DNA of 64,000 nt, from NCBI GenBank assembly GCA_016869145.1, contig VGEU01000001.1, forward strand, positions 127,237-191,236. Direction: 5' to 3'. Origin of the DNA: Alphaproteobacteria bacterium (GTDB lineage: Bacteria > Pseudomonadota > Alphaproteobacteria > MPNO01 > VGEU01). Below the pieces are notes generated by a model. It was given only the letters and a program-made list of their open reading frames with translations, was not told the origin of the DNA and did no database searches. Below, piece by piece: positions 1-64,000 of this stretch; the stretch's first letter is position 1; each line of letters begins with the position of its first letter. Made by a program: the position numbers and the translations under genes.

Positions 1-293
1 TAGGTGCCGACGACGTGGGTGAAGACCCGCACGCCTTCGGGCAGATCGACATAGGCCGCGATATAGGGCGTAGTCCAGCCCTTCGGCGCGACATGGACGA
101 CCGACCAGCTATAGAGCGTGCCCACGGGCGACAGCGCGAGCGGGCGGAGGTTCTCCGACATGCAGGCGTGGCACACTGCGACCGCCGGGTAGACGCGGGC
201 ACCGCAGTCGGCGCATTCGGAGCCGGTGAGCCGCGGTCGGCCGTCGTCGCCGATCGCGATCCCGTCGCCCGGCAGGAACGGCGCCTCGCCCAT
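1..293 (-). CDS. DUF35 OB-fold / zinc-ribbon protein (N-terminal part only; runs off window start)
   Basis: Reverse translation from ATG at 293: MGEAPFLPGDGIAIGDDGRPRLTGSECADCGARVYPAVAVCHACMSENLRPLALSPVGTLYSWSVVHV... shows a C-x2-C...C-x2-C ribbon followed by an OB-fold-like region typical of DUF35 partners of thiolase-like enzymes. Confidence 0.55.
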   Translation of the reverse strand, partial: MGEAPFLPGDGIAIGDDGRPRLTGSECADCGARVYPAVAVCHACMSENLRPLALSPVGTLYSWSVVHVAPKGWTTPYIAAYVDLPEGVRVFTHVVGT

Positions 294-301
294 GGCCTCG
301 T

Positions 302-1354
302 TCAAGATACCCGCTCCGGCGCGCCGTCGCGACGTTGCCCCGCCGTCTCGGCCGCGATCAGCGCGCCGAGAATGCGCCGTGCCTGGATCGGCGCGCCGTC
401 GCCGTTGATGTCGACCTCGGGCGCACCCCGTGCGCTCGTGAGCCGGCGCTCCTGCGCCTCGAGGATCGCGACGTCCTCGGCGAAGGTCGCCCGCGCGCCG
501 TTGGCGAGAAGCTCCGTCATGGCGGCATCCTCGCGCGCGAAGTTCCGTGCGTAGCCCCAGAAATAGTGCGTCGACGTCGCGGTCTCGGGCGTGACCAGGT
601 GGATCGAGCGGATCTCGATGCCGCGGCGCCGATCGCCGTCGAGCGCGCCCGAGCCGGCCACCGCGCAGCCGATGTCCAAGATCACGTTGGCCGGCGCATG
701 ACAGTCGCAGTTCATCCAGCGATCGACATTGCCGTTGAACCCGCCGGCGCGCGCGAACAAAGGCGGCGGCGGACGGTCGACGATCCAGCGTTGCACGTGG
801 AGCGAGGTGCCGCGGCGTTCGGTGCGCGACGGTATTTCGGCGACCGCATCGGTCCCGATCGTGCGCTCGTGGACGAACTGGAGATGCGAGAAGTCGAGGA
901 GGTTGTCGACGAGGCGCTGGTAGTTGGCCCGGAGGTCGAACTTGCCGCGCGAGGTGACCCAGCCCGGGGTGTCGAGCCAGGCGATCTCGGGCACGCTCGC
1001 GGGGTCGGCGTCCTCGGCCGGACCCATCCAGACCCAGAGCCCCTGCCAGCGCTCGACGACCGGAAAGGCGCGCACCGCGCAGCCGGGCGGGATCGTCGAC
1101 TGTCCCGGCACCTCGACACAGCGTCCGGCGCCGTCGAAGGCGAGGCCGTGATAGCCGCAGCGGAGGTGATCGCCCTCGACCGTCCCCATCGAGAGCGGAA
1201 AGGCGCGGTGCGGGCAGCGGTCGGCGACCGCCTTGGGCGAGCCGTCACGGGTCCGGAAGAAGACCAGCCGCTCGCCGAGAACGGTGCGGCCGAACGGGCG
1301 GTCCGTCACCTCCTCGCGCCACGCGGCGAGGTACCAGGCCTTGCGCAGGAACAT
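302..1354 (-). CDS. Rieske [2Fe-2S] non-heme iron oxygenase, alpha-subunit type (VanA / phthalate dioxygenase-like)
   Basis: 350 aa; Rieske motif CPHR...CGYHG plus a catalytic mononuclear-iron domain; TGA stop. Confidence 0.8.
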   Translation of the reverse strand: MFLRKAWYLAAWREEVTDRPFGRTVLGERLVFFRTRDGSPKAVADRCPHRAFPLSMGTVEGDHLRCGYHGLAFDGAGRCVEVPGQSTIPPGCAVRAFPVVERWQGLWVWMGPAEDADPASVPEIAWLDTPGWVTSRGKFDLRANYQRLVDNLLDFSHLQFVHERTIGTDAVAEIPSRTERRGTSLHVQRWIVDRPPPPLFARAGGFNGNVDRWMNCDCHAPANVILDIGCAVAGSGALDGDRRRGIEIRSIHLVTPETATSTHYFWGYARNFAREDAAMTELLANGARATFAEDVAILEAQERRLTSARGAPEVDINGDGAPIQARRILGALIAAETAGQRRDGAPERVS

Positions 1355-1369
1355 CGCCGCCCTCCTTCG

Positions 1370-2137
1370 TCACCACATCGACGCGCCGCCGTCGACGACC
1401 ATCGTCTGGCCGGTCATGAAATCGCTGTCGCGCGAGGACAGGAACAGCATCGCCCCGACGAGGTCCTCCGGCTCCTGCAGCCGCTTCAGCGCGCGCGCGC
1501 CGATCTTGGCCGCCGGTCCGCCGTCCATCCAATTCGTGCGCGCCTTGATGTTCTCGCTCATCGTCGAGCCCGGCGCGATCGCGTTGACCGAGATGCCGTC
1601 GTCGCCGAGCTCGCGCGCCATCGAGCGCGTCATCGCGAGCACCGCCCCCTTCGAGGCATCGTAATGGAGGAAGAACGGCCCGCCCGCGAACACGCGCGCG
1701 GTGCAGATGTTGACGATCTTGCCGTATTTCTGTCGCCGCATCGGCGCGATCGCGGCGCGGGTGCAGAGGAATGGTCCGCGCACGTTCACCGCCATGATGC
1801 GGTCCCACAGCGCGAGGTCGATCTCCTCGATCCGAACCCGGTCGAGCTTGCCGAAGATCGCCGCGTTGTTGATCAGAATATCGAGCGTCCCGAAGGTGTT
1901 GAGCGCCGTCTCTGCCATGTCGTGGCAGGACTGCTCGTCGGCGACATCCGTCCGCACCGCGATCGCGCGTCCGCCCGCCGCCTTGATCGCGCGGGCGACC
2001 GGGCCCCCGTCGTCGATGTCGGCGATCACCACCGCGGCCCCTTCGGCGGCGAGCGCGTGGGCGAAGGTCGCCCCGATGCCCTGCGCCGCCCCGGTCACGA
2101 CGGCCACCCGTCGGTCCAGCCTGCCCATCGTTCTCAA
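1370..2137 (-). CDS. SDR family short-chain dehydrogenase/reductase
   Basis: TGAAQGIG glycine-rich NAD(P) motif, NNAA motif, and the YxxxK catalytic motif (HYDASKGAV). Confidence 0.85.
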   Translation of the reverse strand: MRTMGRLDRRVAVVTGAAQGIGATFAHALAAEGAAVVIADIDDGGPVARAIKAAGGRAIAVRTDVADEQSCHDMAETALNTFGTLDILINNAAIFGKLDRVRIEEIDLALWDRIMAVNVRGPFLCTRAAIAPMRRQKYGKIVNICTARVFAGGPFFLHYDASKGAVLAMTRSMARELGDDGISVNAIAPGSTMSENIKARTNWMDGGPAAKIGARALKRLQEPEDLVGAMLFLSSRDSDFMTGQTMVVDGGASMW

Positions 2138-2228
2138 TCCTTATCCGTTGGCGGCAACCTATCGGGGCGGTCCCGGCCTGTAAAGCCGGCGACCAGCAGG
2201 CGCCGGACGATCCGCGCGATCCGCGCGT

Positions 2229-3881
2229 TCAGTGTGTCACGTAGCCGTCGGCGCGATCGGCGGCGGTGCGGGCCGGGTCGCGCCGGTCCGGATCGCCGAA
2301 ACCGCCGCCACCCGCCGACCGGCAGACGACGACGTCGCCGGTCTCGATCGCCACCCCGCTCTCCTTGGTGCCGAGCCGGCGCTCGCCACGCGCGCTCTCG
2401 ATCCGGTAGTCGTGGCACGCCCCGATCGCCCCGCCGGCGACGCCATAGGGTCCGACTTCGACCCCTTCGCCGGCCGCGTTGAGCACGGCGGGCTCGGCGC
2501 CTTCGTAGCGGAGCCGATAGACCCCACCGAGCCCGCCGCGCGTGGTGCCGGCCCCACCCGAATCCGGGCGGAGCGCAAAGCTCTCGATCAGGAACGGGAA
2601 CGAGGACTCGGTGCGCTCGACGCTCGGCGAGCGCGCGCCGCCGGGGTTGTGGATGACGCCGAGATTGGGCCAACCGTCGGTCTCCGCCGTCGCACCGGCG
2701 CCGCCGCGGTTGGCGAAATAGTGCCAGATATAGGACCGCCCCTCGCGGTCCTTGCCCGCGATCGCGAAGCGGAAGCGCCGCGCGTAGCCCGCGATCATGT
2801 CCCGGGGCGCCGCCTTCTCCATCGCCTTCATCACGGCCTCCATGATGACGGTCGAGGTGAGGACCGAGGAGCCGACGACGGGCGCCGGCGACACGGGATC
2901 GCAGATGCTGCCGGTGCGCGTGATGATCCGGATCGGGCGGAAACAGCCTTCGTTGTGGGTCTGGTCGTCGGTCGCCATGTACATGAACGCGACATAGACG
3001 CAGGCCGCGGTGTTGGCGTAGGGGCTGTTGACGAAGGACGCGAGCTGGTCGGCCGAATCGGTCAGATCGACCGTCGCATGGTCGTCCTCGATCGTCACGG
3101 TCGCGCGCACCGGGATGCGCTGGTTGCCGCGGCCATCGTCGTCGAGAACGCTCTCGCCCCGGTAGACGCCCGGCGTCCAGCGCCGGAACTGCGCCCGCAT
3201 CGCCGCTTCGGCGGCATCGAGGATCGCGGCCGAGCAGCGGTCGATCTCGTCGGCGCCATAGCGGTCGAACAGCGCCCGCATCCGGTCGACGCCGACATGG
3301 ACGGCGGCGAGCTGGGCGCGGAGATCGCCCATCATGTCCTCGGGCTTGCGCGTATTTTCGACGATCAGCCGGAGGAGATCCTCGCGCACGCGGCCGCGCT
3401 CGGCGAGCTTGCACGGCGGGATGCGGATGCCCTCGTGGAAGATCTCGCTCGCATTGCCGCTGAACCCGCCCGCCGACATGCCACCGATGTCGCCCTGGTG
3501 GGCGCGGTTGGCGACCCAGAGCCGAATCTGGCCGCCGTCGAAGACCGGCATCGCGAGCGTCACGTCGGGCAGATGGTTGCCGCCCCAATAGGGATCGTTG
3601 GCGATCAGGATATCGCCCTCGTGCACGTCGCCCGCGAAGGCCCGCATCATCGCCTTCACCGCGAACGGCATGGCGCCCATGTGGATCGGCACGCGCTCGG
3701 CCTGCGCGAGCATGCGGCCTTCCGCGTCGTGGATGACGGCCGACAGATCGTGGCTCTGGTTGAGGATCGGCGAGAAGGAGGTGCGGATCATCGTATCCAC
3801 CATCTCCTCGGCGACCGATTTCAGCTTGTGGCGGACGACGGCGAGCGTCAGGGGGTGCGGGCGGGAGAGATTGCGCATCAC
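2229..3881 (-). CDS. hydantoinase B / oxoprolinase family protein (HyuB-like)
   Basis: 550 aa with hydantoinase_B-like sequence throughout; 4-bp overlap with the upstream HyuA-like gene, as in hyuA-hyuB operons. Confidence 0.85.
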   Translation of the reverse strand: MMRNLSRPHPLTLAVVRHKLKSVAEEMVDTMIRTSFSPILNQSHDLSAVIHDAEGRMLAQAERVPIHMGAMPFAVKAMMRAFAGDVHEGDILIANDPYWGGNHLPDVTLAMPVFDGGQIRLWVANRAHQGDIGGMSAGGFSGNASEIFHEGIRIPPCKLAERGRVREDLLRLIVENTRKPEDMMGDLRAQLAAVHVGVDRMRALFDRYGADEIDRCSAAILDAAEAAMRAQFRRWTPGVYRGESVLDDDGRGNQRIPVRATVTIEDDHATVDLTDSADQLASFVNSPYANTAACVYVAFMYMATDDQTHNEGCFRPIRIITRTGSICDPVSPAPVVGSSVLTSTVIMEAVMKAMEKAAPRDMIAGYARRFRFAIAGKDREGRSYIWHYFANRGGAGATAETDGWPNLGVIHNPGGARSPSVERTESSFPFLIESFALRPDSGGAGTTRGGLGGVYRLRYEGAEPAVLNAAGEGVEVGPYGVAGGAIGACHDYRIESARGERRLGTKESGVAIETGDVVVCRSAGGGGFGDPDRRDPARTAADRADGYVTH

Positions 3882-5974
3882 CGGGTTCCGATCACCAGGC
3901 TGCCATGGGCGTCCGTCGCGGCCCGCGCGCCGTCGGGAACGAGGACGGTCGTCGATTCCGATTCGACCAGCGCCGGGCCGGCAAAGGCCATGCCGTGAAC
4001 GAGCGCATCGAAGGCGAAGACGGGAATCTCGTGCCAGCCCTCGAGCCAGACCCGGCGCGTGCCGGTCGCAGCCGGCGTCGGATCGGCCGCGCCGCGCGGA
4101 TGCGTCGGCAGATCGAGCGGCGGCAGCTTCCCGCTCGTCACGACGCGCACCGTCTCGACCACCGCCGTCTCGCCGGGATGGCTGTGGAAATAGAGCCGCT
4201 CATAGGCCGCCGCGAAATCGCGGGTCAGCCAGTCGAGCCCGTCCTCGGCGAGACGGTCCGGCGCGATCGGCACCTCGACGGTGTAGGCCTGGCGCAGATA
4301 GCGGCAATCGAACAGGCGCTGCGCCACGATGTCGGCATCGGCGAAGCCGTCGGCGCGGAGCCGAGCCCGCCCCTCCGTCTCGAGCGCATCGATCGTCTTC
4401 CGAAGTGCGGCCGGGGCGAGTGCGGCGAACGGCTGGCCGATCGCGGCGAGGGAATCGTGGCGGACATCGCTCGCCAGGAAACCGAGCGCCGAGAGGACCG
4501 AGGCGTGGTTGGGGACGACGACGCGCGGGATCGAGAGGTCGCGCGCGACCGCGACCATGTGGAGGCCCGCCGCACCGCCGAAGCCGAGCAGCACCGCATC
4601 GCGCGGGTCGTAGCCGCGCCGGACGGTCGCGGCGCGAATGCCCTCGGCGATGCGCGAATTGGTGAGCGTGTGGATCGCGTAGGCCGCGTCCTCGAGACCG
4701 ATCGCGAGCGGCGCCGCGATCGCGGTCCGCACCGCATGCTCGGCCGCCGCGCGGTCGAGGCGAAGCCGGCCGCCGAGAAAGGACCCGGGCGCGAGATAGC
4801 CGAGAACGAGATTGGCATCGGTCACGGTCGGCAGGGTGCCGCCCCGGCCATAGCACGCGGGGCCCGGCGCGGCGCCGGCGCTCTCCGGCCCGACCTCGAG
4901 GAGGCCGCCGCTGTCGAGCCTGGCGATCGAGCCGCCGCCGGCGCCGAGGGCCGCTATATCGATCGCGGGCGCGCAGATCTTGACGTCGCTCATCTCGTGC
5001 TCGTGGCGCTCGACCGGCGCGCCGTGCTCGATCACGCTGATATCGGTCGAGGTTCCGCCCATGTCGCAGGTGACGAGAAGGGGCGCCGCCGTCAGACGCG
5101 CGAACAGCGCGCCCGCCATGGCGCCGCCCGCCGGTCCACTCAAGACCGAGCCGACCGCGAACGCCGTCGCCTCGGCGAGCGGCAGCACGCCGCCGGTCGA
5201 CTGCATCACGAGCACCTTGAATTGCCCGCCCGCCGCATCGAGCCGTTCCTGCAACCGCTCGAGATAGCGGGCGAGCCCCGGTCCCACATAGGCGTTGACC
5301 GCGGCGGTCGAGAGCCGGTCGTACTCGCCCTCGCGCGGCAGCACGCGATGGGAGAGCGACACGTAAGCTCGCCAACCGTTCGCCGTCGCCAGCGCGGCGA
5401 GCCGGTCCTCGTGCGCCGGGTGGCGATGGGCATGGAGGAGACAGATCACGAGCGCCTCGACGCCCGCCTCGCGCAGCGACGCGATCCGCGCCGCCGCTGC
5501 GGCCTCGTCGAGGGGCCGCTCGATGCGACCATCGTAGCGCACGCGCTCAGGCACCTCGAGACGGTGACGGCGTGCGATCAGGGGCGCCGGGAACGGCATA
5601 CGGAGGTCGTAGCGACGCGGCTTCGTCCCCTCGCGGAGCTCCATGACGTCGCGAAAGCCCTCGGTCGTGAGGAGCCCGAGCCGCGCGCCCTTGCGCTCGA
5701 CGAGAAGATTGGTCGCGACGGTCGTGCCGTGAATGAAGAGGCTACACGCGCCGAGGAGGGTGCGAAGCGGCCGGTCGATGCGCTCGGCGACGAGCGCGAG
5801 CCCGTCGAGCACGCCGATCGACGGATCGGTCGGCGTGGTCATGGCCTTGGCTGTCCACAACCGGCCGTCGTCCTCGCCGAGAACGACGACGTCGGTGAAG
5901 GTTCCGCCGATATCGACGCCGATGCGGATCACGAGTCCGAGATTCCCGAAGCCCGGGGCATTATGCTCCGCCAC
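3878..5974 (-). CDS. hydantoinase A / oxoprolinase family protein (HyuA-like)
   Basis: 698 aa; N-terminal VDIGGTFTD ATPase motif of the hydantoinase/oxoprolinase family; the C-terminal half is also family-like. Confidence 0.85.
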   Translation of the reverse strand: MAEHNAPGFGNLGLVIRIGVDIGGTFTDVVVLGEDDGRLWTAKAMTTPTDPSIGVLDGLALVAERIDRPLRTLLGACSLFIHGTTVATNLLVERKGARLGLLTTEGFRDVMELREGTKPRRYDLRMPFPAPLIARRHRLEVPERVRYDGRIERPLDEAAAAARIASLREAGVEALVICLLHAHRHPAHEDRLAALATANGWRAYVSLSHRVLPREGEYDRLSTAAVNAYVGPGLARYLERLQERLDAAGGQFKVLVMQSTGGVLPLAEATAFAVGSVLSGPAGGAMAGALFARLTAAPLLVTCDMGGTSTDISVIEHGAPVERHEHEMSDVKICAPAIDIAALGAGGGSIARLDSGGLLEVGPESAGAAPGPACYGRGGTLPTVTDANLVLGYLAPGSFLGGRLRLDRAAAEHAVRTAIAAPLAIGLEDAAYAIHTLTNSRIAEGIRAATVRRGYDPRDAVLLGFGGAAGLHMVAVARDLSIPRVVVPNHASVLSALGFLASDVRHDSLAAIGQPFAALAPAALRKTIDALETEGRARLRADGFADADIVAQRLFDCRYLRQAYTVEVPIAPDRLAEDGLDWLTRDFAAAYERLYFHSHPGETAVVETVRVVTSGKLPPLDLPTHPRGAADPTPAATGTRRVWLEGWHEIPVFAFDALVHGMAFAGPALVESESTTVLVPDGARAATDAHGSLVIGTR

Positions 5975-6121
5975 GGCCGGCCGCGATAGGCCGCGGCACC
6001 GGTCGCGTCAGTCGAGACACGGGGTTTGCCGATGACCGAACAAGCCGCCCCGCCCGCCGCCCGACCGCGGCGTCGCGCACCACGCCGTCGCACGCCCCCC
6101 GGCGCGCCGCCCGGCACCCTC

Positions 6122-7174
6122 ATGCCGGTGCCCGAATCCGCGAAGCCGCACGTGACGGCGATTGCCTACGGCGCCGACGCGCTCGAGGAGGCGGCGGTCA
6201 CCGACCTCGCGACCCTGCCCGATATCGTCGCCCGCGCCGCCGTGACCTGGATCGACGTCATCGGCTTCGGCGACGTCGAGACGATCCGCACCATCGGCCG
6301 CCAGTTCAAGCTGCACGAGCTTGCGCTCGAGGATGTGCTCAGCATGAACCAGCGTCCGAAGGTCGACGACTACGACCAGCATCTCTTCATCGTCTGCCAT
6401 ATGCCGACCGACGATCCGGGATTCGAGACGGTGCAGCTCGGCCTCTTCGTCGGCGAGCGTTTCGTCATCACGTTCCGCGACCGGGCGGGCGATTGTTTCG
6501 GCCCGGTGCGTGAGCGTCTGCGTCGCGGCCGCGGCCGCTTGCGTCGCTCCGGCCCGGACTATCTCGCCTACGCGCTGATCGATGCCGTCGTCGACGCCTA
6601 TTTTCCGGTGCTCGAGAGGAAGGGCGAGGAGGTCGACACCATCGAGCAGGCCGTGCTCGCCCGCTCCGGGATGCGCGTGGTCGGCTCGTTGCACGGGATC
6701 AAGCGCGACCTTCTCGCGCTCCGGCGCGCGGTCTGGCCGCATCGCGATCTCCTCGCGGTGCTGACCCGCGACGACTCGCCCCTCATCCGCGACGACACCC
6801 GCCCCTTCCTCCGCGACACCTACGATCACACCATCCAGCTCATGGACATGGTCGAGACCTACCGCGAGATCGGCGCCGATCTGATCGACATCCATCTGTC
6901 GGGCGTGAGCGCCCGCATGAACGAGATCATGAAGGTGCTGACGGTCATCGCGACCGTGTTCATCCCGCTCAACTTCTTCGCCAGCCTCTACGGGATGAAC
7001 TTCGACCCCAAGGCCTCGCCCTACAACATGCCCGAGCTCGAGCTCTATTACGGCTATCCGCTCGCGTTGGCCGGCATGATCGCCCTCGCTTTGCTCATGG
7101 TCCTCTATTTCTGGCGCAAGGGCTGGTTCAGCGATGGTGAACGCCCGGCCCGGCCGCGCCGCCGCAAGGATTGA
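6122..7174 (+). CDS. corA: magnesium/cobalt transporter CorA
   Basis: C-terminal two-TM domain with the YGMNF signature; start taken at the internal Met MPVPES, which gives about 350 aa. The ORF extends back to 6026. Confidence 0.8.
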   Translation: MPVPESAKPHVTAIAYGADALEEAAVTDLATLPDIVARAAVTWIDVIGFGDVETIRTIGRQFKLHELALEDVLSMNQRPKVDDYDQHLFIVCHMPTDDPGFETVQLGLFVGERFVITFRDRAGDCFGPVRERLRRGRGRLRRSGPDYLAYALIDAVVDAYFPVLERKGEEVDTIEQAVLARSGMRVVGSLHGIKRDLLALRRAVWPHRDLLAVLTRDDSPLIRDDTRPFLRDTYDHTIQLMDMVETYREIGADLIDIHLSGVSARMNEIMKVLTVIATVFIPLNFFASLYGMNFDPKASPYNMPELELYYGYPLALAGMIALALLMVLYFWRKGWFSDGERPARPRRRKD

Positions 7175-7224
7175 GCCGGCGCCCCATTGGGCGCATCATG
7201 GATCACCACCATGGGAGAGAGGCC

Positions 7225-8058
7225 ATGCCCGCCACGGCCCCGATGATGTCGGTCGAGGAACTTGCCGCCCGGATACCGGACGGGGCGCATCTCGCGCTCT
7301 CGAAGGACGACAGCGGCACCGCGATCGCTCTGATACACGCGATGATCCGGGGCGGGGTCAAGAACCTCCATGTCGTCTACGTGCCCGTAGGCGGGCTCAT
7401 GGCCGACCTCCTGATCGGGGCCGGCTGCATCGCGACGATCGAGTGCTCCGGCGTGAGCTTCGGCGAGCTCGGGCTCGCGCCGCGCTTCCGCGATGCGGTG
7501 CAGTCGGGCGCCATCCGCATCAAGGACGCGACCTGCCCGGCGATCTACGCCGCGGTCCAGGCCGGCGAGCGCGGCATCCCGTTCACGCCGATCCGCGGCA
7601 TCCTCGGCTCCGATGTGCTTAGCTACCGCGACGACTGGAAGGTCGTCGACAACCCCTTCGCCGCCGGCGGCGGCGATCCGATCGTGCTGGTGCCCGCCAT
7701 CAACCCCGATATCACGTTCTTTCACGCCCGCTGGGGCGACCGCTACGGCAATGTCTGGGTCGGCAAGCGGCGCGAGCTCGCGACGCTCGCGCATGCGGCG
7801 CGCGAAACACTCGTCACGGTCGAGGATCTCTATGACGGCAACCTGATGACCGACGAGACGCTGGTCGCCGGCACGATCTCCTCGCTCTATATCAGCGGCG
7901 TCGCGCACGTACCGCACGGCGCCAAGCCGCTCAACCTCGACGGCTGCTACGACATCGATCGCAAGCACATCCGCGACTATATCCGCGAGGCGCAGACCGT
8001 CGAAGGCTTCGCCGCCTATCTCGACCGCACCGTGTTCGGCAACAAGGTGGCCGCCTGA
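7225..8058 (+). CDS. CoA-transferase subunit A (glutaconate/3-oxoacid CoA-transferase family)
   Basis: Family-like sequence; directly followed by a subunit B gene 3 bp downstream. Start chosen at MPATAPMM; the ORF extends back to 7171. Confidence 0.75.
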   Translation: MPATAPMMSVEELAARIPDGAHLALSKDDSGTAIALIHAMIRGGVKNLHVVYVPVGGLMADLLIGAGCIATIECSGVSFGELGLAPRFRDAVQSGAIRIKDATCPAIYAAVQAGERGIPFTPIRGILGSDVLSYRDDWKVVDNPFAAGGGDPIVLVPAINPDITFFHARWGDRYGNVWVGKRRELATLAHAARETLVTVEDLYDGNLMTDETLVAGTISSLYISGVAHVPHGAKPLNLDGCYDIDRKHIRDYIREAQTVEGFAAYLDRTVFGNKVAA

Positions 8059-8060
8059 CC

Positions 8061-8807
8061 ATGGCGTTCAGCCGCGAGGAGCAGCTCATCTGCGTCATCG
8101 CGCGGATGCTGGAGGGCCAGCGCAATATCTCCGTCGGCACCAATTCGCCGATCCCCGCCGCCGCGGCGCTCCTGATGGAGCGGCTCACCGACGGCTGGGC
8201 GCGCCCACTCCTCCTCGGCTCGAGCCGGCATTATCCCGCCAATGACGGCGGCGTCGAATTCCACGACCGCGCGGCGCAGGGCCGGGTCGACGTTTTCTTC
8301 CTCGGCGGCGGCCAGATCGACGGCGAAGGCAACATCAATCTCGTCGGCATCGGCGCGTACCCCAAGATGAAGGTGCGGCTGCCCGGGAGCTTCGGCTCCG
8401 CCTTCCTCTATCTGACCGTGCCGCGGGTGATCCTGTTCCGCGAGGAACACAGCGCCCGCGTGCTCGTACCCAAGGTCGACTTCATCAGCGCCGCCGGCTG
8501 GAGCCCGCCCGGCGTCTTCCGTCGCGGCGGCCCCTACGCGCTGATCACCTCGATGGCGGTCTTCTTCTACGACAAGGACCGGCATCGCTTCCGCCTCGAC
8601 TATGTCCATGCCGGCAACTCGGTCGATGACGTCCGCGCCAATACCGGGTTCGATTTCGATCTGGCGAGCCCGGTCCGCGAGACGCCACCGCCCGAGCCCG
8701 ACCGGCTCGCTTTGATCCGCGGCGAGATCGCGGCCGAGCTCGCCCACCTCTACCCCAAATTCGCCGCCGAGAAGCTCGGCTACACGGCCGCCGCCGCGAA
8801 CGTCTGA
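8061..8807 (+). CDS. CoA-transferase subunit B
   Basis: 248 aa with CoA-transferase beta-subunit-like sequence, immediately after subunit A. Confidence 0.75.
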   Translation: MAFSREEQLICVIARMLEGQRNISVGTNSPIPAAAALLMERLTDGWARPLLLGSSRHYPANDGGVEFHDRAAQGRVDVFFLGGGQIDGEGNINLVGIGAYPKMKVRLPGSFGSAFLYLTVPRVILFREEHSARVLVPKVDFISAAGWSPPGVFRRGGPYALITSMAVFFYDKDRHRFRLDYVHAGNSVDDVRANTGFDFDLASPVRETPPPEPDRLALIRGEIAAELAHLYPKFAAEKLGYTAAAANV

Positions 8808-8906
8808 GCCGATCCCCCGCGCGGGCCGCGATGGACACCCGCACCCGACCTGGGCCATGATCGCGCATCATAACGAGGCGCTTCACGCCGACTGGGAGAA
8901 AACGAC

Positions 8907-9941
8907 ATGGTACTCAGGACGCCCTTTACCTTGGGAAGCCGGATCATCGCCGCGGGCGTCATCGCCGGCGGCCTCGTGCTCGGCACCGCCGCCGCGCGCG
9001 CGCAGGACTTCACTATGAAGATCGCGATCGTCGTCGTGAACGATCCGCTCCACGAGTTCATCAAGGAATACAAGACCCGGATCGAGGCGAAGACGAACAA
9101 CCGCATCAAGGCCGAGCTCTATCCCGGCGCGCAGCTCGGCGGCATTCCGCGGCTCGCCGAAGGCGTCCTCCTCGGCACGATCGAGATGTTCGTCACTCCG
9201 CCCTCGTTCTTCAAGGGCGCCGACACGCGCTTCCAGGTCACCGACGGCCCCGGCCTGTTCGACAACCTCGATCACGCGCACGCCGCGCTGACCGATCCGA
9301 CCTTCCGCGACCCCTATCTCGACGTCGGCGTGCCCAAGGGCGTCAAGGGTGTCAGCATGTGGGTCTACGGTCCGACCGCCTATGCCTCGCTCGAGCCGAT
9401 CCGCAAGATCGACGACTTCAAGGGCAAGAAGCTCCGCGTGCTCGCGACCAATGTCGAGACCGGCATCATGCGGAAGCTCGGCGCCGCCGGCGTTCCGATG
9501 GATTTCGCCGAGGTTCTGGGCGCGTTGCAGAACAAGACGCTCGACGGCATCCGCTCCTCGATGGTGGTCATGGGCGCGAGCAAGTTCTTCACCGTCACGA
9601 AGAACCTCCTCATCGTCAACGACACGATGATCCCGTGCGCGGCGATGGTCTCGACCGCGTTCCTCAACAAGCTGCCCGCCGATCTCCGCCAGGCCGTGCT
9701 CGATGTCGGCAAGGACATGGAGCCGTTCATGCTTAAGACCGCGAAGGAGTTCGACGCGCGGGCCGAGCAGCTCTGGAAGGACAACGGCGCGACGATCAGC
9801 CGCCTCACCGACGCGGAGCGGGCCGACTTCCTGAAGCGCGCGGTCTCGGTCGGCGACGAGGTGCTGGGCAGCGATGCGCAATTGAAGCCGCTCTACGAGG
9901 CGCTCAAGAAGGCCGCCGAGACGCATCGCAAGCGTTCGTGA
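8907..9941 (+). CDS. TRAP transporter substrate-binding protein (DctP family), orphan with no adjacent DctQM
   Basis: N-terminal signal peptide and DctP-family sequence over 344 aa. Confidence 0.8.
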   Translation: MVLRTPFTLGSRIIAAGVIAGGLVLGTAAARAQDFTMKIAIVVVNDPLHEFIKEYKTRIEAKTNNRIKAELYPGAQLGGIPRLAEGVLLGTIEMFVTPPSFFKGADTRFQVTDGPGLFDNLDHAHAALTDPTFRDPYLDVGVPKGVKGVSMWVYGPTAYASLEPIRKIDDFKGKKLRVLATNVETGIMRKLGAAGVPMDFAEVLGALQNKTLDGIRSSMVVMGASKFFTVTKNLLIVNDTMIPCAAMVSTAFLNKLPADLRQAVLDVGKDMEPFMLKTAKEFDARAEQLWKDNGATISRLTDAERADFLKRAVSVGDEVLGSDAQLKPLYEALKKAAETHRKRS

Positions 9942-9964
9942 TCGGCCGAACACACGACGACCGG

Positions 9965-9996
9965 AGGCCGGGCATTTGCCCGGCCTTCTCTTTTCC
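9965..9996 (+). terminator. rho-independent terminator after the TRAP SBP gene
   Basis: aggccgggca-tt-tgcccggcct hairpin followed by the T-run tctcttttcc. Confidence 0.5.
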
Positions 9997-10070
9997 GCGC
10001 CCGCCTGGACACCGGCCGCGAGTTCCGCCAAGGTGGACGACAACGCACAACAATCACCGCGGAGGCTGCA

Positions 10071-11186
10071 ATGGCGGGCAAGGCGCAGGCGGCGGTTTTG
10101 ACGGGGCCGCGCCAGATCGAGTTTCAGGAATTCGTGCTCCCCGAGATCGGCCCCGAGGAAGGGTTGATCCGCATGGAGGCCGCGGGGCTCTGCGGCACCG
10201 ACTACGAGCAGTATGCGGGACATCTCACGGGGACGCCGTGGGACATCACGCCGATCATCCCCGGCCACGAGATCCAGGGCCGGGTCGAGCGCATCGGCGC
10301 CGAGGCTTCACGACGGCGTGGCCTCAAGGAAGGCGATCGCGTCGTCGTCGAGGCGATCATCCCGTGCGGCCAGTGCTTCCAGTGCGCGATCGGCGCGACA
10401 ACGCTCTGCGAGTCCGGGCTCGGATACGGGCTCTATGTCCGATCGAACAGCGCACCTCATCTCTGGGGCGGCTACGCGACGCATCTCTATCTCCATCCCC
10501 GCGCGCTCGTGCACAAGGTGCCCGACAACATCCCGACCGATATCCTGTCGCTGTTCAACCCGCTGTCGAACGCGGTGCGCTGGGCCTATGAGCTGCCGCA
10601 GACCGGGATCGGCGACGTCATCGTGATCGCGGGCCCCGGCCAGCGCGGCCTCTTGTCGGTCGTCGCGGCGCGCGAGGCCGGCGCCGGCACCGTCATCATC
10701 ACCGGGACCAAGCAGGACAAGCACCGCCTCGCGCTCGCAAAGGAGCTCGGCGCCGACGCGACCATCGAGGTCGACAGCGAGGACCCGGTCCGCCGCGTCC
10801 TCGAGATCACCGGCGGCCGCAAGGCCGATGTCGTCCTCGATGTCTCCGCCGGCGCCACCGCGCCGATCATCCAGGCCGTCGACATGGTGCGTCGCGGCGG
10901 CAAGATCGTCCTCGCCGGGCTCAAGAGCTTCAAGCCGGTCGGCAACCTGATCACCGACAAGATCGTGATCAACGAGATCCAGATGCTCGGCGTGCTCTCC
11001 GCCGGCTGGGTCTCGATCGAGAAGGCGATCGACATCCTGAAGCGCAGGGGGCATGAGCTGCAGGCACTCTGCTCGCACACGCTGCCGCTCGAAGAGGCCG
11101 ACAAGGCCGTTCGGCTCCTCGGGCGCGAGATCAGCGACGGGCCCGAGGTCGTCCACCTCGCGCTCACCGTCGACAAATCCATCTGA
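10071..11186 (+). CDS. zinc-dependent alcohol dehydrogenase (MDR family)
   Basis: Catalytic Zn ligands (GHEIQG) and structural Zn cysteines (CGQCFQC); Rossmann motif GPGQRG. Confidence 0.85.
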   Translation: MAGKAQAAVLTGPRQIEFQEFVLPEIGPEEGLIRMEAAGLCGTDYEQYAGHLTGTPWDITPIIPGHEIQGRVERIGAEASRRRGLKEGDRVVVEAIIPCGQCFQCAIGATTLCESGLGYGLYVRSNSAPHLWGGYATHLYLHPRALVHKVPDNIPTDILSLFNPLSNAVRWAYELPQTGIGDVIVIAGPGQRGLLSVVAAREAGAGTVIITGTKQDKHRLALAKELGADATIEVDSEDPVRRVLEITGGRKADVVLDVSAGATAPIIQAVDMVRRGGKIVLAGLKSFKPVGNLITDKIVINEIQMLGVLSAGWVSIEKAIDILKRRGHELQALCSHTLPLEEADKAVRLLGREISDGPEVVHLALTVDKSI

Positions 11187-11208
11187 ACCGAGAACGGGAG
11201 ACGACAGC

Positions 11209-12057
11209 ATGAGTGATGGATCGGTGCGCGACCGGGTCGCGATCATGACCGGCGCCGGGCGCGGCCTCGGCCGCGCGATGACGTTGGGCCTTCTCAAGGC
11301 CGGCGCGCGGGTGTGCATGGTCGAGGTCGACCAGGACGTGCTCGACGACGCGGCCAAGGAAGCGCAGAAGATCGGCGGCGAGCGAGCGGTGATCGCGATC
11401 CGCGCCGACGTCGCCAAGCGCGACGATGCACGCATGATCGTCGATCGAACCCGGAAGGAGCTCGGCGGGCTCCACATCCTCATGAACAACGCCGCGATCG
11501 GCCCGCAGGCGGCCGGCCCCGGCTATATGACCAATCCGGGCAAGCTGTGGAACCTCGACCCCGAGACCTGGCGGCGGACGGTCGAGGCCAACACGACCGG
11601 CCCGTTCACGATGATGCAGGCGGTGGCGCCGCACCTCGTGCAGCAGAAATGGGGCCGCATCCTCACCGTCACCACCAGTCTCGATACGATGACCCGCGGC
11701 GGCATCGGCGCCTATGGTCCGGCGAAGGCGGGCGCGGAGGCGATGATGGCGGTCATCTCGGAGGAGCTCGAAGGCTCGGGCGTCACCGCGAACGTGCTGG
11801 TCCCGGGCGGTCCGGCGAACACGCGCATGATTCCGAACGAGGGCGTCTATGCTAAACGGAGCGAGCTGATCCAGCCCGACGTGATGGTGCCGCCGCTTCT
11901 CTGGCTGTGCTCGACGGCGGCCGACAAGGTCAACGCGCGACGCTTCCGGGCCGCGGCCTGGGACACGAAGCTCGCACCGGAGAAGGCCGCCGAGATCGCC
12001 GGTGCGCCGATCGCCTGGCTCGGCCTCGGCCGCCAGTCGATCCATCCCGGCCGTTGA
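11209..12057 (+). CDS. SDR family oxidoreductase
   Basis: TGAGRGLG motif, NNAA, and YGPAK catalytic motif; start at MSDGSV with an upstream GGAG ribosome-binding site. Confidence 0.8.
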   Translation: MSDGSVRDRVAIMTGAGRGLGRAMTLGLLKAGARVCMVEVDQDVLDDAAKEAQKIGGERAVIAIRADVAKRDDARMIVDRTRKELGGLHILMNNAAIGPQAAGPGYMTNPGKLWNLDPETWRRTVEANTTGPFTMMQAVAPHLVQQKWGRILTVTTSLDTMTRGGIGAYGPAKAGAEAMMAVISEELEGSGVTANVLVPGGPANTRMIPNEGVYAKRSELIQPDVMVPPLLWLCSTAADKVNARRFRAAAWDTKLAPEKAAEIAGAPIAWLGLGRQSIHPGR

Positions 12058-12062
12058 CACGA

Positions 12063-12090
12063 GGCCGCGCCGGTTTCTGCCGGCGCGGCC
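12063..12090. terminator. GC hairpin between convergent genes (putative bidirectional terminator)
   Basis: ggccgcgccgg-tttct-ccggcgcggcc perfect 11-12 bp stem between the SDR stop (12057) and the MBL hydrolase stop (12100). Confidence 0.4.
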
Positions 12091-12099
12091 CGTCCGATT

Positions 12100-12975
12100 T
12101 CAGGGATTGGGCACGCGCTGGTTGGCGACGTGCCGCCACATGCCCTCGATGTTGAGCGGCAGGAACTGCTCGTACTGTCCCCAGCCCTGGTACTTCGCAA
12201 GCTTGATCGACTGCTTGGCATCGTCGAGCGTCCGCCCGGCGCGCGCCACCGCGACCACCTCTGTCCACAGATCGGAAAGGTACTCGCGGGAGGCGACGGC
12301 ATCGGCCTTGCTGCCGAGCGGCCCGCGCCCGGGGGCGAGAATGTCGAAGTCCATCTGCTCGACCCGGCGGATCGAATCGATCCAGTCCGGCCAGTACGAG
12401 TCGGGCAGCGCGCGGAACGCGAGCGACTTCACCGGGATGAAATCGACCGCGAAGGCGACGCGCTCGGCCGGGAATCGAATCACGATGGAATTGTCCGAGT
12501 GGTTGCGCCCGACATAGGAGAGCTCGACCGTCCTGCCGCCCAGGACGAGCGTCATCCGGTCGGTGAAGGTGACGGCTGGCACCGCGGTCGGCCGACGCTC
12601 GGCGATGATCGTCCGCCGCGCGTTCTCGTGCGCGACGACGACCGCCGTGTCGGCGAATACCTCGCCACCCGAGATGTGATCGGCGTGGTCGTGGCTGTAG
12701 ACGAGGTAGCGCACCGGCCGGTTGAACCGCTTGGCGATCTCGTCCTTCAACCAGCGCGCCGCATCGGCGTTGATCGGGTCGGTCGCGATCACGCCCTCGG
12801 GCGTCACATAGAAGACCGAATAGTGGAAGTTGTTCTGGAAGCGGTAGAGATCGCCGGTGATCTGGGTGATGGCGCGGGTCGGCGCCGCTGGCGCCGGCGC
12901 CTGCGCCGCGGCGGGCGCCAGCATGGATGCGGACAGCAGTAGTATCGCCGCGAAGGGTCCGGTCGGTCTCGCCAT
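12100..12975 (-). CDS. MBL-fold metallo-hydrolase, secreted
   Basis: Signal peptide MARPTGPFAAILLLSASMLAPAAAQA and the HxHxDH motif (YSHDHADH). The ORF extends to 13755, but that part is in a non-coding-looking frame. Confidence 0.8.
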   Translation of the reverse strand: MARPTGPFAAILLLSASMLAPAAAQAPAPAAPTRAITQITGDLYRFQNNFHYSVFYVTPEGVIATDPINADAARWLKDEIAKRFNRPVRYLVYSHDHADHISGGEVFADTAVVVAHENARRTIIAERRPTAVPAVTFTDRMTLVLGGRTVELSYVGRNHSDNSIVIRFPAERVAFAVDFIPVKSLAFRALPDSYWPDWIDSIRRVEQMDFDILAPGRGPLGSKADAVASREYLSDLWTEVVAVARAGRTLDDAKQSIKLAKYQGWGQYEQFLPLNIEGMWRHVANQRVPNP

Positions 12976-13134
12976 CGATGTCCTCCCCTGTTCGAACAAG
13001 TTATCGTTGCCCGACGGCGCGCCCGCGCCTATGGCTTCGCGGAGCCGCCGGGGTCCAGTCTGGGCCCGGACGGGGCCGCGTCTCAATTCACGGGCCGGTG
13101 AATACACGCTTACACCGATACGAGGTGGCTCCCA

Positions 13135-13734
13135 GTGCAGGACGACAGTCAGAACCCGTGGACCACACTCGCATCGGCCGAGCGCTACGAGAACCCGTGG
13201 ATCCGCGTCGTCGAGCATCAGGTGCTGAACCCCTCGGGCAAGCCCGGCATCTACGGCACGGTTCACTTCAAGAACCTCGCGCTCGGCGTTCTGCCTGTCG
13301 ATGCCGAGGGGCATACCTACCTCGTCGGCCAGTACCGCTACCCGCTCGGCCGCTACAGTTGGGAGATCCCGGAAGGCGGCGGGCGCCACGACGTCGATCC
13401 GCTCACCTCGGCCAAGCGCGAGCTGATGGAGGAGGTCGGGCTTGCCGCGAGCCACTGGCAGGAGATCATCCACCTCGATCTCTCGAACAGCGTCACCGAC
13501 GAGCGCGCGGTCTGCTTCCTCGCCTGGGGGCTGACCCAGGGCGACGCCCAGCCCGACGACACCGAGAAGCTCGCGATCCGCCGCCTGCCCGTGAGCGAGG
13601 CGATCGCCATGGCGGTTCGCGGCGACATCACGGATGCGATGAGCGTCGCGGCGCTCCTGCGGTTCGACGTGATGGCGCTCACCGGCGCGTTGCCGCCGGC
13701 GCTCCGGCCGCTCTTTCCCGTCACGCGAAGGTGA
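13135..13734 (+). CDS. NUDIX hydrolase
   Basis: Nudix box GGG..-x-..AKRELMEEVGL. Confidence 0.8.
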   Translation: MQDDSQNPWTTLASAERYENPWIRVVEHQVLNPSGKPGIYGTVHFKNLALGVLPVDAEGHTYLVGQYRYPLGRYSWEIPEGGGRHDVDPLTSAKRELMEEVGLAASHWQEIIHLDLSNSVTDERAVCFLAWGLTQGDAQPDDTEKLAIRRLPVSEAIAMAVRGDITDAMSVAALLRFDVMALTGALPPALRPLFPVTRR

Positions 13735-13790
13735 CACGACGGTGCAACGGTGCACCGATAGCGTGAGCCATCACAGAAAAGGGAAACGCC

Positions 13791-14171
13791 ATGCAGCCCA
13801 ACACGTTCGTCTGGAACGAGCTGATGACCACCGACACCGACAAGGCCGGACGCTTCTATGCCGCCATGTTCGGCTGGAGCACCAAGTCGGTCGAGATGGC
13901 CGACGGCATGCGCTACACGCTGTTCCAACGCAACGGCGAGGACGTCGGCGGGATGATCAAAATGGACGGCCCGCAATTTCAAGGCGTGCCGCCGCATTGG
14001 ATGACCTATGTCGCCGTCGAGGACGTCGACGCGACGGCCGCCAAGGCGCGCTCGGCCGGCGGCACGATCATCGTCGCGCCGTTCGACGTGCCGACCGTCG
14101 GACGCATGGCCGTCGTGACCGACCCGACCGGTGCGCCCCTCTCGTTCATCAAGTTCTCGATGCCGATGTGA
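13791..14171 (+). CDS. VOC family / glyoxalase-like protein
   Basis: 126 aa with PhnB/glyoxalase-like fold signatures (FVWNELMTTD, GMIKMDG, HWMTYVAVEDVD). Confidence 0.7.
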   Translation: MQPNTFVWNELMTTDTDKAGRFYAAMFGWSTKSVEMADGMRYTLFQRNGEDVGGMIKMDGPQFQGVPPHWMTYVAVEDVDATAAKARSAGGTIIVAPFDVPTVGRMAVVTDPTGAPLSFIKFSMPM

Positions 14172-15416
14172 TCACTTCGGCAGCGTCTCGAGCGTCGCGC
14201 GGATCGTCGCGAGCCGTCGGACGGTGATCAACGCGACCATGATGCAGAGGATGCCGCCGCCGATCACCGGCGCCTGCAGCCCGAAATACTCCGACAGCCA
14301 GCCCATGATCAGCGCACCGACCGCCGGCCCACCACGGAAGATCATGCCGTAGAGGCTCATCACGCGCCCGCGCACCGGGCCGGCGACCGCCGCCTGCATC
14401 ATGGTCTGGGTCCCGGTCCCGATCACCTGCATGCCGAACCCGGCGACGACGGTCATCGGTACGGCAAGCCAGAAATTGTCGATCGAGCCGAACGCCGCGA
14501 GCGAGAGGCCGCCGATCACGAGACCCCAGACGGTGATCCGGGCGAGCCCTGCGATGCCGGCGCGCTGGCCGAGCCACACCGCACCGATGACGGCGCCGAT
14601 CCCGGTGGTCGCGGTCATGATCGCGAGCTCGTGCGGCCCGCCCTTGAACACATCGCCCGCGAAACCGGCCAGGAGCTCCATATAGGGCTTGATGCCGAGC
14701 GCGGCGGCGACGAGGACGACGAGCATCGCCGCGATCCCGCGATGGCCGAGCGCGTAGCGCATGCCTTCGACGAACTGGCCGATCGCGTTGCCGGCGGGCC
14801 GCGCCGTCGTCTCCTCGGCCAGCATCTTCACGCGCGTCAGCACGCATGCGAACACGGTGAATGTCGCCGCGTTGATCGCGAAGGCCGTGCCGACGCCGAA
14901 CTGATCGATGATGATGCCGGCGAAGGCGGGCCCGATGAAGCGCGCGAGGTTAAAATGCGTCGCATCGATCGCGATCGCGGCGCCGAGATGCTCGCGCGGG
15001 ACGAGGTTGGGAACGAAGGTCAGTCGCGCCGCGGTGTTGACCGCCGCCACCATGCCGGCGAGGAGGGTGATCGCGAGGAGGCTCCAGATGTCGACGATGC
15101 CCGCGACCGTGATCGCGGCGAGAATGGCGGCCAGCACGGCTTGCAGGACCTGGGTGATCAGGATCAAACGATGCCGGTTGACCCGGTCGGCGAGCACGCC
15201 CGCGAACGGCGTCAGCACGAAGGACGGGAAGAAGTCGGCGAACGCCATCAGGCCGAGCCACGCGCCCGATTGCGTGAGCTCCCAGGTGAGCCAGCCGGCG
15301 GCGACGCGGTGGATCCAGAGCCCGATCAGCCCGATCGACGAGCCGGCGATATAGAGCCCGTAATTCCCCTGGCCGAGCGCGTCGGTGATGCGGCCGAAAT
15401 TGGCGAAGCGCGCCAT
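14172..15416 (-). CDS. MFS transporter (EntS-like exporter family)
   Basis: 12 predicted TM helices with MFS motifs; start at MARFANF (Met 47 of the ORF); TGA stop. Confidence 0.85.
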   Translation of the reverse strand: MARFANFGRITDALGQGNYGLYIAGSSIGLIGLWIHRVAAGWLTWELTQSGAWLGLMAFADFFPSFVLTPFAGVLADRVNRHRLILITQVLQAVLAAILAAITVAGIVDIWSLLAITLLAGMVAAVNTAARLTFVPNLVPREHLGAAIAIDATHFNLARFIGPAFAGIIIDQFGVGTAFAINAATFTVFACVLTRVKMLAEETTARPAGNAIGQFVEGMRYALGHRGIAAMLVVLVAAALGIKPYMELLAGFAGDVFKGGPHELAIMTATTGIGAVIGAVWLGQRAGIAGLARITVWGLVIGGLSLAAFGSIDNFWLAVPMTVVAGFGMQVIGTGTQTMMQAAVAGPVRGRVMSLYGMIFRGGPAVGALIMGWLSEYFGLQAPVIGGGILCIMVALITVRRLATIRATLETLPK

Positions 15417-15604
15417 GGCGGGTGGGTGGTTCCGTTGTCGGATCGGGGCACACGCCCGGGTAGAGCCGGTCGAGACGGCTCGGTCGATGATAGTCGAGGT
15501 GGTGTGCCGAGCGGCAGGAATCGCCGCCGAATGGGACCGTCTCGCGCTTGACACGGTGCGGCGCGGACCTTATGGTGTTCCTGTTTTGTTCTCTCTTTCG
15601 TCCG

Positions 15605-15856
15605 ATGCCATCCCGCGATGAAGAACCGGTCCCGCTCGCGAGCTATCGCGGTATCGCCCACCGGCTCACCGCGATCTGCGAGACCTGCCTCCACAGCGCC
15701 CGCCTCGACCGCGAGGCATTGATCGCCTGCCTCGGTCCCAACGCGACGACCGCGGAACTCCGACGGCGGCTCCGCTGCTCGCGCTGCGGCGGCCGCGACA
15801 TCGCGCTTCAGGTTAACGGCTCGCCGTGCGGCGCGATGGCGCGTCACGGACCGTGA
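15605..15856 (+). CDS. small hypothetical protein with a Cys4 zinc-ribbon-like motif
   Basis: 83 aa with CETC...(33 aa)...CSRCGG spacing; high GC3 consistent with coding; sits in the divergent intergenic region. Confidence 0.3.
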   Translation: MPSRDEEPVPLASYRGIAHRLTAICETCLHSARLDREALIACLGPNATTAELRRRLRCSRCGGRDIALQVNGSPCGAMARHGP

Positions 15857-15982
15857 CAATCGGCGCAGATCCGTCCGCCCGATCAACTGGCGATCCAAAA
15901 CCGAGTGTGGTTAGCTGCGAGCGACCTGATCCTCGGTCCACCCACAGCCGAGCGATACGCTGCCAAGGGCCGCAACGTGAGC

Positions 15983-18455
15983 ATGACCGCTGTGATCCCC
16001 GTGGTCCTCGCGATCGCGGCCCTGCTGGTGCTGGCGAGCGTGCTTCTGCCGCTTGCCGATCGGCTCAACCTGCCGCATGTCGTGCTCATCGCAGGCCTCG
16101 GCATGGTCATCGGCCTCGGCTCGCTCTGGATCGAGAGCGACGCGCTCGAGGGGATCGTGGGCGATGCCGTTCGCGGCCTCAACAGCCTGCGGCTTCCATC
16201 CGAGGCGTTCCTGTTCGTCTTCCTGCCGATCCTCCTGTTCACGGTCGGGCTGACGAGCGAGGTCCGCCGCCTGTTCGATGACATCGCGGCCGTCCTTCTC
16301 CTCGCGGTCGTCGCCGTCGTCGTCTGCACCGTCTTCGTCGGCGTGTCGCTGTCGCTGGTCGGATAGGCCGGGCTGATCGTCTGTCTCCTCGTCGGATCGA
16401 TCATCGCGACGACCGATCCCGCGGCCGTGGTTGCGACCTTCCGCGATCTCGGCGCGCCGCGGCGGCTGTCGATCCTGGTCGAGGGCGAGAGCCTCTTCAA
16501 CGACGCCGCGGCGATCGCGCTCTTCGCCCTCCTCCTCGACGTCCTGATGGGATCGCGCGAGCCGAGCGTGATCGACGGAACGCTCGCCTTTCTCAAGGGC
16601 TTCCTCGGGGGCATCGCGGTCGGTTACGTAATGGGCCGACTGGTCTCGGCGCTTCTGCCGTCGCTTCGCGAGGCGCTGGTCGCGGAGATCACCGTCTCGG
16701 TCGCGCTCGCCTATTTCTCGTTCATCGTCGGCGAGCATTATCTCCACGTCTCGGGCATCGTCGCCGTCGTCACCGCGGCGCTCACCTTCGCCGTCTACGC
16801 GCCGACGCGGATGACACCCGACAACTGGAACACGCTGGTCGAGACCTGGAAGCAGCTTGAGTTCTGGGCCAACTCACTCATCTTCGTGCTCGCCGCCGTG
16901 CTCGCGGCGCGCGTCCTGAGCGATGTCACGCTCGCCGATCTCGGGCTCCTTGGCATCCTGATCGTCGCCGCCTATGCCGCGCGCGCCTTCACGCTCTACG
17001 TGCTTCTGCCGGGCCTCACGGCGATCCGGGTCACCTAGCCGGTCGCCGGCGCCCATCGCGCAGTGATCCTCTGGGGCGGGCTCCGCGGCGCGGTCACCAT
17101 GGTGCTCGCGCTCGCGGCGGCCGATCACCCAGGCCTCAGCGACGCTCAGCAGCATTTCGTCGGCGTGCTGGCGCTCGGCTTCGTCATCTTCACCCTCTTC
17201 GTCGGCGCCCCGACGCTCCGCCCCCTCCTCCATCTCCTTGGGCTGCACAAGCTGAGCGCGACCGAGGCCGCGCTCCGCGACCGCGTGATGGCGCTGTCGC
17301 GGGGCGAGATCCGCGACCAGCTCGATGTCGTCGCGCGCGACTACGGCCTCGCCCCGCGTCCCGTCGATCAAGCGACCCAGCCGTCGGCGCGCGACAGCGA
17401 GGTCGTGCCCCTCATTCCGGGCGACCGCATCGCGGTCGGCCTTCTCACCCTCGCCACCCGCGAGCGCGACCTCTACTATCTCCACTTCCGCGACCGGACG
17501 ATCTCGCGCCACATGGCGCGCGTTGTGATGTCGGCGTCCGACCATCTGTTCGATCTCGTGAAGACGGGCGGGGTCAAGGGCTATCACCGAGCGGGCAGCG
17601 AGATGGTGCGGCTGTCGCAGCGGCTACGCCTCGGGCTCTGGATTCACCGGCGCACCGGCTGGAGCGATTCGCTGTCAGCGGCGCTCGCCGACCGCTTCGA
17701 GTCGCTCCTCGTCATGCAGCTCGTGCTGCGCGGCCTCGTCGCGTTCAACAACGATTCGATCGCCGCCCTTGTCGGTGCCGAGACCTGCGAGACGCTCCAG
17801 ACGCTCCTCGCGAACGCGCCGAATCCGTCGATACCGCGCTCGCCGCGATCGAGCTCCAGTATCCGCGCTATACGAGCGCGCTCCGCGAGCATCATCTGAA
17901 GCGGGCGGAGATCCGCTTCCAGAGCGATTCCTACCGCCGCAAGCTCGAGGACACGCTGATCAGCCGCGAGGTCTATGGCGATCTGCAGCGAGCGCTCCGC
18001 AAGCGCCACCAGGAGATCGAACGGCGGCCGCCGCTCGATCTCGGGCTCAAGCTGGCCGAGATGGTGGGGCGCGTCCCGAGTTCGCCAATCTCGACGCCGA
18101 TCGCCTCGCGCACGTCGTCCGCCGGCTTCGGCCCCGGCTCGCCGTGCCGGGTGAACGGATCATCGCCAAGGGCGAGCGCGGCGACGAGATGTACTTCATC
18201 GCCTCGGGCGAGGTCGATGTCATCACGCCGTCGGGCCCCATTGCGCTGACGACGGGCGCCTTCTTCGGCGAGATGGCGCTGCTCACGCGCCAGCCGCGCA
18301 ACGCCGACGTCGTCGCATCCGGCTATGTTCAGCTTCTCGTCCTCGAGGGCGGCGATTTCCGGACCCTGATGCGGAGCGACGAGACAATCCGCGCCGAGAT
18401 CGAACGGGTCGTCGCGGAGCGGCGCGGCGGCACGGAGCAGCGCCTCGCCGAGTAG
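15983..18455 (+). pseudogene. CPA1 Na+/H+ antiporter with C-terminal cyclic-nucleotide-binding domain, disrupted
   Basis: Three consecutive same-frame ORFs (15905-16366, 16427-17038, 17063-17899) are separated only by TAG codons at 16364-16366 and 17036-17038. Translation is continuous across both: ...SLVG*AGLIVCLLVGSIIATTDPAAV... and ...AIRVT*PVAGAHRAVILWGGLRGAV.... Two further frame changes occur near 17825 and near 18070 before the cNMP-binding domain (GERIIAKGERGDEMYFIASGEVDV...FFGEMALL). Confidence 0.75.
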
Positions 18456-18460
18456 GGTCG

Positions 18461-19936
18461 TCAGCCGCCGTTCGCTTGCCAGAGCGCGAGGAGCGCCGTC
18501 CGGTCGAGCTTGCCGCGCGCCGTCTTCGGGATCGAGGCGACGATCCGGATCGCGCGCGGGCGACGCGATGCCGGCAGTGCCGCCGCGGAGCGCGCCATGA
18601 GCGCGATGATGTCGATCGTCTTCCCCTCGACCGCGACCACGTAGCTCACCACGTCTTCGCCGAAAATCGGATCGGGCACCCCGATCGTCGCCGCCTCGGC
18701 GACCGACGGATCGGCCGCGAGCACGGCGTCGATCTCGAGCGGCAAGATAGTGACGCCACCCCGGATGATCACGTCCTTGACCCGTCCCGTGATAAAGAGA
18801 TAGCCGTCGGCATCGAACTGGCCGAGATCGCCGGTCCGGATGCGGCGGCCCGGGATTGGCGCGATCGAACCATCGGGCGCGAGAAAGCCGAGACCGATCT
18901 GCGGTCCCGTCACCTCGATCTCGCCCGTCTCGCCCGCCGGCACCGGCGCACCCGCCTCGTCGACGACCCGGACGGTCTGGCGGAAGCCCGGTCGCCCGAC
19001 GCTCCCGATCCGGCGCGCCGCGGGCGGGTTGGCTGCGATGACGCCCGCCTCGGAGGAACCATAATGCTGGACGAGCGGCACGCCATAGGCGGCCTCGCAG
19101 CGCTGGTGCTGGTCCGGCGCGAGCGGCGCCGTGCTCGAGGTGACGAAGCGGACGCTCGCAAGCGCATCGGACCCGACCTCGACCGGGCGCGCCATCAGCA
19201 TGTTGAGGACCGTCGGGACGGCGATCACGACGGTGGGCCAATAGCGCCGCACCCAGTCGAAGAACGCGCTCTGCGAGAAATGCGGCGCGAAGGCGAGACA
19301 GGATCCGGTGAGGAGGAGCGGCGTCAGCGCCATCGCGATCGGCGAGATCCAGGAGAACGACCGGTATTCGAGGATGCAATCGTCCTCGCTCAGGACCCAG
19401 CGCTCGACATAATGCCGTCCCATCGCCTCGAGGCTCGCGTGGCTGTGGACGACCCCCTTCGGCGTTCCGGTCGACCCCGAGGTGAACACCACGAGCGCGG
19501 GATCGTCCGGGTGCCCCGGCGGCACCGAGGTCGGGTGGAGGCCGGCCTCGGCGGGCTCCGCGACCTCGACGAGGCGGGCGATTTCGGGCGCGACGCGCCG
19601 ATACGCCTCGACATGCGCCGGCGGCACGTAGAGGAGCGCCGGGCGAAGCCGACCCACGAGCTCGGCCGCGACCGCGGGCGGAGAATCGCTCGGCACCGCG
19701 GCAAAGCTCGCACCCCGGAGAAGCGTCGCGACAAAGAGAACGATCGTCTCGAGTGTCGTCTCGGCGACAACCGCGACGCGGTCGCCGCGGCCGATGCCGC
19801 GGGCGCGGAGGGTCTCGGCCGTCTCCTCGCTCCACGCCGCGAGCGCGCGCCAGGTAAGATCGCGCCCGCTCTCGATCGCGCGGAGGCAGACCGCATCGGG
19901 CTTCGCGGCCGCCCAGTGGAATAGGAGGTCGCGCAT
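18461..19936 (-). CDS. AMP-dependent acyl-CoA synthetase/ligase
   Basis: AMP-binding signature TSGSTGTPKGV and conserved C-terminal lysine region (PKTARGKLDR). Confidence 0.85.
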   Translation of the reverse strand: MRDLLFHWAAAKPDAVCLRAIESGRDLTWRALAAWSEETAETLRARGIGRGDRVAVVAETTLETIVLFVATLLRGASFAAVPSDSPPAVAAELVGRLRPALLYVPPAHVEAYRRVAPEIARLVEVAEPAEAGLHPTSVPPGHPDDPALVVFTSGSTGTPKGVVHSHASLEAMGRHYVERWVLSEDDCILEYRSFSWISPIAMALTPLLLTGSCLAFAPHFSQSAFFDWVRRYWPTVVIAVPTVLNMLMARPVEVGSDALASVRFVTSSTAPLAPDQHQRCEAAYGVPLVQHYGSSEAGVIAANPPAARRIGSVGRPGFRQTVRVVDEAGAPVPAGETGEIEVTGPQIGLGFLAPDGSIAPIPGRRIRTGDLGQFDADGYLFITGRVKDVIIRGGVTILPLEIDAVLAADPSVAEAATIGVPDPIFGEDVVSYVVAVEGKTIDIIALMARSAAALPASRRPRAIRIVASIPKTARGKLDRTALLALWQANGG

Positions 19937-19947
19937 CCTCCCTCCGG

Positions 19948-21579
19948 TCAGGCGCGGCTGTCCGTTCCCCGGCGCAGCACATGTCCCGGGAGCGCACCCG
20001 TGTGCTCACCATGATCGATCACGAGCGCGCCGTTCACGACCACCGTCGGGATGCCGGTCGCATAGCGGTGCGGCTCGGCGTAGGTCGCGGTCTCGGCGAC
20101 CGTCGCCGGGTCGAACACCGTGATGTCGGCGCGATAGCCCTCGCGCAGATAGCCGCGATCGACGAGACCGAGCGCGTCCGCCGACGCGCCGGTCATCTTG
20201 CGGATCGCGAGCGCGAGCGGCATGAGTTTCTCGTCCCGCACATAGTGGCCGAGCACCCGCGCGAACGTGCCATAGAAGCGCGGGTGCGGCCGTCCCTGGC
20301 CGGTGATGCCATAGGGCGCGACCGCATTGCCGTCCGAACCGACGAGAACGAAGGGACATTTGAGAATGGTGCGGACGTCGTCCTCCGCGATCGAGGTGAC
20401 GACGACACGCGTCGCCGCCTTGTCGGCGATCACGTAGTCGAAGACCGCGTCGTCGGGGTCGATGCCGCGCTCGGCGGCGATGTCGCCGAGCGTGCGTCCG
20501 GCGTACTGGCTCTGGTTGGGCGAGATCGAGACGCGCACCGCGTCCCACGACGGGATGCGGCCGAAATTGTTGAGCCCCTTGTCGGCGAGCTCGCGCTTGA
20601 CGCGGGCCCGCACCTCGGCCTTGCCGAGGCGATCGATCAGCTCCATGTCGCCGCCCTCCTGGAGCCAGGCCGGCAGAAGGTTGCGGAGCGGGTTGCTCGC
20701 CGCGGTATAGGGATACTGGTCGACGTCGATCTGGACGCCGCGCCGGCGCGCCGCGTCGAGGGTGTCGAGCGCATCCTGGGCGTGGCCCCAGTTCTCCATG
20801 CCGGAGAGCTTGAAGTGGACGATCTGGACGTGCACGCCGACCGCCTCGCCGAAGGCGATCGCCTCGGAGACGGCCTCGTGTACCTTCTCGGATTCGTCGC
20901 GGATGTGGGTGGCGTAGCGCGCCCCGCGCGTCTTGAGGACGCGGCCGAGGACGACGAGCTCCTCCGGTTCGCTGAAGGCGCCGGGCGGGGTGAAGAGGCC
21001 GGAGGAGAGACCGAACGCGCCGGCCTCGAGCGCCTCCTCGAGGAGACGCGTCATGTGCGCGAGCTCGTCCGCCGTCGGCTTTCGCCGCTCCATCCCCATC
21101 GCCATGATGCGGAGCGTGTTGTGGCCGCACAGCATGATCGTGTTGACCGCGAGCGCCGGGTACTCGTCGAGATATTGCGTGAAGGTAGTCTCGCGGAACG
21201 TGAGCCAGGGCGCGCTCGGCGACAGATACTGCCTGAGCGCTTCGACCTTGCCCGGGATGCACGGTGCGACCGAGAAGCCGCAATGGCCGATCACCTCGGT
21301 GGTGACGCCCTGTCGCACCTTGCTCTCGGCCTTGGGATTGAGCGGCAACGTGAAGTCGGAATGGGTCTTGATGTCGATGAAGCCCGGCGCGACGACCTTG
21401 CCGGCGGCGTCGACGATGCGGGCGGCGGGGACGTCGAGACGGGGCGCGATCGCCGCGATCCGCCCGTCGCGGATGCCGATCTCGGCCGGCCGGCCGTCGG
21501 CGCCGGTGCCATCGATCACGCTGCCGCCGCGGATGATGATGTCGAAGTTCAACGCCGCCTCCCTCGCCTTCCCGGCCAC
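19948..21579 (-). CDS. N-acyl-D-amino-acid deacylase (D-aminoacylase) family amidohydrolase
   Basis: 543 aa; PGFIDIKTHSD metal-binding start and amidohydrolase-family C-terminus. Confidence 0.8.
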   Translation of the reverse strand: MAGKAREAALNFDIIIRGGSVIDGTGADGRPAEIGIRDGRIAAIAPRLDVPAARIVDAAGKVVAPGFIDIKTHSDFTLPLNPKAESKVRQGVTTEVIGHCGFSVAPCIPGKVEALRQYLSPSAPWLTFRETTFTQYLDEYPALAVNTIMLCGHNTLRIMAMGMERRKPTADELAHMTRLLEEALEAGAFGLSSGLFTPPGAFSEPEELVVLGRVLKTRGARYATHIRDESEKVHEAVSEAIAFGEAVGVHVQIVHFKLSGMENWGHAQDALDTLDAARRRGVQIDVDQYPYTAASNPLRNLLPAWLQEGGDMELIDRLGKAEVRARVKRELADKGLNNFGRIPSWDAVRVSISPNQSQYAGRTLGDIAAERGIDPDDAVFDYVIADKAATRVVVTSIAEDDVRTILKCPFVLVGSDGNAVAPYGITGQGRPHPRFYGTFARVLGHYVRDEKLMPLALAIRKMTGASADALGLVDRGYLREGYRADITVFDPATVAETATYAEPHRYATGIPTVVVNGALVIDHGEHTGALPGHVLRRGTDSRA

Positions 21580-21634
21580 ATCGGCCCGATTATGGCGGGA
21601 GAGGCGGCGGTATCAAACGCCCGCGTCGGCCCGG

Positions 21635-22171
21635 CTACTGATTGCGGATCTCGATCTTCCGCTGCCGCCGCTGGGCCTCCTCTGACTTAGGCACCGAGAT
21701 GCTGAGGACGCCATTCTTGAAGCTGGCGTCGATCCTGCCGGCATCGATCCCGTCGGGGAGCCGGAACGAGCGCTGGGAGGAGCCGTAGCGACGCTCCGAC
21801 AAGTGATAGTCCTCGTCCTTCTGCTCCTTTTCCTCCGACTTCTCGCCCCGGATCGTCAGCACGTCGTCTACGAGCGAGACCTCGACGTTCTTCTCGTCGA
21901 TACCCGAGAACTCGGCCGTGATCTCGTAGGCCTTTTCCTTCTCGACCACATCGACCGCCGGGACGTTGAATCGTAGGAACGATTCCTGTGCCGCGGCCGG
22001 TGCGCCGGCACGAGCCCGCCGCGCGAACGGCCAGTCCCATGCTCCCACCGACCAGTCGTCGAACAAGCGGTCGACCTCGCGCCGGAACACGTCGAAGGGG
22101 TTCCGCGTCGGCTCGGCGACCGGTGCCGGAGCGCCGCCCTTGACGGCGACCTTTCCGCTTTCCTCTGCCAT
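21635..22171 (-). CDS. Hsp20/alpha-crystallin family small heat-shock protein
   Basis: Alpha-crystallin domain (AYEITAEFSGIDEKNVEVSLVDDVLTIRGEK...GVLSISVPK); ends in TAG. Confidence 0.9.
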   Translation of the reverse strand: MAEESGKVAVKGGAPAPVAEPTRNPFDVFRREVDRLFDDWSVGAWDWPFARRARAGAPAAAQESFLRFNVPAVDVVEKEKAYEITAEFSGIDEKNVEVSLVDDVLTIRGEKSEEKEQKDEDYHLSERRYGSSQRSFRLPDGIDAGRIDASFKNGVLSISVPKSEEAQRRQRKIEIRNQ

Positions 22172-22293
22172 CGGTTACTCCTTTCCTGATGCGGATCCAG
22201 CGCTGTCCGCCGGAAGCATCTGATCGTAGGAACCGGCGGCACCGGATTCCCTAACCTGGATCAATCGGCCGCCGTCGAGAGGAGCCCGAGTCT

Positions 22294-23190
22294 TTGCACC
22301 GCATCGCGACACTTCTCGTGGCTCCGCTTGTTCTCGCGGCGCTCGCCACCGCATGCGCACTCCCGGGAGCGGCACAGACGACATGGACGGGCGCGTCGCG
22401 GGCGAGCGTCACGCGCGAGAGTCCCGACACCTTGGTCACGATCCGGAACGAGACGTTCCGCGCCGTCGACCCTTTCATCGCGGGCCTCGACCAGACGATC
22501 CGCCTCGTCGTCAAGGAGACCGTGGAGACGGTTCAGGCGATCGACGAGAAGGGCGCCCGCCTCGCGCGCGTGATGGTCTCCGCCTGGCGCTTCGGCGACG
22601 ATCCGGCGGCAGCGCCCTTGTGGACAATCACACATCCGGGCAACGCGACCGAGATCGTTCTCGGCGACTTCCTCGCCGTCCATGGCGAGAACACCGACTG
22701 GCGCCATCCGCCGAAGACCCTCTTCGCACTCGGCGACGGCCGCCCGCTCTTCGTCGCGACCGTGCCGTGGGCGAGGTTCTATGTCGCCGGTCCGGGTGCG
22801 GATTCCCGCTACGGTGCCGTCGCCGGCGCCAATGCGACCGAGCTCAGTCGGATGGCCGGGCCGATCGCGCACGCCGTCGCGGTTCTCTCCTATGCCGGAC
22901 GGACGCGTGTGATCGACCAGCTCGTTCTTGCCGCACCCGACGCGACGAGGGCACGCACTCTCCTCGCAGACGAGGAGGAGATGGCGCTCGACTGGATCGA
23001 CCGCGACGGCCGCGCCATCGGACCATTCGAGGACCATGCCGTCGATGGCGCCGGCGCGCCGGCGCTTCGACTTCGTTTCGTCGCCGACGGTGCCGAGATC
23101 CGGGTGCCCATAATGGGTGACCGCCTCGCGCCAGAGCACGCGGGCCTGCCGGCGGGCTTCCTCCTCGTCCGTGCGCCGCCCGGACGATGA
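22294..23190 (+). CDS. hypothetical secreted protein
   Basis: Signal peptide MHRIATLLVAPLVLAALATACA; no recognised domain; 4-bp ATGA overlap with the downstream MFS gene suggests an operon. Confidence 0.5.
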   Translation: MHRIATLLVAPLVLAALATACALPGAAQTTWTGASRASVTRESPDTLVTIRNETFRAVDPFIAGLDQTIRLVVKETVETVQAIDEKGARLARVMVSAWRFGDDPAAAPLWTITHPGNATEIVLGDFLAVHGENTDWRHPPKTLFALGDGRPLFVATVPWARFYVAGPGADSRYGAVAGANATELSRMAGPIAHAVAVLSYAGRTRVIDQLVLAAPDATRARTLLADEEEMALDWIDRDGRAIGPFEDHAVDGAGAPALRLRFVADGAEIRVPIMGDRLAPEHAGLPAGFLLVRAPPGR

Positions 23191-24419
23191 TCCGTCTCCT
23201 GCCGGCCTCGACCGCGCCCGAGGCGCGTCCCGTCCTCGCCGCCCGCACGCTCCGTGCCTTCGCCGACGGCTTTCTCGCGCTGATCCTTCCGGCCTACCTC
23301 GTCCGCCTCGGGTTCGACGCCGTCACGGTCGGGCTGATCACAACCGCGACGCTCCTCGGCTCGGCGGCGACGACGCTCGGTGCCGGCTTCCTCGCGCGTC
23401 GCCTCGGGGTTCGCGGCCTCCTCGTCGGCGGCGCGGGCCTGATGGCGGCGACCGCGCTCGGTTTCGCCGCGGCGACCGAGTTCTGGCCCCTCCTGCTGAT
23501 CGCGGCGCTCGCGCCGATCAATCCTTCGCAAGGGGATTCGACACTCTTCGCACCCCTCGAGCAGTCCGTCCTCGCCACCGCGATCGCCGACCGGGACCGC
23601 ACCGCGCTGTTCGCCCGCTACAGCCTGGTCGGCTCGCTCGGCGCCGCGACCGGCGCGCTTCTCGCGGGTCTCCCCGATCTCGCCGCGCCGCTCCTCGGCC
23701 TGAGCGACCTCGCCGCACTCCAGGCAATGTTCGTCGTCCATGCCGCGATCGGGATCGGCGTCGCGCTCCTCTATCGCCGCCTGCCGGCACGCGCCCACAC
23801 TGGGGGGGCCGCGCGGGCCGCGCCGGCCGCGCCGCTCGGCCCGTCGCGGCGGACGGTATGGCGGCTTGCGGCCCTGTTCAGCGTCGATGCCTTCGCCGGC
23901 GGGTTTCTCGTTAACTCGCTCGTGGCGCTCTGGCTGTTCCATCGCTTCGATCTCTCGCTCGCGGCCACGGCGACGCTCTTCTTCTGGACCGGGCTCCTCG
24001 CCGCGGTCTCGCAGCTCGCCGCGGCGCCGCTCGCCCGCCGGATCGGGCTGATCAACACCATGGCCTTCACGCATGTTCCGGCCAATATCTGCGTCGTCGC
24101 GATCGCCTTCGTCGACTGGCTTCCGGCGGTCATCGTCCTTCTCCTGATCCGCGGCCTCCTGGCCCAGATGGACGTCCCGGCGCGGAACTCCTACGTCATG
24201 GCGGTCGTCACACCGGTCGAACGCCCAGCGGCGGCGAGCCTCACCGCGGTACCGCGCAGCCTCGCCGCGGCGCTCAGCCCGGCGCTCGCCGGCCAGCTCC
24301 TCGCGGCGTCCGCATTCGCCTGGCCGTTCCTGCTCGGCGGCGGCCTCAAGATCGCCTACGATCTCGTCCTCCTGGCCCTGTTCCGCAACCAGCGCCCGCC
24401 CGAGGAGAGACGAGGATGA
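23187..24419 (+). CDS. MFS transporter
   Basis: 410 aa with 12 predicted TM helices and MFS-like loops. Confidence 0.8.
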   Translation: MIRLLPASTAPEARPVLAARTLRAFADGFLALILPAYLVRLGFDAVTVGLITTATLLGSAATTLGAGFLARRLGVRGLLVGGAGLMAATALGFAAATEFWPLLLIAALAPINPSQGDSTLFAPLEQSVLATAIADRDRTALFARYSLVGSLGAATGALLAGLPDLAAPLLGLSDLAALQAMFVVHAAIGIGVALLYRRLPARAHTGGAARAAPAAPLGPSRRTVWRLAALFSVDAFAGGFLVNSLVALWLFHRFDLSLAATATLFFWTGLLAAVSQLAAAPLARRIGLINTMAFTHVPANICVVAIAFVDWLPAVIVLLLIRGLLAQMDVPARNSYVMAVVTPVERPAAASLTAVPRSLAAALSPALAGQLLAASAFAWPFLLGGGLKIAYDLVLLALFRNQRPPEERRG

Positions 24420-24892
24420 CCCTGCCCGCGCGCCCGATCCTCACGCTCGAGGCCGCGAGCCTGATCGTCGATGCCGCCCTCGCGGCCGGACGGGCACACG
24501 CGATGATGCCCCTTTCGGTCGCCGTCCTCGACGCCGGCGGTCACCTCGTCGCGTTCAAGCGCGAGACCGGCTCGGGCATCCTTCGCGCAGACGTCGCATT
24601 CGGCAAAGCGTGGGGCGCGCTCGGCATGGGCATGCCGACGCGGCTTCTCCGCGACCGCCTCGCCGACCGGCCGAGCTTCCAGGCCGCCCTCGCCGTCGCG
24701 TCCGACGGTCGGATGGTTCCGGTGCCGGGCGGTGTGCTGATCCGAAGCGAAGGCCATGTCGTCGGCGCCGTCGGGATCAGCGGCGATACCTCCGACAAGG
24801 ACGAGTTCTGCGCGATCGAGGGTGTCAGGGCCGCCGACCTGGTCCCCGATCCGGAAGAGCCGGCGCCGAACTGGCGCGCCTCAAAACTGTAG
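24416..24892 (+). CDS. GlcG/HbpS-like (DUF336) haem-binding protein
   Basis: 158 aa; family-like sequence including AFGKAWGALGMG and GAVGISGDTSDKDE; TAG stop is followed immediately by a ribosome-binding site and the next gene. Confidence 0.75.
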   Translation: MTLPARPILTLEAASLIVDAALAAGRAHAMMPLSVAVLDAGGHLVAFKRETGSGILRADVAFGKAWGALGMGMPTRLLRDRLADRPSFQAALAVASDGRMVPVPGGVLIRSEGHVVGAVGISGDTSDKDEFCAIEGVRAADLVPDPEEPAPNWRASKL

Positions 24893-24903
24893 AGGAGACG
24901 ACA

Positions 24904-25590
24904 ATGGCGAGAACGATCACGGTCAAGGCGCGCGACGGCCACGCGCTCGAGGGCTGGCGCACCGATCCCGACGGCGCCGCCAAGGGCGGGATCGTCGTCC
25001 TGCAGGCCATCTATGGCCGCACGACCCATCTCGGCACGGTATGCGATGACTTCGCGAAGGCGGGCTACGCGGCGATCGCGCCGGCGCTCTACGATCGCTC
25101 GGGCAAGGGCATCGTGTTCGGCTACGACAAGGCCGGTCTCGACGCCGGCATGAAACAGCGGGAAAGCCTCGTCGAGGCGGGCGTGGCGGCCGATGTCGGC
25201 GGCTGCCTGGATGCCCTCCGTCCCGCCGGCCGGCTGGCGGTGATGGGGTTCTGCACCGGCGGCTCGTGGGCCTGGATCATGGCGGCGACACAGGCGCTCG
25301 ATGCCGCGGTGATCTACTACGGGAGCGACGTCTACGAGCTCCGCGACCGGAAGCCGCGCTGCCCGACTCTTGTCCACTATGGCGACAAGGACCCGATCGT
25401 GCCGCTGCCGCAGGTCGAGACGATCCGGGCGCTGCACCCGACGTTGGAGCATCATCTCTATCCCGGCGCGGGCCACGCCTTCCACAACCCCGAGCAGGCG
25501 AGCTTCAACGCCGAGGCGCGCCGGATCGCCTGGGAACGGACCATCGCTTTCCTCGACCGCCACCTCGCCCCGCGTGCGGCGGCCGAATGA
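24904..25590 (+). CDS. dienelactone hydrolase family protein
   Basis: 228 aa; nucleophile-elbow-like GFCTGG and C-terminal His region (GAGHAFHNP). Confidence 0.8.
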   Translation: MARTITVKARDGHALEGWRTDPDGAAKGGIVVLQAIYGRTTHLGTVCDDFAKAGYAAIAPALYDRSGKGIVFGYDKAGLDAGMKQRESLVEAGVAADVGGCLDALRPAGRLAVMGFCTGGSWAWIMAATQALDAAVIYYGSDVYELRDRKPRCPTLVHYGDKDPIVPLPQVETIRALHPTLEHHLYPGAGHAFHNPEQASFNAEARRIAWERTIAFLDRHLAPRAAAE

Positions 25591-25596
25591 GCGCGC

Positions 25597-27093
25597 TCAG
25601 CGCGCGGGCGCGACGCGCGCGCGGAGGGCGGAGAAGAGCGGCCACAGGAGGACGAGCACGCCGAGAAGCGTGATCGAGCCGACGAGCCAGTTCGACCAGA
25701 AGATGCCGAGGTCGCCCTGCGACAGGATCATCGACTGGCGGAACGACGTCTCCGCGAGCGTGCCGAGCACGAGCGCGAGGACGAGCGGTGCGAGCGGGTA
25801 GTTGAGCTTCTTGAACAGATAGCCGATGACGCCGAACACCAGCATCATCACGACGTCGATCATCGCCTGGTTCACCGTGTAGGCGCCGATCGCGCAGATC
25901 ACGATGATGATCGGCGCGATGATGCTGAACGGGATGCGCAGGATCGCGGCGAACCAGGGCACCAGCGTGAGCACGATGATCAGCCCCGCGATGTTGCCGA
26001 TATACATGCTGGCAATCAGGCCCCAGACGAAGTCCTTCTGCTCGACGAAGAGGAGCGGGCCGGGCTGCAACCCCCAGATCAGGAGGCCGCCCATGAGGAC
26101 GGCGGCCGTCGGCGAGCCCGGGATGCCGAGCGACAGCATCGGGAGGAGCGCGCTGGTACCGGCGGCGTGGGCTGCGGTCTCCGGCGCGACGACACCTTCG
26201 ATCTTGCCCTTGCCGAACTCGGAACCGTCCTTGCCGACGCGCTTGGCGATGCCGTAGCTCATGAACGAGGCGGGCGTGGCACCAGCCGGCGTGATCCCCA
26301 TCCAGCAGCCGATGATCGAGGAGCGGACCGACGTCATCCAGTAGCGCGGCAGCTGCTTCCAGGTCTGCCACACGATCTTCGGGTTGATCTTCGCGGCGCG
26401 GCCACGGAAGGCGAGCCCCTCCTCCATCGAGAGCAGGATCTCGCCGATCCCGAACAGCCCGATCACCGCGATCAGAAAGTCGAAGCCCTTGAGAAGCTCG
26501 GTCGAGCCGAAGGTGAGCCGGAGCTGACCGGTCACCGTATCGAGACCGACCGCCGCCAGCGCGAAGCCGATCATCATCGCGACCATGGTCTTGAACGGCG
26601 GTTCCTTGCCCATGCCGATGAAGCTCGCGAAGGCGAGGAACTGGACGGCGAAGAGCTCGGGGGGTCCGAACTTGAGGGCGAAATTGGCGACCAGCGGCGC
26701 AACGAGCGTGATCATGATCACCGCGACGAGGGCGCCGACGAACGAGGACGTGAACGCCGCCGTCAGGGCCTCGCCGGCGCGCCCCTGCTGCGCCATCGGA
26801 TGACCGTCGAAGGTCGTCGCGACCGACCACGGCTCACCGGGGATATTGAACAGGATCGACGTGATCGCGCCGCCGAACAGCGCGCCCCAATAGAGACACG
26901 ACAGCATGATGATCGCCGAGGTCGGCGTCATCGCGAAGGTGAGCGGCAGGAGGATCGCGATCCCGTTCGCACCGCCGAGTCCCGGCAGCACGCCGACGAT
27001 CACGCCGAGCACGATCCCGATGAACGCGAACATCAGGTTGTGCGGCTCGAGCGCGATCGAGAAGCCGTGCATCAGGAACGAGAGGTCGTCCAT
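25597..27093 (-). CDS. tctA: tripartite tricarboxylate transporter permease TctA
   Basis: 498 aa multi-TM protein of the TctA family, downstream of tctB and tctC. Confidence 0.85.
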   Translation of the reverse strand: MDDLSFLMHGFSIALEPHNLMFAFIGIVLGVIVGVLPGLGGANGIAILLPLTFAMTPTSAIIMLSCLYWGALFGGAITSILFNIPGEPWSVATTFDGHPMAQQGRAGEALTAAFTSSFVGALVAVIMITLVAPLVANFALKFGPPELFAVQFLAFASFIGMGKEPPFKTMVAMMIGFALAAVGLDTVTGQLRLTFGSTELLKGFDFLIAVIGLFGIGEILLSMEEGLAFRGRAAKINPKIVWQTWKQLPRYWMTSVRSSIIGCWMGITPAGATPASFMSYGIAKRVGKDGSEFGKGKIEGVVAPETAAHAAGTSALLPMLSLGIPGSPTAAVLMGGLLIWGLQPGPLLFVEQKDFVWGLIASMYIGNIAGLIIVLTLVPWFAAILRIPFSIIAPIIIVICAIGAYTVNQAMIDVVMMLVFGVIGYLFKKLNYPLAPLVLALVLGTLAETSFRQSMILSQGDLGIFWSNWLVGSITLLGVLVLLWPLFSALRARVAPAR

Positions 27094-27099
27094 CGGTGC

Positions 27100-27600
27100 T
27101 CAGTATCCCAGCATTTCCTCGAGCGGTCCCTTGGGCAGCGGCACCAGGAACCAGATCTCGAAGGTGATGAACGTCACGACGGGCACACCGACCGCGACCG
27201 CGGCGACCAGCGGCCAGCCATAGCGGCCGAGAAAGCGCATGAACGCCCCGATATAGAACACGGAGGCGACGTAGAGGCCGATCACGGGAATGACGGCGAC
27301 GAAGAGCGCCGCCGGAATGAACACGCGGAGCACCAGCACGAATTGATGTCGCTCGGTGATCGGTCGGGTGAGCTTCGCCCGTTGCACCACCGCCGCGGCG
27401 ATGTTGACGATGCTCGCCCCGACCAGGATCAGACCGATGTAGAAGGGGAAGTAGCCGGCCTTCGGCCCCTCGGGGCCCCACCCGGCCCCGACGCGCACGC
27501 TGTCCCACATCACGATCGCGCCAAGCGCGACGATGATCAGGCCGACGATGACCTCGGTCGCGAACACCGACGGCATGCCGCCCGTGCGCTCACGTTCCAT
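27100..27600 (-). CDS. tctB: tripartite tricarboxylate transporter TctB
   Basis: About 160 aa with four TM helices, located between tctC and tctA. Confidence 0.7.
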   Translation of the reverse strand: MERERTGGMPSVFATEVIVGLIIVALGAIVMWDSVRVGAGWGPEGPKAGYFPFYIGLILVGASIVNIAAAVVQRAKLTRPITERHQFVLVLRVFIPAALFVAVIPVIGLYVASVFYIGAFMRFLGRYGWPLVAAVAVGVPVVTFITFEIWFLVPLPKGPLEEMLGY

Positions 27601-27656
27601 GGCCGGGCCTTCCCGCTCGATCCGACGACGCGCCCCGCGGCGACCTCAGTCTCGGG

Positions 27657-28661
27657 TCACTGGGCGATGAAGCCCGCGCTCTGCATCAGCTCGCGGTGGC
27701 GCTTCTCCTCGTTCTCGACCCATTTCGCGTAGTCGGGACCGGTCATGAAGGTCGTGTTGAACGCGCCTTCCTGCATGAGCTGCCGCCATTCCGGCGTCTC
27801 GCGCACCTTCTGGAACAGCGACACGTAGTAGGCGACCTGCGCCGGCGTCGCACCGGGCGCCATGAACACGCCGCGCAGCATCAGATACTCGACGTTGATA
27901 CCGGATTCGCGGCAGGTCGGGATGTCGCTCCAGGCCTTGTCGCCCGCGACCTTCTCGGTGACGGAGAGCCGCTTGGAATCGAAGACGCAGAGCGGTCGAA
28001 GCTAGCCCGCGCGCCAATGCGCCACCGCCTCGATCGGGTTGTTGACGGTCGAATTGACGTGCTTGCCGACGAGCTGGACCGCGACGGCGCCGCCGCCCGC
28101 GAACGGCACATAGGCGAACTTCTTGCCGATGATCCGTTCGAGCGCAACGGTGATGATCTGGTCTTCCTGCTTGGAACCGGTGCCCGCCATCTTGAAGGTG
28201 TTGTCCGGCGCGGCCCTCACCGCCTCGATATATTGCTGCGCGGTCTGATAGGGCGATTCGGCGTTGACCCACAGGATGAACTCGTCGAGCGCCAGCATTG
28301 CGACCGGGGTCAGTTCCTTCCAGTTGAAGGGGATCCCGGTGCCTAGCGGTGTCGTGAACAGGTTCGAGAGCGTGATGATCAGCTTGTGCGGATTGCGCGC
28401 CGAGGCCTTGACGTCGAGGAAGCCCTCGCCGCCGGCGCCGCCGGCCTTGTTCACCACCACCATCGACTGCTTCATCAGGTTGTGCTTGCCGATGATGCCC
28501 TGCACGACCCGGGCCATCTGGTCGGCACCGCCGCCGGTGCCGGCGGGCACGATGAACTCGACATTACGGGTCGGCTCCCACGCCTGCGCCGCGGCGGGCG
28601 CGATGGAGGCGTAGGCCGCGATCGACAGGACGGCGGCGAACGTACGAAGGGTCATGAACAT
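27657..28661 (-). pseudogene. tctC: tripartite tricarboxylate transporter substrate-binding protein TctC, interrupted by an in-frame TAG
   Basis: Signal peptide MFMTLRTFAAVLSIAAYASIAPAAAQA; TctC-family sequence continues in frame across the TAG at 28002-28004: ...NPIEAVAHWRAG*LRPLCVFDSKRLSVTEKVAGDKAWSDIPTCRESGINVEYLMLRGVFMAPGATPAQV.... The TAG sits where TctC homologues usually have Lys (AAG). Confidence 0.75.
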
Positions 28662-28871
28662 GAGGCGCTCCCTGATCTCGTTGCTTGATCGGCGTTCGTA
28701 GCGCCACCCGGCGGCGTTACACGCTCGAGCGATACGCCAGCGATGTGGTCCCGTCGATGCGATCGATTTTCTTGTCAGTGAGTATCGGGGCGCGCTGCAA
28801 CGCGGTCCAGCCACTTTTGCCGTCGACCGGGGTGGGCAACGCGGCCGGGGCGAGGATGCCGCAGCCCCGGA

Positions 28872-31257
28872 TCAGGCCGACCGGGTGTGCCGCTCGCCTC
28901 CGGTGGCGGGGCCGCCCCCGAGCCCGTCCCACAGGCGCTCATCGCGGAGCGCCCGGCCGACCAGGCGGAAATCGGCCTCGATGCCGTCGATCCGCTCCGA
29001 TACCGCGCCCGCGGCCTCGGGTTCGGCCTCGATCGCCCTGGCGATCGCGGAGAGGCGCCCCGCGCCGACATTGGCGGCCGCGCTCTTGAGGCTGTGCGCG
29101 GCTCGGGCGAGCGCCGCGGTGTCGCGCGCCGAGTGCATGGACCGGAGCGCGGCGATCGACTTCTCCCCTTCGCTCAGGAACAGCGCACAGATACGCCGAG
29201 TCGCCGCCGGGCCGATCGATCGTGCCAGACCACGGAGAACGTCCTCGTCGACGACCGGACCGTCCCCGCGCTCGACCAACTCGATCACCGGCGCGGTTCG
29301 GGTCGCGCTCCGCCCGAGGACGCGCAACAGAACGGCGGCGAGCTGGGACCGATTGAAAGGCTTGGCGACGTAGTCGTCCATGCCGGCGTCACAGGAGCGC
29401 TCGACATCCTCGGCATGGGCGTTGGCGGTGCAGGCGACGATCGGGATCGACGCGCGGCCCGCCTCGAGCGTCCGGATCCGTTGCGTCGCAATGAGGCCGT
29501 CCATCTCCGGCATCTGGATGTCCATCAGGATCAGGTCGTAGTCGGCCGCGCAAACCGCCTCGACCGCTTCGCGGCCGTTCGCGGCGACATCGGCCGCGAT
29601 GCCGTGACGGATGAGCATCTGGGTCGCGACCAACTGGTTGGTCTGGTTGTCCTCCGCGACGAGAACGCGGAGCGTGTGACCACGATTGCGGATCCAGGCG
29701 CGGAGCTTCTCCTCGTCCGTTTCCGCCGCGTCGCCGGATGCCACGCCCACCGGCGCCTCGGTCGGCGCCAGCGCCGCGGTGAACCAGAACCGGCTTCCCG
29801 CCCCGGCTCGCTCGTAACGCCGATCTGGCCTCCCATCTGCTCGACGATGCGCCGCGAGATCGCGAGCCCGAGACCGGTTCCGCCGTGGCGCCGGCTGGTC
29901 AAGGAATCGCCCTGCGCGAACTCCTCGAACAGATGCGCCAACGCCTGGGGCGAAATGCCGAGCCGGTATCGACCACCTCGATCCGGATCCCCGGCGCGCC
30001 CGTGCGGACGGTCGTCGGCGACACGGAGACCGCGACGCGACCCTGATCGGTGCACTTGATCGCATTGCCGACGAGGTTGAGAACGACCTGGCGGAGCCGT
30101 CCCGGGTCGCCGAGCACCGCGCTCGGCGTCTCCGGCGCCGTCGACAGGGTGACGGACAGACCCTTCTCCTCGGCGCGCGGCCGGAGAATGTCGATCGCCT
30201 GCTCGATCGGCGCACGCAGATCGAAGGCGATCCGTTCGAGGTCGCGGCGCCCGGCCTCGCGCTTCGAGAAGTCGAGGACATCGTTCAGGATCCGCATCAA
30301 GGCGTCGGCCGAATCCCGGATCGTCGACGCCGCGCGGCGTTGATCGGCCGCCAGCGGTCCGTCGAGGATCAACCCCGTCATCCCGATGATCCCGTTCATC
30401 GGCGTCCGAATTTCGTGGCTCATCATCGCGAGAAAGGCCGATTTCGACTTCTCGCTGAGCTCGGCCTTTCGCGCCAGCATTTCCGCCTCGCCCCGCGCGG
30501 TCTCGAGCCGCGCGACATGGTCTTCGCGCTCGGCCTCGAGGCGTCGCACGATCTCGCGCACCGCGTAGCCGTAGACCAGGGTCATCAACGCGATCACGAT
30601 CACGAGCGAGCCCGCGATCTCGAGATAGCCGCGAAAGCGGTCGGCGGTCGCGAACTGGTCTTCGAGGATGCTCTCCTGGATGCCGCGGAGCTGGCGCGCC
30701 ATCGCAGCGCTCTCGTCGTGGACCTCTGCGAGGCTGCGATTGAGGACCGTGAGCTGATGCGATGCCGTGGCGCGCTGGGCGCGCTGCATGAACTCGAACA
30801 CGCGCTCGGACTGCTCGAGCACGGCTTCCACGGCGACGTCGATTTGTCCGATATGGGGCCGCACCAGCCGCCCTTGCTCCGGCGACACGGCGAGCCGATC
30901 GATCGCCTCGGTGAATTCACTGAGGCGTTTGGTGAAGACGTCATGCGCCTGGTCGCGCCGGACGCGCTCGCGGTCGACATCGTCGCTCTCGCACACATCG
31001 CTCGCGGGCGACGCCACCCGTTCCGCCGCCCGCTCGATCTCCTCCAGACGGTGGAACGGATCGCCCCACGCCCGGTTGAACTCGACGGAGGCGCGATGGA
31101 GTTCGGCCGTGCGGTGGCCGATCCAGAGTGCCGCCCCGACGGAGACGACGTTGAGGATCGCGACCATATAGAGAACGATGTGCCAGCCCGGCGTACCGCG
31201 CGCGCGTTTCGGGGGCAGATCGGATGGAGAATGGCCGGACGGCATGCGGCGCCTCAA
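28872..31257 (-). pseudogene. hybrid sensor histidine kinase / response regulator with Hpt domain, frameshifted twice
   Basis: HisKA ([11 protein letters not shown]) and the start of HATPase are in frame A (29899-31257). The G2 box ([19 protein letters not shown]) is in frame B (29531-30055). The REC domain ([11 protein letters not shown]...ILMDIQMPEMDG) and Hpt (HSLKSAAANVGA) are in frame C (28872-30281). Frame A to B switches inside the DTGIGI motif, which reads VVDTG / [15 protein letters not shown], consistent with a 1-nt deletion. Frame B to C switches in the cggggcggg run near 29800. Confidence 0.7.
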
Positions 31258-31319
31258 GTGCTGGTCGCGCCGCCATACTCGAAGCTATTGGTTAACTCAT
31301 CCTGAAATGGCGCGCCCGC

Positions 31320-32336
31320 CTAACGCTCCCCGGGCATCGGTGGCCGGTCGGTCTTATGGGCGGTCCGCATCAGCTTGTCGAGATAGTAGCCGTCGAACGG
31401 CACTGGCGGATATTTCGCCTCACCGTCACCGCGGCAAGTCTCGATGCAGCGTATCTCGGCGTCGTAGTTCGGATTGTGAAAGAACACCAGCGATATCCGG
31501 TCTTCCGCGGCGTCGTCGGGCGGCAGCGCCACGCGATGCAGGTTCGACACCCAGTGGTCATTGGTCCAGCGCATCATCACATCGCCGATATTGCACACGA
31601 ACCCATCTTCGGGCCGGGTGACCTCGATCCAATCGCCGTTGCGATGACGCACCTGCAAACCGCCGGAGCGGTTGTCGCCGCGGAGAATGGTGATGGTGCC
31701 GTAATCGGTATGCGCCCCGGCGCGCAGTTGGCCCGGTTCCGGTGCCTGCACCCGACCGGGATAGCGGATGAGCCGCAGGTTCGGGGTCGGGCGGTCGATG
31801 AGGGTGTCGAAGAACCGCTCCTCGATGCCGAGCGCCAGGGCGAACAGCCGCATCATCTCGGTCGCGAGGGAGTCCATCCTCTGGAAATAGGACAGCATGC
31901 ACGGGCGAAGCCGCGCCGGGCGTGTCGGCCAAATGTTCGGCGCATAGAAACCGCGCGCCCTTCGGTCCCGGTAATAGGGCAAATCGGGCAACGGTTCAGG
32001 GCCGATGACAAAGCTCTCATGAAGGTCGGGCGGTGTCACTTCGCCATAGGAGTAGGCGAGCGCCCGGTCTCCGACCCAGGAATAGCCGCGCGCCACCCGG
32101 TCGGGCGGCCGAGACACTGCGCGCTTCTCGGCATCGGGCAGCGCGAAGAATTCGACCGCCTCTGCCCGTGTCTCCGCGATCAGACTTTCCGGGACGCCGT
32201 GACCGACGATGGAAAAGAAACCGACGTCGACCAGCGCGGACTCGATCGCCCGCGCCACCGCGAGCCGCGCGGCGCGCTCTCCCGCGAGCGCGCCGCTCAG
32301 ATCGATAACGGGAACCGGATGGTTCATGGGTAACAC
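31320..32336 (-). CDS. 2OG-Fe(II) oxygenase (isopenicillin-N-synthase-like family)
   Basis: N-terminal VPVIDLS motif and HxD...H iron triad (HTDYGTITIL ... HRV). Confidence 0.8.
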   Translation of the reverse strand: MLPMNHPVPVIDLSGALAGERAARLAVARAIESALVDVGFFSIVGHGVPESLIAETRAEAVEFFALPDAEKRAVSRPPDRVARGYSWVGDRALAYSYGEVTPPDLHESFVIGPEPLPDLPYYRDRRARGFYAPNIWPTRPARLRPCMLSYFQRMDSLATEMMRLFALALGIEERFFDTLIDRPTPNLRLIRYPGRVQAPEPGQLRAGAHTDYGTITILRGDNRSGGLQVRHRNGDWIEVTRPEDGFVCNIGDVMMRWTNDHWVSNLHRVALPPDDAAEDRISLVFFHNPNYDAEIRCIETCRGDGEAKYPPVPFDGYYLDKLMRTAHKTDRPPMPGER

Positions 32337-32462
32337 CTATCACACCGCGTCGGCGATGTAAGCGCCGAGCGAATTGGTCGCGATCCGGGCGAACCATTTT
32401 CTTGCGAGGGGTCCCTCGTTCGTGCAAGATCCCGCCGAGCCACGGTGGCAGAACGATCACCC

Positions 32463-33257
32463 ATGACCAAATTGCTCAGCGCACAGGAAGTCGAGCGGTT
32501 CAGGCGGGACGGATACCTGTTCCCTTACCGCGCGATCAGCGAGGCGAAGGCCGCCGACAGCCTGCGCCAGCTCGCGGACTACGAGGCCACGCTCGGCCAC
32601 GAAGCGCAGAACCATGTTCGGTTCAAGTTTCACCTCGTCTTCAACTGGGCGCTCGAGATCGCGCGCAACGAGACCATTCTCGATGCCGTCGAGGATCTGA
32701 TCGGACCCGACATCCTCTTGTTCGCCGGCTCGATCTGGACCAAGAACGCGCACGACCCGCGCTTTGTCGCCTGGCATCAGGACTCCGCCTATTTCGGGCT
32801 CGACCCGCATGATGAAGTGACCGCCTGGGTGGCGATCAGCGACAGCCGGAGCGATAACGGCTGCCTGCGATATCTGCCCCAGTCGCATCACGGCGCCGAC
32901 ATGACCCACATCGAGAAAAAGGGCGACAACAATCTCCTGGTGTTCGGGCAGCGGATCGAAGGCATCGCGGACGAGCGCGGCATCGATGCGGAGCTCGCGC
33001 CGGGTGAATTCACGCTCCATCACGAGCGTACCGCCCATAGCTCGCGCCCCAATGTCTCGGACCGGCGGCGGGTCGGGCTGTCGCTGTTCTATATTCCGGC
33101 GCATGTGCGGTCGACCGGCGCGCGACGGTCTGCCCTTCTCGTTCGCGGCAAGGACAAATACGGCCATTGGGATCCGGATCCCCTGCCGCGCTACGACCTC
33201 GATCCGATCACGTTCGAGCACATGAAAAAGTGCCTGGGAGGCTATCTGCACGGCTGA
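32463..33257 (+). CDS. phytanoyl-CoA dioxygenase (PhyH) family protein
   Basis: PhyH-like sequence (WHQDSAYF, HHERTAHSS). Confidence 0.8.
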   Translation: MTKLLSAQEVERFRRDGYLFPYRAISEAKAADSLRQLADYEATLGHEAQNHVRFKFHLVFNWALEIARNETILDAVEDLIGPDILLFAGSIWTKNAHDPRFVAWHQDSAYFGLDPHDEVTAWVAISDSRSDNGCLRYLPQSHHGADMTHIEKKGDNNLLVFGQRIEGIADERGIDAELAPGEFTLHHERTAHSSRPNVSDRRRVGLSLFYIPAHVRSTGARRSALLVRGKDKYGHWDPDPLPRYDLDPITFEHMKKCLGGYLHG

Positions 33258-33321
33258 GCGTACCCACACGCGTAGCAAGTCGCGTACCCAATCGCACAAA
33301 AGAGATGAGGACACCCAGGGC

Positions 33322-34347
33322 ATGAAAACCAAGCCGTCACAGAAGACCATTGGGCGACGCAGCTTCGTCAAGCGCAGCGCCGCGGCGGCCATCGGCACAG
33401 GCGTCGCGATCACCGGCTTTCCCGCGATCGGCTCAACCCCGCGGAGGCTTCGCTACGTCACCTTCATCAACCGCAACAGCGTGTGGGGAAAGCCCTACGA
33501 TATCCTCGCGGCCGAAGTGGACAAGATTGCCGGCGGGGAACTGAAGATCGACTTTGCCGGCGGGTCGGAAGTCGTCGACGGGTTCGACGCGCCGGAAGCG
33601 GTGGCGAAGGGCGTGTTCGACATCTGCCACACGGCGAACGCCTTCTACGCCGGCGCCATGCCGTCCTCGATCTCGCTCGCCAGCGGGACGGCCTCGGTCG
33701 AGAAGCTGCGCGCGAGCGGCGCGCTCGACGCCTACGCGGACGTGTTGATGCAGCGCCGTGGCGTCATCCTGCTCGGCGTGCCGATGAGCGGCGTGGGCTA
33801 TGTATTCCAGACCCGCTTCAGGCCGGACACGCTTGCCGCGTACAAGGGCAAGAAGATCCGCTCGATCCCGCTCTACGATCCGATCCTGCAGGCGCTCGGT
33901 GCGATTCCGGTCACCACATCGCCCGCCGAGGCCTACACCGCACTGGAACGTGGCGTGGTCGACGGTCTCGGCTGGCCGGATATCGGGCTCCTGGACTTCA
34001 AGTTCTACGAGCACGCCAAGTTCATCATGGCGCCGACTTATTATCAGCTGCGAACCGTGACACTGATCAATCCGAACAGCTTCAACAGGCTGCCGAAGGA
34101 GTTGCAGGACATTCTGGTCAAGGCGTCTCGGTCGGCCGACCAGGTCGGCGCGGCCTGGTGCAAGGAGCAGCGCGATTCCGAGCACGCCCAGATGAACAAG
34201 CATGGCTTGCAGATTGTTCAACTTGGTGCGGGGGACACGAAGCAATTCGTCGACCTCACCGAAGAGAAACTCTGGAGCCAGATCCTGAGGCAGTCGCCCC
34301 AGGACGGTGCCCGACTAAAGGCGTTGTTCGACAAGGCAGCCGCTTGA
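33322..34347 (+). CDS. dctP: TRAP transporter substrate-binding protein DctP (Tat signal)
   Basis: RRSFVKR twin-arginine signal; DctP-family sequence; followed by dctQ and dctM. Confidence 0.85.
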   Translation: MKTKPSQKTIGRRSFVKRSAAAAIGTGVAITGFPAIGSTPRRLRYVTFINRNSVWGKPYDILAAEVDKIAGGELKIDFAGGSEVVDGFDAPEAVAKGVFDICHTANAFYAGAMPSSISLASGTASVEKLRASGALDAYADVLMQRRGVILLGVPMSGVGYVFQTRFRPDTLAAYKGKKIRSIPLYDPILQALGAIPVTTSPAEAYTALERGVVDGLGWPDIGLLDFKFYEHAKFIMAPTYYQLRTVTLINPNSFNRLPKELQDILVKASRSADQVGAAWCKEQRDSEHAQMNKHGLQIVQLGAGDTKQFVDLTEEKLWSQILRQSPQDGARLKALFDKAAA

Positions 34348-34398
34348 TCGCGTGACGACGTCCGATAGGCTCGGTTCGCTGCAAACGAAACGCACCCA

Positions 34399-34926
34399 GT
34401 GCCGATGTTCCTGAAGTCGATCGAATGGATCAGCCGCGGCGGCGCGTACGCCGCGGCGATCCTCATCTTCACGATGAGCTTCTGGATCACCTACGACGTC
34501 CTCGGCCGCTGGCTCTTGGGGCTGGGCTCGCCGTGGGCGTTCGACCTCTCCGAGTATTCGCTGGTCTGGATGACGTTTCTCGCGGCGCCCTGGATCCTGC
34601 ACCGCGACGGTCATGTCCGCATCGAGATCGTGCTGGATGCGGTCGGACCCCGCGTTCAACGGGTGCTGGGCGTCGTCGTGACGGTGATCGCGTTCGTGGC
34701 CTGCGCCATCCTGACCTGGCGGACGGGCATTGCCGCGATCGAGTATTATCAGAATGATGTCATGATGGCGCGGATCTGGTACATCCCGCGGATTTGGCCG
34801 TATTGCATCATCCCGATCGGCAGCGCGTTCTTGTGCCTCGTCTTCCTGGCACGTCTGCGGCTCTATCTGACCGAACCGGACCCAGAGGCCGTCTTGCGTC
34901 GCCGCGCCGGCTCAGCCCACCACTAG
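34399..34926 (+). CDS. dctQ: TRAP transporter small permease DctQ
   Basis: 175 aa with four TM helices, between dctP and dctM. Confidence 0.8.
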   Translation: MPMFLKSIEWISRGGAYAAAILIFTMSFWITYDVLGRWLLGLGSPWAFDLSEYSLVWMTFLAAPWILHRDGHVRIEIVLDAVGPRVQRVLGVVVTVIAFVACAILTWRTGIAAIEYYQNDVMMARIWYIPRIWPYCIIPIGSAFLCLVFLARLRLYLTEPDPEAVLRRRAGSAHH

Positions 34927-34942
34927 ATGGCGCGGCAGAGCC

Positions 34943-36259
34943 ATGGAGATCGAGTGGTACACATTCCTGACGCTGACCTTCTGCCTGCTCGTGCTGGTCT
35001 TGGCGAGCGGGCTTCCGGTCGCGTTCGGGTTTCTCATCCTTAACATCATCGGGCTCTATTTCTTCCTCGGTGGCGAGAATGCGTTGTCGCTTATGGCGAC
35101 CAGCGCGTTCTCCTCGATCGGACAATTCGCCCTCATCCCGATTCCGCTATTCATCCTGATGGGTGAGATCCTCATGCGGACGGGGCTGGCCGCCATGACC
35201 GTTACCGCCGCCGACCATTGGATCGGTCGCCTGCCCGGGCGCCTCGCCGTGTCGTCGGTCGGCGGCGGCACCCTGTTCGGCGCGCTGAGTGGCGCCAGCA
35301 TGGCGTCCGTCGCCATGCTCGGGTCGACGCTCGTGCCCGAGATGAAGAAGCGCGACTACCAGTCCGAGTTTTCGGTCGGGTCGATCCTCGCCGGCGGCGG
35401 GCTCGCGGTCCTCATCCCGCCGAGTGCGCTTGGCGTCCTCCTCGGTGCCTTGGCGAAATTGTCGATCGCCAAGTTGCTGGTCGCCGGGTTGCTGCCGGGG
35501 CTGCTTCTGGCGGGGCTCTATTTCATCTACTTCATCGTCCGTGCCAAATTGCAGCCCCATCTGGCGCCGCCTTATCTCGCGCCCCCGGTGCCGATGCGCG
35601 CGAGACTGAGGAGCCTTGTGGCCATCACGCCGCTCCTCAGCCTTGTGGTAATAGTGACGGGGTTCATCTTTCTCGGAATCGCGACACCGTCCGAATCGGC
35701 CGCGATGGGGGTCGTCGCGACGCTGATCCTCGCCGCAGGCTATCGCACACTGACCCGGCGAGCACTGCTCGAGGCGCTGATGTCGACGGCATCGACCACG
35801 TCGATGATTCTGCTGGTCATCGTCGGCTCGGCCGGGTTCAGCCAGATCCTCGCCGCCACCGGCGCGACATCCTCCCTGGTGGACGCGATCGCCGAGCTCG
35901 GCCTGTCGCCGCTCACTATGGTCATCATCATGCAATTGATGGTCCTGGTGCTCGGCTGCTTCATCGACACGATTTCCATCATGATGGTGTCGATACCGGT
36001 CTTCATGCCGGTCGTTCTGGCGATGGGCATCGATCCGATCTGGTTCGCGGTGTTGATCCTCGTGCAGCTCGAGCTAGCCGGGATCACACCGCCGTTCGGC
36101 GTCTTGCTGTTCGTCATGAAGGGCGTCCAGCCGTCGCTCTCCATCCGCGAGATCTACCGGGCGACGCTGCCGATCGTGCTCATCCAGCTCGTGCTGGTCG
36201 CGCTTCTGATGATGTTTCCGGGAATCGTGACGGTGCTGCCGTTGATGATGGACCGTTAG
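34943..36259 (+). CDS. dctM: TRAP transporter large permease DctM
   Basis: 438 aa multi-TM protein of the DctM family. Confidence 0.85.
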   Translation: MEIEWYTFLTLTFCLLVLVLASGLPVAFGFLILNIIGLYFFLGGENALSLMATSAFSSIGQFALIPIPLFILMGEILMRTGLAAMTVTAADHWIGRLPGRLAVSSVGGGTLFGALSGASMASVAMLGSTLVPEMKKRDYQSEFSVGSILAGGGLAVLIPPSALGVLLGALAKLSIAKLLVAGLLPGLLLAGLYFIYFIVRAKLQPHLAPPYLAPPVPMRARLRSLVAITPLLSLVVIVTGFIFLGIATPSESAAMGVVATLILAAGYRTLTRRALLEALMSTASTTSMILLVIVGSAGFSQILAATGATSSLVDAIAELGLSPLTMVIIMQLMVLVLGCFIDTISIMMVSIPVFMPVVLAMGIDPIWFAVLILVQLELAGITPPFGVLLFVMKGVQPSLSIREIYRATLPIVLIQLVLVALLMMFPGIVTVLPLMMDR

Positions 36260-36334
36260 CGCGGCGCTTGGGCCAGAGATTCCGGCCGAAATGAATGGAT
36301 CGGCGCGACGGAATGCGCCCGTCCAAGACGCTCT

Positions 36335-37171
36335 CTAGACCGCCGGCCGATCGCCCTTGATCGAACGGCCCTCGAGAAAATCGGACACCAGCGCGTTGAA
36401 GGCCGGGGCCGCCTCGAAATAGGGGCCGTGCCCGGTCTCCGGGATCTCGCGATAGAGCGCCGGCTCGAGGAGCGTGCGCGCGCGGTGACCGACGGCGGGC
36501 GGAATGGCCCGATCCTCCGTGCCCCATATGATCGCGATCGGTTTCTTCGGACGGAGCGCGGCGAGACGGGGCCCGACCACGTGGTCGTCGATCGGTCCTG
36601 CGAGGTAGCGCGCGATCGCCGCGAAGGCGCCGCCGGCGCCGACGGAGTTGTTGATCCGCCATTCCTCCTCGATCCACGCCGGCGTCACCAGCGCGGGATC
36701 ATGGATCACGGTCTTGAGCTTTCGTTCTATCCCCTCGCGCGTGACCGTCGCGAAGCGGCCGCTCAGATTGGCGCACGCCTCCGGTCCCAACGGGCTCATG
36801 CCGATCGTGCCGACCAGCACCAGCGCGGTGACCCGCTCGGGCGCCCGGCACGCCATCTCGCCGGCGATGAATCCCCCGAGCGAGGTGCCGACGAGCGCCG
36901 CGGCACCGACCCTGAGCTCGTCCATCAGCCCGAGCACCCAGCGCGCGAGGTTGGGCACATTGAAGGGGAACCCGTCGCCCTTATCGGCGAAACCGTGACC
37001 CGGGAGATCGAACGCGATCGCACGCCGGCCGGTGGCGGCGATCGGCTCCAGGTTACGCCGCCAGCGATCCGCCCGCGCGCCGAGGCCATGGATGAAAACG
37101 CATGGCGGGCCGCTTCCGACGTCGAGGACGCGGGTTTCCGTCCCATCGAACGCGCATGGATAGGAGATCAT
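36335..37171 (-). CDS. alpha/beta-fold hydrolase
   Basis: HGLG oxyanion motif (VFIHGLGA) and nucleophile elbow GTSLGG; start at MISYPC (the ORF extends further, in a poor frame). Confidence 0.75.
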   Translation of the reverse strand: MISYPCAFDGTETRVLDVGSGPPCVFIHGLGARADRWRRNLEPIAATGRRAIAFDLPGHGFADKGDGFPFNVPNLARWVLGLMDELRVGAAALVGTSLGGFIAGEMACRAPERVTALVLVGTIGMSPLGPEACANLSGRFATVTREGIERKLKTVIHDPALVTPAWIEEEWRINNSVGAGGAFAAIARYLAGPIDDHVVGPRLAALRPKKPIAIIWGTEDRAIPPAVGHRARTLLEPALYREIPETGHGPYFEAAPAFNALVSDFLEGRSIKGDRPAV

Positions 37172-37308
37172 GATCACGCCCCTCCCGGAGTGGCGACCGT
37201 GTCGCCGGTCGGTCCTTCCTTGTTCGACCGAACGGTAGCATGCTACCAAACACGACAAGCCCAGGCTCGCCCGGAGAGCGTCACACCGGCGAGCGAAGGA
37301 GACGAACC

Positions 37309-38319
37309 ATGATCCGTTGCCTCCGTTTCGCCCTCGCCCTCCTCGCCGTGGCGGGCCTCGCCGCCCCCGCGGCCGCACAGCGCGACGTGAAGTTCGTCCT
37401 CGACTGGGCGTTCCAGTCGAACCACGCGTTCTTCACCCTCGCCGACGATACCGGGCTTTTCAACAAAGAAGGGCTCCGCGTCAAGATCGACCGCGGCTAC
37501 GGTTCGGCCGACACCATCAACAAGGTCGCGGCCGGCACCTACGAGTTCGGTTTCGCCGACATGAACCTCCTCGTCGAGTTCAACAGCAAGAACCCCGACA
37601 ACAAGGTCATCGCGGTGTTCGTGAGCCTCGATTCGACGCTCAACGGGATCGTCGCGCTCGCGAAATCGGGCATCCGGACGCCCAAGGACCTCGAGGGCAA
37701 GCGTATCGCCGCCCCGGCCGCCGACAACAGCCGCGTGCTGTTCCCGATCTTCGCCACCGCGAACAAGATCGACGCCGCCTCGATCCGCTGGCTGTCCGTC
37801 CAGCCCAATGTGCGGGACGGGCTCCTCATGAGCGGCGAGGCCGACGCGGTCGCCTCGTTCACGACGACGACCATTCTCGCGCTCGAAGCCCTCGGCATCC
37901 CGCAGAAGGATCTCGTCGTGATGCGCTACGCCGATCTCGGCGTCGACATGTTCGCGACCGCGGTCGTCGTCGCCGAGAAATTCGCCCTGGCCAATCCCGA
38001 TCTCGTGCGCGGCTTCATCCGCGCCGCGGTCGCCGGCACCAAGGCCTCGCTCGCCGATCAGAAGGCGTCCATCGCCTCGATCAAGAAGCGCGACAGCCTG
38101 ATCAAGGAGGACGTGGAGAACAAGCGCTTCGATCTGGTGCGCGATCTCGCCGTCGTCACCCCGTCGGTCAAGGCGAACGGGCTCAGCCATGTCGATCCCG
38201 CGCGTCTTGCACGCACGATCGGTTTCGTCGCGCAGTCGATGGCGGGCGGCGCGACGATCAAGCCGACCGACGTCTTCCGCGGCGACTGGCTGCCGCCGCA
38301 GGCCGACCGCAAGCTCTGA
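37309..38319 (+). CDS. ABC transporter substrate-binding protein (NMT1/SsuA/TauA-like)
   Basis: Signal peptide MIRCLRFALALLAVAGLAAPAAAQ; NitT/TauT-type SBP sequence. Confidence 0.75.
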   Translation: MIRCLRFALALLAVAGLAAPAAAQRDVKFVLDWAFQSNHAFFTLADDTGLFNKEGLRVKIDRGYGSADTINKVAAGTYEFGFADMNLLVEFNSKNPDNKVIAVFVSLDSTLNGIVALAKSGIRTPKDLEGKRIAAPAADNSRVLFPIFATANKIDAASIRWLSVQPNVRDGLLMSGEADAVASFTTTTILALEALGIPQKDLVVMRYADLGVDMFATAVVVAEKFALANPDLVRGFIRAAVAGTKASLADQKASIASIKKRDSLIKEDVENKRFDLVRDLAVVTPSVKANGLSHVDPARLARTIGFVAQSMAGGATIKPTDVFRGDWLPPQADRKL

Positions 38320-38356
38320 TCCGCCGCGAGGCGGAGGCGCACCGAGGAGACCGCCC

Positions 38357-39610
38357 ATGACCGCGAGCGAGCCGCAACCGACCGTCGCGTGGCCCAAGGA
38401 GGGGATCACCCGCATCCCCTACGGGCTCTATTTCGAGCCGGCGATCCACGAGGCGGAGATGCAGCGCATCTTCCGCGGCCCGGTGTGGAATTTCCTCGGG
38501 CTCGATGTCGAGGTGCCGAACCCGGGCGATTACCGTCTCGCCGAGATCGGCGACACCTCGGTCATCCTCGTCCGGAACGGCACGGGCGCGCTTCGCGCCT
38601 TCGTCAATCGCTGCGCCCACAAGGGCACGCAGCTTTTGTACGAGCCGTTCGGCTCGGTGAAGGAGCTGATGTGCATCTACCACAACTGGCTCTACAACCT
38701 CGACGGCGCGCTCCAGAGCGTGCCCTTCGCGAAGGGCCTCAACGGCAAGGGCGGCATGCCGGGCACGTTCTGCCACGCCGATCACGGGCTCACCGCGCTC
38801 CGGGTCGAGACCATCAACGGCCTCGTCTTCGGCACGTTCAGCGACCGCGTCGAGCCGCTCCGCGACTATTTCAGCCCCGTCTTCATCCACAACACCGAGC
38901 GCGTCGCCAACCGGCCGTTCCGGGTCCTCGGCTATTACAGCCAGTGGCTCGATTCCAACTGGAAGCTCTATTGGGAGAACACCTCCGACCCCTATCACGC
39001 GACGATCCTCCACGGCTGGGCGACCAAGCTCAAGCTCAACCGCTTCACGATGGAGGGCGCGATCGAGATGAGCGCCAATGGCTGGCATCATTTCAGCTGG
39101 TCGAAGATGGCGACCGACCAGGGCGGCGAGATCTATGACGGCCGCGAATTCCGCACCGGGACCGCGAACTATAGCGGCTTCGGGCTCAACGACCCCTCGG
39201 TCATCGAGCAGTGGGACGACTACGGCGACGGCATCACGACCGCGATCCAGACCGCGTTCCCGAACTTCGTGCTGCAGCAGATCCACAACACCGTCGCCAC
39301 CCGCACGATCGTCCCGCGCGGGCCGCTCGCCTCCGAGCTCAAGTGGACGATCCTCGGCTACGCCGACGACGACGAGCGCAAGACCGCGATCCGCATCAAG
39401 CAGGGCAACCTCATCGGCCCGTCCGGCTACATCTCGATGGAAGACGGGATGGTCGGCGCCCTCGTCCAGCGCGGCATCGCGGGCGACAAGGACAAGGCGG
39501 CGGTGATCGAGATGGACGGCCGCTCGATCGAGACCATCCGCGGCTCGCGCGCCTCCGAGTGCGGCGTGCGCGGCTTCTACACCGGCTATCGCGCCTTGAT
39601 GGGGCTCTGA
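38357..39610 (+). CDS. Rieske aromatic-ring-hydroxylating dioxygenase alpha subunit
   Basis: Rieske motif CAHKG...CIYHNW and a large catalytic domain; beta subunit gene follows 1 bp downstream. Confidence 0.85.
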   Translation: MTASEPQPTVAWPKEGITRIPYGLYFEPAIHEAEMQRIFRGPVWNFLGLDVEVPNPGDYRLAEIGDTSVILVRNGTGALRAFVNRCAHKGTQLLYEPFGSVKELMCIYHNWLYNLDGALQSVPFAKGLNGKGGMPGTFCHADHGLTALRVETINGLVFGTFSDRVEPLRDYFSPVFIHNTERVANRPFRVLGYYSQWLDSNWKLYWENTSDPYHATILHGWATKLKLNRFTMEGAIEMSANGWHHFSWSKMATDQGGEIYDGREFRTGTANYSGFGLNDPSVIEQWDDYGDGITTAIQTAFPNFVLQQIHNTVATRTIVPRGPLASELKWTILGYADDDERKTAIRIKQGNLIGPSGYISMEDGMVGALVQRGIAGDKDKAAVIEMDGRSIETIRGSRASECGVRGFYTGYRALMGL

Positions 39611-39611
39611 G

Positions 39612-40115
39612 GTGACCGGCGCCGCCACGATCCAGCTCGCCGCCGATCACGCCCACGTGCCGGCACCGATCACCGCGCTCTTCGCCGACTACGCGCACGC
39701 GATCGACGGCGGGCGGATCGAAGATTGGCCCGACTTCTTCACCGATCCCTGCCTCTACAAGATCACGACGCGCGAGAACGTGGAGCGTCGGCTGCCGGCG
39801 GCGATCCTCCTCTGCGACAGCCGCGGCATGCTGCTCGACCGCGTCGCCTCGGTGCGGCGTGCGAACATCTTCGAGCCGCACCGCTACCGTCATTTCGTGA
39901 GCGCGATCCGCGTCACCGAGACCGGCCCGGGCTATATCCGGCTGCAGTCGAACTACCTGATCGTCCGCACCATGGCGAACGGGACCATGGCCGTGTTCTC
40001 GACCGGGGAATATCTCGACAAGGTCGTCCCGGTCGGCGATTCGCCGCGCTTCGCCGAGCGCGTGGTCGTGTGCGATCACAGCGTCATCAACAATCTGATC
40101 GCGCTCCCGATATGA
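39612..40115 (+). CDS. aromatic-ring-hydroxylating dioxygenase beta subunit (SnoaL-like fold)
   Basis: 167 aa with beta-subunit-like sequence (DWPDFFTDPCLYKITTRENVERR); GTG start abutting the alpha stop. Confidence 0.75.
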   Translation: MTGAATIQLAADHAHVPAPITALFADYAHAIDGGRIEDWPDFFTDPCLYKITTRENVERRLPAAILLCDSRGMLLDRVASVRRANIFEPHRYRHFVSAIRVTETGPGYIRLQSNYLIVRTMANGTMAVFSTGEYLDKVVPVGDSPRFAERVVVCDHSVINNLIALPI

Positions 40116-40164
40116 CAACCGACCCGGCACGGCGATCGGGGTCGGCGCGCGTCGGCCCGGAATC

Positions 40165-40929
40165 GTGAAACGCGAGCACGTCTACGCGACCCTCGTCTGC
40201 GTCGCGTTCTTCGTGGTCTGGGAGATCGGCTGCCGCGTTCTCGCCATCCCGAGCTTCATCCTGCCCGCGCCGAGCCGGGCGATCGCCGCCTTGTGGCATT
40301 GGCACGAGGCGATCTTTGAGCACTCGTTCCAGACCTTCTACACGACGGTTGCCGGGTTCCTGATCGCGATGGTGACGGGGCTCGCGTTCGGCGTCGCGCT
40401 CGGCGCGACGGCGACCGTCTATCGGAGCCTCTATCCCCTACTCGTCGGGTTCAACACGGTGCCCAAGGTGGCGCTGGTGCCGCTTCTCGTGATGTGGTTC
40501 GGGATCGGCACCGTGCCCGCGATCATCACCGCGTTCCTGATCGCGTTCTTCCCGATCATGGTCAATGTCGCGACCGGGATCGCGACCGTCGAGCCCGAGC
40601 TCGCCGACGTTCTGCGCGCGCTCGGCGCACGAAAGCGCGAGATCCTGTGGAAGGTTGGCGTGCCGCGCTCGATGCCCTATTTCTTCGCTTCGCTCAAGAT
40701 CTCGATCACCTTCGCCTTCGTCGGCTCGATCGTCTCCGAGAACGTCGCGGCGAACTCAGGCATCGGGCATCTGATGACCGTCGCCTCGGCCCGGTTCGAG
40801 GTCGACCTCGCCTTCGCCGCCCTTCTCGTCATCGCGGCGATGGGCATCTTCATGTATGGCATCACCGCGATCTTCGAGCGCCGGATGACCGGCTGGTCGA
40901 CGCGCGGCATGGACATGGCGGCCGGCTAG
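40165..40929 (+). CDS. ABC transporter permease (NitT/TauT family)
   Basis: Six TM helices and a permease EAA-like loop; GTG start; no ATPase gene adjacent. Confidence 0.8.
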   Translation: MKREHVYATLVCVAFFVVWEIGCRVLAIPSFILPAPSRAIAALWHWHEAIFEHSFQTFYTTVAGFLIAMVTGLAFGVALGATATVYRSLYPLLVGFNTVPKVALVPLLVMWFGIGTVPAIITAFLIAFFPIMVNVATGIATVEPELADVLRALGARKREILWKVGVPRSMPYFFASLKISITFAFVGSIVSENVAANSGIGHLMTVASARFEVDLAFAALLVIAAMGIFMYGITAIFERRMTGWSTRGMDMAAG

Positions 40930-41015
40930 ACCAAGGCGGCGCGAGCCGGCCGCGCTCGCTTGGCTCCGTGGCCGGGCCGTGCGTCCGACGCGTTCTTTTG
41001 GGATGGGCCTGCACC

Positions 41016-41063
41016 GGGCCTTTGGCACGGGCTTGCGCCGGGCCTTTGGCATGGGCTTGCGCC
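41016..41063. repeat. 24-bp tandem duplication gggcctttggca(c/t)gggcttgcgcc x2 upstream of the mltF-like gene
   Basis: Direct read of the sequence; there is a partial third copy just upstream. Confidence 0.6.
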
Positions 41064-41091
41064 GGCACCCCGGTTGACCCATGGTTCGTTG

Positions 41092-42819
41092 ATGTTCCCA
41101 CGACCGCTCCGCTGCCGGCTCGCCGGCCTCCTCGTCCTCTTCGCCATCGCCGCAACCGCCACCGCCGCGCCGGTCCGGGCCCAGGGTGCCGCAGAGGTGC
41201 CGGACGAGGCGGAGCTTCAGGGCGAGGAGCTGATCGCGGCCGCCGCGGAGAGCCTCGACGGCGATCTCCCGGCGATCCGGGCGCGCAACCGCATCCGCTT
41301 CCTCGTCTCCTACACCAAGACGAATTTCGTCTTCGCCGACGGCGCGCTCCGCGGCTTCGAGCACGATCTCGCGAAGCAATACGTCGAATGGCTCGACCGG
41401 TCGCGCCCGCGCGGCACGCCGCCCTTGTCGGTCGTGTTCATCCCGGTCGCCTTCGACGAGCTGATCCCCGCGCTCCGCGCCGGCCGCGGCGACATCATCG
41501 CCGCCAACATGACGGCCACGCCCGCCCGCGCCGCCCTGGTTGGGTTTGCCGCCCCCTATATCGACAATGTGCGCGAGGTCGTGGTGACGACCCGCGACCA
41601 TCCGCCGATCACGAGCCTCGATGCGCTCGCCGACGAGCCGATCGTGGTGCTGCGCGGCTCGAGCTTCGCCGAGCAACTGCGGGCCATCAACGACGATCGC
41701 CGCCGCGCCGGCAAGAAGCCGATCGAGGTCGTCGAGGCGGAGCCAAGCCTGCAGACCGAGGATCTCCTCGAGCTGGTGAGCGCGGGCGTCATCCGCCGCA
41801 CCGTCGCCGACGACCACATCGCCGACGTGTGGGCGGAAGTGCTTCCCAATCTCGCGATCCAGAACGACGTCGCGATCGCCGAGGGCCGGCGCATCGCCTG
41901 GGCGGTGCGGAGCGAGAACACCGCACTCCGCGAGTCGATCAGCGCCTTCGTTGCGACCACCGAGGGGCGCCGGTCGACGGATCGGCGGCGGCTGTTCGCG
42001 AGCTACTATGCCAACACGCGCTGGGTGAAGAACCCGTTCGAGGCGGAGGTCTCGGGCCGCACGCTCGGGCTGATCCGGCATTTCCGCGAGGTCGCGGACC
42101 GGCATCGCTGGGACTGGCTTCTCCTGTTGGCGCAAGGGTTCCAGGAATCCGGGCTCGATCCGGCGGCGCGGAGCCCGGCCGGCGCGGTCGGGATCATGCA
42201 GCTCATGCCGGCGACAGGCGCCGAGCTCGGCGTGCGCAACCTCCTCGATCCGGCCGAGAACATCAGTGGCGGCGGGCGCTATCTCGACCGGCTGCGCAGC
42301 ACCTATTTCAACGACCCCGCGATCGGCGAGACCGATCGGCTCCTGTTCGCGCTCGCGGCCTATAACGCGGGACCGGGCCGGGTCGCCTAGCTTCGCGCGC
42401 TCGCGCAGGCGCGCGGCAACGATCCGAACAAATGGTTCCGTCAGGTCGAGCTCGTCGCGCTCGGTAGCGGGCTCTCCGAGACGGTCCGCTATGTCGGCAA
42501 CATCAACCAGTATTATGTCGCCTACCGGCTCGCCGAGGAGGCGCTCATTCTGCGCCGGCAGCGCGAGGACGCGCTCCTCGGCGCCGGCACCCGGCCCGGC
42601 AGCCCGCGCGCGATCGACGGGGATTCCATTCTTCTGCCGTCGGGCGAGATCGTCCGACTCGTCGACATCGACACGCCCGAGCTCGACTGCCGCTGCCTCA
42701 AGGAATGCGATCTCGCCCGCCGCGCCCACGCCTTCACCCAGGCGCGGGTCGATCTCGGCCTCGGCGCTGTGACGCCGGTCGGCAAGGACCGTTACGGCCG
42801 TTCGCTCGTCCGTATCTAG
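41092..42819 (+). pseudogene. MltF-like lytic transglycosylase (SBP_bac_3 + SLT domains) fused to a C-terminal SNase/thermonuclease-like domain, with an in-frame TAG at 42388-42390
   Basis: Signal peptide MFPRPLRCRLAGLLVLFAIAATATA; SLT catalytic region (LLLAQGFQESGLDP...AAYNAGPGRVA). Translation continues in frame across the TAG into the conserved distal SLT region (*LRALAQARGNDPNKWFRQVELVALG...YVGNINQYYVAYRL). It then runs with no stop and no plausible internal start into an SNase domain (IDGDSILLPSGEIVRLVDIDTPE...GKDRYGRSLVRI), ending at TAG 42817-42819. Downstream of that TAG the frame still looks SNase-like (AGGEDLARSLVRA) until TAA at 42931-42933. Confidence 0.7.
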
Positions 42820-42859
42820 GCCGGCGGCGAAGACCTCGCGCGGAGTCTCGTGCGCGCCC

Positions 42860-42901
42860 GGCATCCCTCTCCGCGTCGCCGGCGGCGCGGAGAGGGATGC
42901 C
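42860..42901. repeat. perfect 16-bp inverted repeat ggcatccctctccgcg / cgcggagagggatgcc with a 10-nt loop
   Basis: Direct read; a strong GC hairpin followed by a 130-bp AT-rich stretch. Confidence 0.7.
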
Positions 42902-42904
42902 CCG

Positions 42905-43047
42905 ATCGGCGTGTTCACCAATATTGTTAAGTGAACGGAAATATTTATTGACCTGATCCGAAGAAATATCGTTAACGACACCTTACCGAACCGATCGAAT
43001 TCTATTAAATTGCCGCGCATTGACATCGTTCGTCAGGAGTGCGTGTC
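42905..43047 (+). promoter_or_regulatory. AT-rich island with several sigma70-like hexamers upstream of the flp pilin gene
   Basis: ttgacc (42948-42953) and ttgaca (about 43020); TTAA/GTTAAC half-sites; GC content is far below the 70% background. Confidence 0.35.
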
Positions 43048-43236
43048 ATGCGTGGTTTCTTCGTCGAGCTTCTCGCCGACGAAACGGGCGCCTCGGCCGT
43101 CGAGTACGGGCTGATCGCCGCCCTCGTCTCGGTCGCCGCCGCGGCGTCGTTCGAGAGCATCGGGACCTCGCTCTCGGCGATGTTCGGTTCGGTGTCGTCG
43201 GCGATCCAGGACGCCTACGCCGTTCTGTCGACCTGA
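43048..43236 (+). CDS. flp: Flp family type IVb pilin
   Basis: MRGFFVELLADETGASAVEYGLIAALVSVAA is the classic Flp prepilin leader plus hydrophobic core; 62 aa. Confidence 0.8.
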   Translation: MRGFFVELLADETGASAVEYGLIAALVSVAAAASFESIGTSLSAMFGSVSSAIQDAYAVLST

Positions 43237-43309
43237 ATTCGGCGCGGCCGGGGCCGTTGCAGGCTCCCGGCGCGCGTTTCCCCGCTCGAGGTTCCCAGCT
43301 GGAACGTCG

Positions 43310-44044
43310 TCATCGACCCGCGGCGTAGCGGACGGAGGGCGCGGCCGCGATCTCGCGGATCATCTTGCGCCGGAGCGCCTGGGTGAAGTCCTCCCGCCTC
43401 TGGGCGACCTCGACGAACGCACCCGGTCCGCCGATCACGTCGCGTTCGTAGTATTCAGCGAGCCATGGCCGCCCCGCCGGGCCGAGGCGCGCATCCTCTA
43501 TGATCGCGAGCGCGTTGACCGTGATCCCGGCGGCGACCGCCGCATCGCGCGCGATCGGCGCCGGCCGCAGGCTCCGGTTGTCGCGGTTGTCGCCCGAGAT
43601 GTCGATCACGCGCCGCGTCGGCTGGCATGGGCAGGCCGCGATCAGCGCCGCGGCGTGGTCGATCGCATCGCCGATGGCGTTGTAGCTCTGCGGGCTCCGC
43701 GGCGCGGCGAGAACCGCGTCGGCGAAGGCGCGCGCCGAGGGGACATCGGATACGATCATCCACGCAACGACGGTCGCCACCATGCGCGGTCCGCCCCATT
43801 CCACATAGGCGAAGGCGGTCCGCTGCAGCGGCTGGGCGCGGATCGCACCGACGATCTCGGGCGCCGTCACGGCTTGCGCGATGCCCTCCTTCTGGAGCGC
43901 GAACTCGCCGGCATCGATGCTGCCGGAGGCATCGACCGCGAGGACGAGTGCGGTGTCGACGGGGACTTGCGCCGCTGCCGGAGGGGCGGCCGTGGCGGCG
44001 AGCCCCGTCGCGACGACGGCGGCCAAGACGAGCGGGCGGATCAT
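43310..44044 (-). CDS. DUF1194 domain protein (vWA-like), secreted
   Basis: Signal peptide MIRPLVLAAVVATGLAATAAPPAAAQ; vWA-like LVLAVDASGSID motif. The ORF's upstream extension overlaps the tRNA and was rejected. Confidence 0.7.
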   Translation of the reverse strand: MIRPLVLAAVVATGLAATAAPPAAAQVPVDTALVLAVDASGSIDAGEFALQKEGIAQAVTAPEIVGAIRAQPLQRTAFAYVEWGGPRMVATVVAWMIVSDVPSARAFADAVLAAPRSPQSYNAIGDAIDHAAALIAACPCQPTRRVIDISGDNRDNRSLRPAPIARDAAVAAGITVNALAIIEDARLGPAGRPWLAEYYERDVIGGPGAFVEVAQRREDFTQALRRKMIREIAAAPSVRYAAGR

Positions 44045-44091
44045 GGATGGTCCTTCTCGGCGACGGGCGACGGGCGCCACCCGCGCCGCCA

Positions 44092-44166
44092 TGGTGAGCC
44101 CGGTGGGGATCGAACCCACGACCACCTGATTAAAAGTCAGATGCTCTACCGCTGAGCTACGGGCTC
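44092..44166 (-). tRNA. tRNA-Lys (anticodon UUU), CCA encoded
   Basis: Cloverleaf reads GAGCCCG-TA-GCTC-AGCGGTA-GAGC-A-TCTGA-CTTTTAA-TCAGG-TGGTC-GTGGG-TTCGATC-CCCAC-CGGGCTC-A-CCA. Acceptor stem is 7/7 paired; the anticodon loop CUUUUAA gives UUU. Confidence 0.9.
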
Positions 44167-44239
44167 GTGCCGGGGCGGTTGACCAGTTATCGCGCTTTCC
44201 CCCCCCGCGGGGCAAGCGCGGCCAGCGCAGCTAGCGCGG

Positions 44240-44743
44240 CTAGTGCTGCTTGCAACGCTCGACCAGGCGCTTGGCCATCCGCTCGCTCACGAACGGCCCG
44301 ATATCGCCGCCGAGGACCGCGATCTCCTTGACCAGGCGCGAGGCGATGAACTGGAACTTGTCGGAGGCCATGAGGCAGACCGTCTCGACATTGGGGTTGA
44401 GCTTCGCGTTCATGCTCGACATCTGGAACTCGTAGTCGAAGTCCGAGACCGCCCGGAGGCCGCGGACGATCACCGTCGCGCCGAGCTGCTCGGCGAAGTG
44501 CATGAGGAGATTGTCGAAGCTCTTGACGTCGATCCGCCGGGCGAGCGGCTTCGGCAGCGAGGCGACCTCCTCGCGGACATGGGCGAGCCGCTCCTCGACC
44601 GTGAACAGCGGCCCCTTGCCCGCGTTCACCGCGACACCGACCACCAGCCGGTCCATCACCTTCGCGCCGCGCTGGATGATGTCGAGATGCCCGTAGGTGA
44701 TCGGGTCGAACGTGCCGGGATAGAGCCCGATCCGCTCCGCCAT
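44240..44743 (-). CDS. coaD: phosphopantetheine adenylyltransferase
   Basis: GTFDPITYGHLDII nucleotidyltransferase motif; start taken at MAERIGLY. Confidence 0.85.
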   Translation of the reverse strand: MAERIGLYPGTFDPITYGHLDIIQRGAKVMDRLVVGVAVNAGKGPLFTVEERLAHVREEVASLPKPLARRIDVKSFDNLLMHFAEQLGATVIVRGLRAVSDFDYEFQMSSMNAKLNPNVETVCLMASDKFQFIASRLVKEIAVLGGDIGPFVSERMAKRLVERCKQH

Positions 44744-44781
44744 GTTCGTCTCCACTCGCTCGGCACTCGGCCGCGCGCAAC

Positions 44782-47532
44782 CTAGCCGTTCGGCGCGGCC
44801 GCGTCACCCGCGCCGTTGGCCCCGGCGTGCCCGTCCGGACGGCGATCCTCGTCGTCCTCGAGATGGGCGACCGAGACCACGCGCTCGCCCTCGCCGGTCT
44901 TGAACACGATCACGCCCTGGGTGCGCCGGCCGGCGATGCGGATGCCGGCCACCGGGCAGCGGATGACCTGGCCGCCGTCGGTGACCAGGACGATCTGGTC
45001 GGGCTCGCGGACCGGGAAGGTCGCAGCGACCGCGCCATTGCGGTCATTGACCTCGATATTGCCGACGCCTTGGCCGCCGCGGCCGGTGACCCGGTACTCA
45101 TAGGCCGAGCTCCGCTTGCCGAAACCGTTCTCGGTGACGGCGAGGATGAACTCCTCCCGCGCCGCCCAGACCGCGCCCTCGTCATCGGTGAGATCGCGAC
45201 CGCCGCCGGCCTCGGCCGCCTCGGGCTCGACCGTCTCGGCGCCCTCGCCGCCGCCATTGGCGCGGCGGCGCGCCGACGACCAGCGCAGATACGCCTCACG
45301 CGTCTCGGTGTCGATCTCGACATGGCCGATCATCGACATCGAGATCACCTCGTCGCCGTCGGCGAGGTTGATGCCGCGGACACCAGTCGAGGTACGGCCG
45401 GAAAAGACGCGAACGTCGGTGACCGGGAAACGGATGCACTTCCCGCTCCGCGTCGCGAGCAGGACATCCTGATCCTCGCGGCAGGTCGCGGTGCCGACGA
45501 GACGGTCGCCCTCGTCGAGCTTCATGGCGATCTTGCCGTTCGCCATCACGCTCGTGAAATCGGAGAGCGCATTGCGCCGGACGCCACCGCTCGCGGTCGC
45601 GAACATGATGTAGAGCGCGTCCCAGGACGCCTCGTCCTCGGGCATCGGCATGATGGTCGTGATCATCTCGCCGGCCTCGAGCGGCAGGAGGTTGACGAGC
45701 GCCTTGCCGCGCGCCTGCGGCGGCCCTTCGGGCAGGCGATAGACCTTCGCCTTGTAGACGATGCCGCGCGTGGAGAAGAAGAGGACCGGTGTGTGGGTGT
45801 TGCAGACGAAGACCCGGCTGACGAAGTCCTCCTCGCGCGTCGCCATGCCGGCGCGGCCCTTGCCGCCGCGCTGCTGGAGGCGATAGGTCGAGAGCGCGGT
45901 GCGCTTGATGTAGCCGCCATGGGTGATCGTGACAACCATGTCCTCGCGCTGGATCAGGTCCTCGACGTCCTGCTCGTCCTCCTGCTCCTCGAGGGCTGTC
46001 CGGCGCGGCGTGCCGTAACGCGCCTTGGTCTCGACGAGCTCGCCGCGCATGATCGCGAACACGCGCACGCGCGAGCCGAGAATGTCGAGAAAGTCCCGGA
46101 TCTGGTCGGCGAGACCGGCGAGCTCCTCGGCGATCTTGTCGCGCTCGAGGGCGGTGAGCCGTTGCAGGCGGAGCTCGAGAATGGCGCGCGCCTGCGCCTC
46201 CGACAGGCGATAGGTGCCATCGACGACCTGGTGGCCGGGCTCGTCGATCAGGGCGATCAACGGCGCGACGTCGCCGGCCGGCCACGGCGTCGTCATCAGC
46301 TCGGCCCGCGCCGCGGCTGGATCGGACGCGCGGCGGATCAACGCGATCACTGCATCGATGTTGGCGACGGCGATCGCGAGCCCGACGAGGACGTGGGCGC
46401 GCGTCCGCGCCTCACGGAGGTCATAGATCGTGCGGCGGCGGATGACCTCCTCGCGGAAGTCGATGAACGCGCGGATGATGTCGCGGAGCGTCATCATCTC
46501 GGGCTTGCCGCGGTTGAGCGCGAGCGCGTTGATCCCGAAGGTGGTCTGGAGCGGCGTGAAGCGGTAGAGCTGGTTCAGCACCACCTCGGCCATCGCGTCG
46601 CGCTTGAGCTCGATCACGACGCGGACGCCATCGCGGTCGCTCTCGTCGCGCAAATCCGCGATCCCCTCGATCCGCTTCTCCCGCACCATCTCGGCGATGC
46701 GCTCGATCATGCGCGCCTTGTTGACCTGGAACGGGATCTCGGTGACGACGATCGCCTCGCGATCCTTGCGGATCTCCTCGATCGTCGCGCGGCCGCGCAC
46801 CACGACCGAGCCGCGCCCGAGATGGTAGCCGGCGCGGATGCCCGATCGGCCGAGGATGATGCCGCCGGTCGGGAAATCGGGCCCCGGGATATGGGCCATC
46901 AGGCCCTCGACCGAGACCTCCGGGTCGTCGATCATCGCGCAGCACGCGTCGACGACCTCGCCGAGATTGTGGGTCGGGATGTTGGTCGCCATGCCGACGG
47001 CGATGCCACCGGCGCCGTTGACGAGCAGGTTCGGGAACTGGGCCGGCAGGACGACCGGCTCCTCCGTCGTCTCGTCGTAGTTGGGCTGGAAGTCGACCGT
47101 CTCGCGGTCGATGTCCTCGATCAGGTCGTGTGCCGCGCGCGACAGCCGCGCCTCGGTGTAGCGCATCGCCGCCGGCGGGTCGCCGTCCATCGAGCCGAAA
47201 TTGCCCTGGCCATCGATCAGCGGCAGGCGCATCGAGAAGTTTTGCGCCATGCGGACCATGGCGTCGTAGATCGCCGCGTCGCCATGCGGATGATAGGTGC
47301 CCATCACGTCGCCGACGATGCGCGCCGACTTGCGGTAGGGGCGGTTCCAGTCGTAACCGCCGACCTTCATCGTGTAGAGGATGCGCCGGTGCACCGGCTT
47401 GAGACCGTCGCGCACGTCGGGGAGCGCCCGGCTCACGATCACGCTCATCGCGTAATCGAGATACGAGCGCTTCATCTCCTCTTCGAGGCTGACCGGCGTG
47501 ATGTCGGAGGGGAGCGGTGCGGTCGTGTTCAA
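44782..47532 (-). CDS. gyrA: DNA gyrase subunit A
   Basis: 916 aa; the quinolone-resistance-determining region ([17 protein letters not shown]) and active-site Tyr context match GyrA; full-length and intact. Confidence 0.95.
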
Positions 47533-47678
47533 GTCTTCGCCCGATCAGGGGACAGGGCCGCCGCTGGCCTTGCGTGCGGGCCGCGGCGAGACCTCGAAGT
47601 GTACCCCACACCCCCGAGTCGCACAACGATGGTCGGGGTTCGCCGCTAGGCGTTAACTATTTGATCTAAAAAGAGAAA

Positions 47679-48170
47679 TCAGAACGGGATCTCGTCGTCG
47701 AGATTGCTCCCGCGGCCGCCACCGCCGCGCTCGCCGCGCCCTCCGCCGGAGCCCCCCGAGGAGCCCCCCGAGGCGCTATCGTCGGACGGGCCGTAGTCGC
47801 CGCCGCCGCCACCCTCGCCGCGCCCGTCGAGCATCGTGAGCTCGCCGCGGAACTTGCTCAGCACCACCTCGGTCGAGTAGCGCTCCTGGCCCTGCTGATC
47901 GGTCCACTTGCGGGTCTGGAGCTGGCCCTCGAGATAGACCTTGGAGCCCTTGCGCAGGAATTTCTGCGCCACCTCGCCGAGCCGGTCGTTGAAGATCACG
48001 ACACGGTGCCACTCGGTGCGCTCCTTGCGCTCGCCCGAGGCGCGATCCCGCCACGTCTCCGACGTCGCGACGGAGAGGTTGACGACCGGCGAGCCGTCCT
48101 GGGTATGGCGCACCTCCGGATCGCGGCCGAGATTGCCGACCAGGATCACCTTGTTGACGCTGCCTGCCAT
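47679..48170 (-). CDS. ssb: single-stranded DNA-binding protein
   Basis: OB-fold N-terminus ([16 protein letters not shown]), Gly-rich linker and acidic tail DDEIPF. Confidence 0.9.
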
Positions 48171-48230
48171 GATCCCCGCCTCCCCAACTATGCGCGCGCC
48201 ATTGTAGCGCGCAGGCCCGCCGCGGCAAGG

Positions 48231-50189
48231 CTAGTGCGCACGTGCCGCGGCCGGCGCGGCTGCGTTCGAGCGCGCCCGGAGCAGGAAGAACAGCCCCAGC
48301 GCCATGGCCAGTGCCGGCCACTGGAACTCCGGCCGCGGCACGATCAGCGCGATCACCGCGGCAAAGAACAACAACCGCCACAGAATGTTGAGCCTGAACT
48401 TGATGACATAGCCGTGGAGCATGATCGAGGCGACGAACACGCAGCTCGTGCCGAGGATCGCGTCGCCGACGATGTCGACGAGATCGCCCTGGAGCAGGAT
48501 GCCCGGATTGAACATGAAGAAGAACGGCAGCAGGAACCCGCCCACGGCGAGCATACACGCATAGGGTGCGATCTTCATCGGCGAGGCGCCGGCGATGGCG
48601 CCCGCGGCAAAGGACGCGACCGCGACCGGTGGCGTGATCGCCGACATGCACGAGAAAAACAGGATGAACATGTGGGTTTCCATCAGCGGCAGCCCGAACC
48701 GCGTGACCATGACCGGCGCGAGGAGCGCGATGCCCATGATGTAGACGCCCGTGGTCGGCATGCCCATCCCGAGAAGGATCAGGACGATGGCGGTGAGGAT
48801 CAGCGACGGGATCAGGAGCCCGCCCGAGAGCTGGAACAGGAGGAGCGTGAACTTGCCGGCGAGCCCGGTGAGCTCGATGCAGCCGATGAAGAAGCCGGCC
48901 GCCGCGACCGCACCGATCAACCCCGCCATCGACAGACAGGTCTCGACGCACGCCTTGACAAAGCGCTGCGGGCCGATCGCGGTCTCCTTCTTGACCCAGC
49001 TCCCGAGGATCACCGCGAGCGTCGAGCCGGCACCGACATAGGCGGCCGAATAACCCTGCACCAGGAGGACGATCAGCACGATCAGCGAGAACAGGCTATG
49101 CCAGTTGTTCTTGAGCGCGATCTTGAGCCCGACGATCTGATCTTCCGGCACACGTCCGAGGTCGAGCCGGCGCGATTCGAAATGCACGAGCGTGAATACG
49201 CCGAAATAGTAGGCAAGCGCCGGCAGCACCGCGAAGGCCGCGATGTGGGCGTAGGGGATGCCGGTGTAGTCGGCCATGATGAAGGCGACAGCACCCATGA
49301 CCGGCGGCAGGATCGAGCCACCCGTCGAGGCCGCGGCCTCGATCGCGCCGGCACGCTCGGACGAGATGCCGATCTTCTTCATGATCGGGATCGAGATCGG
49401 CCCGGTGGTCGCGACGTCGGCGACCGGGCTTCCCGAGATCGAGCCGTAGAGCCCGCTCGACATCACGCAGGCCTTCGCGGGCCCGCCGCTCATCCGTCCC
49501 GTCACCGCCGCGGCGACGTCGAAGAACAGCTGGCCACCGCCGGCGACGACGAAGAAGTTGCCGAACAGCACGAACAGGAACGCATAGGAGGCCGTGACAT
49601 AGAGCGGCGAGCCGAAGATCCCGTCCTGGGTCACCGTCTGCATCTCGATGAAATAGAGGAGCTCGACCCCCGAGTGCCGGAAGCTGCCACCGAGATATTC
49701 GCCGAACGCGACATAGAGCAGCATCAGGACGACGATGATCGAGAGTCCCGGCCCGACCGACCGCCGGCAGAGCTCGATCACCAGCGCACTCAGGATCAGC
49801 CCGAACACCAGATGGTGCCAGCTCACCTGGCTGAACGCGCTCATCCACTCCTTCCACAGCGGCTCGTAGATGATGGAGTAGAGCGGTGTCGCGACTGCCA
49901 GCGCCGCGAACAGCCAGTCGAGCCAGGTGAGCCGCTTCACGTCCTTGAAGCAGGACGTCGTCAGGAAGCAGATCGGGAACAGGAACAGGAGAAACCAGGC
50001 GATCTGGTGCCGCTCGTGCACCTTGCCCCAGAGAGCGAGGTAGATGACGGCGAAGACGCCGAGAACCGACAGGACGGCAACGATGAGATGGACGATCCCC
50101 TTCGGTGTCAGGCGCTCGGTTTCCGCCCAGAAGCGGAGGAACCATCGGTCGGGTGACAGGCGCTCGGGCTGATTGTCGGTTGTTGCCAC
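48231..50189 (-). CDS. TRAP transporter fused permease subunit (TAXI-associated 4TM/12TM fusion)
   Basis: 652 aa multi-TM protein with DctQ-like and DctM-like parts in one polypeptide; downstream of a TAXI solute receptor gene. Confidence 0.85.
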   Translation of the reverse strand: MATTDNQPERLSPDRWFLRFWAETERLTPKGIVHLIVAVLSVLGVFAVIYLALWGKVHERHQIAWFLLFLFPICFLTTSCFKDVKRLTWLDWLFAALAVATPLYSIIYEPLWKEWMSAFSQVSWHHLVFGLILSALVIELCRRSVGPGLSIIVVLMLLYVAFGEYLGGSFRHSGVELLYFIEMQTVTQDGIFGSPLYVTASYAFLFVLFGNFFVVAGGGQLFFDVAAAVTGRMSGGPAKACVMSSGLYGSISGSPVADVATTGPISIPIMKKIGISSERAGAIEAAASTGGSILPPVMGAVAFIMADYTGIPYAHIAAFAVLPALAYYFGVFTLVHFESRRLDLGRVPEDQIVGLKIALKNNWHSLFSLIVLIVLLVQGYSAAYVGAGSTLAVILGSWVKKETAIGPQRFVKACVETCLSMAGLIGAVAAAGFFIGCIELTGLAGKFTLLLFQLSGGLLIPSLILTAIVLILLGMGMPTTGVYIMGIALLAPVMVTRFGLPLMETHMFILFFSCMSAITPPVAVASFAAGAIAGASPMKIAPYACMLAVGGFLLPFFFMFNPGILLQGDLVDIVGDAILGTSCVFVASIMLHGYVIKFRLNILWRLLFFAAVIALIVPRPEFQWPALAMALGLFFLLRARSNAAAPAAARAH

Positions 50190-50215
50190 GTCGTCCTCGC
50201 GTCGCTGGGTTGACC

Positions 50216-50271
50216 GATCTACGCCCGCCGATCTACGCCCGCCAATCTACGCCCGCCGATCTACGCCCGCT
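50216..50271. repeat. 14-bp tandem repeat (g/a)atctacgcccgcc x4, plus a degenerate fifth partial copy
   Basis: Direct read: gatctacgcccgcc gatctacgcccgcc aatctacgcccgcc gatctacgcccgct, in the intergenic region between the TAXI and TRAP-permease genes. Confidence 0.75.
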
Positions 50272-50377
50272 GGCCAACGCCCGCTGCAAGGCGGTCCGCC
50301 CGGACCCGCTGCGGCGCGTTGATTTCAGGCTTGCCGGGTCGCCGGGCGCGCGCTCAGCGCCCGGCGAGCCCGTCCGG

Positions 50378-51394
50378 TTAGAGGAGACCCTTCTCGCGGT
50401 AGAACCGCGCGGCACCCGGGTGCAGCTCGACGTTTTTCGGGTTGCGCATGCCAGGCTTGCCGGTGTCGAACGTCCGGAGCGAGGGATGGATCGCGCGCAT
50501 CCGGTCGAGATTCTTGTCGACCGCCTTGAGCCACTTGTAGACGACCTCTGCCGGTACGTGCATGCCGGCGAGCGCGCTCGACCACATGGTGACGGTCGGC
50601 TCGTCCTTGGTCATGAACGGATAGGCGTCCTTCGGCATGACGTGGTAGTCGTTGCCCCACTCGTCGGCCGCCTTCCTCATGTGCGTCTCGTCGCTCGACA
50701 GCCAGATGAGATCACGCGAGCGCGCGATGTCGATGATCAACGCGGTCGGCACGAACGTGCCGTTGATGATCATGTCGATCTTGCCGTCGCGGAAGGCTTC
50801 GAGATTGGTGTTGATGTTGGAGCGGAAATAGCTGCCGCCCCACTTCTCGATCTCTTCCTCGGCGATGCCGTATTGCTTGAAGATCGCGACCGGCCCGCCG
50901 ATATAGGTCTGCACGGTGGCGCGCATGTTGACGCCGATCCGCACCGGCGGCTTCTTGCTCAGGAAGTCCTGATAGGTGCGGATGCCGTGCTTGTCCGCCC
51001 ATTCCTTGGTCGCGAAGCTGTGGATGGTGTTGGCGTTGTGCAGCATCACCATGAAGCCCATCTTGCCCTTGAGCGGCTCGGTGAAGGGCGGCCGGCCCTC
51101 GAGGGCATAGACGGTCTCGACGGCGCCGGCGCTGTAGACGATGTCGGACTTGCCGGTCGCGATATTGAGCATGCCGCCGATCGGGCTGCCCGGCTTGTAG
51201 GTCGCGTCCGAGCCCGGATACTCGTCGCGCAAGAGCGCGTTGATCGCCTCGGCCACGGTCTTGAAGTAGCCGGTAGCGGTGGCACCGTCGACCGAGAAGC
51301 TGATCGGCTTCTTGTCGTTGAAATCGGCACTGGCCGGACTGACCACCGCGAGCGCCACCGTGGCGGAACCGGCGAGGAGTCGGAGCAGGGACAT
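50378..51394 (-). CDS. TRAP transporter solute receptor, TAXI family
   Basis: Signal peptide MSLLRLLAGSATVALAVVSPASA; TAXI-like sequence; start at Met 48 of the ORF. Confidence 0.8.
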   Translation of the reverse strand: MSLLRLLAGSATVALAVVSPASADFNDKKPISFSVDGATATGYFKTVAEAINALLRDEYPGSDATYKPGSPIGGMLNIATGKSDIVYSAGAVETVYALEGRPPFTEPLKGKMGFMVMLHNANTIHSFATKEWADKHGIRTYQDFLSKKPPVRIGVNMRATVQTYIGGPVAIFKQYGIAEEEIEKWGGSYFRSNINTNLEAFRDGKIDMIINGTFVPTALIIDIARSRDLIWLSSDETHMRKAADEWGNDYHVMPKDAYPFMTKDEPTVTMWSSALAGMHVPAEVVYKWLKAVDKNLDRMRAIHPSLRTFDTGKPGMRNPKNVELHPGAARFYREKGLL

Positions 51395-51565
51395 GCGGGC
51401 CTCCCGAGAGTGTTCAGATCGTTCGCCGCGCACCCGTCTTCGGGGCGCCGGCTTCTGCCAATGCGATGCCACAAGGGTCGCGCCCTGGCAAGTCCCATGT
51501 GGCGCGTCCGAGCCCGACGCGGCCCGAACAGGCAATGTGCCCGCGGTTTCACCACGCCGACTGAC

Positions 51566-51607
51566 AAAAACCCGAGCGGCGGGTCATTTGGCCCGCCGCT
51601 CTTTTGT
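51566..51607. terminator. bidirectional rho-independent terminator
   Basis: gagcggcggg-tcatttgg-cccgccgctc stem-loop flanked by aaaaa on the 5' side and ttttgt on the 3' side, so there is a T-run on both strands. Confidence 0.5.
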
Positions 51608-52551
51608 CCCGGGAGGGATGGCCGGCCGTCGAGCCAGTTCCGGATGTTCTCGACCGCGCCTTCGAAGAATCCGCGATAATTCTCCTCGATCACGTAGCCG
51701 AGATGCGGCGTGACGACGGTGTTCTCCATCCGTCGCAGCGGGTGGTCGAGCGGCAGCGGCTCGGTATCGAACACATCGAGCGCCGCGCCGACGATCCGCT
51801 TGGACTGCAACGCCTGGATGAGCGACGCCTCGTCGACAATCAGCCCGCGCGAGGTGTCGACGAGGAGCGCGGACGGCTTCATCAGCGCGAACTCGCGCGC
51901 GCCGATCAGCCCGGTCGTTCGTGGCGACAGGACGAGGTGGATCGTGATGATGTCGGCGCGACGGAGAAGATCGTCCTTGGTCGCGAGGGTGACGCCGGCG
52001 GCCGCGCAGGTCTCGGCTGTCAGATTCTGGCTCCAGGCGAGGACCTCCATGCCGAATGTCCGGCCGACGGCAGCGACCTGGCTTCCCAGCCGGCCGAGGC
52101 CGACCACGCCGAGCGTCTTGCCGCGAACGCCAGTCCCGACGGTCCGCTGCCAGGCGCCGAGGCGGACGTTGCAATCCTCCTGCGGGATGTGGCGCATGAA
52201 GCCGAGGATCAGGCCCCAGGTGAGCTCGGCCGTCGGATAGCCGAGCGATTCCGTGCCGGCGACGACGATGCCACGCTCGGCGCAGGCCGCGAAGTCGACG
52301 GCCGCGTTGCGAAGCCCGCTCGTCACCAGGAGCTTCAGCGCCGGCAGCTTGTCGAGGAGCGAGCGCGGGAACGGTGTCCGCTCGCGCATGATGACGACGA
52401 TCTCGAACGGGCGGAGCCGGGCCGCGACCGCGTCCTCGTCGTGCAGATGATCGCGGAACACGGTGACCGCGACATCGCGCGAGACCGCCCCCCAGTCCGC
52501 GAGCCCGGTGCCGACGTCCTGGTAGTCGTCGATGATCGCGCAGCGCTTCAT
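51584..52551 (-). CDS. D-isomer-specific 2-hydroxyacid dehydrogenase (NAD-binding), 3' end uncertain
   Basis: [13 protein letters not shown] Rossmann motif and the catalytic R...E...H triad region ([13 protein letters not shown]). The catalytic frame has no stop until 51046, overlapping the TAXI gene and crossing the terminator. A +1 frame change after ...NWLDGRP gives ...[15 protein letters not shown] ending at 51584, inside the terminator loop. Confidence 0.65.
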
Positions 52552-52703
52552 GCCGGCCCCTCCGCCTCGTTCGGATCATCATGGCGCCCGCGACCGGGAG
52601 CTGTAACGGGCTCGCCCCTGCGCGTCCGCGGCCTTATGATCCGCGCTCGGTTCCCGTGCCGGTCAGACGCCTGCCGGTCGGACCCCTGTCGGTTGGAAAC
52701 GTA

Positions 52704-55565
<2,862 letters not shown>

Positions 55566-55620
55566 GGCGTTATCGCGCCGTCTTCGTCGGAACCAAGGGG
55601 GTCGTCCTCGTCGCGCGGCG

Positions 55621-56595
55621 CTACGACGAACGCGGATCGTAGACGATGTCGACGAGCTCCTTTTTCTGCGCGTCGGTCAACGGCTCGCGGATCATCTTGT
55701 GCTCGAGCGCGAGGCCGACCGCCTTGTCGAGGCCCATCAGCGGCGCGATCGCGATCATGGTCTTCGGATAGTAGGTCACGGCCTCGCGCGCCACGGCGAT
55801 GTCGAGGTTGTTGAACCTGGCGAAGCGGGCGATCGCCTCCTCCTTCCCGGCGCCGTACATCCAGTCGAGCGCGCGCTGATAGCCGATCATGAACTTCCGC
55901 GCCGTCTCGCGGTTCTTGGCGAGCCAGGTCGCGTTGGCGACGTTGACCCGGATCGAGATGTCGTTGAGCGGCGTCACGATCTCGCCGCGGAACAGGACGC
56001 GCGCCTCGCCCTTCTGGACCATGTCGAGCCCGAACGGCGGCACCGACCAGCCGGCGTCGACCTGGCCGGACATGACCTGGGTGCGTGTCGCCGAGATCTC
56101 GCCGGCCGAGACGAGCTTGGGCGAGAGCTTGAGATGCGCGGCGAGCGTGAGGAGTGTCAGATGCGTGCCGGAGCCGGGTCGCGAATAGGCGATCGAGGCC
56201 CCGTTGATGTCCTCGACCTTCGTCAGCTTGGAATCGGTCCGGACATACCAGAACACATCGGGGGTGCCGATGATCTCAGAGCTCACGATCTTCATCGGCG
56301 CGCCCTTGGCAAAGGTCGAGATCGCGCTCAGAACGCCGATCGTCATGCCGAACTGCACATCGCCCGTGATGATGAGTTGCGCCGTCTCGCCGCCGCCCGC
56401 CGTCTTCATCGTGTCGACGTTGAGCCCGAGCTCGCGGTAGTAGCCGTTCTCCTTGGCGAACACGGTGATGAGCGTGTCCCAGAGACCCATCTGGCCGATC
56501 GCGACCTTGACCTTTTCCTGCGCCGCCGCCGGCACCGACGCGAGCGCGAGGCCGACCGCCGTCGCCATGCCCAATCCGATCAGCCGCGTCTTCAT
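55621..56595 (-). CDS. ABC transporter substrate-binding protein (NMT1/SsuA-like), orphan
   Basis: Signal peptide MKTRLIGLGMATAVGLALASVPAAAQ; SsuA/TauA-like sequence; no permease or ATPase adjacent. Confidence 0.75.
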   Translation of the reverse strand: MKTRLIGLGMATAVGLALASVPAAAQEKVKVAIGQMGLWDTLITVFAKENGYYRELGLNVDTMKTAGGGETAQLIITGDVQFGMTIGVLSAISTFAKGAPMKIVSSEIIGTPDVFWYVRTDSKLTKVEDINGASIAYSRPGSGTHLTLLTLAAHLKLSPKLVSAGEISATRTQVMSGQVDAGWSVPPFGLDMVQKGEARVLFRGEIVTPLNDISIRVNVANATWLAKNRETARKFMIGYQRALDWMYGAGKEEAIARFARFNNLDIAVAREAVTYYPKTMIAIAPLMGLDKAVGLALEHKMIREPLTDAQKKELVDIVYDPRSS

Positions 56596-56830
56596 GCCTG
56601 CCTCCCCTCATGATCGCCGCACCGGCACAGCGCCGGGGAGAGTCTAGAACATCGGGCCGCGGAAGGCTAACGCCCGCGCGAGGCTCGACATCGCGGCCGC
56701 CTTGCGGCACGCTCTGCCGCCCGTTACCCGCTCCCCCGACCAGCGCCCCCCACTCCTATTCTGTCGCGTCGCCGTGCCCGACCATCCCATCCTCCACCGC
56801 AAGGCCATCCTGTCGGGCACGTTCGAGCGG

Positions 56831-57457
56831 ATGATCGAGGAGCACTACGAGGACGGCTCTGTCCGCGTGATCCCGCGCGACGAGCGGCTCGCGATGCTCA
56901 AGGGCCTCCTCGACCAGATGCCGACAGACGACCACGCCTGGCTGTTCGCCTATGGGTCGCTGATGTGGAACCCGACCTTCGACAGCGATGTCCACGCGGT
57001 CGGGCTGGTGCGCGGCTATCACCGCCAGTTCTGCTTCTGGTCGACACTCGGGCGCGGCTCGCGCGAGACGCCCGGCCTGATGCTCGCGCTCGAGCGCGGC
57101 GGCGCTTGCCATGGCATGGTCTACGGCGTCCGGCGCGAGCGCGCCGACGAGGAGCTCGGCGTCGTTTTCATACGCGAGATGCTGACCGGCTCGTACCGCG
57201 CCCGGCTCGTCACCGTCGATTGCGGCGACCGCCGCGTCCGTGCGATCGCGTTCATCGCCAACCGCGCCCACCCGACCTATGCCGGCCGGATCGCCGCCGC
57301 CGAGGCGGCGCGCCATATCGCGTGCGCGGAGGGGCGGCTGGGCACCTGCCGCGAATATCTCTACAATACGATCGAGCGGATGCGCGAGCTCGGCATCCGC
57401 GACCATGGGCTCGAGCGGCTCGCCCGCCAGGTGCGGAGCGCCGAAGGCCCGCGCTGA
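56831..57457 (+). CDS. ChaC-like gamma-glutamylcyclotransferase family protein
   Basis: YGSLMWNP signature motif; start chosen at MIEEHY (the ORF extends back to 56702). Confidence 0.7.
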
Positions 57458-57471
57458 CGGATCGGGGTGTG

Positions 57472-58830
57472 ATGACGCGCGCGAAGCCGATCCATGTCGT
57501 CGGCGGCGGGCTCGCGGGTTGCGAGGCGGCCTGGCAGGTCGCCGAGGCGGGCATACCCGTGATCCTGCACGAGATGCGCCCGACCCAGCGCACCGAGGCG
57601 CATGTCACCGCGCGGCTCGCCGAGCTCGTGTGCTCGAACTCGTTCCGCTCCGACGACTGGGAGTATAACGCGGTCGGGCTCCTGCACGACGAGATGCGCC
57701 GGCTCGGGTCGTTGATCTTTCGCGCCGCCGATGCGAGCAAGGTGCCCGCCGGCGCCGCGCTCGCCGTCGACCGCGACGGGTTCGCCGCTGCCGTCGAGGC
57801 CGCAATCAGCTCGCATCGGCTGATCCGCATCGAGCGCGGCGAGGTCGCGGGCCTCCCGCCCGCCGACTGGGACAGCGTGATCGTCGCGACGGGTCCCCTC
57901 ACCGCGCCCGCGCTCGCCACCGCGATCCAGACGCTCACCGGCGCGGACTCGCTCGCCTTCTTCGATGCGATCGCGCCCATCGTCCACCGCGACACGATCG
58001 ACTTCGGCACCGCCTGGTACCAGTCGCGCTACGACAAGGCGGGCCCGGGCGGCGGCGGCGCCGACTACATCAACTGCCCGTTCAACCGGCCGCAATACGA
58101 GGCCTTCGTCGATGCGCTCAAGACCGCCGAGCGGACCGACTTCAAGGAATGGGAACGAACGACGCCCTATTTCGACGGCTGCCTGCCGATCGAGGTGATG
58201 GCCGACCGCGGGCCGGGCACGCTCCGCTTCGGGCCGATGAAACCGGTCGGCCTCGTCGATCCGCGCACCGGCTTTCGCCCCTATGCCGTCGTCCAGCTCC
58301 GCCAGGACAACGCGCTCGGCACGCTCTACAACATGGTCGGCTTCCAGACCAAGCTCCGCCACGCCGATCAGGTGCGCGTGTTCCGCACCATCCCCGGCCT
58401 CGCCGGGGCCGAGTTCGCCCGCCTCGGCGGCATGCACCGCAACACCTTCATCAACGCGCCGAAACTCCTCGATCCCCTCCTCCGCCTCCGCGTCGATCCG
58501 CGGCTCCGCTTTGCCGGCCAGATCACCGGCGTCGAGGGCTATGTCGAGAGCGCGGCGATCGGACTTCTCGCCGGCCGCTTCGCCGCCGCCGAACGGCGCG
58601 GTGCCACGCCCGCGACGCCACCCGCGACGACCGCGCTCGGCGCGCTCCTCGCCCACATCACGACCGGCGCCTTCGGCGTCGGATTCCAGCCGATGAACGT
58701 CAATTACGGGCTGTTCCCGCCGGTGCCCGGCGGGCTCCGCGGCCGCGATCGCAAGCGCGCGATCTCGCTCCGGGCCGTCGCCGATCTCGGCGCCTGGCTC
58801 GGCACAAGACGGCAAGACGCCGCCGAATAA
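57472..58830 (+). CDS. trmFO: methylenetetrahydrofolate--tRNA-(uracil-5-)-methyltransferase
   Basis: FAD-binding N-terminus [14 protein letters not shown] and full-length TrmFO-like sequence (about 452 aa). Confidence 0.9.
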
Positions 58831-58836
58831 TGCTGC

Positions 58837-59700
58837 TCAGATCCGGCCGCTGGCGGCGGCCCAGGCGAGCCGGCCGAGACGGCCGAGGCGGGTGATCTCG
58901 ATCGGGCCGGCGAATGGATCGTGCCCGGCGGCCGCGAGCCGGCCGAGATAGGCCTCCGCGAGCACCGCCGGCAGGAGCACGGCGCGGGCGCTCCGCGGCA
59001 TACGGCCGAGGCCCCGGCGCGCGGCATCGAGATGGCCCCGCGCCGCCGCGGCGACGGTCGCGACGACCGGGCCGAGCGCCTTGGGTTTCCGGTTCGTGAA
59101 CACGTCCTCGGCGGAGAGACCCGCCGCGTCCAGCCGATCGCGCGGCAGCCACAGGCGGCCGGTGCGGGCATGGAAGGGCACGGCGCGGAGCAGCCCCGTG
59201 AGCGCCCAGGCGATGCCGACATGGCGGCCCGCCTCGGCCGTCTCGGCGCCGCGATCGCCCGCCACGACGAGCGCGAGGCAGGCGAGATTGGCCGATGTCG
59301 CCTCGGCATAACGCTCGAGCGCCGCGACATCGGCGGGCGGCTCGGGGTCGAGATCGCGCTCGCGGCCGTCGATCAGGGCCTCGATCGGGGCGCGCGGCAG
59401 ATCGTGGCGGCGGATCGCCGCGGCGAGTGCGCCCGCGGTGTCGTGGCGAGGCCCGCCGCCGTCATAGATCGCCGCCACCGCATCCCGCCACCACTGGAGC
59501 CGCATCTGGCCGAGGATCGGCTCGCTCACGGTCTCGCGGGTGCGGGCGATCGCGAGGTTGAAGGCGTAGAGGGCGAGGAGCCCGGGGCGGGCCTCGTCGG
59601 CGGCGAACAGCGCCGCCAGATAGCGGTCGTGATCGTGCCGGCGGACCTCGGCCGCGACCGCGGCGTCGATGTCGGCGGGACCGGATCGGTTCGATTCCAC
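58837..59700 (-). CDS. squalene/phytoene synthase family protein lacking both Asp-rich motifs
   Basis: Isoprenoid-synthase fold-like sequence, but the first DxxxD region reads LYAFNLAIARTRE and the second reads LRAVPFHARTGRLWLP. Neither has a DxxxD. Confidence 0.65.
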   Translation of the reverse strand: MESNRSGPADIDAAVAAEVRRHDHDRYLAALFAADEARPGLLALYAFNLAIARTRETVSEPILGQMRLQWWRDAVAAIYDGGGPRHDTAGALAAAIRRHDLPRAPIEALIDGRERDLDPEPPADVAALERYAEATSANLACLALVVAGDRGAETAEAGRHVGIAWALTGLLRAVPFHARTGRLWLPRDRLDAAGLSAEDVFTNRKPKALGPVVATVAAAARGHLDAARRGLGRMPRSARAVLLPAVLAEAYLGRLAAAGHDPFAGPIEITRLGRLGRLAWAAASGRI

Positions 59701-59737
59701 TTGTGCATTCCGCTCGGGCGTCGCGTCGACTTATATG

Positions 59738-61096
59738 ATGGCTGATCCAGCATCGGCCAGAAGTGATGTCCGACCGCCGCCCGTTCCGCTTCGCCACCAC
59801 CGTGCCGTGAGCCGCATCCATGTCATCGGCGCCGGCATGGCCGGGCTCGCCTGCGCATTGCGGGCCGCGCTCGCCGGCGCCCCCGTTGCGCTCTACGAGG
59901 CGGCCGGGCACGCCGGAGGCCGCTGCCGGTCGTTCCGCGACAAGAGCATCGGCCGGGTCGTCGACAACGGTTCGCACCTCCTCCTCGGCGCCTATCGGTC
60001 GACGCTCGCTTTTCTCGACGACATCGGTGCGCGGGAGCGCATCACCGAGATCGCGCCGGCGGCGTTCCCTTTCGTCGACCTCAAGACGGGCGAGCGCTGG
60101 ATCGTCCGCCCGGAGGGCGGGCGGCTGCCATTGTGGCTCCTCGATGCGCGCCGCCGAATCCCGGGAACGCGGCTCACCGATTACCTCGGCGTTCTGTCGC
60201 TCGCACGGGCCGGCGCGGCCGACACGGTCGCCGCGCGCGTCGCGAGCCGGCGCGTCCTGTTCGAACGGTTCTGGCAGCCGCTGACCCGCGCCGCGCTCAA
60301 CACGGATGCGACCGAGGCCTCGGCGCGGCTCCTCTGGAACGTGGTCGCGGAGACCTTCATGAAGGGCGAGGCGGCGTGCCGGCCGATGCTGTTCCTGCAT
60401 GGCCTCTCGGCGGCGCTGGTCGACCCGGCGATCCGCACGCTGCAGCGATCGGGCGGCGAGGTTCGTTTCCTCGCGCGGCTCCGCGGCATCGAGTGGCGGG
60501 CCGATCGCGTCACCGGTCTCCAGTTCGCCGAAGGACTGATGCGCATCGGAACCGACGACGTCGTCGTGCTCGCCGTGCCCCCCGACGCCGCGGCCGAGCT
60601 GTGGCCGGCGGTGCCGGTGCCGAGCGAGAGCCGCGCCATCGTGAATGTGCATTTCCGCGTCGACGAGCCGGTCGAGCTGCCGTGGCGGAGCCCGTTCGTC
60701 GGGCTGATCGGCGCCGATTCCGAATGGATCTTCGCGCGCGAAGGCGTGCTGTCGGTGACGATCAGCGCCGCCGACCGCTTCATCGAGACCCCGTCGCACG
60801 AGCTCGCCGGCCATCTGTGGGGCGAGGTCGCGCACGTCCTCGGCCGCACCACCGGACGGTTGCCGCCGTGGCGCATCATCAAGGAGAAGCGCGCGACCTT
60901 CGCGCAGACGCCGGCCGAGGCCACGCGCCGGCCCGCGGCCGCGACCACCGTGCCCAATCTCTTCCTCGCCGGCGACTGGACCGATACCGGATTGCCGGCG
61001 ACGATCGAGGGCGCGATCCGATCCGGCTTCGCCGCCGCGTCGCTCGCGCTCGATCGCGCCGCCCGCGCCCTTGCCCTCCGCCGGACTGCTGGCTGA
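59738..61096 (+). CDS. hpnE: FAD-dependent amine-oxidase-like oxidoreductase, hydroxysqualene dehydroxylase HpnE-like
   Basis: Dinucleotide-binding VIGAGMAGLACAL...GGRCRS motif and HpnE-like sequence throughout. An alternative GTG start at 59807 would avoid overlap with the divergent gene. Confidence 0.7.
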   Translation: MADPASARSDVRPPPVPLRHHRAVSRIHVIGAGMAGLACALRAALAGAPVALYEAAGHAGGRCRSFRDKSIGRVVDNGSHLLLGAYRSTLAFLDDIGARERITEIAPAAFPFVDLKTGERWIVRPEGGRLPLWLLDARRRIPGTRLTDYLGVLSLARAGAADTVAARVASRRVLFERFWQPLTRAALNTDATEASARLLWNVVAETFMKGEAACRPMLFLHGLSAALVDPAIRTLQRSGGEVRFLARLRGIEWRADRVTGLQFAEGLMRIGTDDVVVLAVPPDAAAELWPAVPVPSESRAIVNVHFRVDEPVELPWRSPFVGLIGADSEWIFAREGVLSVTISAADRFIETPSHELAGHLWGEVAHVLGRTTGRLPPWRIIKEKRATFAQTPAEATRRPAAATTVPNLFLAGDWTDTGLPATIEGAIRSGFAAASLALDRAARALALRRTAG

Positions 61097-61115
61097 GCAG
61101 GGCGGCAGGGTTTGC

Positions 61116-61143
61116 TTGACGGACTCCGCGGGCGACCTAATAC
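61116..61143 (+). promoter_or_regulatory. sigma70-like promoter TTGACG-16-TAATAC
   Basis: Direct read; lies about 140 nt upstream of the DUF989 gene start. Confidence 0.35.
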
Positions 61144-61280
61144 TTCGTCTTCCAAGAGGTTCGGGGCGTTCGACAGGGGCGGCCTGGACCACCGGTCCAG
61201 CGAAGCGGAGCGCCGGTTTCCGCCCCGCCCGCAGGCGACAAGACGCGACAAGACAAAAGGATGAGAGGAGAAATTCGGAC

Positions 61281-61886
61281 ATGGCCAAGATTCTCGAGAA
61301 ACTCGGCAACACGGTGATTGCGGGCTTCGTGCTCGCGGTCGTGCTGCTGATCATCGTTGTCCTGTGGCACAAGCAGGGCGCCGCCTTCGACCGCGCATGG
61401 TGGTCGTTCCTGTTCCGCTGGCTGCACGTCCTGAGCGGCATCATGTGGATCGGGCATCTCTACTATTTTAATTTCGTGCAGATCCCGGGCATGCCGAAGA
61501 TCCCGGCCGAGCAACGCCCGGCGGTGACCAAGGTCATCGCGCCGAGCGCGCTGTTCTGGTTCCGTTGGGGCGCGATGGCGACCCTGATCACGGGCCTCAT
61601 CCTCGCCTGGCTCAACGGCTACCTGATCGACGCGATCGCGATCGGCCTCACCGACGGCGTGCCGAAGCACACCATGATCGGCATCGGCATGTGGCTCGGC
61701 ACCATCATGTGGTTCAACGTCTGGTTCGTGATCTGGCCGAACCAGAAGCTCGCGCTCGGCATCGTCCAGACCGACGATGCGGGCCGCGCCAAGGCCGGCC
61801 GCACCGCGATGCTGTTCTCGCGGACCAACACGATGCTGTCGGTCCCGATGCTCTATGCGATGGTCTCGGCGCAGAACACGTTCTGA
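61281..61886 (+). CDS. DUF989 / urate-hydroxylase-N-terminal-like membrane protein
   Basis: Four to five TM helices; FRWLHVLSGIMWIGHLYYFNF resembles the conserved WxH..G..WIG..YF motif of the PuuD N-terminal membrane domain. Confidence 0.5.
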   Translation: MAKILEKLGNTVIAGFVLAVVLLIIVVLWHKQGAAFDRAWWSFLFRWLHVLSGIMWIGHLYYFNFVQIPGMPKIPAEQRPAVTKVIAPSALFWFRWGAMATLITGLILAWLNGYLIDAIAIGLTDGVPKHTMIGIGMWLGTIMWFNVWFVIWPNQKLALGIVQTDDAGRAKAGRTAMLFSRTNTMLSVPMLYAMVSAQNTF

Positions 61887-61913
61887 CCGCCCGACCGCTA
61901 TCGCCCGACGATC

Positions 61914-61947
61914 GGGGGAGGAGCCTTCGGGCTCCTCCCCTTTTCGT
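61914..61947 (+). terminator. rho-independent terminator after the DUF989 gene
   Basis: ggggaggagcc-ttcg-ggctcctcccc hairpin followed by tttt. Confidence 0.55.
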
Positions 61948-61958
61948 TCGCCCCGTCG

Positions 61959-62339
61959 CTATGCCACCGCCATCAGCGCGGCGGCGACGCGGCGGTCCTC
62001 GGCGAGAAGGACGTTGAAGGTCCGGCACGCGGCGCCGGTCGCCATGACGTCGGCGACAATGCCGCGATCCTTGAGTGCCGCGCGCAGCGCCGCCGGCAGG
62101 AACGCGGCGCGCGGGCCGGTGCCGATCAGGAGAACCGAGACCGCCGCGCCCGTCTCCCAGACCGGCGCCAGTGTCTCGAAAGTGAGTTCGGCCATCGCCG
62201 TCACCGGCCACGCCCGGGTCCGGTCGGGCAGGACGAGCACCGAGCCGGCATGGCTCGTGCCGGCGATGCGGAACCCGCCGCCGCCATAGGACTGGATGAC
62301 CTGTCGGCCCTCGGGGACGAGCGGTGTGATGTCGGCCAT
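61959..62339 (-). CDS. Mth938-like domain protein (DUF498)
   Basis: 126 aa; family-like sequence (IQSYGGGGFRIAG...VLLIGTG). Confidence 0.7.
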   Translation of the reverse strand: MADITPLVPEGRQVIQSYGGGGFRIAGTSHAGSVLVLPDRTRAWPVTAMAELTFETLAPVWETGAAVSVLLIGTGPRAAFLPAALRAALKDRGIVADVMATGAACRTFNVLLAEDRRVAAALMAVA

Positions 62340-62370
62340 GGCTCCCTCCCGGCAGGGCGCCGGGCGGCGA

Positions 62371-63945
62371 CTAAAGCGGGATCCGCCGCGGCTTCATCGA
62401 CTTGAGCCACACCACGACCATGAGGCGCGTCAGCATGATCGCGGTGAACATCGAGGTGATGATGCCGAACGAGAGCGTCACGGCGAAGCCCTTGACCGGG
62501 CCGGAGCCGAACTGGAACAGGAGCGCGGCGGCGATCAGCGTCGTCAGGTTGGCGTCGATGATGGTCGTGAAGGCGCGCTGGAAACCGGCATCGAGCGCCG
62601 AGATCGGCGAGCGGCCGGCGCGCTGCTCCTCGCGTATTCTTTCGAAGATGAGGACGTTGGCGTCGACCGACATGCCCATAGTCAGGACGATGCCCGCGAT
62701 CCCCGGCAGCGTGAGCGTCGATCCGAGGAGAGACATGCAGGTGAAGATCATGACCAGGTTGATCGACAACGCGAGGATCGCGAACACGCCGAACAGGCCA
62801 TAGACCGCGATCATGAATACGAGCACCAGCACCATCGCGATGGCGCAGGCGATCATCCCGGCGCGGATCGAATCGGCGCCGAGGCCCGGCCCGACCGTGC
62901 GCTCCTCGAGGATCGTGAGCGGGGCCGGCAGCGCGCCCGCCCGGAGGAGAAGGGCGAGATCCTGCGCCGTCTGCACGGTGAAGCGGCCGGAGATGATGCC
63001 GGCGCCGCCGAGGATCGGCTCGCGGATGACCGGCGCGCTGATCACCTTGTTGTCGAGGACGATCGCGAAGGGCCGGCCGACATTCTCCTTGGTGGCCTCG
63101 CCGAAGCGGCGACCGCCGGCGCTGTCGAACCTGAAGCTGACGACCGGCTGGCCTTCCTGGAACGTCGCCTGGGCGTCGGTGAGAGAATCGCCGCTCACCA
63201 TCACGCGCTTGCGGACCACGTAGTTCCGCGGCTGGCCGTTCGCCTCGACCTCGCCATCGGACGGCAGGAGCTCGGATCCGACCGGCACGCGCCCGCCGCG
63301 CACGTCCTCGGCGGTCGTCGTCGGATCGACGAGCCGGAAGCTCATCTTGGCCGTCTTGCCGAGGAGCGACTTGATCCGTTCCGGATCGTTGAGGCCGGGG
63401 AGCTGGACGAGAATGCGTTGGTCGCCCTGGCGCTGGATGGTCGGCTCGCGCGTGCCGGTCTCGTCGACCCGGCGGCGCACGATCTCGATCGACTGATCGA
63501 CCGTCTGGCGCCGCGTCTCGATCAGCCGGGCCTCGGTGAATCCGATGGTGAATCTCGGCCCGTCGACCGCGATATCGAGCTCCGGCTCGAGGCGGCGGAA
63601 CAGCGCCCGTGTCTTCTCGGCATCGGCAGCGCGGACCAGCGAGAACACGACCTTGTCGTTCTCGACCCCGAGACCGGTGTAGTTGATCTGCTCGGTGCGG
63701 AGCGCCCCGCGGGCGGAATCGACGACGCCGTTGAGCCGCTCGCGCACCACGGCCGCCGTGTCGACCTCGAGGAGAAGCTGCGAGCCGCCCTGAAGGTCGA
63801 GGCCGAGCGTGACCTGGTCGCGCGGCGCCCAGCGCGGCAGTGCCTCGGCGTCGCCGCGGCTCAGGAGATTGGGCGCCGCATAGAGGAGCGACAAGACGCA
63901 GATGAGGACGATCGTGACGATCTTCCAGGGGGCGAAATAGATCAT
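62371..63945 (-). CDS. secD: protein translocase subunit SecD
   Basis: 524 aa; large periplasmic domain plus a C-terminal 6-TM domain with SecD motifs; no secF follows. Confidence 0.9.
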   Translation of the reverse strand: MIYFAPWKIVTIVLICVLSLLYAAPNLLSRGDAEALPRWAPRDQVTLGLDLQGGSQLLLEVDTAAVVRERLNGVVDSARGALRTEQINYTGLGVENDKVVFSLVRAADAEKTRALFRRLEPELDIAVDGPRFTIGFTEARLIETRRQTVDQSIEIVRRRVDETGTREPTIQRQGDQRILVQLPGLNDPERIKSLLGKTAKMSFRLVDPTTTAEDVRGGRVPVGSELLPSDGEVEANGQPRNYVVRKRVMVSGDSLTDAQATFQEGQPVVSFRFDSAGGRRFGEATKENVGRPFAIVLDNKVISAPVIREPILGGAGIISGRFTVQTAQDLALLLRAGALPAPLTILEERTVGPGLGADSIRAGMIACAIAMVLVLVFMIAVYGLFGVFAILALSINLVMIFTCMSLLGSTLTLPGIAGIVLTMGMSVDANVLIFERIREEQRAGRSPISALDAGFQRAFTTIIDANLTTLIAAALLFQFGSGPVKGFAVTLSFGIITSMFTAIMLTRLMVVVWLKSMKPRRIPL

Positions 63946-64000
63946 CCCAGCGTCCTAGCTCTACGGGGTCCTAGCTCGACAGCGTCCCAGCTTGCCCGCG

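Follow-up and report, generated by a model that had tools for sequence, protein, structure and literature searches.

The five in-frame TAG codons detected in a genome segment of an uncultured Rhodospirillales-like alphaproteobacterium from the water column of Lake Tanganyika are most likely (probability about 0.88) nonsense mutations in ordinary, fixed pseudogenes, that is, in genes that this lineage no longer needs. The analyzed segment, referred to as the window, comprises the whole stretch of 64,000 nucleotides. All five TAG triplets were read directly in the window sequence, and each of them interrupts a reading frame whose sequence before and after the codon corresponds to full-length homologues:

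16364..16366, + strand, in-frame TAG 1 of an antiporter gene (also in Logan contig L010)
17036..17038, + strand, in-frame TAG 2 of the antiporter gene (also in L010)
28002..28004, - strand, in-frame TAG of tctC (also in contigs L001 and L008)
42388..42390, + strand, in-frame TAG of an MltF-like gene, within the SLT domain (also in L004, L005 and L006)
42817..42819, + strand, in-frame TAG of a staphylococcal-nuclease-like (SNase) remnant (also in L004, L005 and L006)

The triplet at 28002-28004 reads CTA on the forward strand and TAG on the minus strand, which is the strand of tctC. The coordinates given in the earlier note were correct in all cases, as was its statement that the frames remain sensible on both sides of each TAG, since domain matches cross every one of them. 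The note had assigned the codons to three accessory genes, but four are affected (antiporter, tctC, the MltF-like gene and the SNase remnant), the nuclease stretch being the remnant of a separate gene.

Disrupted and intact genes of the window

The antiporter locus carries two -1 deletions in addition to its two TAG codons:

15983..18455, + strand, pseudogene of a CPA1 Na+/H+ antiporter with C-terminal cyclic-nucleotide-binding domain (PF00999; four lesions)
17812..17818, + strand, antiporter frameshift 1, -1 deletion (also in three other contigs)
18074..18080, + strand, antiporter frameshift 2, -1 deletion, directly before the cNMP-binding domain

The frame-corrected antiporter comprises 824 amino acids and can be aligned over its entire length with uninterrupted 826-aa homologues containing the PF00999 and PF00027 domains (coverage 100%, best identity 68%); the PF00999 match at residues 18-416 covers both TAG codons. 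Logan gene calls at this locus yielded fragments of 153, 203, 278 and 103 aa. In the closest relatives, represented by contigs L013 and L015 (GyrA 82-83% identical), the orthologue is uninterrupted, with an 826-aa gene in the former and residues 1-612 matched in one frame in the latter, and a tblastn search with the intact L013 orthologue matched the window antiporter in three different frames. The first TAG occupies a loop position that is variable among homologues (G/D/S/E/Q), and the second a position held by E or Q. At the latter site, the closest relative has a GAG codon that is flanked, as in the window, by ACC and by CCG GTC, which points to a single G-to-T change. A 679-aa open reading frame at 17973-20012 on the minus strand was rejected as a wrong-frame artefact of the high GC content, the real gene at this place encoding an AMP-ligase.

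The second group of lesions affects tctC and the adjoining gene of a hybrid sensor kinase:

27657..28661, - strand, tctC pseudogene, periplasmic binding protein of a tricarboxylate transporter (PF03401)
28872..31245, - strand, hybrid histidine kinase pseudogene (HisKA, HATPase_c, REC, Hpt)

The single TAG is the sole lesion of tctC and is crossed by the PF03401 match at residues 51-330. Orthologues of TctC comprise 334-340 aa and are 72-79% identical, and the window protein deviates from just 4 of the 180 columns that are conserved to at least 95%. The site of the TAG is occupied by K in 62 and by Q in 42 of 120 orthologues, and the relative represented by contig L014 has AAG there. The gene was called as two pieces of 219 aa and 74 aa in two JGI samples; the downstream genes tctB and tctA are intact. 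In the hybrid kinase, two -1 deletions (about 29959-29962 and about 29798-29806) fall within the HATPase_c domain, and the JGI gene calls split the locus into products of 448 aa and 292 aa. Restoring the frame recovers a complete HATPase_c match, with profile positions 1-108 of 111 covered. The two frameshifts each that had been proposed for the antiporter and the kinase are genuine, all four being -1 deletions.

The third group consists of the MltF-like gene and the nuclease remnant next to it:

41092..42590, + strand, MltF-like lytic transglycosylase (SBP_bac_3 + SLT), cut by TAG
42600..42930, + strand, staphylococcal-nuclease-like gene remnant (PF00565 positions 2-70 of 107)

The TAG of the MltF-like gene is found at residue 433 of an expected length of about 490-510 (homologues 480-560 aa) and is crossed by the SLT domain at residues 332-441. 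In homologues, this site is occupied by R, K, Y or E. The truncated 432-aa product (P0121) is contained in the NCBI, JGI and Logan data. There is no further stop codon between this TAG and the SNase remnant, and three-frame translation revealed that the remnant is in frame with mltF and without an N-terminus of its own, its C-terminal part being replaced or shifted. The SNase domain match crosses the TAG, which a PDB alignment places opposite the tyrosine of the S. aureus nuclease motif 'AYIYADG'. In a GyrA-based scan of contigs for syntenic mltF loci, the nearest relative (83% GyrA identity) showed a different neighbourhood. A search of 5.8 billion proteins for nearly identical, uninterrupted alleles of the antiporter, MltF and TctC found none.

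Among the housekeeping genes, no internal TAG was present in gyrA, uvrA, secD, trmFO or ssb. The genes gyrA, uvrA, secD and trmFO as well as the DctM permease gene are intact, in agreement with what had been noted for the long housekeeping genes and the TRAP permease. A hydantoinase pair at 2229-6007, considered as a possible frameshift, was rejected and represents two intact genes. Peripheral to the TAG codons, one further gene has an unusual frame:

51049..52575, - strand, 2-hydroxyacid dehydrogenase with an overlong frame extending past the end of its homologues

Alignment with solved homologues ends at residue 318 of 509, and from there the frame runs on for about 190 codons, crosses a terminator-like hairpin and enters the next gene. 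The lost stop of the earlier note is confirmed only in this sense; a stop may have been lost, or a late frameshift may have taken place. No contig was retrieved over this stretch in the comparison with JGI and Logan contigs.

Agreement between assemblies and distribution of the lesions

The TAG codons and indels are real and not sequencing errors. JGI and Logan contigs from several Illumina samples of Lake Tanganyika contain all five TAG codons and all four frameshifts, and the lesions are found again in two or more JGI samples as well as in Logan assemblies of SRA runs. Over 46,109 bases of the window, comparison with the separately assembled contigs of JGI and Logan showed zero mismatches. 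One JGI contig may share its assembly with the source metagenome-assembled genome and is then not fully independent; the Logan assemblies were built separately from raw reads. The Lake Tanganyika data were generated by Illumina HiSeq 2x150 sequencing, with each sample assembled alone (PMC8245535), and the four -1 deletions are located outside long homopolymers. An artefact of sequencing or assembly might be suspected since consensus errors and chimeras occur in metagenome-assembled genomes, and a compensating pair of 1-bp indels indeed distinguishes the window from contig L001 at 32462/32467. In view of identical lesions in separate assemblies, the type of sequencing data and the concentration of lesions in few genes next to clean housekeeping genes, such an artefact is very improbable. 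The earlier argument against uniform sequencing error thus holds in its conclusion. One of its premises, that TAG would not arise from substitution errors, is invalid, and error is excluded by the agreement between separate assemblies.

With respect to their distribution, the lesions are clustered in few genes beyond chance. The probability that 11 randomly placed lesions hit at most six genes is 0.0012, and that of at most five genes being hit by nine lesions is 0.002, which supports the view that the lesions cluster in accessory genes. Altogether, 5-6 of about 56 genes of the window are disrupted, a number that is high for a free-living bacterium as far as this window is concerned.

TAG as a stop codon and the TAG-only pattern

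TAG is a working terminator in this genome segment. Fifteen genes of the window (about 28%) end in TAG, including gyrA and uvrA, and the TAG stops of the genes encoding GlcG-like, CTP-transferase-like and Hsp20 proteins coincide with the last residue of the orthologues within one residue. The assignment of functional TAG stops to glcG and hsp20 was therefore correct, and the view that a global reassignment is unlikely is strengthened by the 15 TAG-terminated genes and by the differing residues at the five sites, which are E/Q, K/Q, R/K/Y/E and Y in homologues, with one site being variable. TAG is not conserved in orthologues, which have sense codons at these positions, GAG and AAG being found in the nearest relatives. 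As had been stated before, the sole tRNA of the window is Lys-UUU; a search with ARAGORN and Rfam detected no tRNA with a CUA anticodon in the 64 kb, and the Rfam scan of the whole window gave nothing else.

Every internal stop is a TAG, and neither TGA nor TAA occurs among the five. This pattern is not beyond chance. About 90% of the third codon positions in the window are G or C (52% C), and these GC-rich third positions make GAG, AAG, TCG and CAG the main one-step precursors of stop codons. TAG is the expected one-step nonsense product, as anticipated in the earlier note. From the codon usage of the window, it should account for 66-70% of one-step nonsense mutations, and the probability of observing TAG in five of five cases is 0.12-0.17. 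A possible CTAG context was rejected: C precedes four of the five TAG codons, but with 52% C at third positions this is not significant. Likewise, the 9-mer CTAGCTTCG is common to the tctC and mltF sites, and a link to restriction sites through AAGCTT was considered and dropped; AAGCTT is only mildly depleted in the window (one observed, 5-8 expected).

A change of the genetic code in this lineage, with TAG either reassigned or encoding pyrrolysine, could be proposed from the TAG-only pattern, but codon usage accounts for this pattern. Pyrrolysine decoding (pylTSBCD, tRNA-Pyl(CUA)) likewise involves in-frame TAG codons with a continuing reading frame. Its usual context is that of the methylamine methyltransferase genes, in which the TAG is found at a conserved position, and such organisms usually make little use of TAG as a terminator. 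In contrast, the window contains TAG in unrelated families, none of which is a methylamine methyltransferase, with sense codons in the orthologues, TAG as a common terminator and no tRNA-CUA. Stop codon reassignments (e.g. TAG to Gln or TGA to Gly/Trp) also yield a single type of stop within reading frames, but there the reassigned codons are distributed throughout conserved genes and match one amino acid, whereas the TAG codons of the window are restricted to genes that show further signs of decay, and the residues opposite them are ordinary and differ (E/Q, K/Q, R/K and Y). Housekeeping genes are without TAG interruption. Terminator usage, with about 28% of the window genes ending in TAG and three of them at the C-termini of orthologues, effectively refutes a code change, which retains hardly any probability.

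Partial amber read-through, by which leaky termination or a naturally occurring suppressor tRNA would provide some full-length TctC and MltF, is also improbable. Both genes have one TAG each in an otherwise well conserved sequence, and TctC read past the TAG comprises exactly 334 aa, as in orthologues; recent pseudogenes are, however, equally expected to look well preserved. A TAG followed by C is known from work in E. coli as a weaker termination context, and C follows three of the five TAG codons. Genuine TAG stops of the 15 genes show the same spread of neighbouring nucleotides, including several TAG-C, and no difference in sequence context was found between in-frame and genuine TAG codons. 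A search of the 100 nt after each TAG for a PYLIS-like structure gave nothing consistent: the folding of the 100 nt past the tctC and mltF codons does not surpass that of ordinary coding sequence, and unusual stability is limited to the SNase site, where it is explained by a 42-nt palindrome. Moreover, no tRNA-CUA is encoded in the window, and three of the five TAG codons are located in genes that are destroyed anyway by frameshifts or truncation. The read-through option of the earlier note is not supported: the antiporter and the SNase remnant carry further lesions beyond suppression, and homologues have differing residues at the five sites. The analysis covered 64 kb, and a suppressor tRNA or pyl genes may lie elsewhere in the genome. 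It is a slim prospect that a natural amber suppressor, for instance a mutant tRNA encoded there, keeps tctC and mltF partly functional and lets TAG alleles persist and become fixed in the wild population.

Probable decay of accessory genes

The other option of the earlier note, relaxed selection, is supported in that the lesions are real and clustered in accessory genes, that TAG is the expected one-step product and that it terminates translation. We infer that the products are non-functional, that the lesions are fixed in the population and that relaxed selection is the cause. Five independent single-base nonsense mutations would have become fixed in dispensable genes, and after the loss of function of a gene or module further disabling mutations could gather without penalty. 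The result would be decay in three small islands, namely the antiporter with two TAG codons and two -1 deletions, tctC and the adjoining hybrid sensor kinase with one TAG and two -1 deletions, and mltF and the adjacent nuclease remnant with two TAG codons and a truncation. TAG would keep its normal meaning and give rise to truncated products. The clustering of the lesions is as expected for decay after the loss of constraint, and some of them are beyond suppression because of the four -1 deletions and because the nuclease lacks its N-terminus and has a shifted C-terminus. For tctC and mltF, with one lesion each, either recent inactivation or a partial usefulness through read-through may apply, between which the sequence alone does not discriminate.

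As in other bacterial pseudogenes that arose by nonsense mutations and small deletions under relaxed selection, conserved domains are broken by in-frame stops and -1 deletions, multiple lesions pile up in one gene, linked neighbours decay together (tctC with the sensor kinase and mltF with the nuclease), relatives have intact full-length orthologues and housekeeping genes are untouched. There is no qualitative difference, although the local density is rather high for a planktonic free-living bacterium.

The finding matters little beyond annotation. The affected genes should be annotated as pseudogenes, as the public record lists the truncated MltF as a protein, and internal stops that are all TAG are by themselves no sign of recoding in a GC-rich genome. 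The sequence is identical across the compared samples, and roughly a tenth of the genes in the window are disrupted; together, these two observations could mean that the organism represents a clonal lineage of small effective population size that is losing accessory functions.

TAG codons, frameshifts and gene remnants

The observation of in-frame TAG codons made in the earlier note was confirmed as a whole. All five triplets are present, and when the open frames between stops were ranked by GC content per codon position, the coding frame proved unbroken through each of them. Each site falls within a Pfam domain match, as listed below together with the homologous residues and the number of separately assembled contigs sharing the TAG.

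In-frame TAG codons of the window
16364-16366: antiporter, PF00999 (Na+/H+ exchanger, residues 18-416); homologues variable (G/D/S/E/Q); one contig
17036-17038: antiporter, same domain match; homologues E or Q, nearest relative GAG with identical flanking codons; one contig
28002-28004, minus strand (CTA on the plus strand): tctC, PF03401 (TctC, residues 51-330); K in 62 and Q in 42 of 120 orthologues, AAG in a relative; two contigs
42388-42390: MltF-like gene, SBP_bac_3 and SLT, TAG at residue 433; homologues R, K, Y or E; three contigs
42817-42819: nuclease stretch, PF00565 (SNase); homologues Tyr; three contigs

The codons had been assigned to three genes; the number is four, since the nuclease stretch counts as a remnant of its own. 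It is devoid of its own N-terminus and shares the frame of the upstream mltF gene with no intervening stop, and SNase-like sequence beyond its TAG apparently continues in another frame only. The tail of the remnant frame contains a near-perfect 42-nt palindrome (42860-42901) with two 21-nt arms that are 95% complementary and not separated by a spacer. The fold of this stretch is unusually stable (z = -3.1 against the coding background), and a second copy was not found elsewhere in the window. The palindrome may represent a terminator or an inserted element replacing the nuclease C-terminus.

Three-frame translations verified the two frameshifts described for the antiporter (~17815 and ~18077) and the two described for the hybrid histidine kinase (~29960 and ~29800), all of which are single-base deletions located outside long homopolymers. 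In a tblastn comparison, the intact 826-aa antiporter orthologue of a relative matched three successive frames of the window with 67-68% identity. Frame correction of the kinase restored the full HisKA, HATPase_c, REC and Hpt architecture, with a HATPase_c match that covers profile positions 1-108 of 111 and spans both junctions. The reported loss of the stop codon in the 2-hydroxyacid dehydrogenase gene held in part: the frame extends ~190 codons past the last residue aligned with solved homologues and crosses a terminator-like hairpin. This hairpin (51500-51600, minus strand; GAGCGGCGGG ... CCCGCCGCTC followed by a T-run) is located inside the extended frame with no in-frame stop ahead of it, and the transcript may therefore end without a stop codon. 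The housekeeping genes gyrA, uvrA, trmFO and secD appear intact, as had been noted, and so does the rest of the window, including ssb, the two hydantoinase genes and the permease genes of the TRAP and Tct systems.

Recurrence of the lesions in Lake Tanganyika metagenomes

Exact-protein look-ups retrieved matching contigs from separately assembled Lake Tanganyika metagenomes, represented by the JGI samples 3300020193 and 3300020200 and the Logan assemblies SRR7990526, SRR7052762 and SRR7053297. Aligned over a total of 46,109 window bases, these contigs showed 0 mismatches and departed from the window only by two 1-bp indels that compensate each other (32462/32467). All five TAG codons and all four frameshifts are present in the contigs (three contigs for each antiporter frameshift, one for each kinase frameshift), and the JGI and Logan gene callers split the genes at the same points. 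The samples were sequenced by Illumina HiSeq 2x150, with one assembly per sample (PMC8245535). Moreover, the probability that 9-11 random, length-proportional lesions hit so few genes is 0.001-0.002. Since the lesions recur in separate per-sample Illumina assemblies and are clustered to this degree, sequencing error is excluded for practical purposes, as the earlier note had argued against uniform error; the same concentration supports its suggestion of relaxed selection.

The indel pair was detected relative to the JGI contig L001 at the start of a PhyH-like gene (32463-33257), where it decides whether an ATG is in the frame of the gene; the Logan contig L004 has the version of the window. 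The comparison of window positions 1-46652 with contigs of several samples yielded zero single-base differences over 46 kb, which suggests that the Lake Tanganyika population is highly homogeneous and may be clonal.

TAG as a stop codon and the question of read-through

TAG terminates 15 genes of the window and TAA none; in a curated set of 37 intact genes, 25 end with TGA and 12 with TAG. The GlcG-like protein and Hsp20, for which genuine TAG termination had been proposed, share the C-terminal end point of their orthologues in relatives to within one residue, as does the TAG-ended CTP-transferase-like protein. Additionally, the homologous residues differ across the five sites, and three of the five TAGs are located in genes that are anyway destroyed by frameshift or truncation. 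The alternative of amber read-through thus found no support. A tRNA-CUA was not found in the 64-kb window, in agreement with the earlier note. Neighbouring bases did not differ between in-frame TAGs and genuine TAG stops, and no downstream RNA structure was consistent over the five sites. Functional read-through of the TAGs in tctC and mltF would be a small residual possibility, favoured by the single lesion and otherwise good preservation of each gene; the same state, however, fits a recent inactivation. Pyrrolysine decoding and stop-codon reassignment were also considered and failed those defining tests that were runnable here.

The exclusive occurrence of TAG was compared with the codon usage of the intact window genes (13,978 codons). 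Under four mutation models, TAG accounts for a predicted 66-70% of one-step nonsense mutations, arising chiefly from GAG, AAG, TCG and CAG, in line with the expectation that TAG is the common product of single-base changes. Since the probability of five TAGs out of five is 0.12-0.17 at this share, the all-TAG pattern accords with the prediction from codon usage. In the window as a whole, the tetranucleotide CTAG shows strong depletion (17 observed versus 75 expected by a Markov model); almost every copy overlaps a stop codon, and 4 of the 17 belong to the in-frame TAG lesions.

Probable gene decay and the genomic neighbourhood

The closest genome found, a Rhodospirillaceae MAG with 83% GyrA identity, contains an intact antiporter gene. 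In L013 and L015, contigs of the closest relatives, the antiporter gene directly adjoins ssb, gyrA and the CTP-transferase-like gene, which are separated in the window (15983-22171 and 44240-48230). Between them lie ~26 kb of accessory genes, comprising Tct genes, the kinase gene, dioxygenase genes, TRAP and ABC transporter genes, mltF and a flp pilin gene, and the majority of the lesions is located there. The region 22294-23190 encodes a 298-aa hypothetical protein with a signal-peptide-like start, whose match to the 540-545-aa orthologues of relatives is confined to their C-terminal half (residues 275-541); the GT87 gene that adjoins these orthologues is absent from the window, where an MFS transporter gene is found instead. 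The ORF 60759-61886, whose Urate_ox_N match is limited to profile positions 172-238 of 295, is possibly divergent or incomplete.

A search among 5.8 billion database proteins for intact, nearly identical alleles found none for the antiporter, MltF or TctC. The antiporter reached 68% with its best match and TctC 78%, whereas MltF matched an identical truncated 432-aa product (100%), followed by matches of at most 49%. Judged from their sequences, the disrupted genes appear to be ordinary pseudogenes that form three small islands of decay: the antiporter gene, tctC with the adjoining sensor kinase gene, and mltF with the nuclease remnant. This pattern matches bacterial gene decay, a phenomenon that is already known; only the share of genes disrupted locally (5-6 of ~56 in the window) and the full sequence identity across samples are mildly notable.

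Follow-up and report, generated by a model that had tools for sequence, protein, structure and literature searches.

A joined MltF-thermonuclease reading frame in an alphaproteobacterial genome is probably a decaying pseudogene

An MltF-like lytic transglycosylase gene and the remains of a thermonuclease gene share one reading frame in the DNA analyzed here, a 64-kb stretch of an alphaproteobacterial genome that is referred to as the window. This frame is probably a decaying, lineage-specific pseudogene and not the gene of a working bifunctional enzyme. It is broken by two amber codons. Both are real, and other genes of this genome also use TAG as their stop, so these stops are neither errors nor recoded sense codons.

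Results

The MltF-nuclease frame is interrupted twice

Read-through translation of positions 41092-42933 yielded a signal peptide, an SBP_bac_3 domain, an SLT domain and a staphylococcal-nuclease-like segment, all in one frame. The preliminary description had proposed this series of elements, broken by a TAG inside SLT and with nuclease-like sequence continuing to the TAA at 42931; translation confirmed the layout, and Pfam detected all three domains. The frame consists of 432 codons followed by a first TAG (42388..42390), 142 codons followed by a second TAG (42817..42819) and 37 codons followed by TAA (42931..42933). All coding features of the locus lie on the plus strand.

Translation, Pfam and NCBIfam identified the first 432 codons and their TAG as an MltF-like ORF (41092..42390). 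A signal peptide with a cleavage-like VRA/QG site (41092-41181) precedes SBP_bac_3 (about 41308-41958) and most of the SLT domain (from about 42085), which carries its catalytic glutamate within QESGLD (42142-42159) and an AYNAG motif (42358-42372). The first TAG is a nonsense codon within the conserved catalytic module of MltF, and the last 65 codons of this module and the tail (DPNKWF...VRYVGNINQYYVAY...) are located downstream of it (42391..42585). Nine codons encoding the linker GTRPGSPRA (42586..42612) connect the MltF part to the nuclease-like segment (IDGDS...VRLVDIDTPE...CRC..EC...DRYGRSL...LVRA; 42613..42861), within which the second TAG resides. The peptide spanning the linker reads GAGTRPGSPRAIDGDS / LLGAGTRPGSPRAIDGDSILL.

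The product of the 432 codons is identical to P0001, a 432-aa protein annotated in a metagenome-assembled genome (MAG). Third-position G+C content was coding-like (0.86) across the junction and the nuclease part and amounted to 0.48 after position 42861. Small frameshifts were absent over 1.77 kb of the locus, suggesting that its decay is recent.

The MltF half lacks the end of its catalytic module

Pfam matches on the read-through product were 1.4e-17 for SBP_bac_3 (residues 73-289) and 9e-21 with 74 bits for SLT (residues 332-441). The NCBIfam model for MltF (NF008112 / PRK10859) matched at 4e-59 with 200.3 bits, which is below the equivalog cut-off of 354; judged by these profiles, the predicted protein is an MltF-like family member and not an equivalog. 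Solved structures of Pseudomonas aeruginosa MltF (4OYV, 4OWD, 5AA1) aligned over residues 84-451 with 3e-36. In a word-indexed search of 5.8 billion protein clusters, the closest other MltF was 48% identical, and nothing exceeded 49% beyond the 432-aa product itself.

An ORF running uninterrupted through the conserved catalytic C-terminus, as expected of an MltF, was not found owing to the TAG at codon 433. The about 65 residues past this codon are conserved across the MltF family and present in the solved structures. Among 119 MltF homologues, the column of the first TAG is occupied by R (44), K (30), Q (20) and others, indicating that one base change from CAG or AAG suffices to create the stop. 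About two thirds of these homologues end at positions equivalent to read-through residues 485-505; the rest are longer and bear other C-terminal extensions, for example LysM (PF01476). The truncated 432-aa protein keeps the catalytic glutamate and most of the Pfam SLT model, and residual activity is possible.

The nuclease half is an incomplete domain without a start

The SNase model (PF00565) matched the read-through product with 5.4e-6 and 27.3 bits, and the segment alone with 31.1 bits, both above the gathering score of 21 that defines membership of the family. The match spans model positions 2-70 of 107 only. A profile of the nuclease subfamily matched Staphylococcus aureus nuclease at 6e-16, and the segment corresponds to residues about 18-106 of that enzyme. 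Alignment showed that the counterparts of D21, R35, D40, T41, E43, Y85 and R87 are all retained (in IDGDS, VRLVDIDTPE and DRYGR). The domain is incomplete, as the GLGRPY strand with the counterpart of Y113/Y115 and the near-invariant C-terminal tryptophan are missing.

The second TAG falls 68 codons into the nuclease domain. It had been said to coincide with a conserved tyrosine of SNase; it does align with Tyr93 of S. aureus nuclease, but the column is variable in the subfamily of the segment (R/E/H/Y/L/T/S). No usable ATG, GTG or TTG start for a nuclease ORF exists in frame. The only such codon after 42390 is a GTG located 16 codons before the second TAG, and neither a signal peptide nor a start for the nuclease was found in the other frames. 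The claim that a separate SNase ORF would lack an ATG or GTG start was therefore correct and also holds for TTG.

These data bear on the idea that the locus contains a functional mltF gene and, apart from it, a functional nuclease gene initiated at an unusual start codon of its own. Rare in-frame start codons do exist (ATC at 42613, ATT and CTG at 42547-42550), but initiation there would produce a protein without a signal peptide although its relatives are secreted. Moreover, MltF homology reaches the junction, which leaves no intergenic spacer, and ATG, GTG and TTG are unavailable. Together with the position of the second TAG inside the domain, this makes two working genes extremely improbable.

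Homology to nucleases degenerates exactly at a near-perfect palindrome of 42 nt (42860..42901) with a 19-bp stem and a 4-nt loop (-52.5 kcal/mol, z = -6.2), which is not followed by a T-run. The palindrome is present in a single copy in the window and was thus rejected as a repeated element. The end of the frame (...RRVHQYC-TAA) resembles the R-x-x-W-C-stop terminus of many subfamily members, and the TAA at 42931 may be the ancestral stop codon of the nuclease gene.

The junction is clean and the pairing was not found elsewhere

The junction is clean, with residue 508 (IDGDS) opening the mature nuclease domain shortly after the stretch in which MltF homologues end (485-505). In nuclease relatives, the position corresponding to residue 508 is the start of the mature domain directly after the hydrophobic signal. 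The two parts are joined end to end: nothing remains of a stop codon for mltF, of a spacer or of the start and signal peptide of the nuclease.

An exhaustive HMMER search was performed with the piece between the two TAGs as query. It comprises the MltF tail, the linker and the nuclease, and a true fusion would match both halves and rank first. The search returned 577 matches among 1.84 billion representative proteins. No fusion was present among the matches listed (the best 150 of 577), each of which aligns to one part of the query alone, from position 1 to about 70 or from about 62 to 142. Two matches that apparently contained both halves were chimeric gene calls with tails resembling an amidohydrolase N-terminus. 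Furthermore, PF00565 was absent from the 120 best MltF homologues. The proposed search for the same fusion in other genomes hence gave no example in either set of matches.

With the nuclease part alone, a word-indexed search retrieved three stand-alone relatives of 140-146 aa and 46-53% identity. No mltF was located near the closest nuclease homologues in the neighborhoods looked up, and no nuclease gene was located downstream of the two closest MltF homologues looked up. A test of relatives for sense codons at 42388 and 42817 had been suggested, and no intact allele with a sense codon at either position is on record in the protein collections. Among 14 titles listed from the related literature, none names a fusion of a lytic transglycosylase with a thermonuclease. 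According to sequence comparison, both halves are members of known families, and their pairing was not found elsewhere.

The view of the preliminary description that this is a genuine fusion is supported as far as the single frame and the clean junction are concerned, but no evidence was obtained for a working or recurrent architecture. Two observations had been named that would speak against a fusion, namely an SNase part that is always a separate gene with its own start, and a failure of HMM searches to detect SNase. The first largely applies to the nearest homologues, whereas SNase was detected.

A genuine bifunctional protein, secreted by means of one Sec signal peptide until recently and damaged by the amber codons and at the C-terminus only a short time ago, would match several of these findings. 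It would explain a junction composed of a natural MltF end, a 9-residue linker and a mature nuclease start, the retention of all nuclease residues listed above, and a coding-like G+C content through linker and nuclease without frameshifts. Such a tidy in-frame join with all catalytic residues of the nuclease kept would be expected of a fusion that was once under selection and speaks against a reading as decay. On the other hand, no second protein containing both parts was seen among the matches listed from 1.84 billion proteins or among the 120 best MltF homologues. By chance alone, one in three deletions joining neighboring genes preserves the frame, and G+C-rich DNA stays open over long distances in any frame, as illustrated by the permease gene, spacer and mltF upstream. 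In addition, decay elsewhere in the window includes indels. We consider a recently working protein unlikely, although it is the main alternative.

Two other genes in the window are decaying

A gene for a Na+/H+ antiporter with a cNMP domain (15983-18443) contains TAG codons at 16364 and 17036 and frameshifts at about 17815 and about 18076. A single Pfam match to its read-through product spans model positions 3-373 of 375. In the nearest MAG the orthologue is uninterrupted; it shares 68% identity with the product and carries G and E where the TAGs stand. Homologues of the antiporter run to about 830 aa without interruption and have a cyclic-nucleotide-binding domain at the C-terminus, and alignment of a homologue to the window requires three frames. 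The antiporter gene is a multi-lesion pseudogene with two nonsense codons and two frameshifts.

A gene for a TctC-type binding protein on the minus strand (28661 to 27657) is interrupted by a TAG at 28002-28004. Its read-through product matched model positions 3-273 of 274, and solved homologues have K or Q at the position of the TAG. The lesions of both genes were reproduced in other assemblies and point to gene decay being under way in this genome. An internal-stop count in 80 related loci was noisy, being dominated by antisense frames and same-frame gene boundaries.

The internal stops are real and TAG is an ordinary stop codon

The source of the sequence is a metagenome-assembled genome, which raises the question of whether the stops or the join might be artefacts of sequencing, assembly or binning. 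The locus including both TAGs was 100% identical in three assemblies (Logan SRR7990526, JGI 3300020200 and JGI 3300020193). Assemblies from the Logan and JGI pipelines, made from different samples or runs, agreed in every base across up to 12.6 kb of sequence surrounding the locus, and they also agreed at both other TAG-bearing genes. Both JGI samples derive from a metagenome study of Lake Tanganyika. As the TAGs are identical in independent assemblies, they are not sequencing errors, and we give practically no weight to an artefact.

The coaD gene is terminated by a TAG whose position agrees with the end of its orthologues, and TAG likewise closes gyrA and the ABC permease gene just upstream of mltF. 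In crude gene calls, TAG terminates about a third of the genes in the window. A global recoding of TAG was excluded, since it ends coaD, gyrA, the permease gene and others. The in-frame TAGs were confined to dispensable genes, three in number and one of them frameshifted as well, which is not the distribution of a reassigned codon. The permease gene, the spacer and mltF share one frame, so that a permease-MltF fusion would arise from read-through of the stop at 40927. Back-up stops after TAG were not enriched.

The five in-frame stops in these three genes are all TAG, and their sequence contexts differ. A mutational hot spot generating CTAG, for example by deamination of 5-methylcytosine at CCAG, was rejected, because CTAG is depleted in the window (observed/expected 0.23) as it is in relatives. 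About 60% of nonsense hits are expected to be TAG, a rough estimate made without counting codon frequencies in the window. On the same rough estimate, the chance that a set of five stops is all TAG is about 8% under a G+C-to-A+T mutation bias. All-TAG nonsense is unsurprising because CAG, GAG and TCG are common in a genome with 68% G+C that mutates towards A+T.

A partial read-through of UAG, caused by an amber suppressor tRNA or a weak RF1, would allow full-length synthesis of MltF-nuclease, antiporter and TctC proteins. The restriction of the internal stops to TAG fits this idea. So does the fact that homologues hold K, Q, R or E at the TAG sites, residues that are encoded by NAG codons and would be inserted by near-cognate decoding. 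However, the K/Q/E pattern is equally expected from single-base mutations of NAG to TAG. The antiporter's two frameshifts are beyond the reach of any suppressor, and they and the lack of back-up-stop enrichment led us to discard amber suppression as the cause of the TAG-only pattern. Likewise, coaD, gyrA and other genes truly end in TAG, the permease would be joined to MltF, dispensable genes alone are affected and the nuclease C-terminus would be defective even so. Read-through is thus very unlikely. A single tRNA, tRNA-Lys(UUU), is encoded in the window.

The genomic setting lacks pilus, conjugation and secretion genes

By its GyrA sequence, this uncultured freshwater organism belongs among Rhodospirillales-like Alphaproteobacteria, and its GyrA is 83% identical to that of the nearest genome, a MAG. 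The order ssb - gyrA - coaD - tRNA-Lys is kept in relatives, and synteny stops directly after the tRNA. Genes at the locus itself are ordered permease - mltF - nuclease - flp - DUF1194 - tRNA-Lys, and no DUF1194, Flp, MltF or nuclease gene was found in 80 related loci. A genomic island inserted at tRNA-Lys was considered and rejected, as neither a repeated tRNA 3' end nor an integrase nor a shift in composition was found. The remaining genes of the window encode transporters, oxygenases and housekeeping functions.

Separate from the fusion, a Flp/Fap pilin gene for 62 aa is located on the plus strand at 43048..43236, based on a precomputed PF04964 match. Its product has the properties of a Flp prepilin, being short with a G/ASAVEY processing motif and a hydrophobic helix (sequence ...ETG/ASAVEYGLIAALVSVAAAA). 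The pilin had been called an orphan, which is true locally, as no tad/cpa pilus genes occur within the 64 kb. Conjugation and secretion genes are likewise absent from the window, and the surrounding genes lend no support to the proposed role of the joined protein in DNA or pilus transit.

Discussion

The data are best reconciled by decay of two neighboring genes. An amber nonsense mutation at codon 433 would have inactivated mltF. A deletion, which may have occurred within this decay or shortly before, would have taken away the mltF stop and the nuclease gene's 5' end together with the spacer between them, thereby joining both genes in frame. The nuclease remnant, devoid of start codon and signal peptide, would have gained an amber codon of its own, and its C-terminus would have degenerated at the site now occupied by a strong hairpin. 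The predicted product is at most a 432-aa MltF without the last about 65 conserved residues of the catalytic module, and the nuclease would remain untranslated.

It is rather doubtful that the fusion was a real secreted enzyme with a minimal C-terminal SNase domain until recently in the Lake Tanganyika lineage, in which case intact versions may survive in unsampled relatives. Still less likely is the additional assumption that UAG is leaky and some full-length MltF-nuclease is still made from such a recently working fusion. If an intact fused relative did exist, a wall-cutting enzyme equipped with a DNase would be a new tool for ideas on the release or uptake of DNA through the envelope.

As the sole example of an MltF-nuclease frame is broken, it should be classed with the pseudogenes rather than counted as a new architecture, and the pairing of MltF with SNase should stay out of databases as a real architecture. 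Two cautions follow for similar cases. In G+C-rich genomes, long open frames make decayed neighbor genes resemble fusions, and neither recoding nor a new architecture should be proposed for an in-frame stop until it has been compared with other genes of that genome.

Conjugative elements and Neisseria, judging by titles in the related literature, have lytic transglycosylase and thermonuclease as separate genes that co-occur in the organism or element. In contrast to conjugative elements, the locus described here is surrounded by chromosomal housekeeping genes (gyrA, coaD, ssb, uvrA), and conjugation or secretion genes were not found.

The first half shares with MltF of E. coli and P. aeruginosa the signal peptide, the N-terminal SBP_bac_3 regulatory module and the C-terminal SLT catalytic module, including the catalytic glutamate (QES) and the AYNAG motif. 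It differs from them by the TAG at codon 433 and by the nuclease-like segment after the natural C-terminus.

The closest counterparts of the second half are staphylococcal nuclease A and small secreted thermonuclease-family proteins of Alphaproteobacteria (for example P0121-P0126, one of which is labelled 'endonuclease YncB (thermonuclease family)'). The alphaproteobacterial relatives are stand-alone proteins of 100-170 aa with their own start and an N-terminal hydrophobic signal. The segment and the small secreted nucleases have the DGD, R...D-TPE and DRYGR motifs and the subfamily-specific CRC..EC cysteines in common, at 43-55% identity. The small nucleases finish with ...GLGRPY.G..R..WC, whereas the locus has 13-14 other residues there, which are encoded by the palindrome. 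Where the small nucleases have their signal stands MltF, and a TAG in the middle of the domain occurs in the locus only.

The antiporter pseudogene of the same window provides a parallel for the whole locus. Both show recognizable homology, in-frame TAGs and several lesions that are reproducible across assemblies. Unlike the antiporter gene, the MltF-nuclease locus is devoid of small frameshifts, and its extra lesion is the join to a fragment of the neighboring gene.

Structure of the nuclease segment

The mltF-nuclease frame (41092-42933, +), which joins an SNase-like segment to an MltF-like lytic transglycosylase, contains a near-perfect palindrome of 42 nt (42860-42901) with a 19-bp stem, a calculated stability of -52.5 kcal/mol and a z-score of -6.2. 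It comprises 14 codons in frame and takes the position of the nuclease's conserved GLGRPY strand. The palindrome may derive from a terminator, an inserted element or a template-switch product. No T-run follows at its 3′ side, and no second copy is present in the window.

Other interrupted genes and comparison of assemblies

At 15983-18443 (+) lies a multi-lesion pseudogene for a Na+/H+ antiporter that carries a cyclic-nucleotide-binding domain at its C-terminus. Its reading frame is interrupted by TAG at positions 16364 and 17036, and it shifts near 17815 and again near 18076. Its homologues are single polypeptides of about 830 aa. Gene calls in two Logan assemblies yield the same antiporter fragments. 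In the gene for a TctC/Bug-type substrate-binding protein (27657-28661, -), the frame is broken by a lone in-frame TAG at 28002-28004 (AHWRAG*LRPL), a site occupied by K or Q in solved homologues. The adjoining tctB and tctA genes appear intact, and the truncated TctC product of 219 aa was found in two JGI assemblies. The only difference seen between assemblies lies at 32462-32466, close to a gene start, where JGI contig Ga0194131_10014747 reads TTTGGGTCATGGTG and the reverse complement of the window TTTGGTCATGGGTG, one G being shifted.

Gene order in related genomes

Related genomes keep the gene order ssb - gyrA - coaD - tRNA-Lys(UUU), and synteny with them ends directly after the tRNA gene (44092-44166, -). 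The block made up of DUF1194, flp, mltF-nuclease and oxygenase/transporter genes is without counterpart in the 80 related loci. Neither a tRNA-end repeat nor an integrase nor a shift in composition was detected in the tRNA-Lys(UUU) region and leftwards of it. In several relatives ssb adjoins uvrA; in the window, genes for a DctM-type TRAP permease (652 aa) and an NMT1_3 binding protein lie between the two (48231-50189, -), which makes this another lineage-specific rearrangement.

Spacers flanking mltF and flp

Between the stop codon of the permease gene and the start of mltF, the spacer harbors a 24-nt unit that is repeated three times in tandem (40997-41068; consensus TTTGG.A.GGGC.TGC.CCGG...). 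The repeats share one open frame with the permease gene and mltF. About 60 bp upstream of the start of the flp pilin gene (43048-43236, +), an A+T-rich spacer displays a CtrA-box-like sequence, TTAA-N7-TTAC (42972-42986), with one mismatch to the pattern TTAA-N7-TTAA. Matches at this level occur only twice in 64 kb, compared to 0.26 expected. In Caulobacter, pilA is under CtrA control, and the candidate CtrA box upstream of flp is reminiscent of this arrangement.
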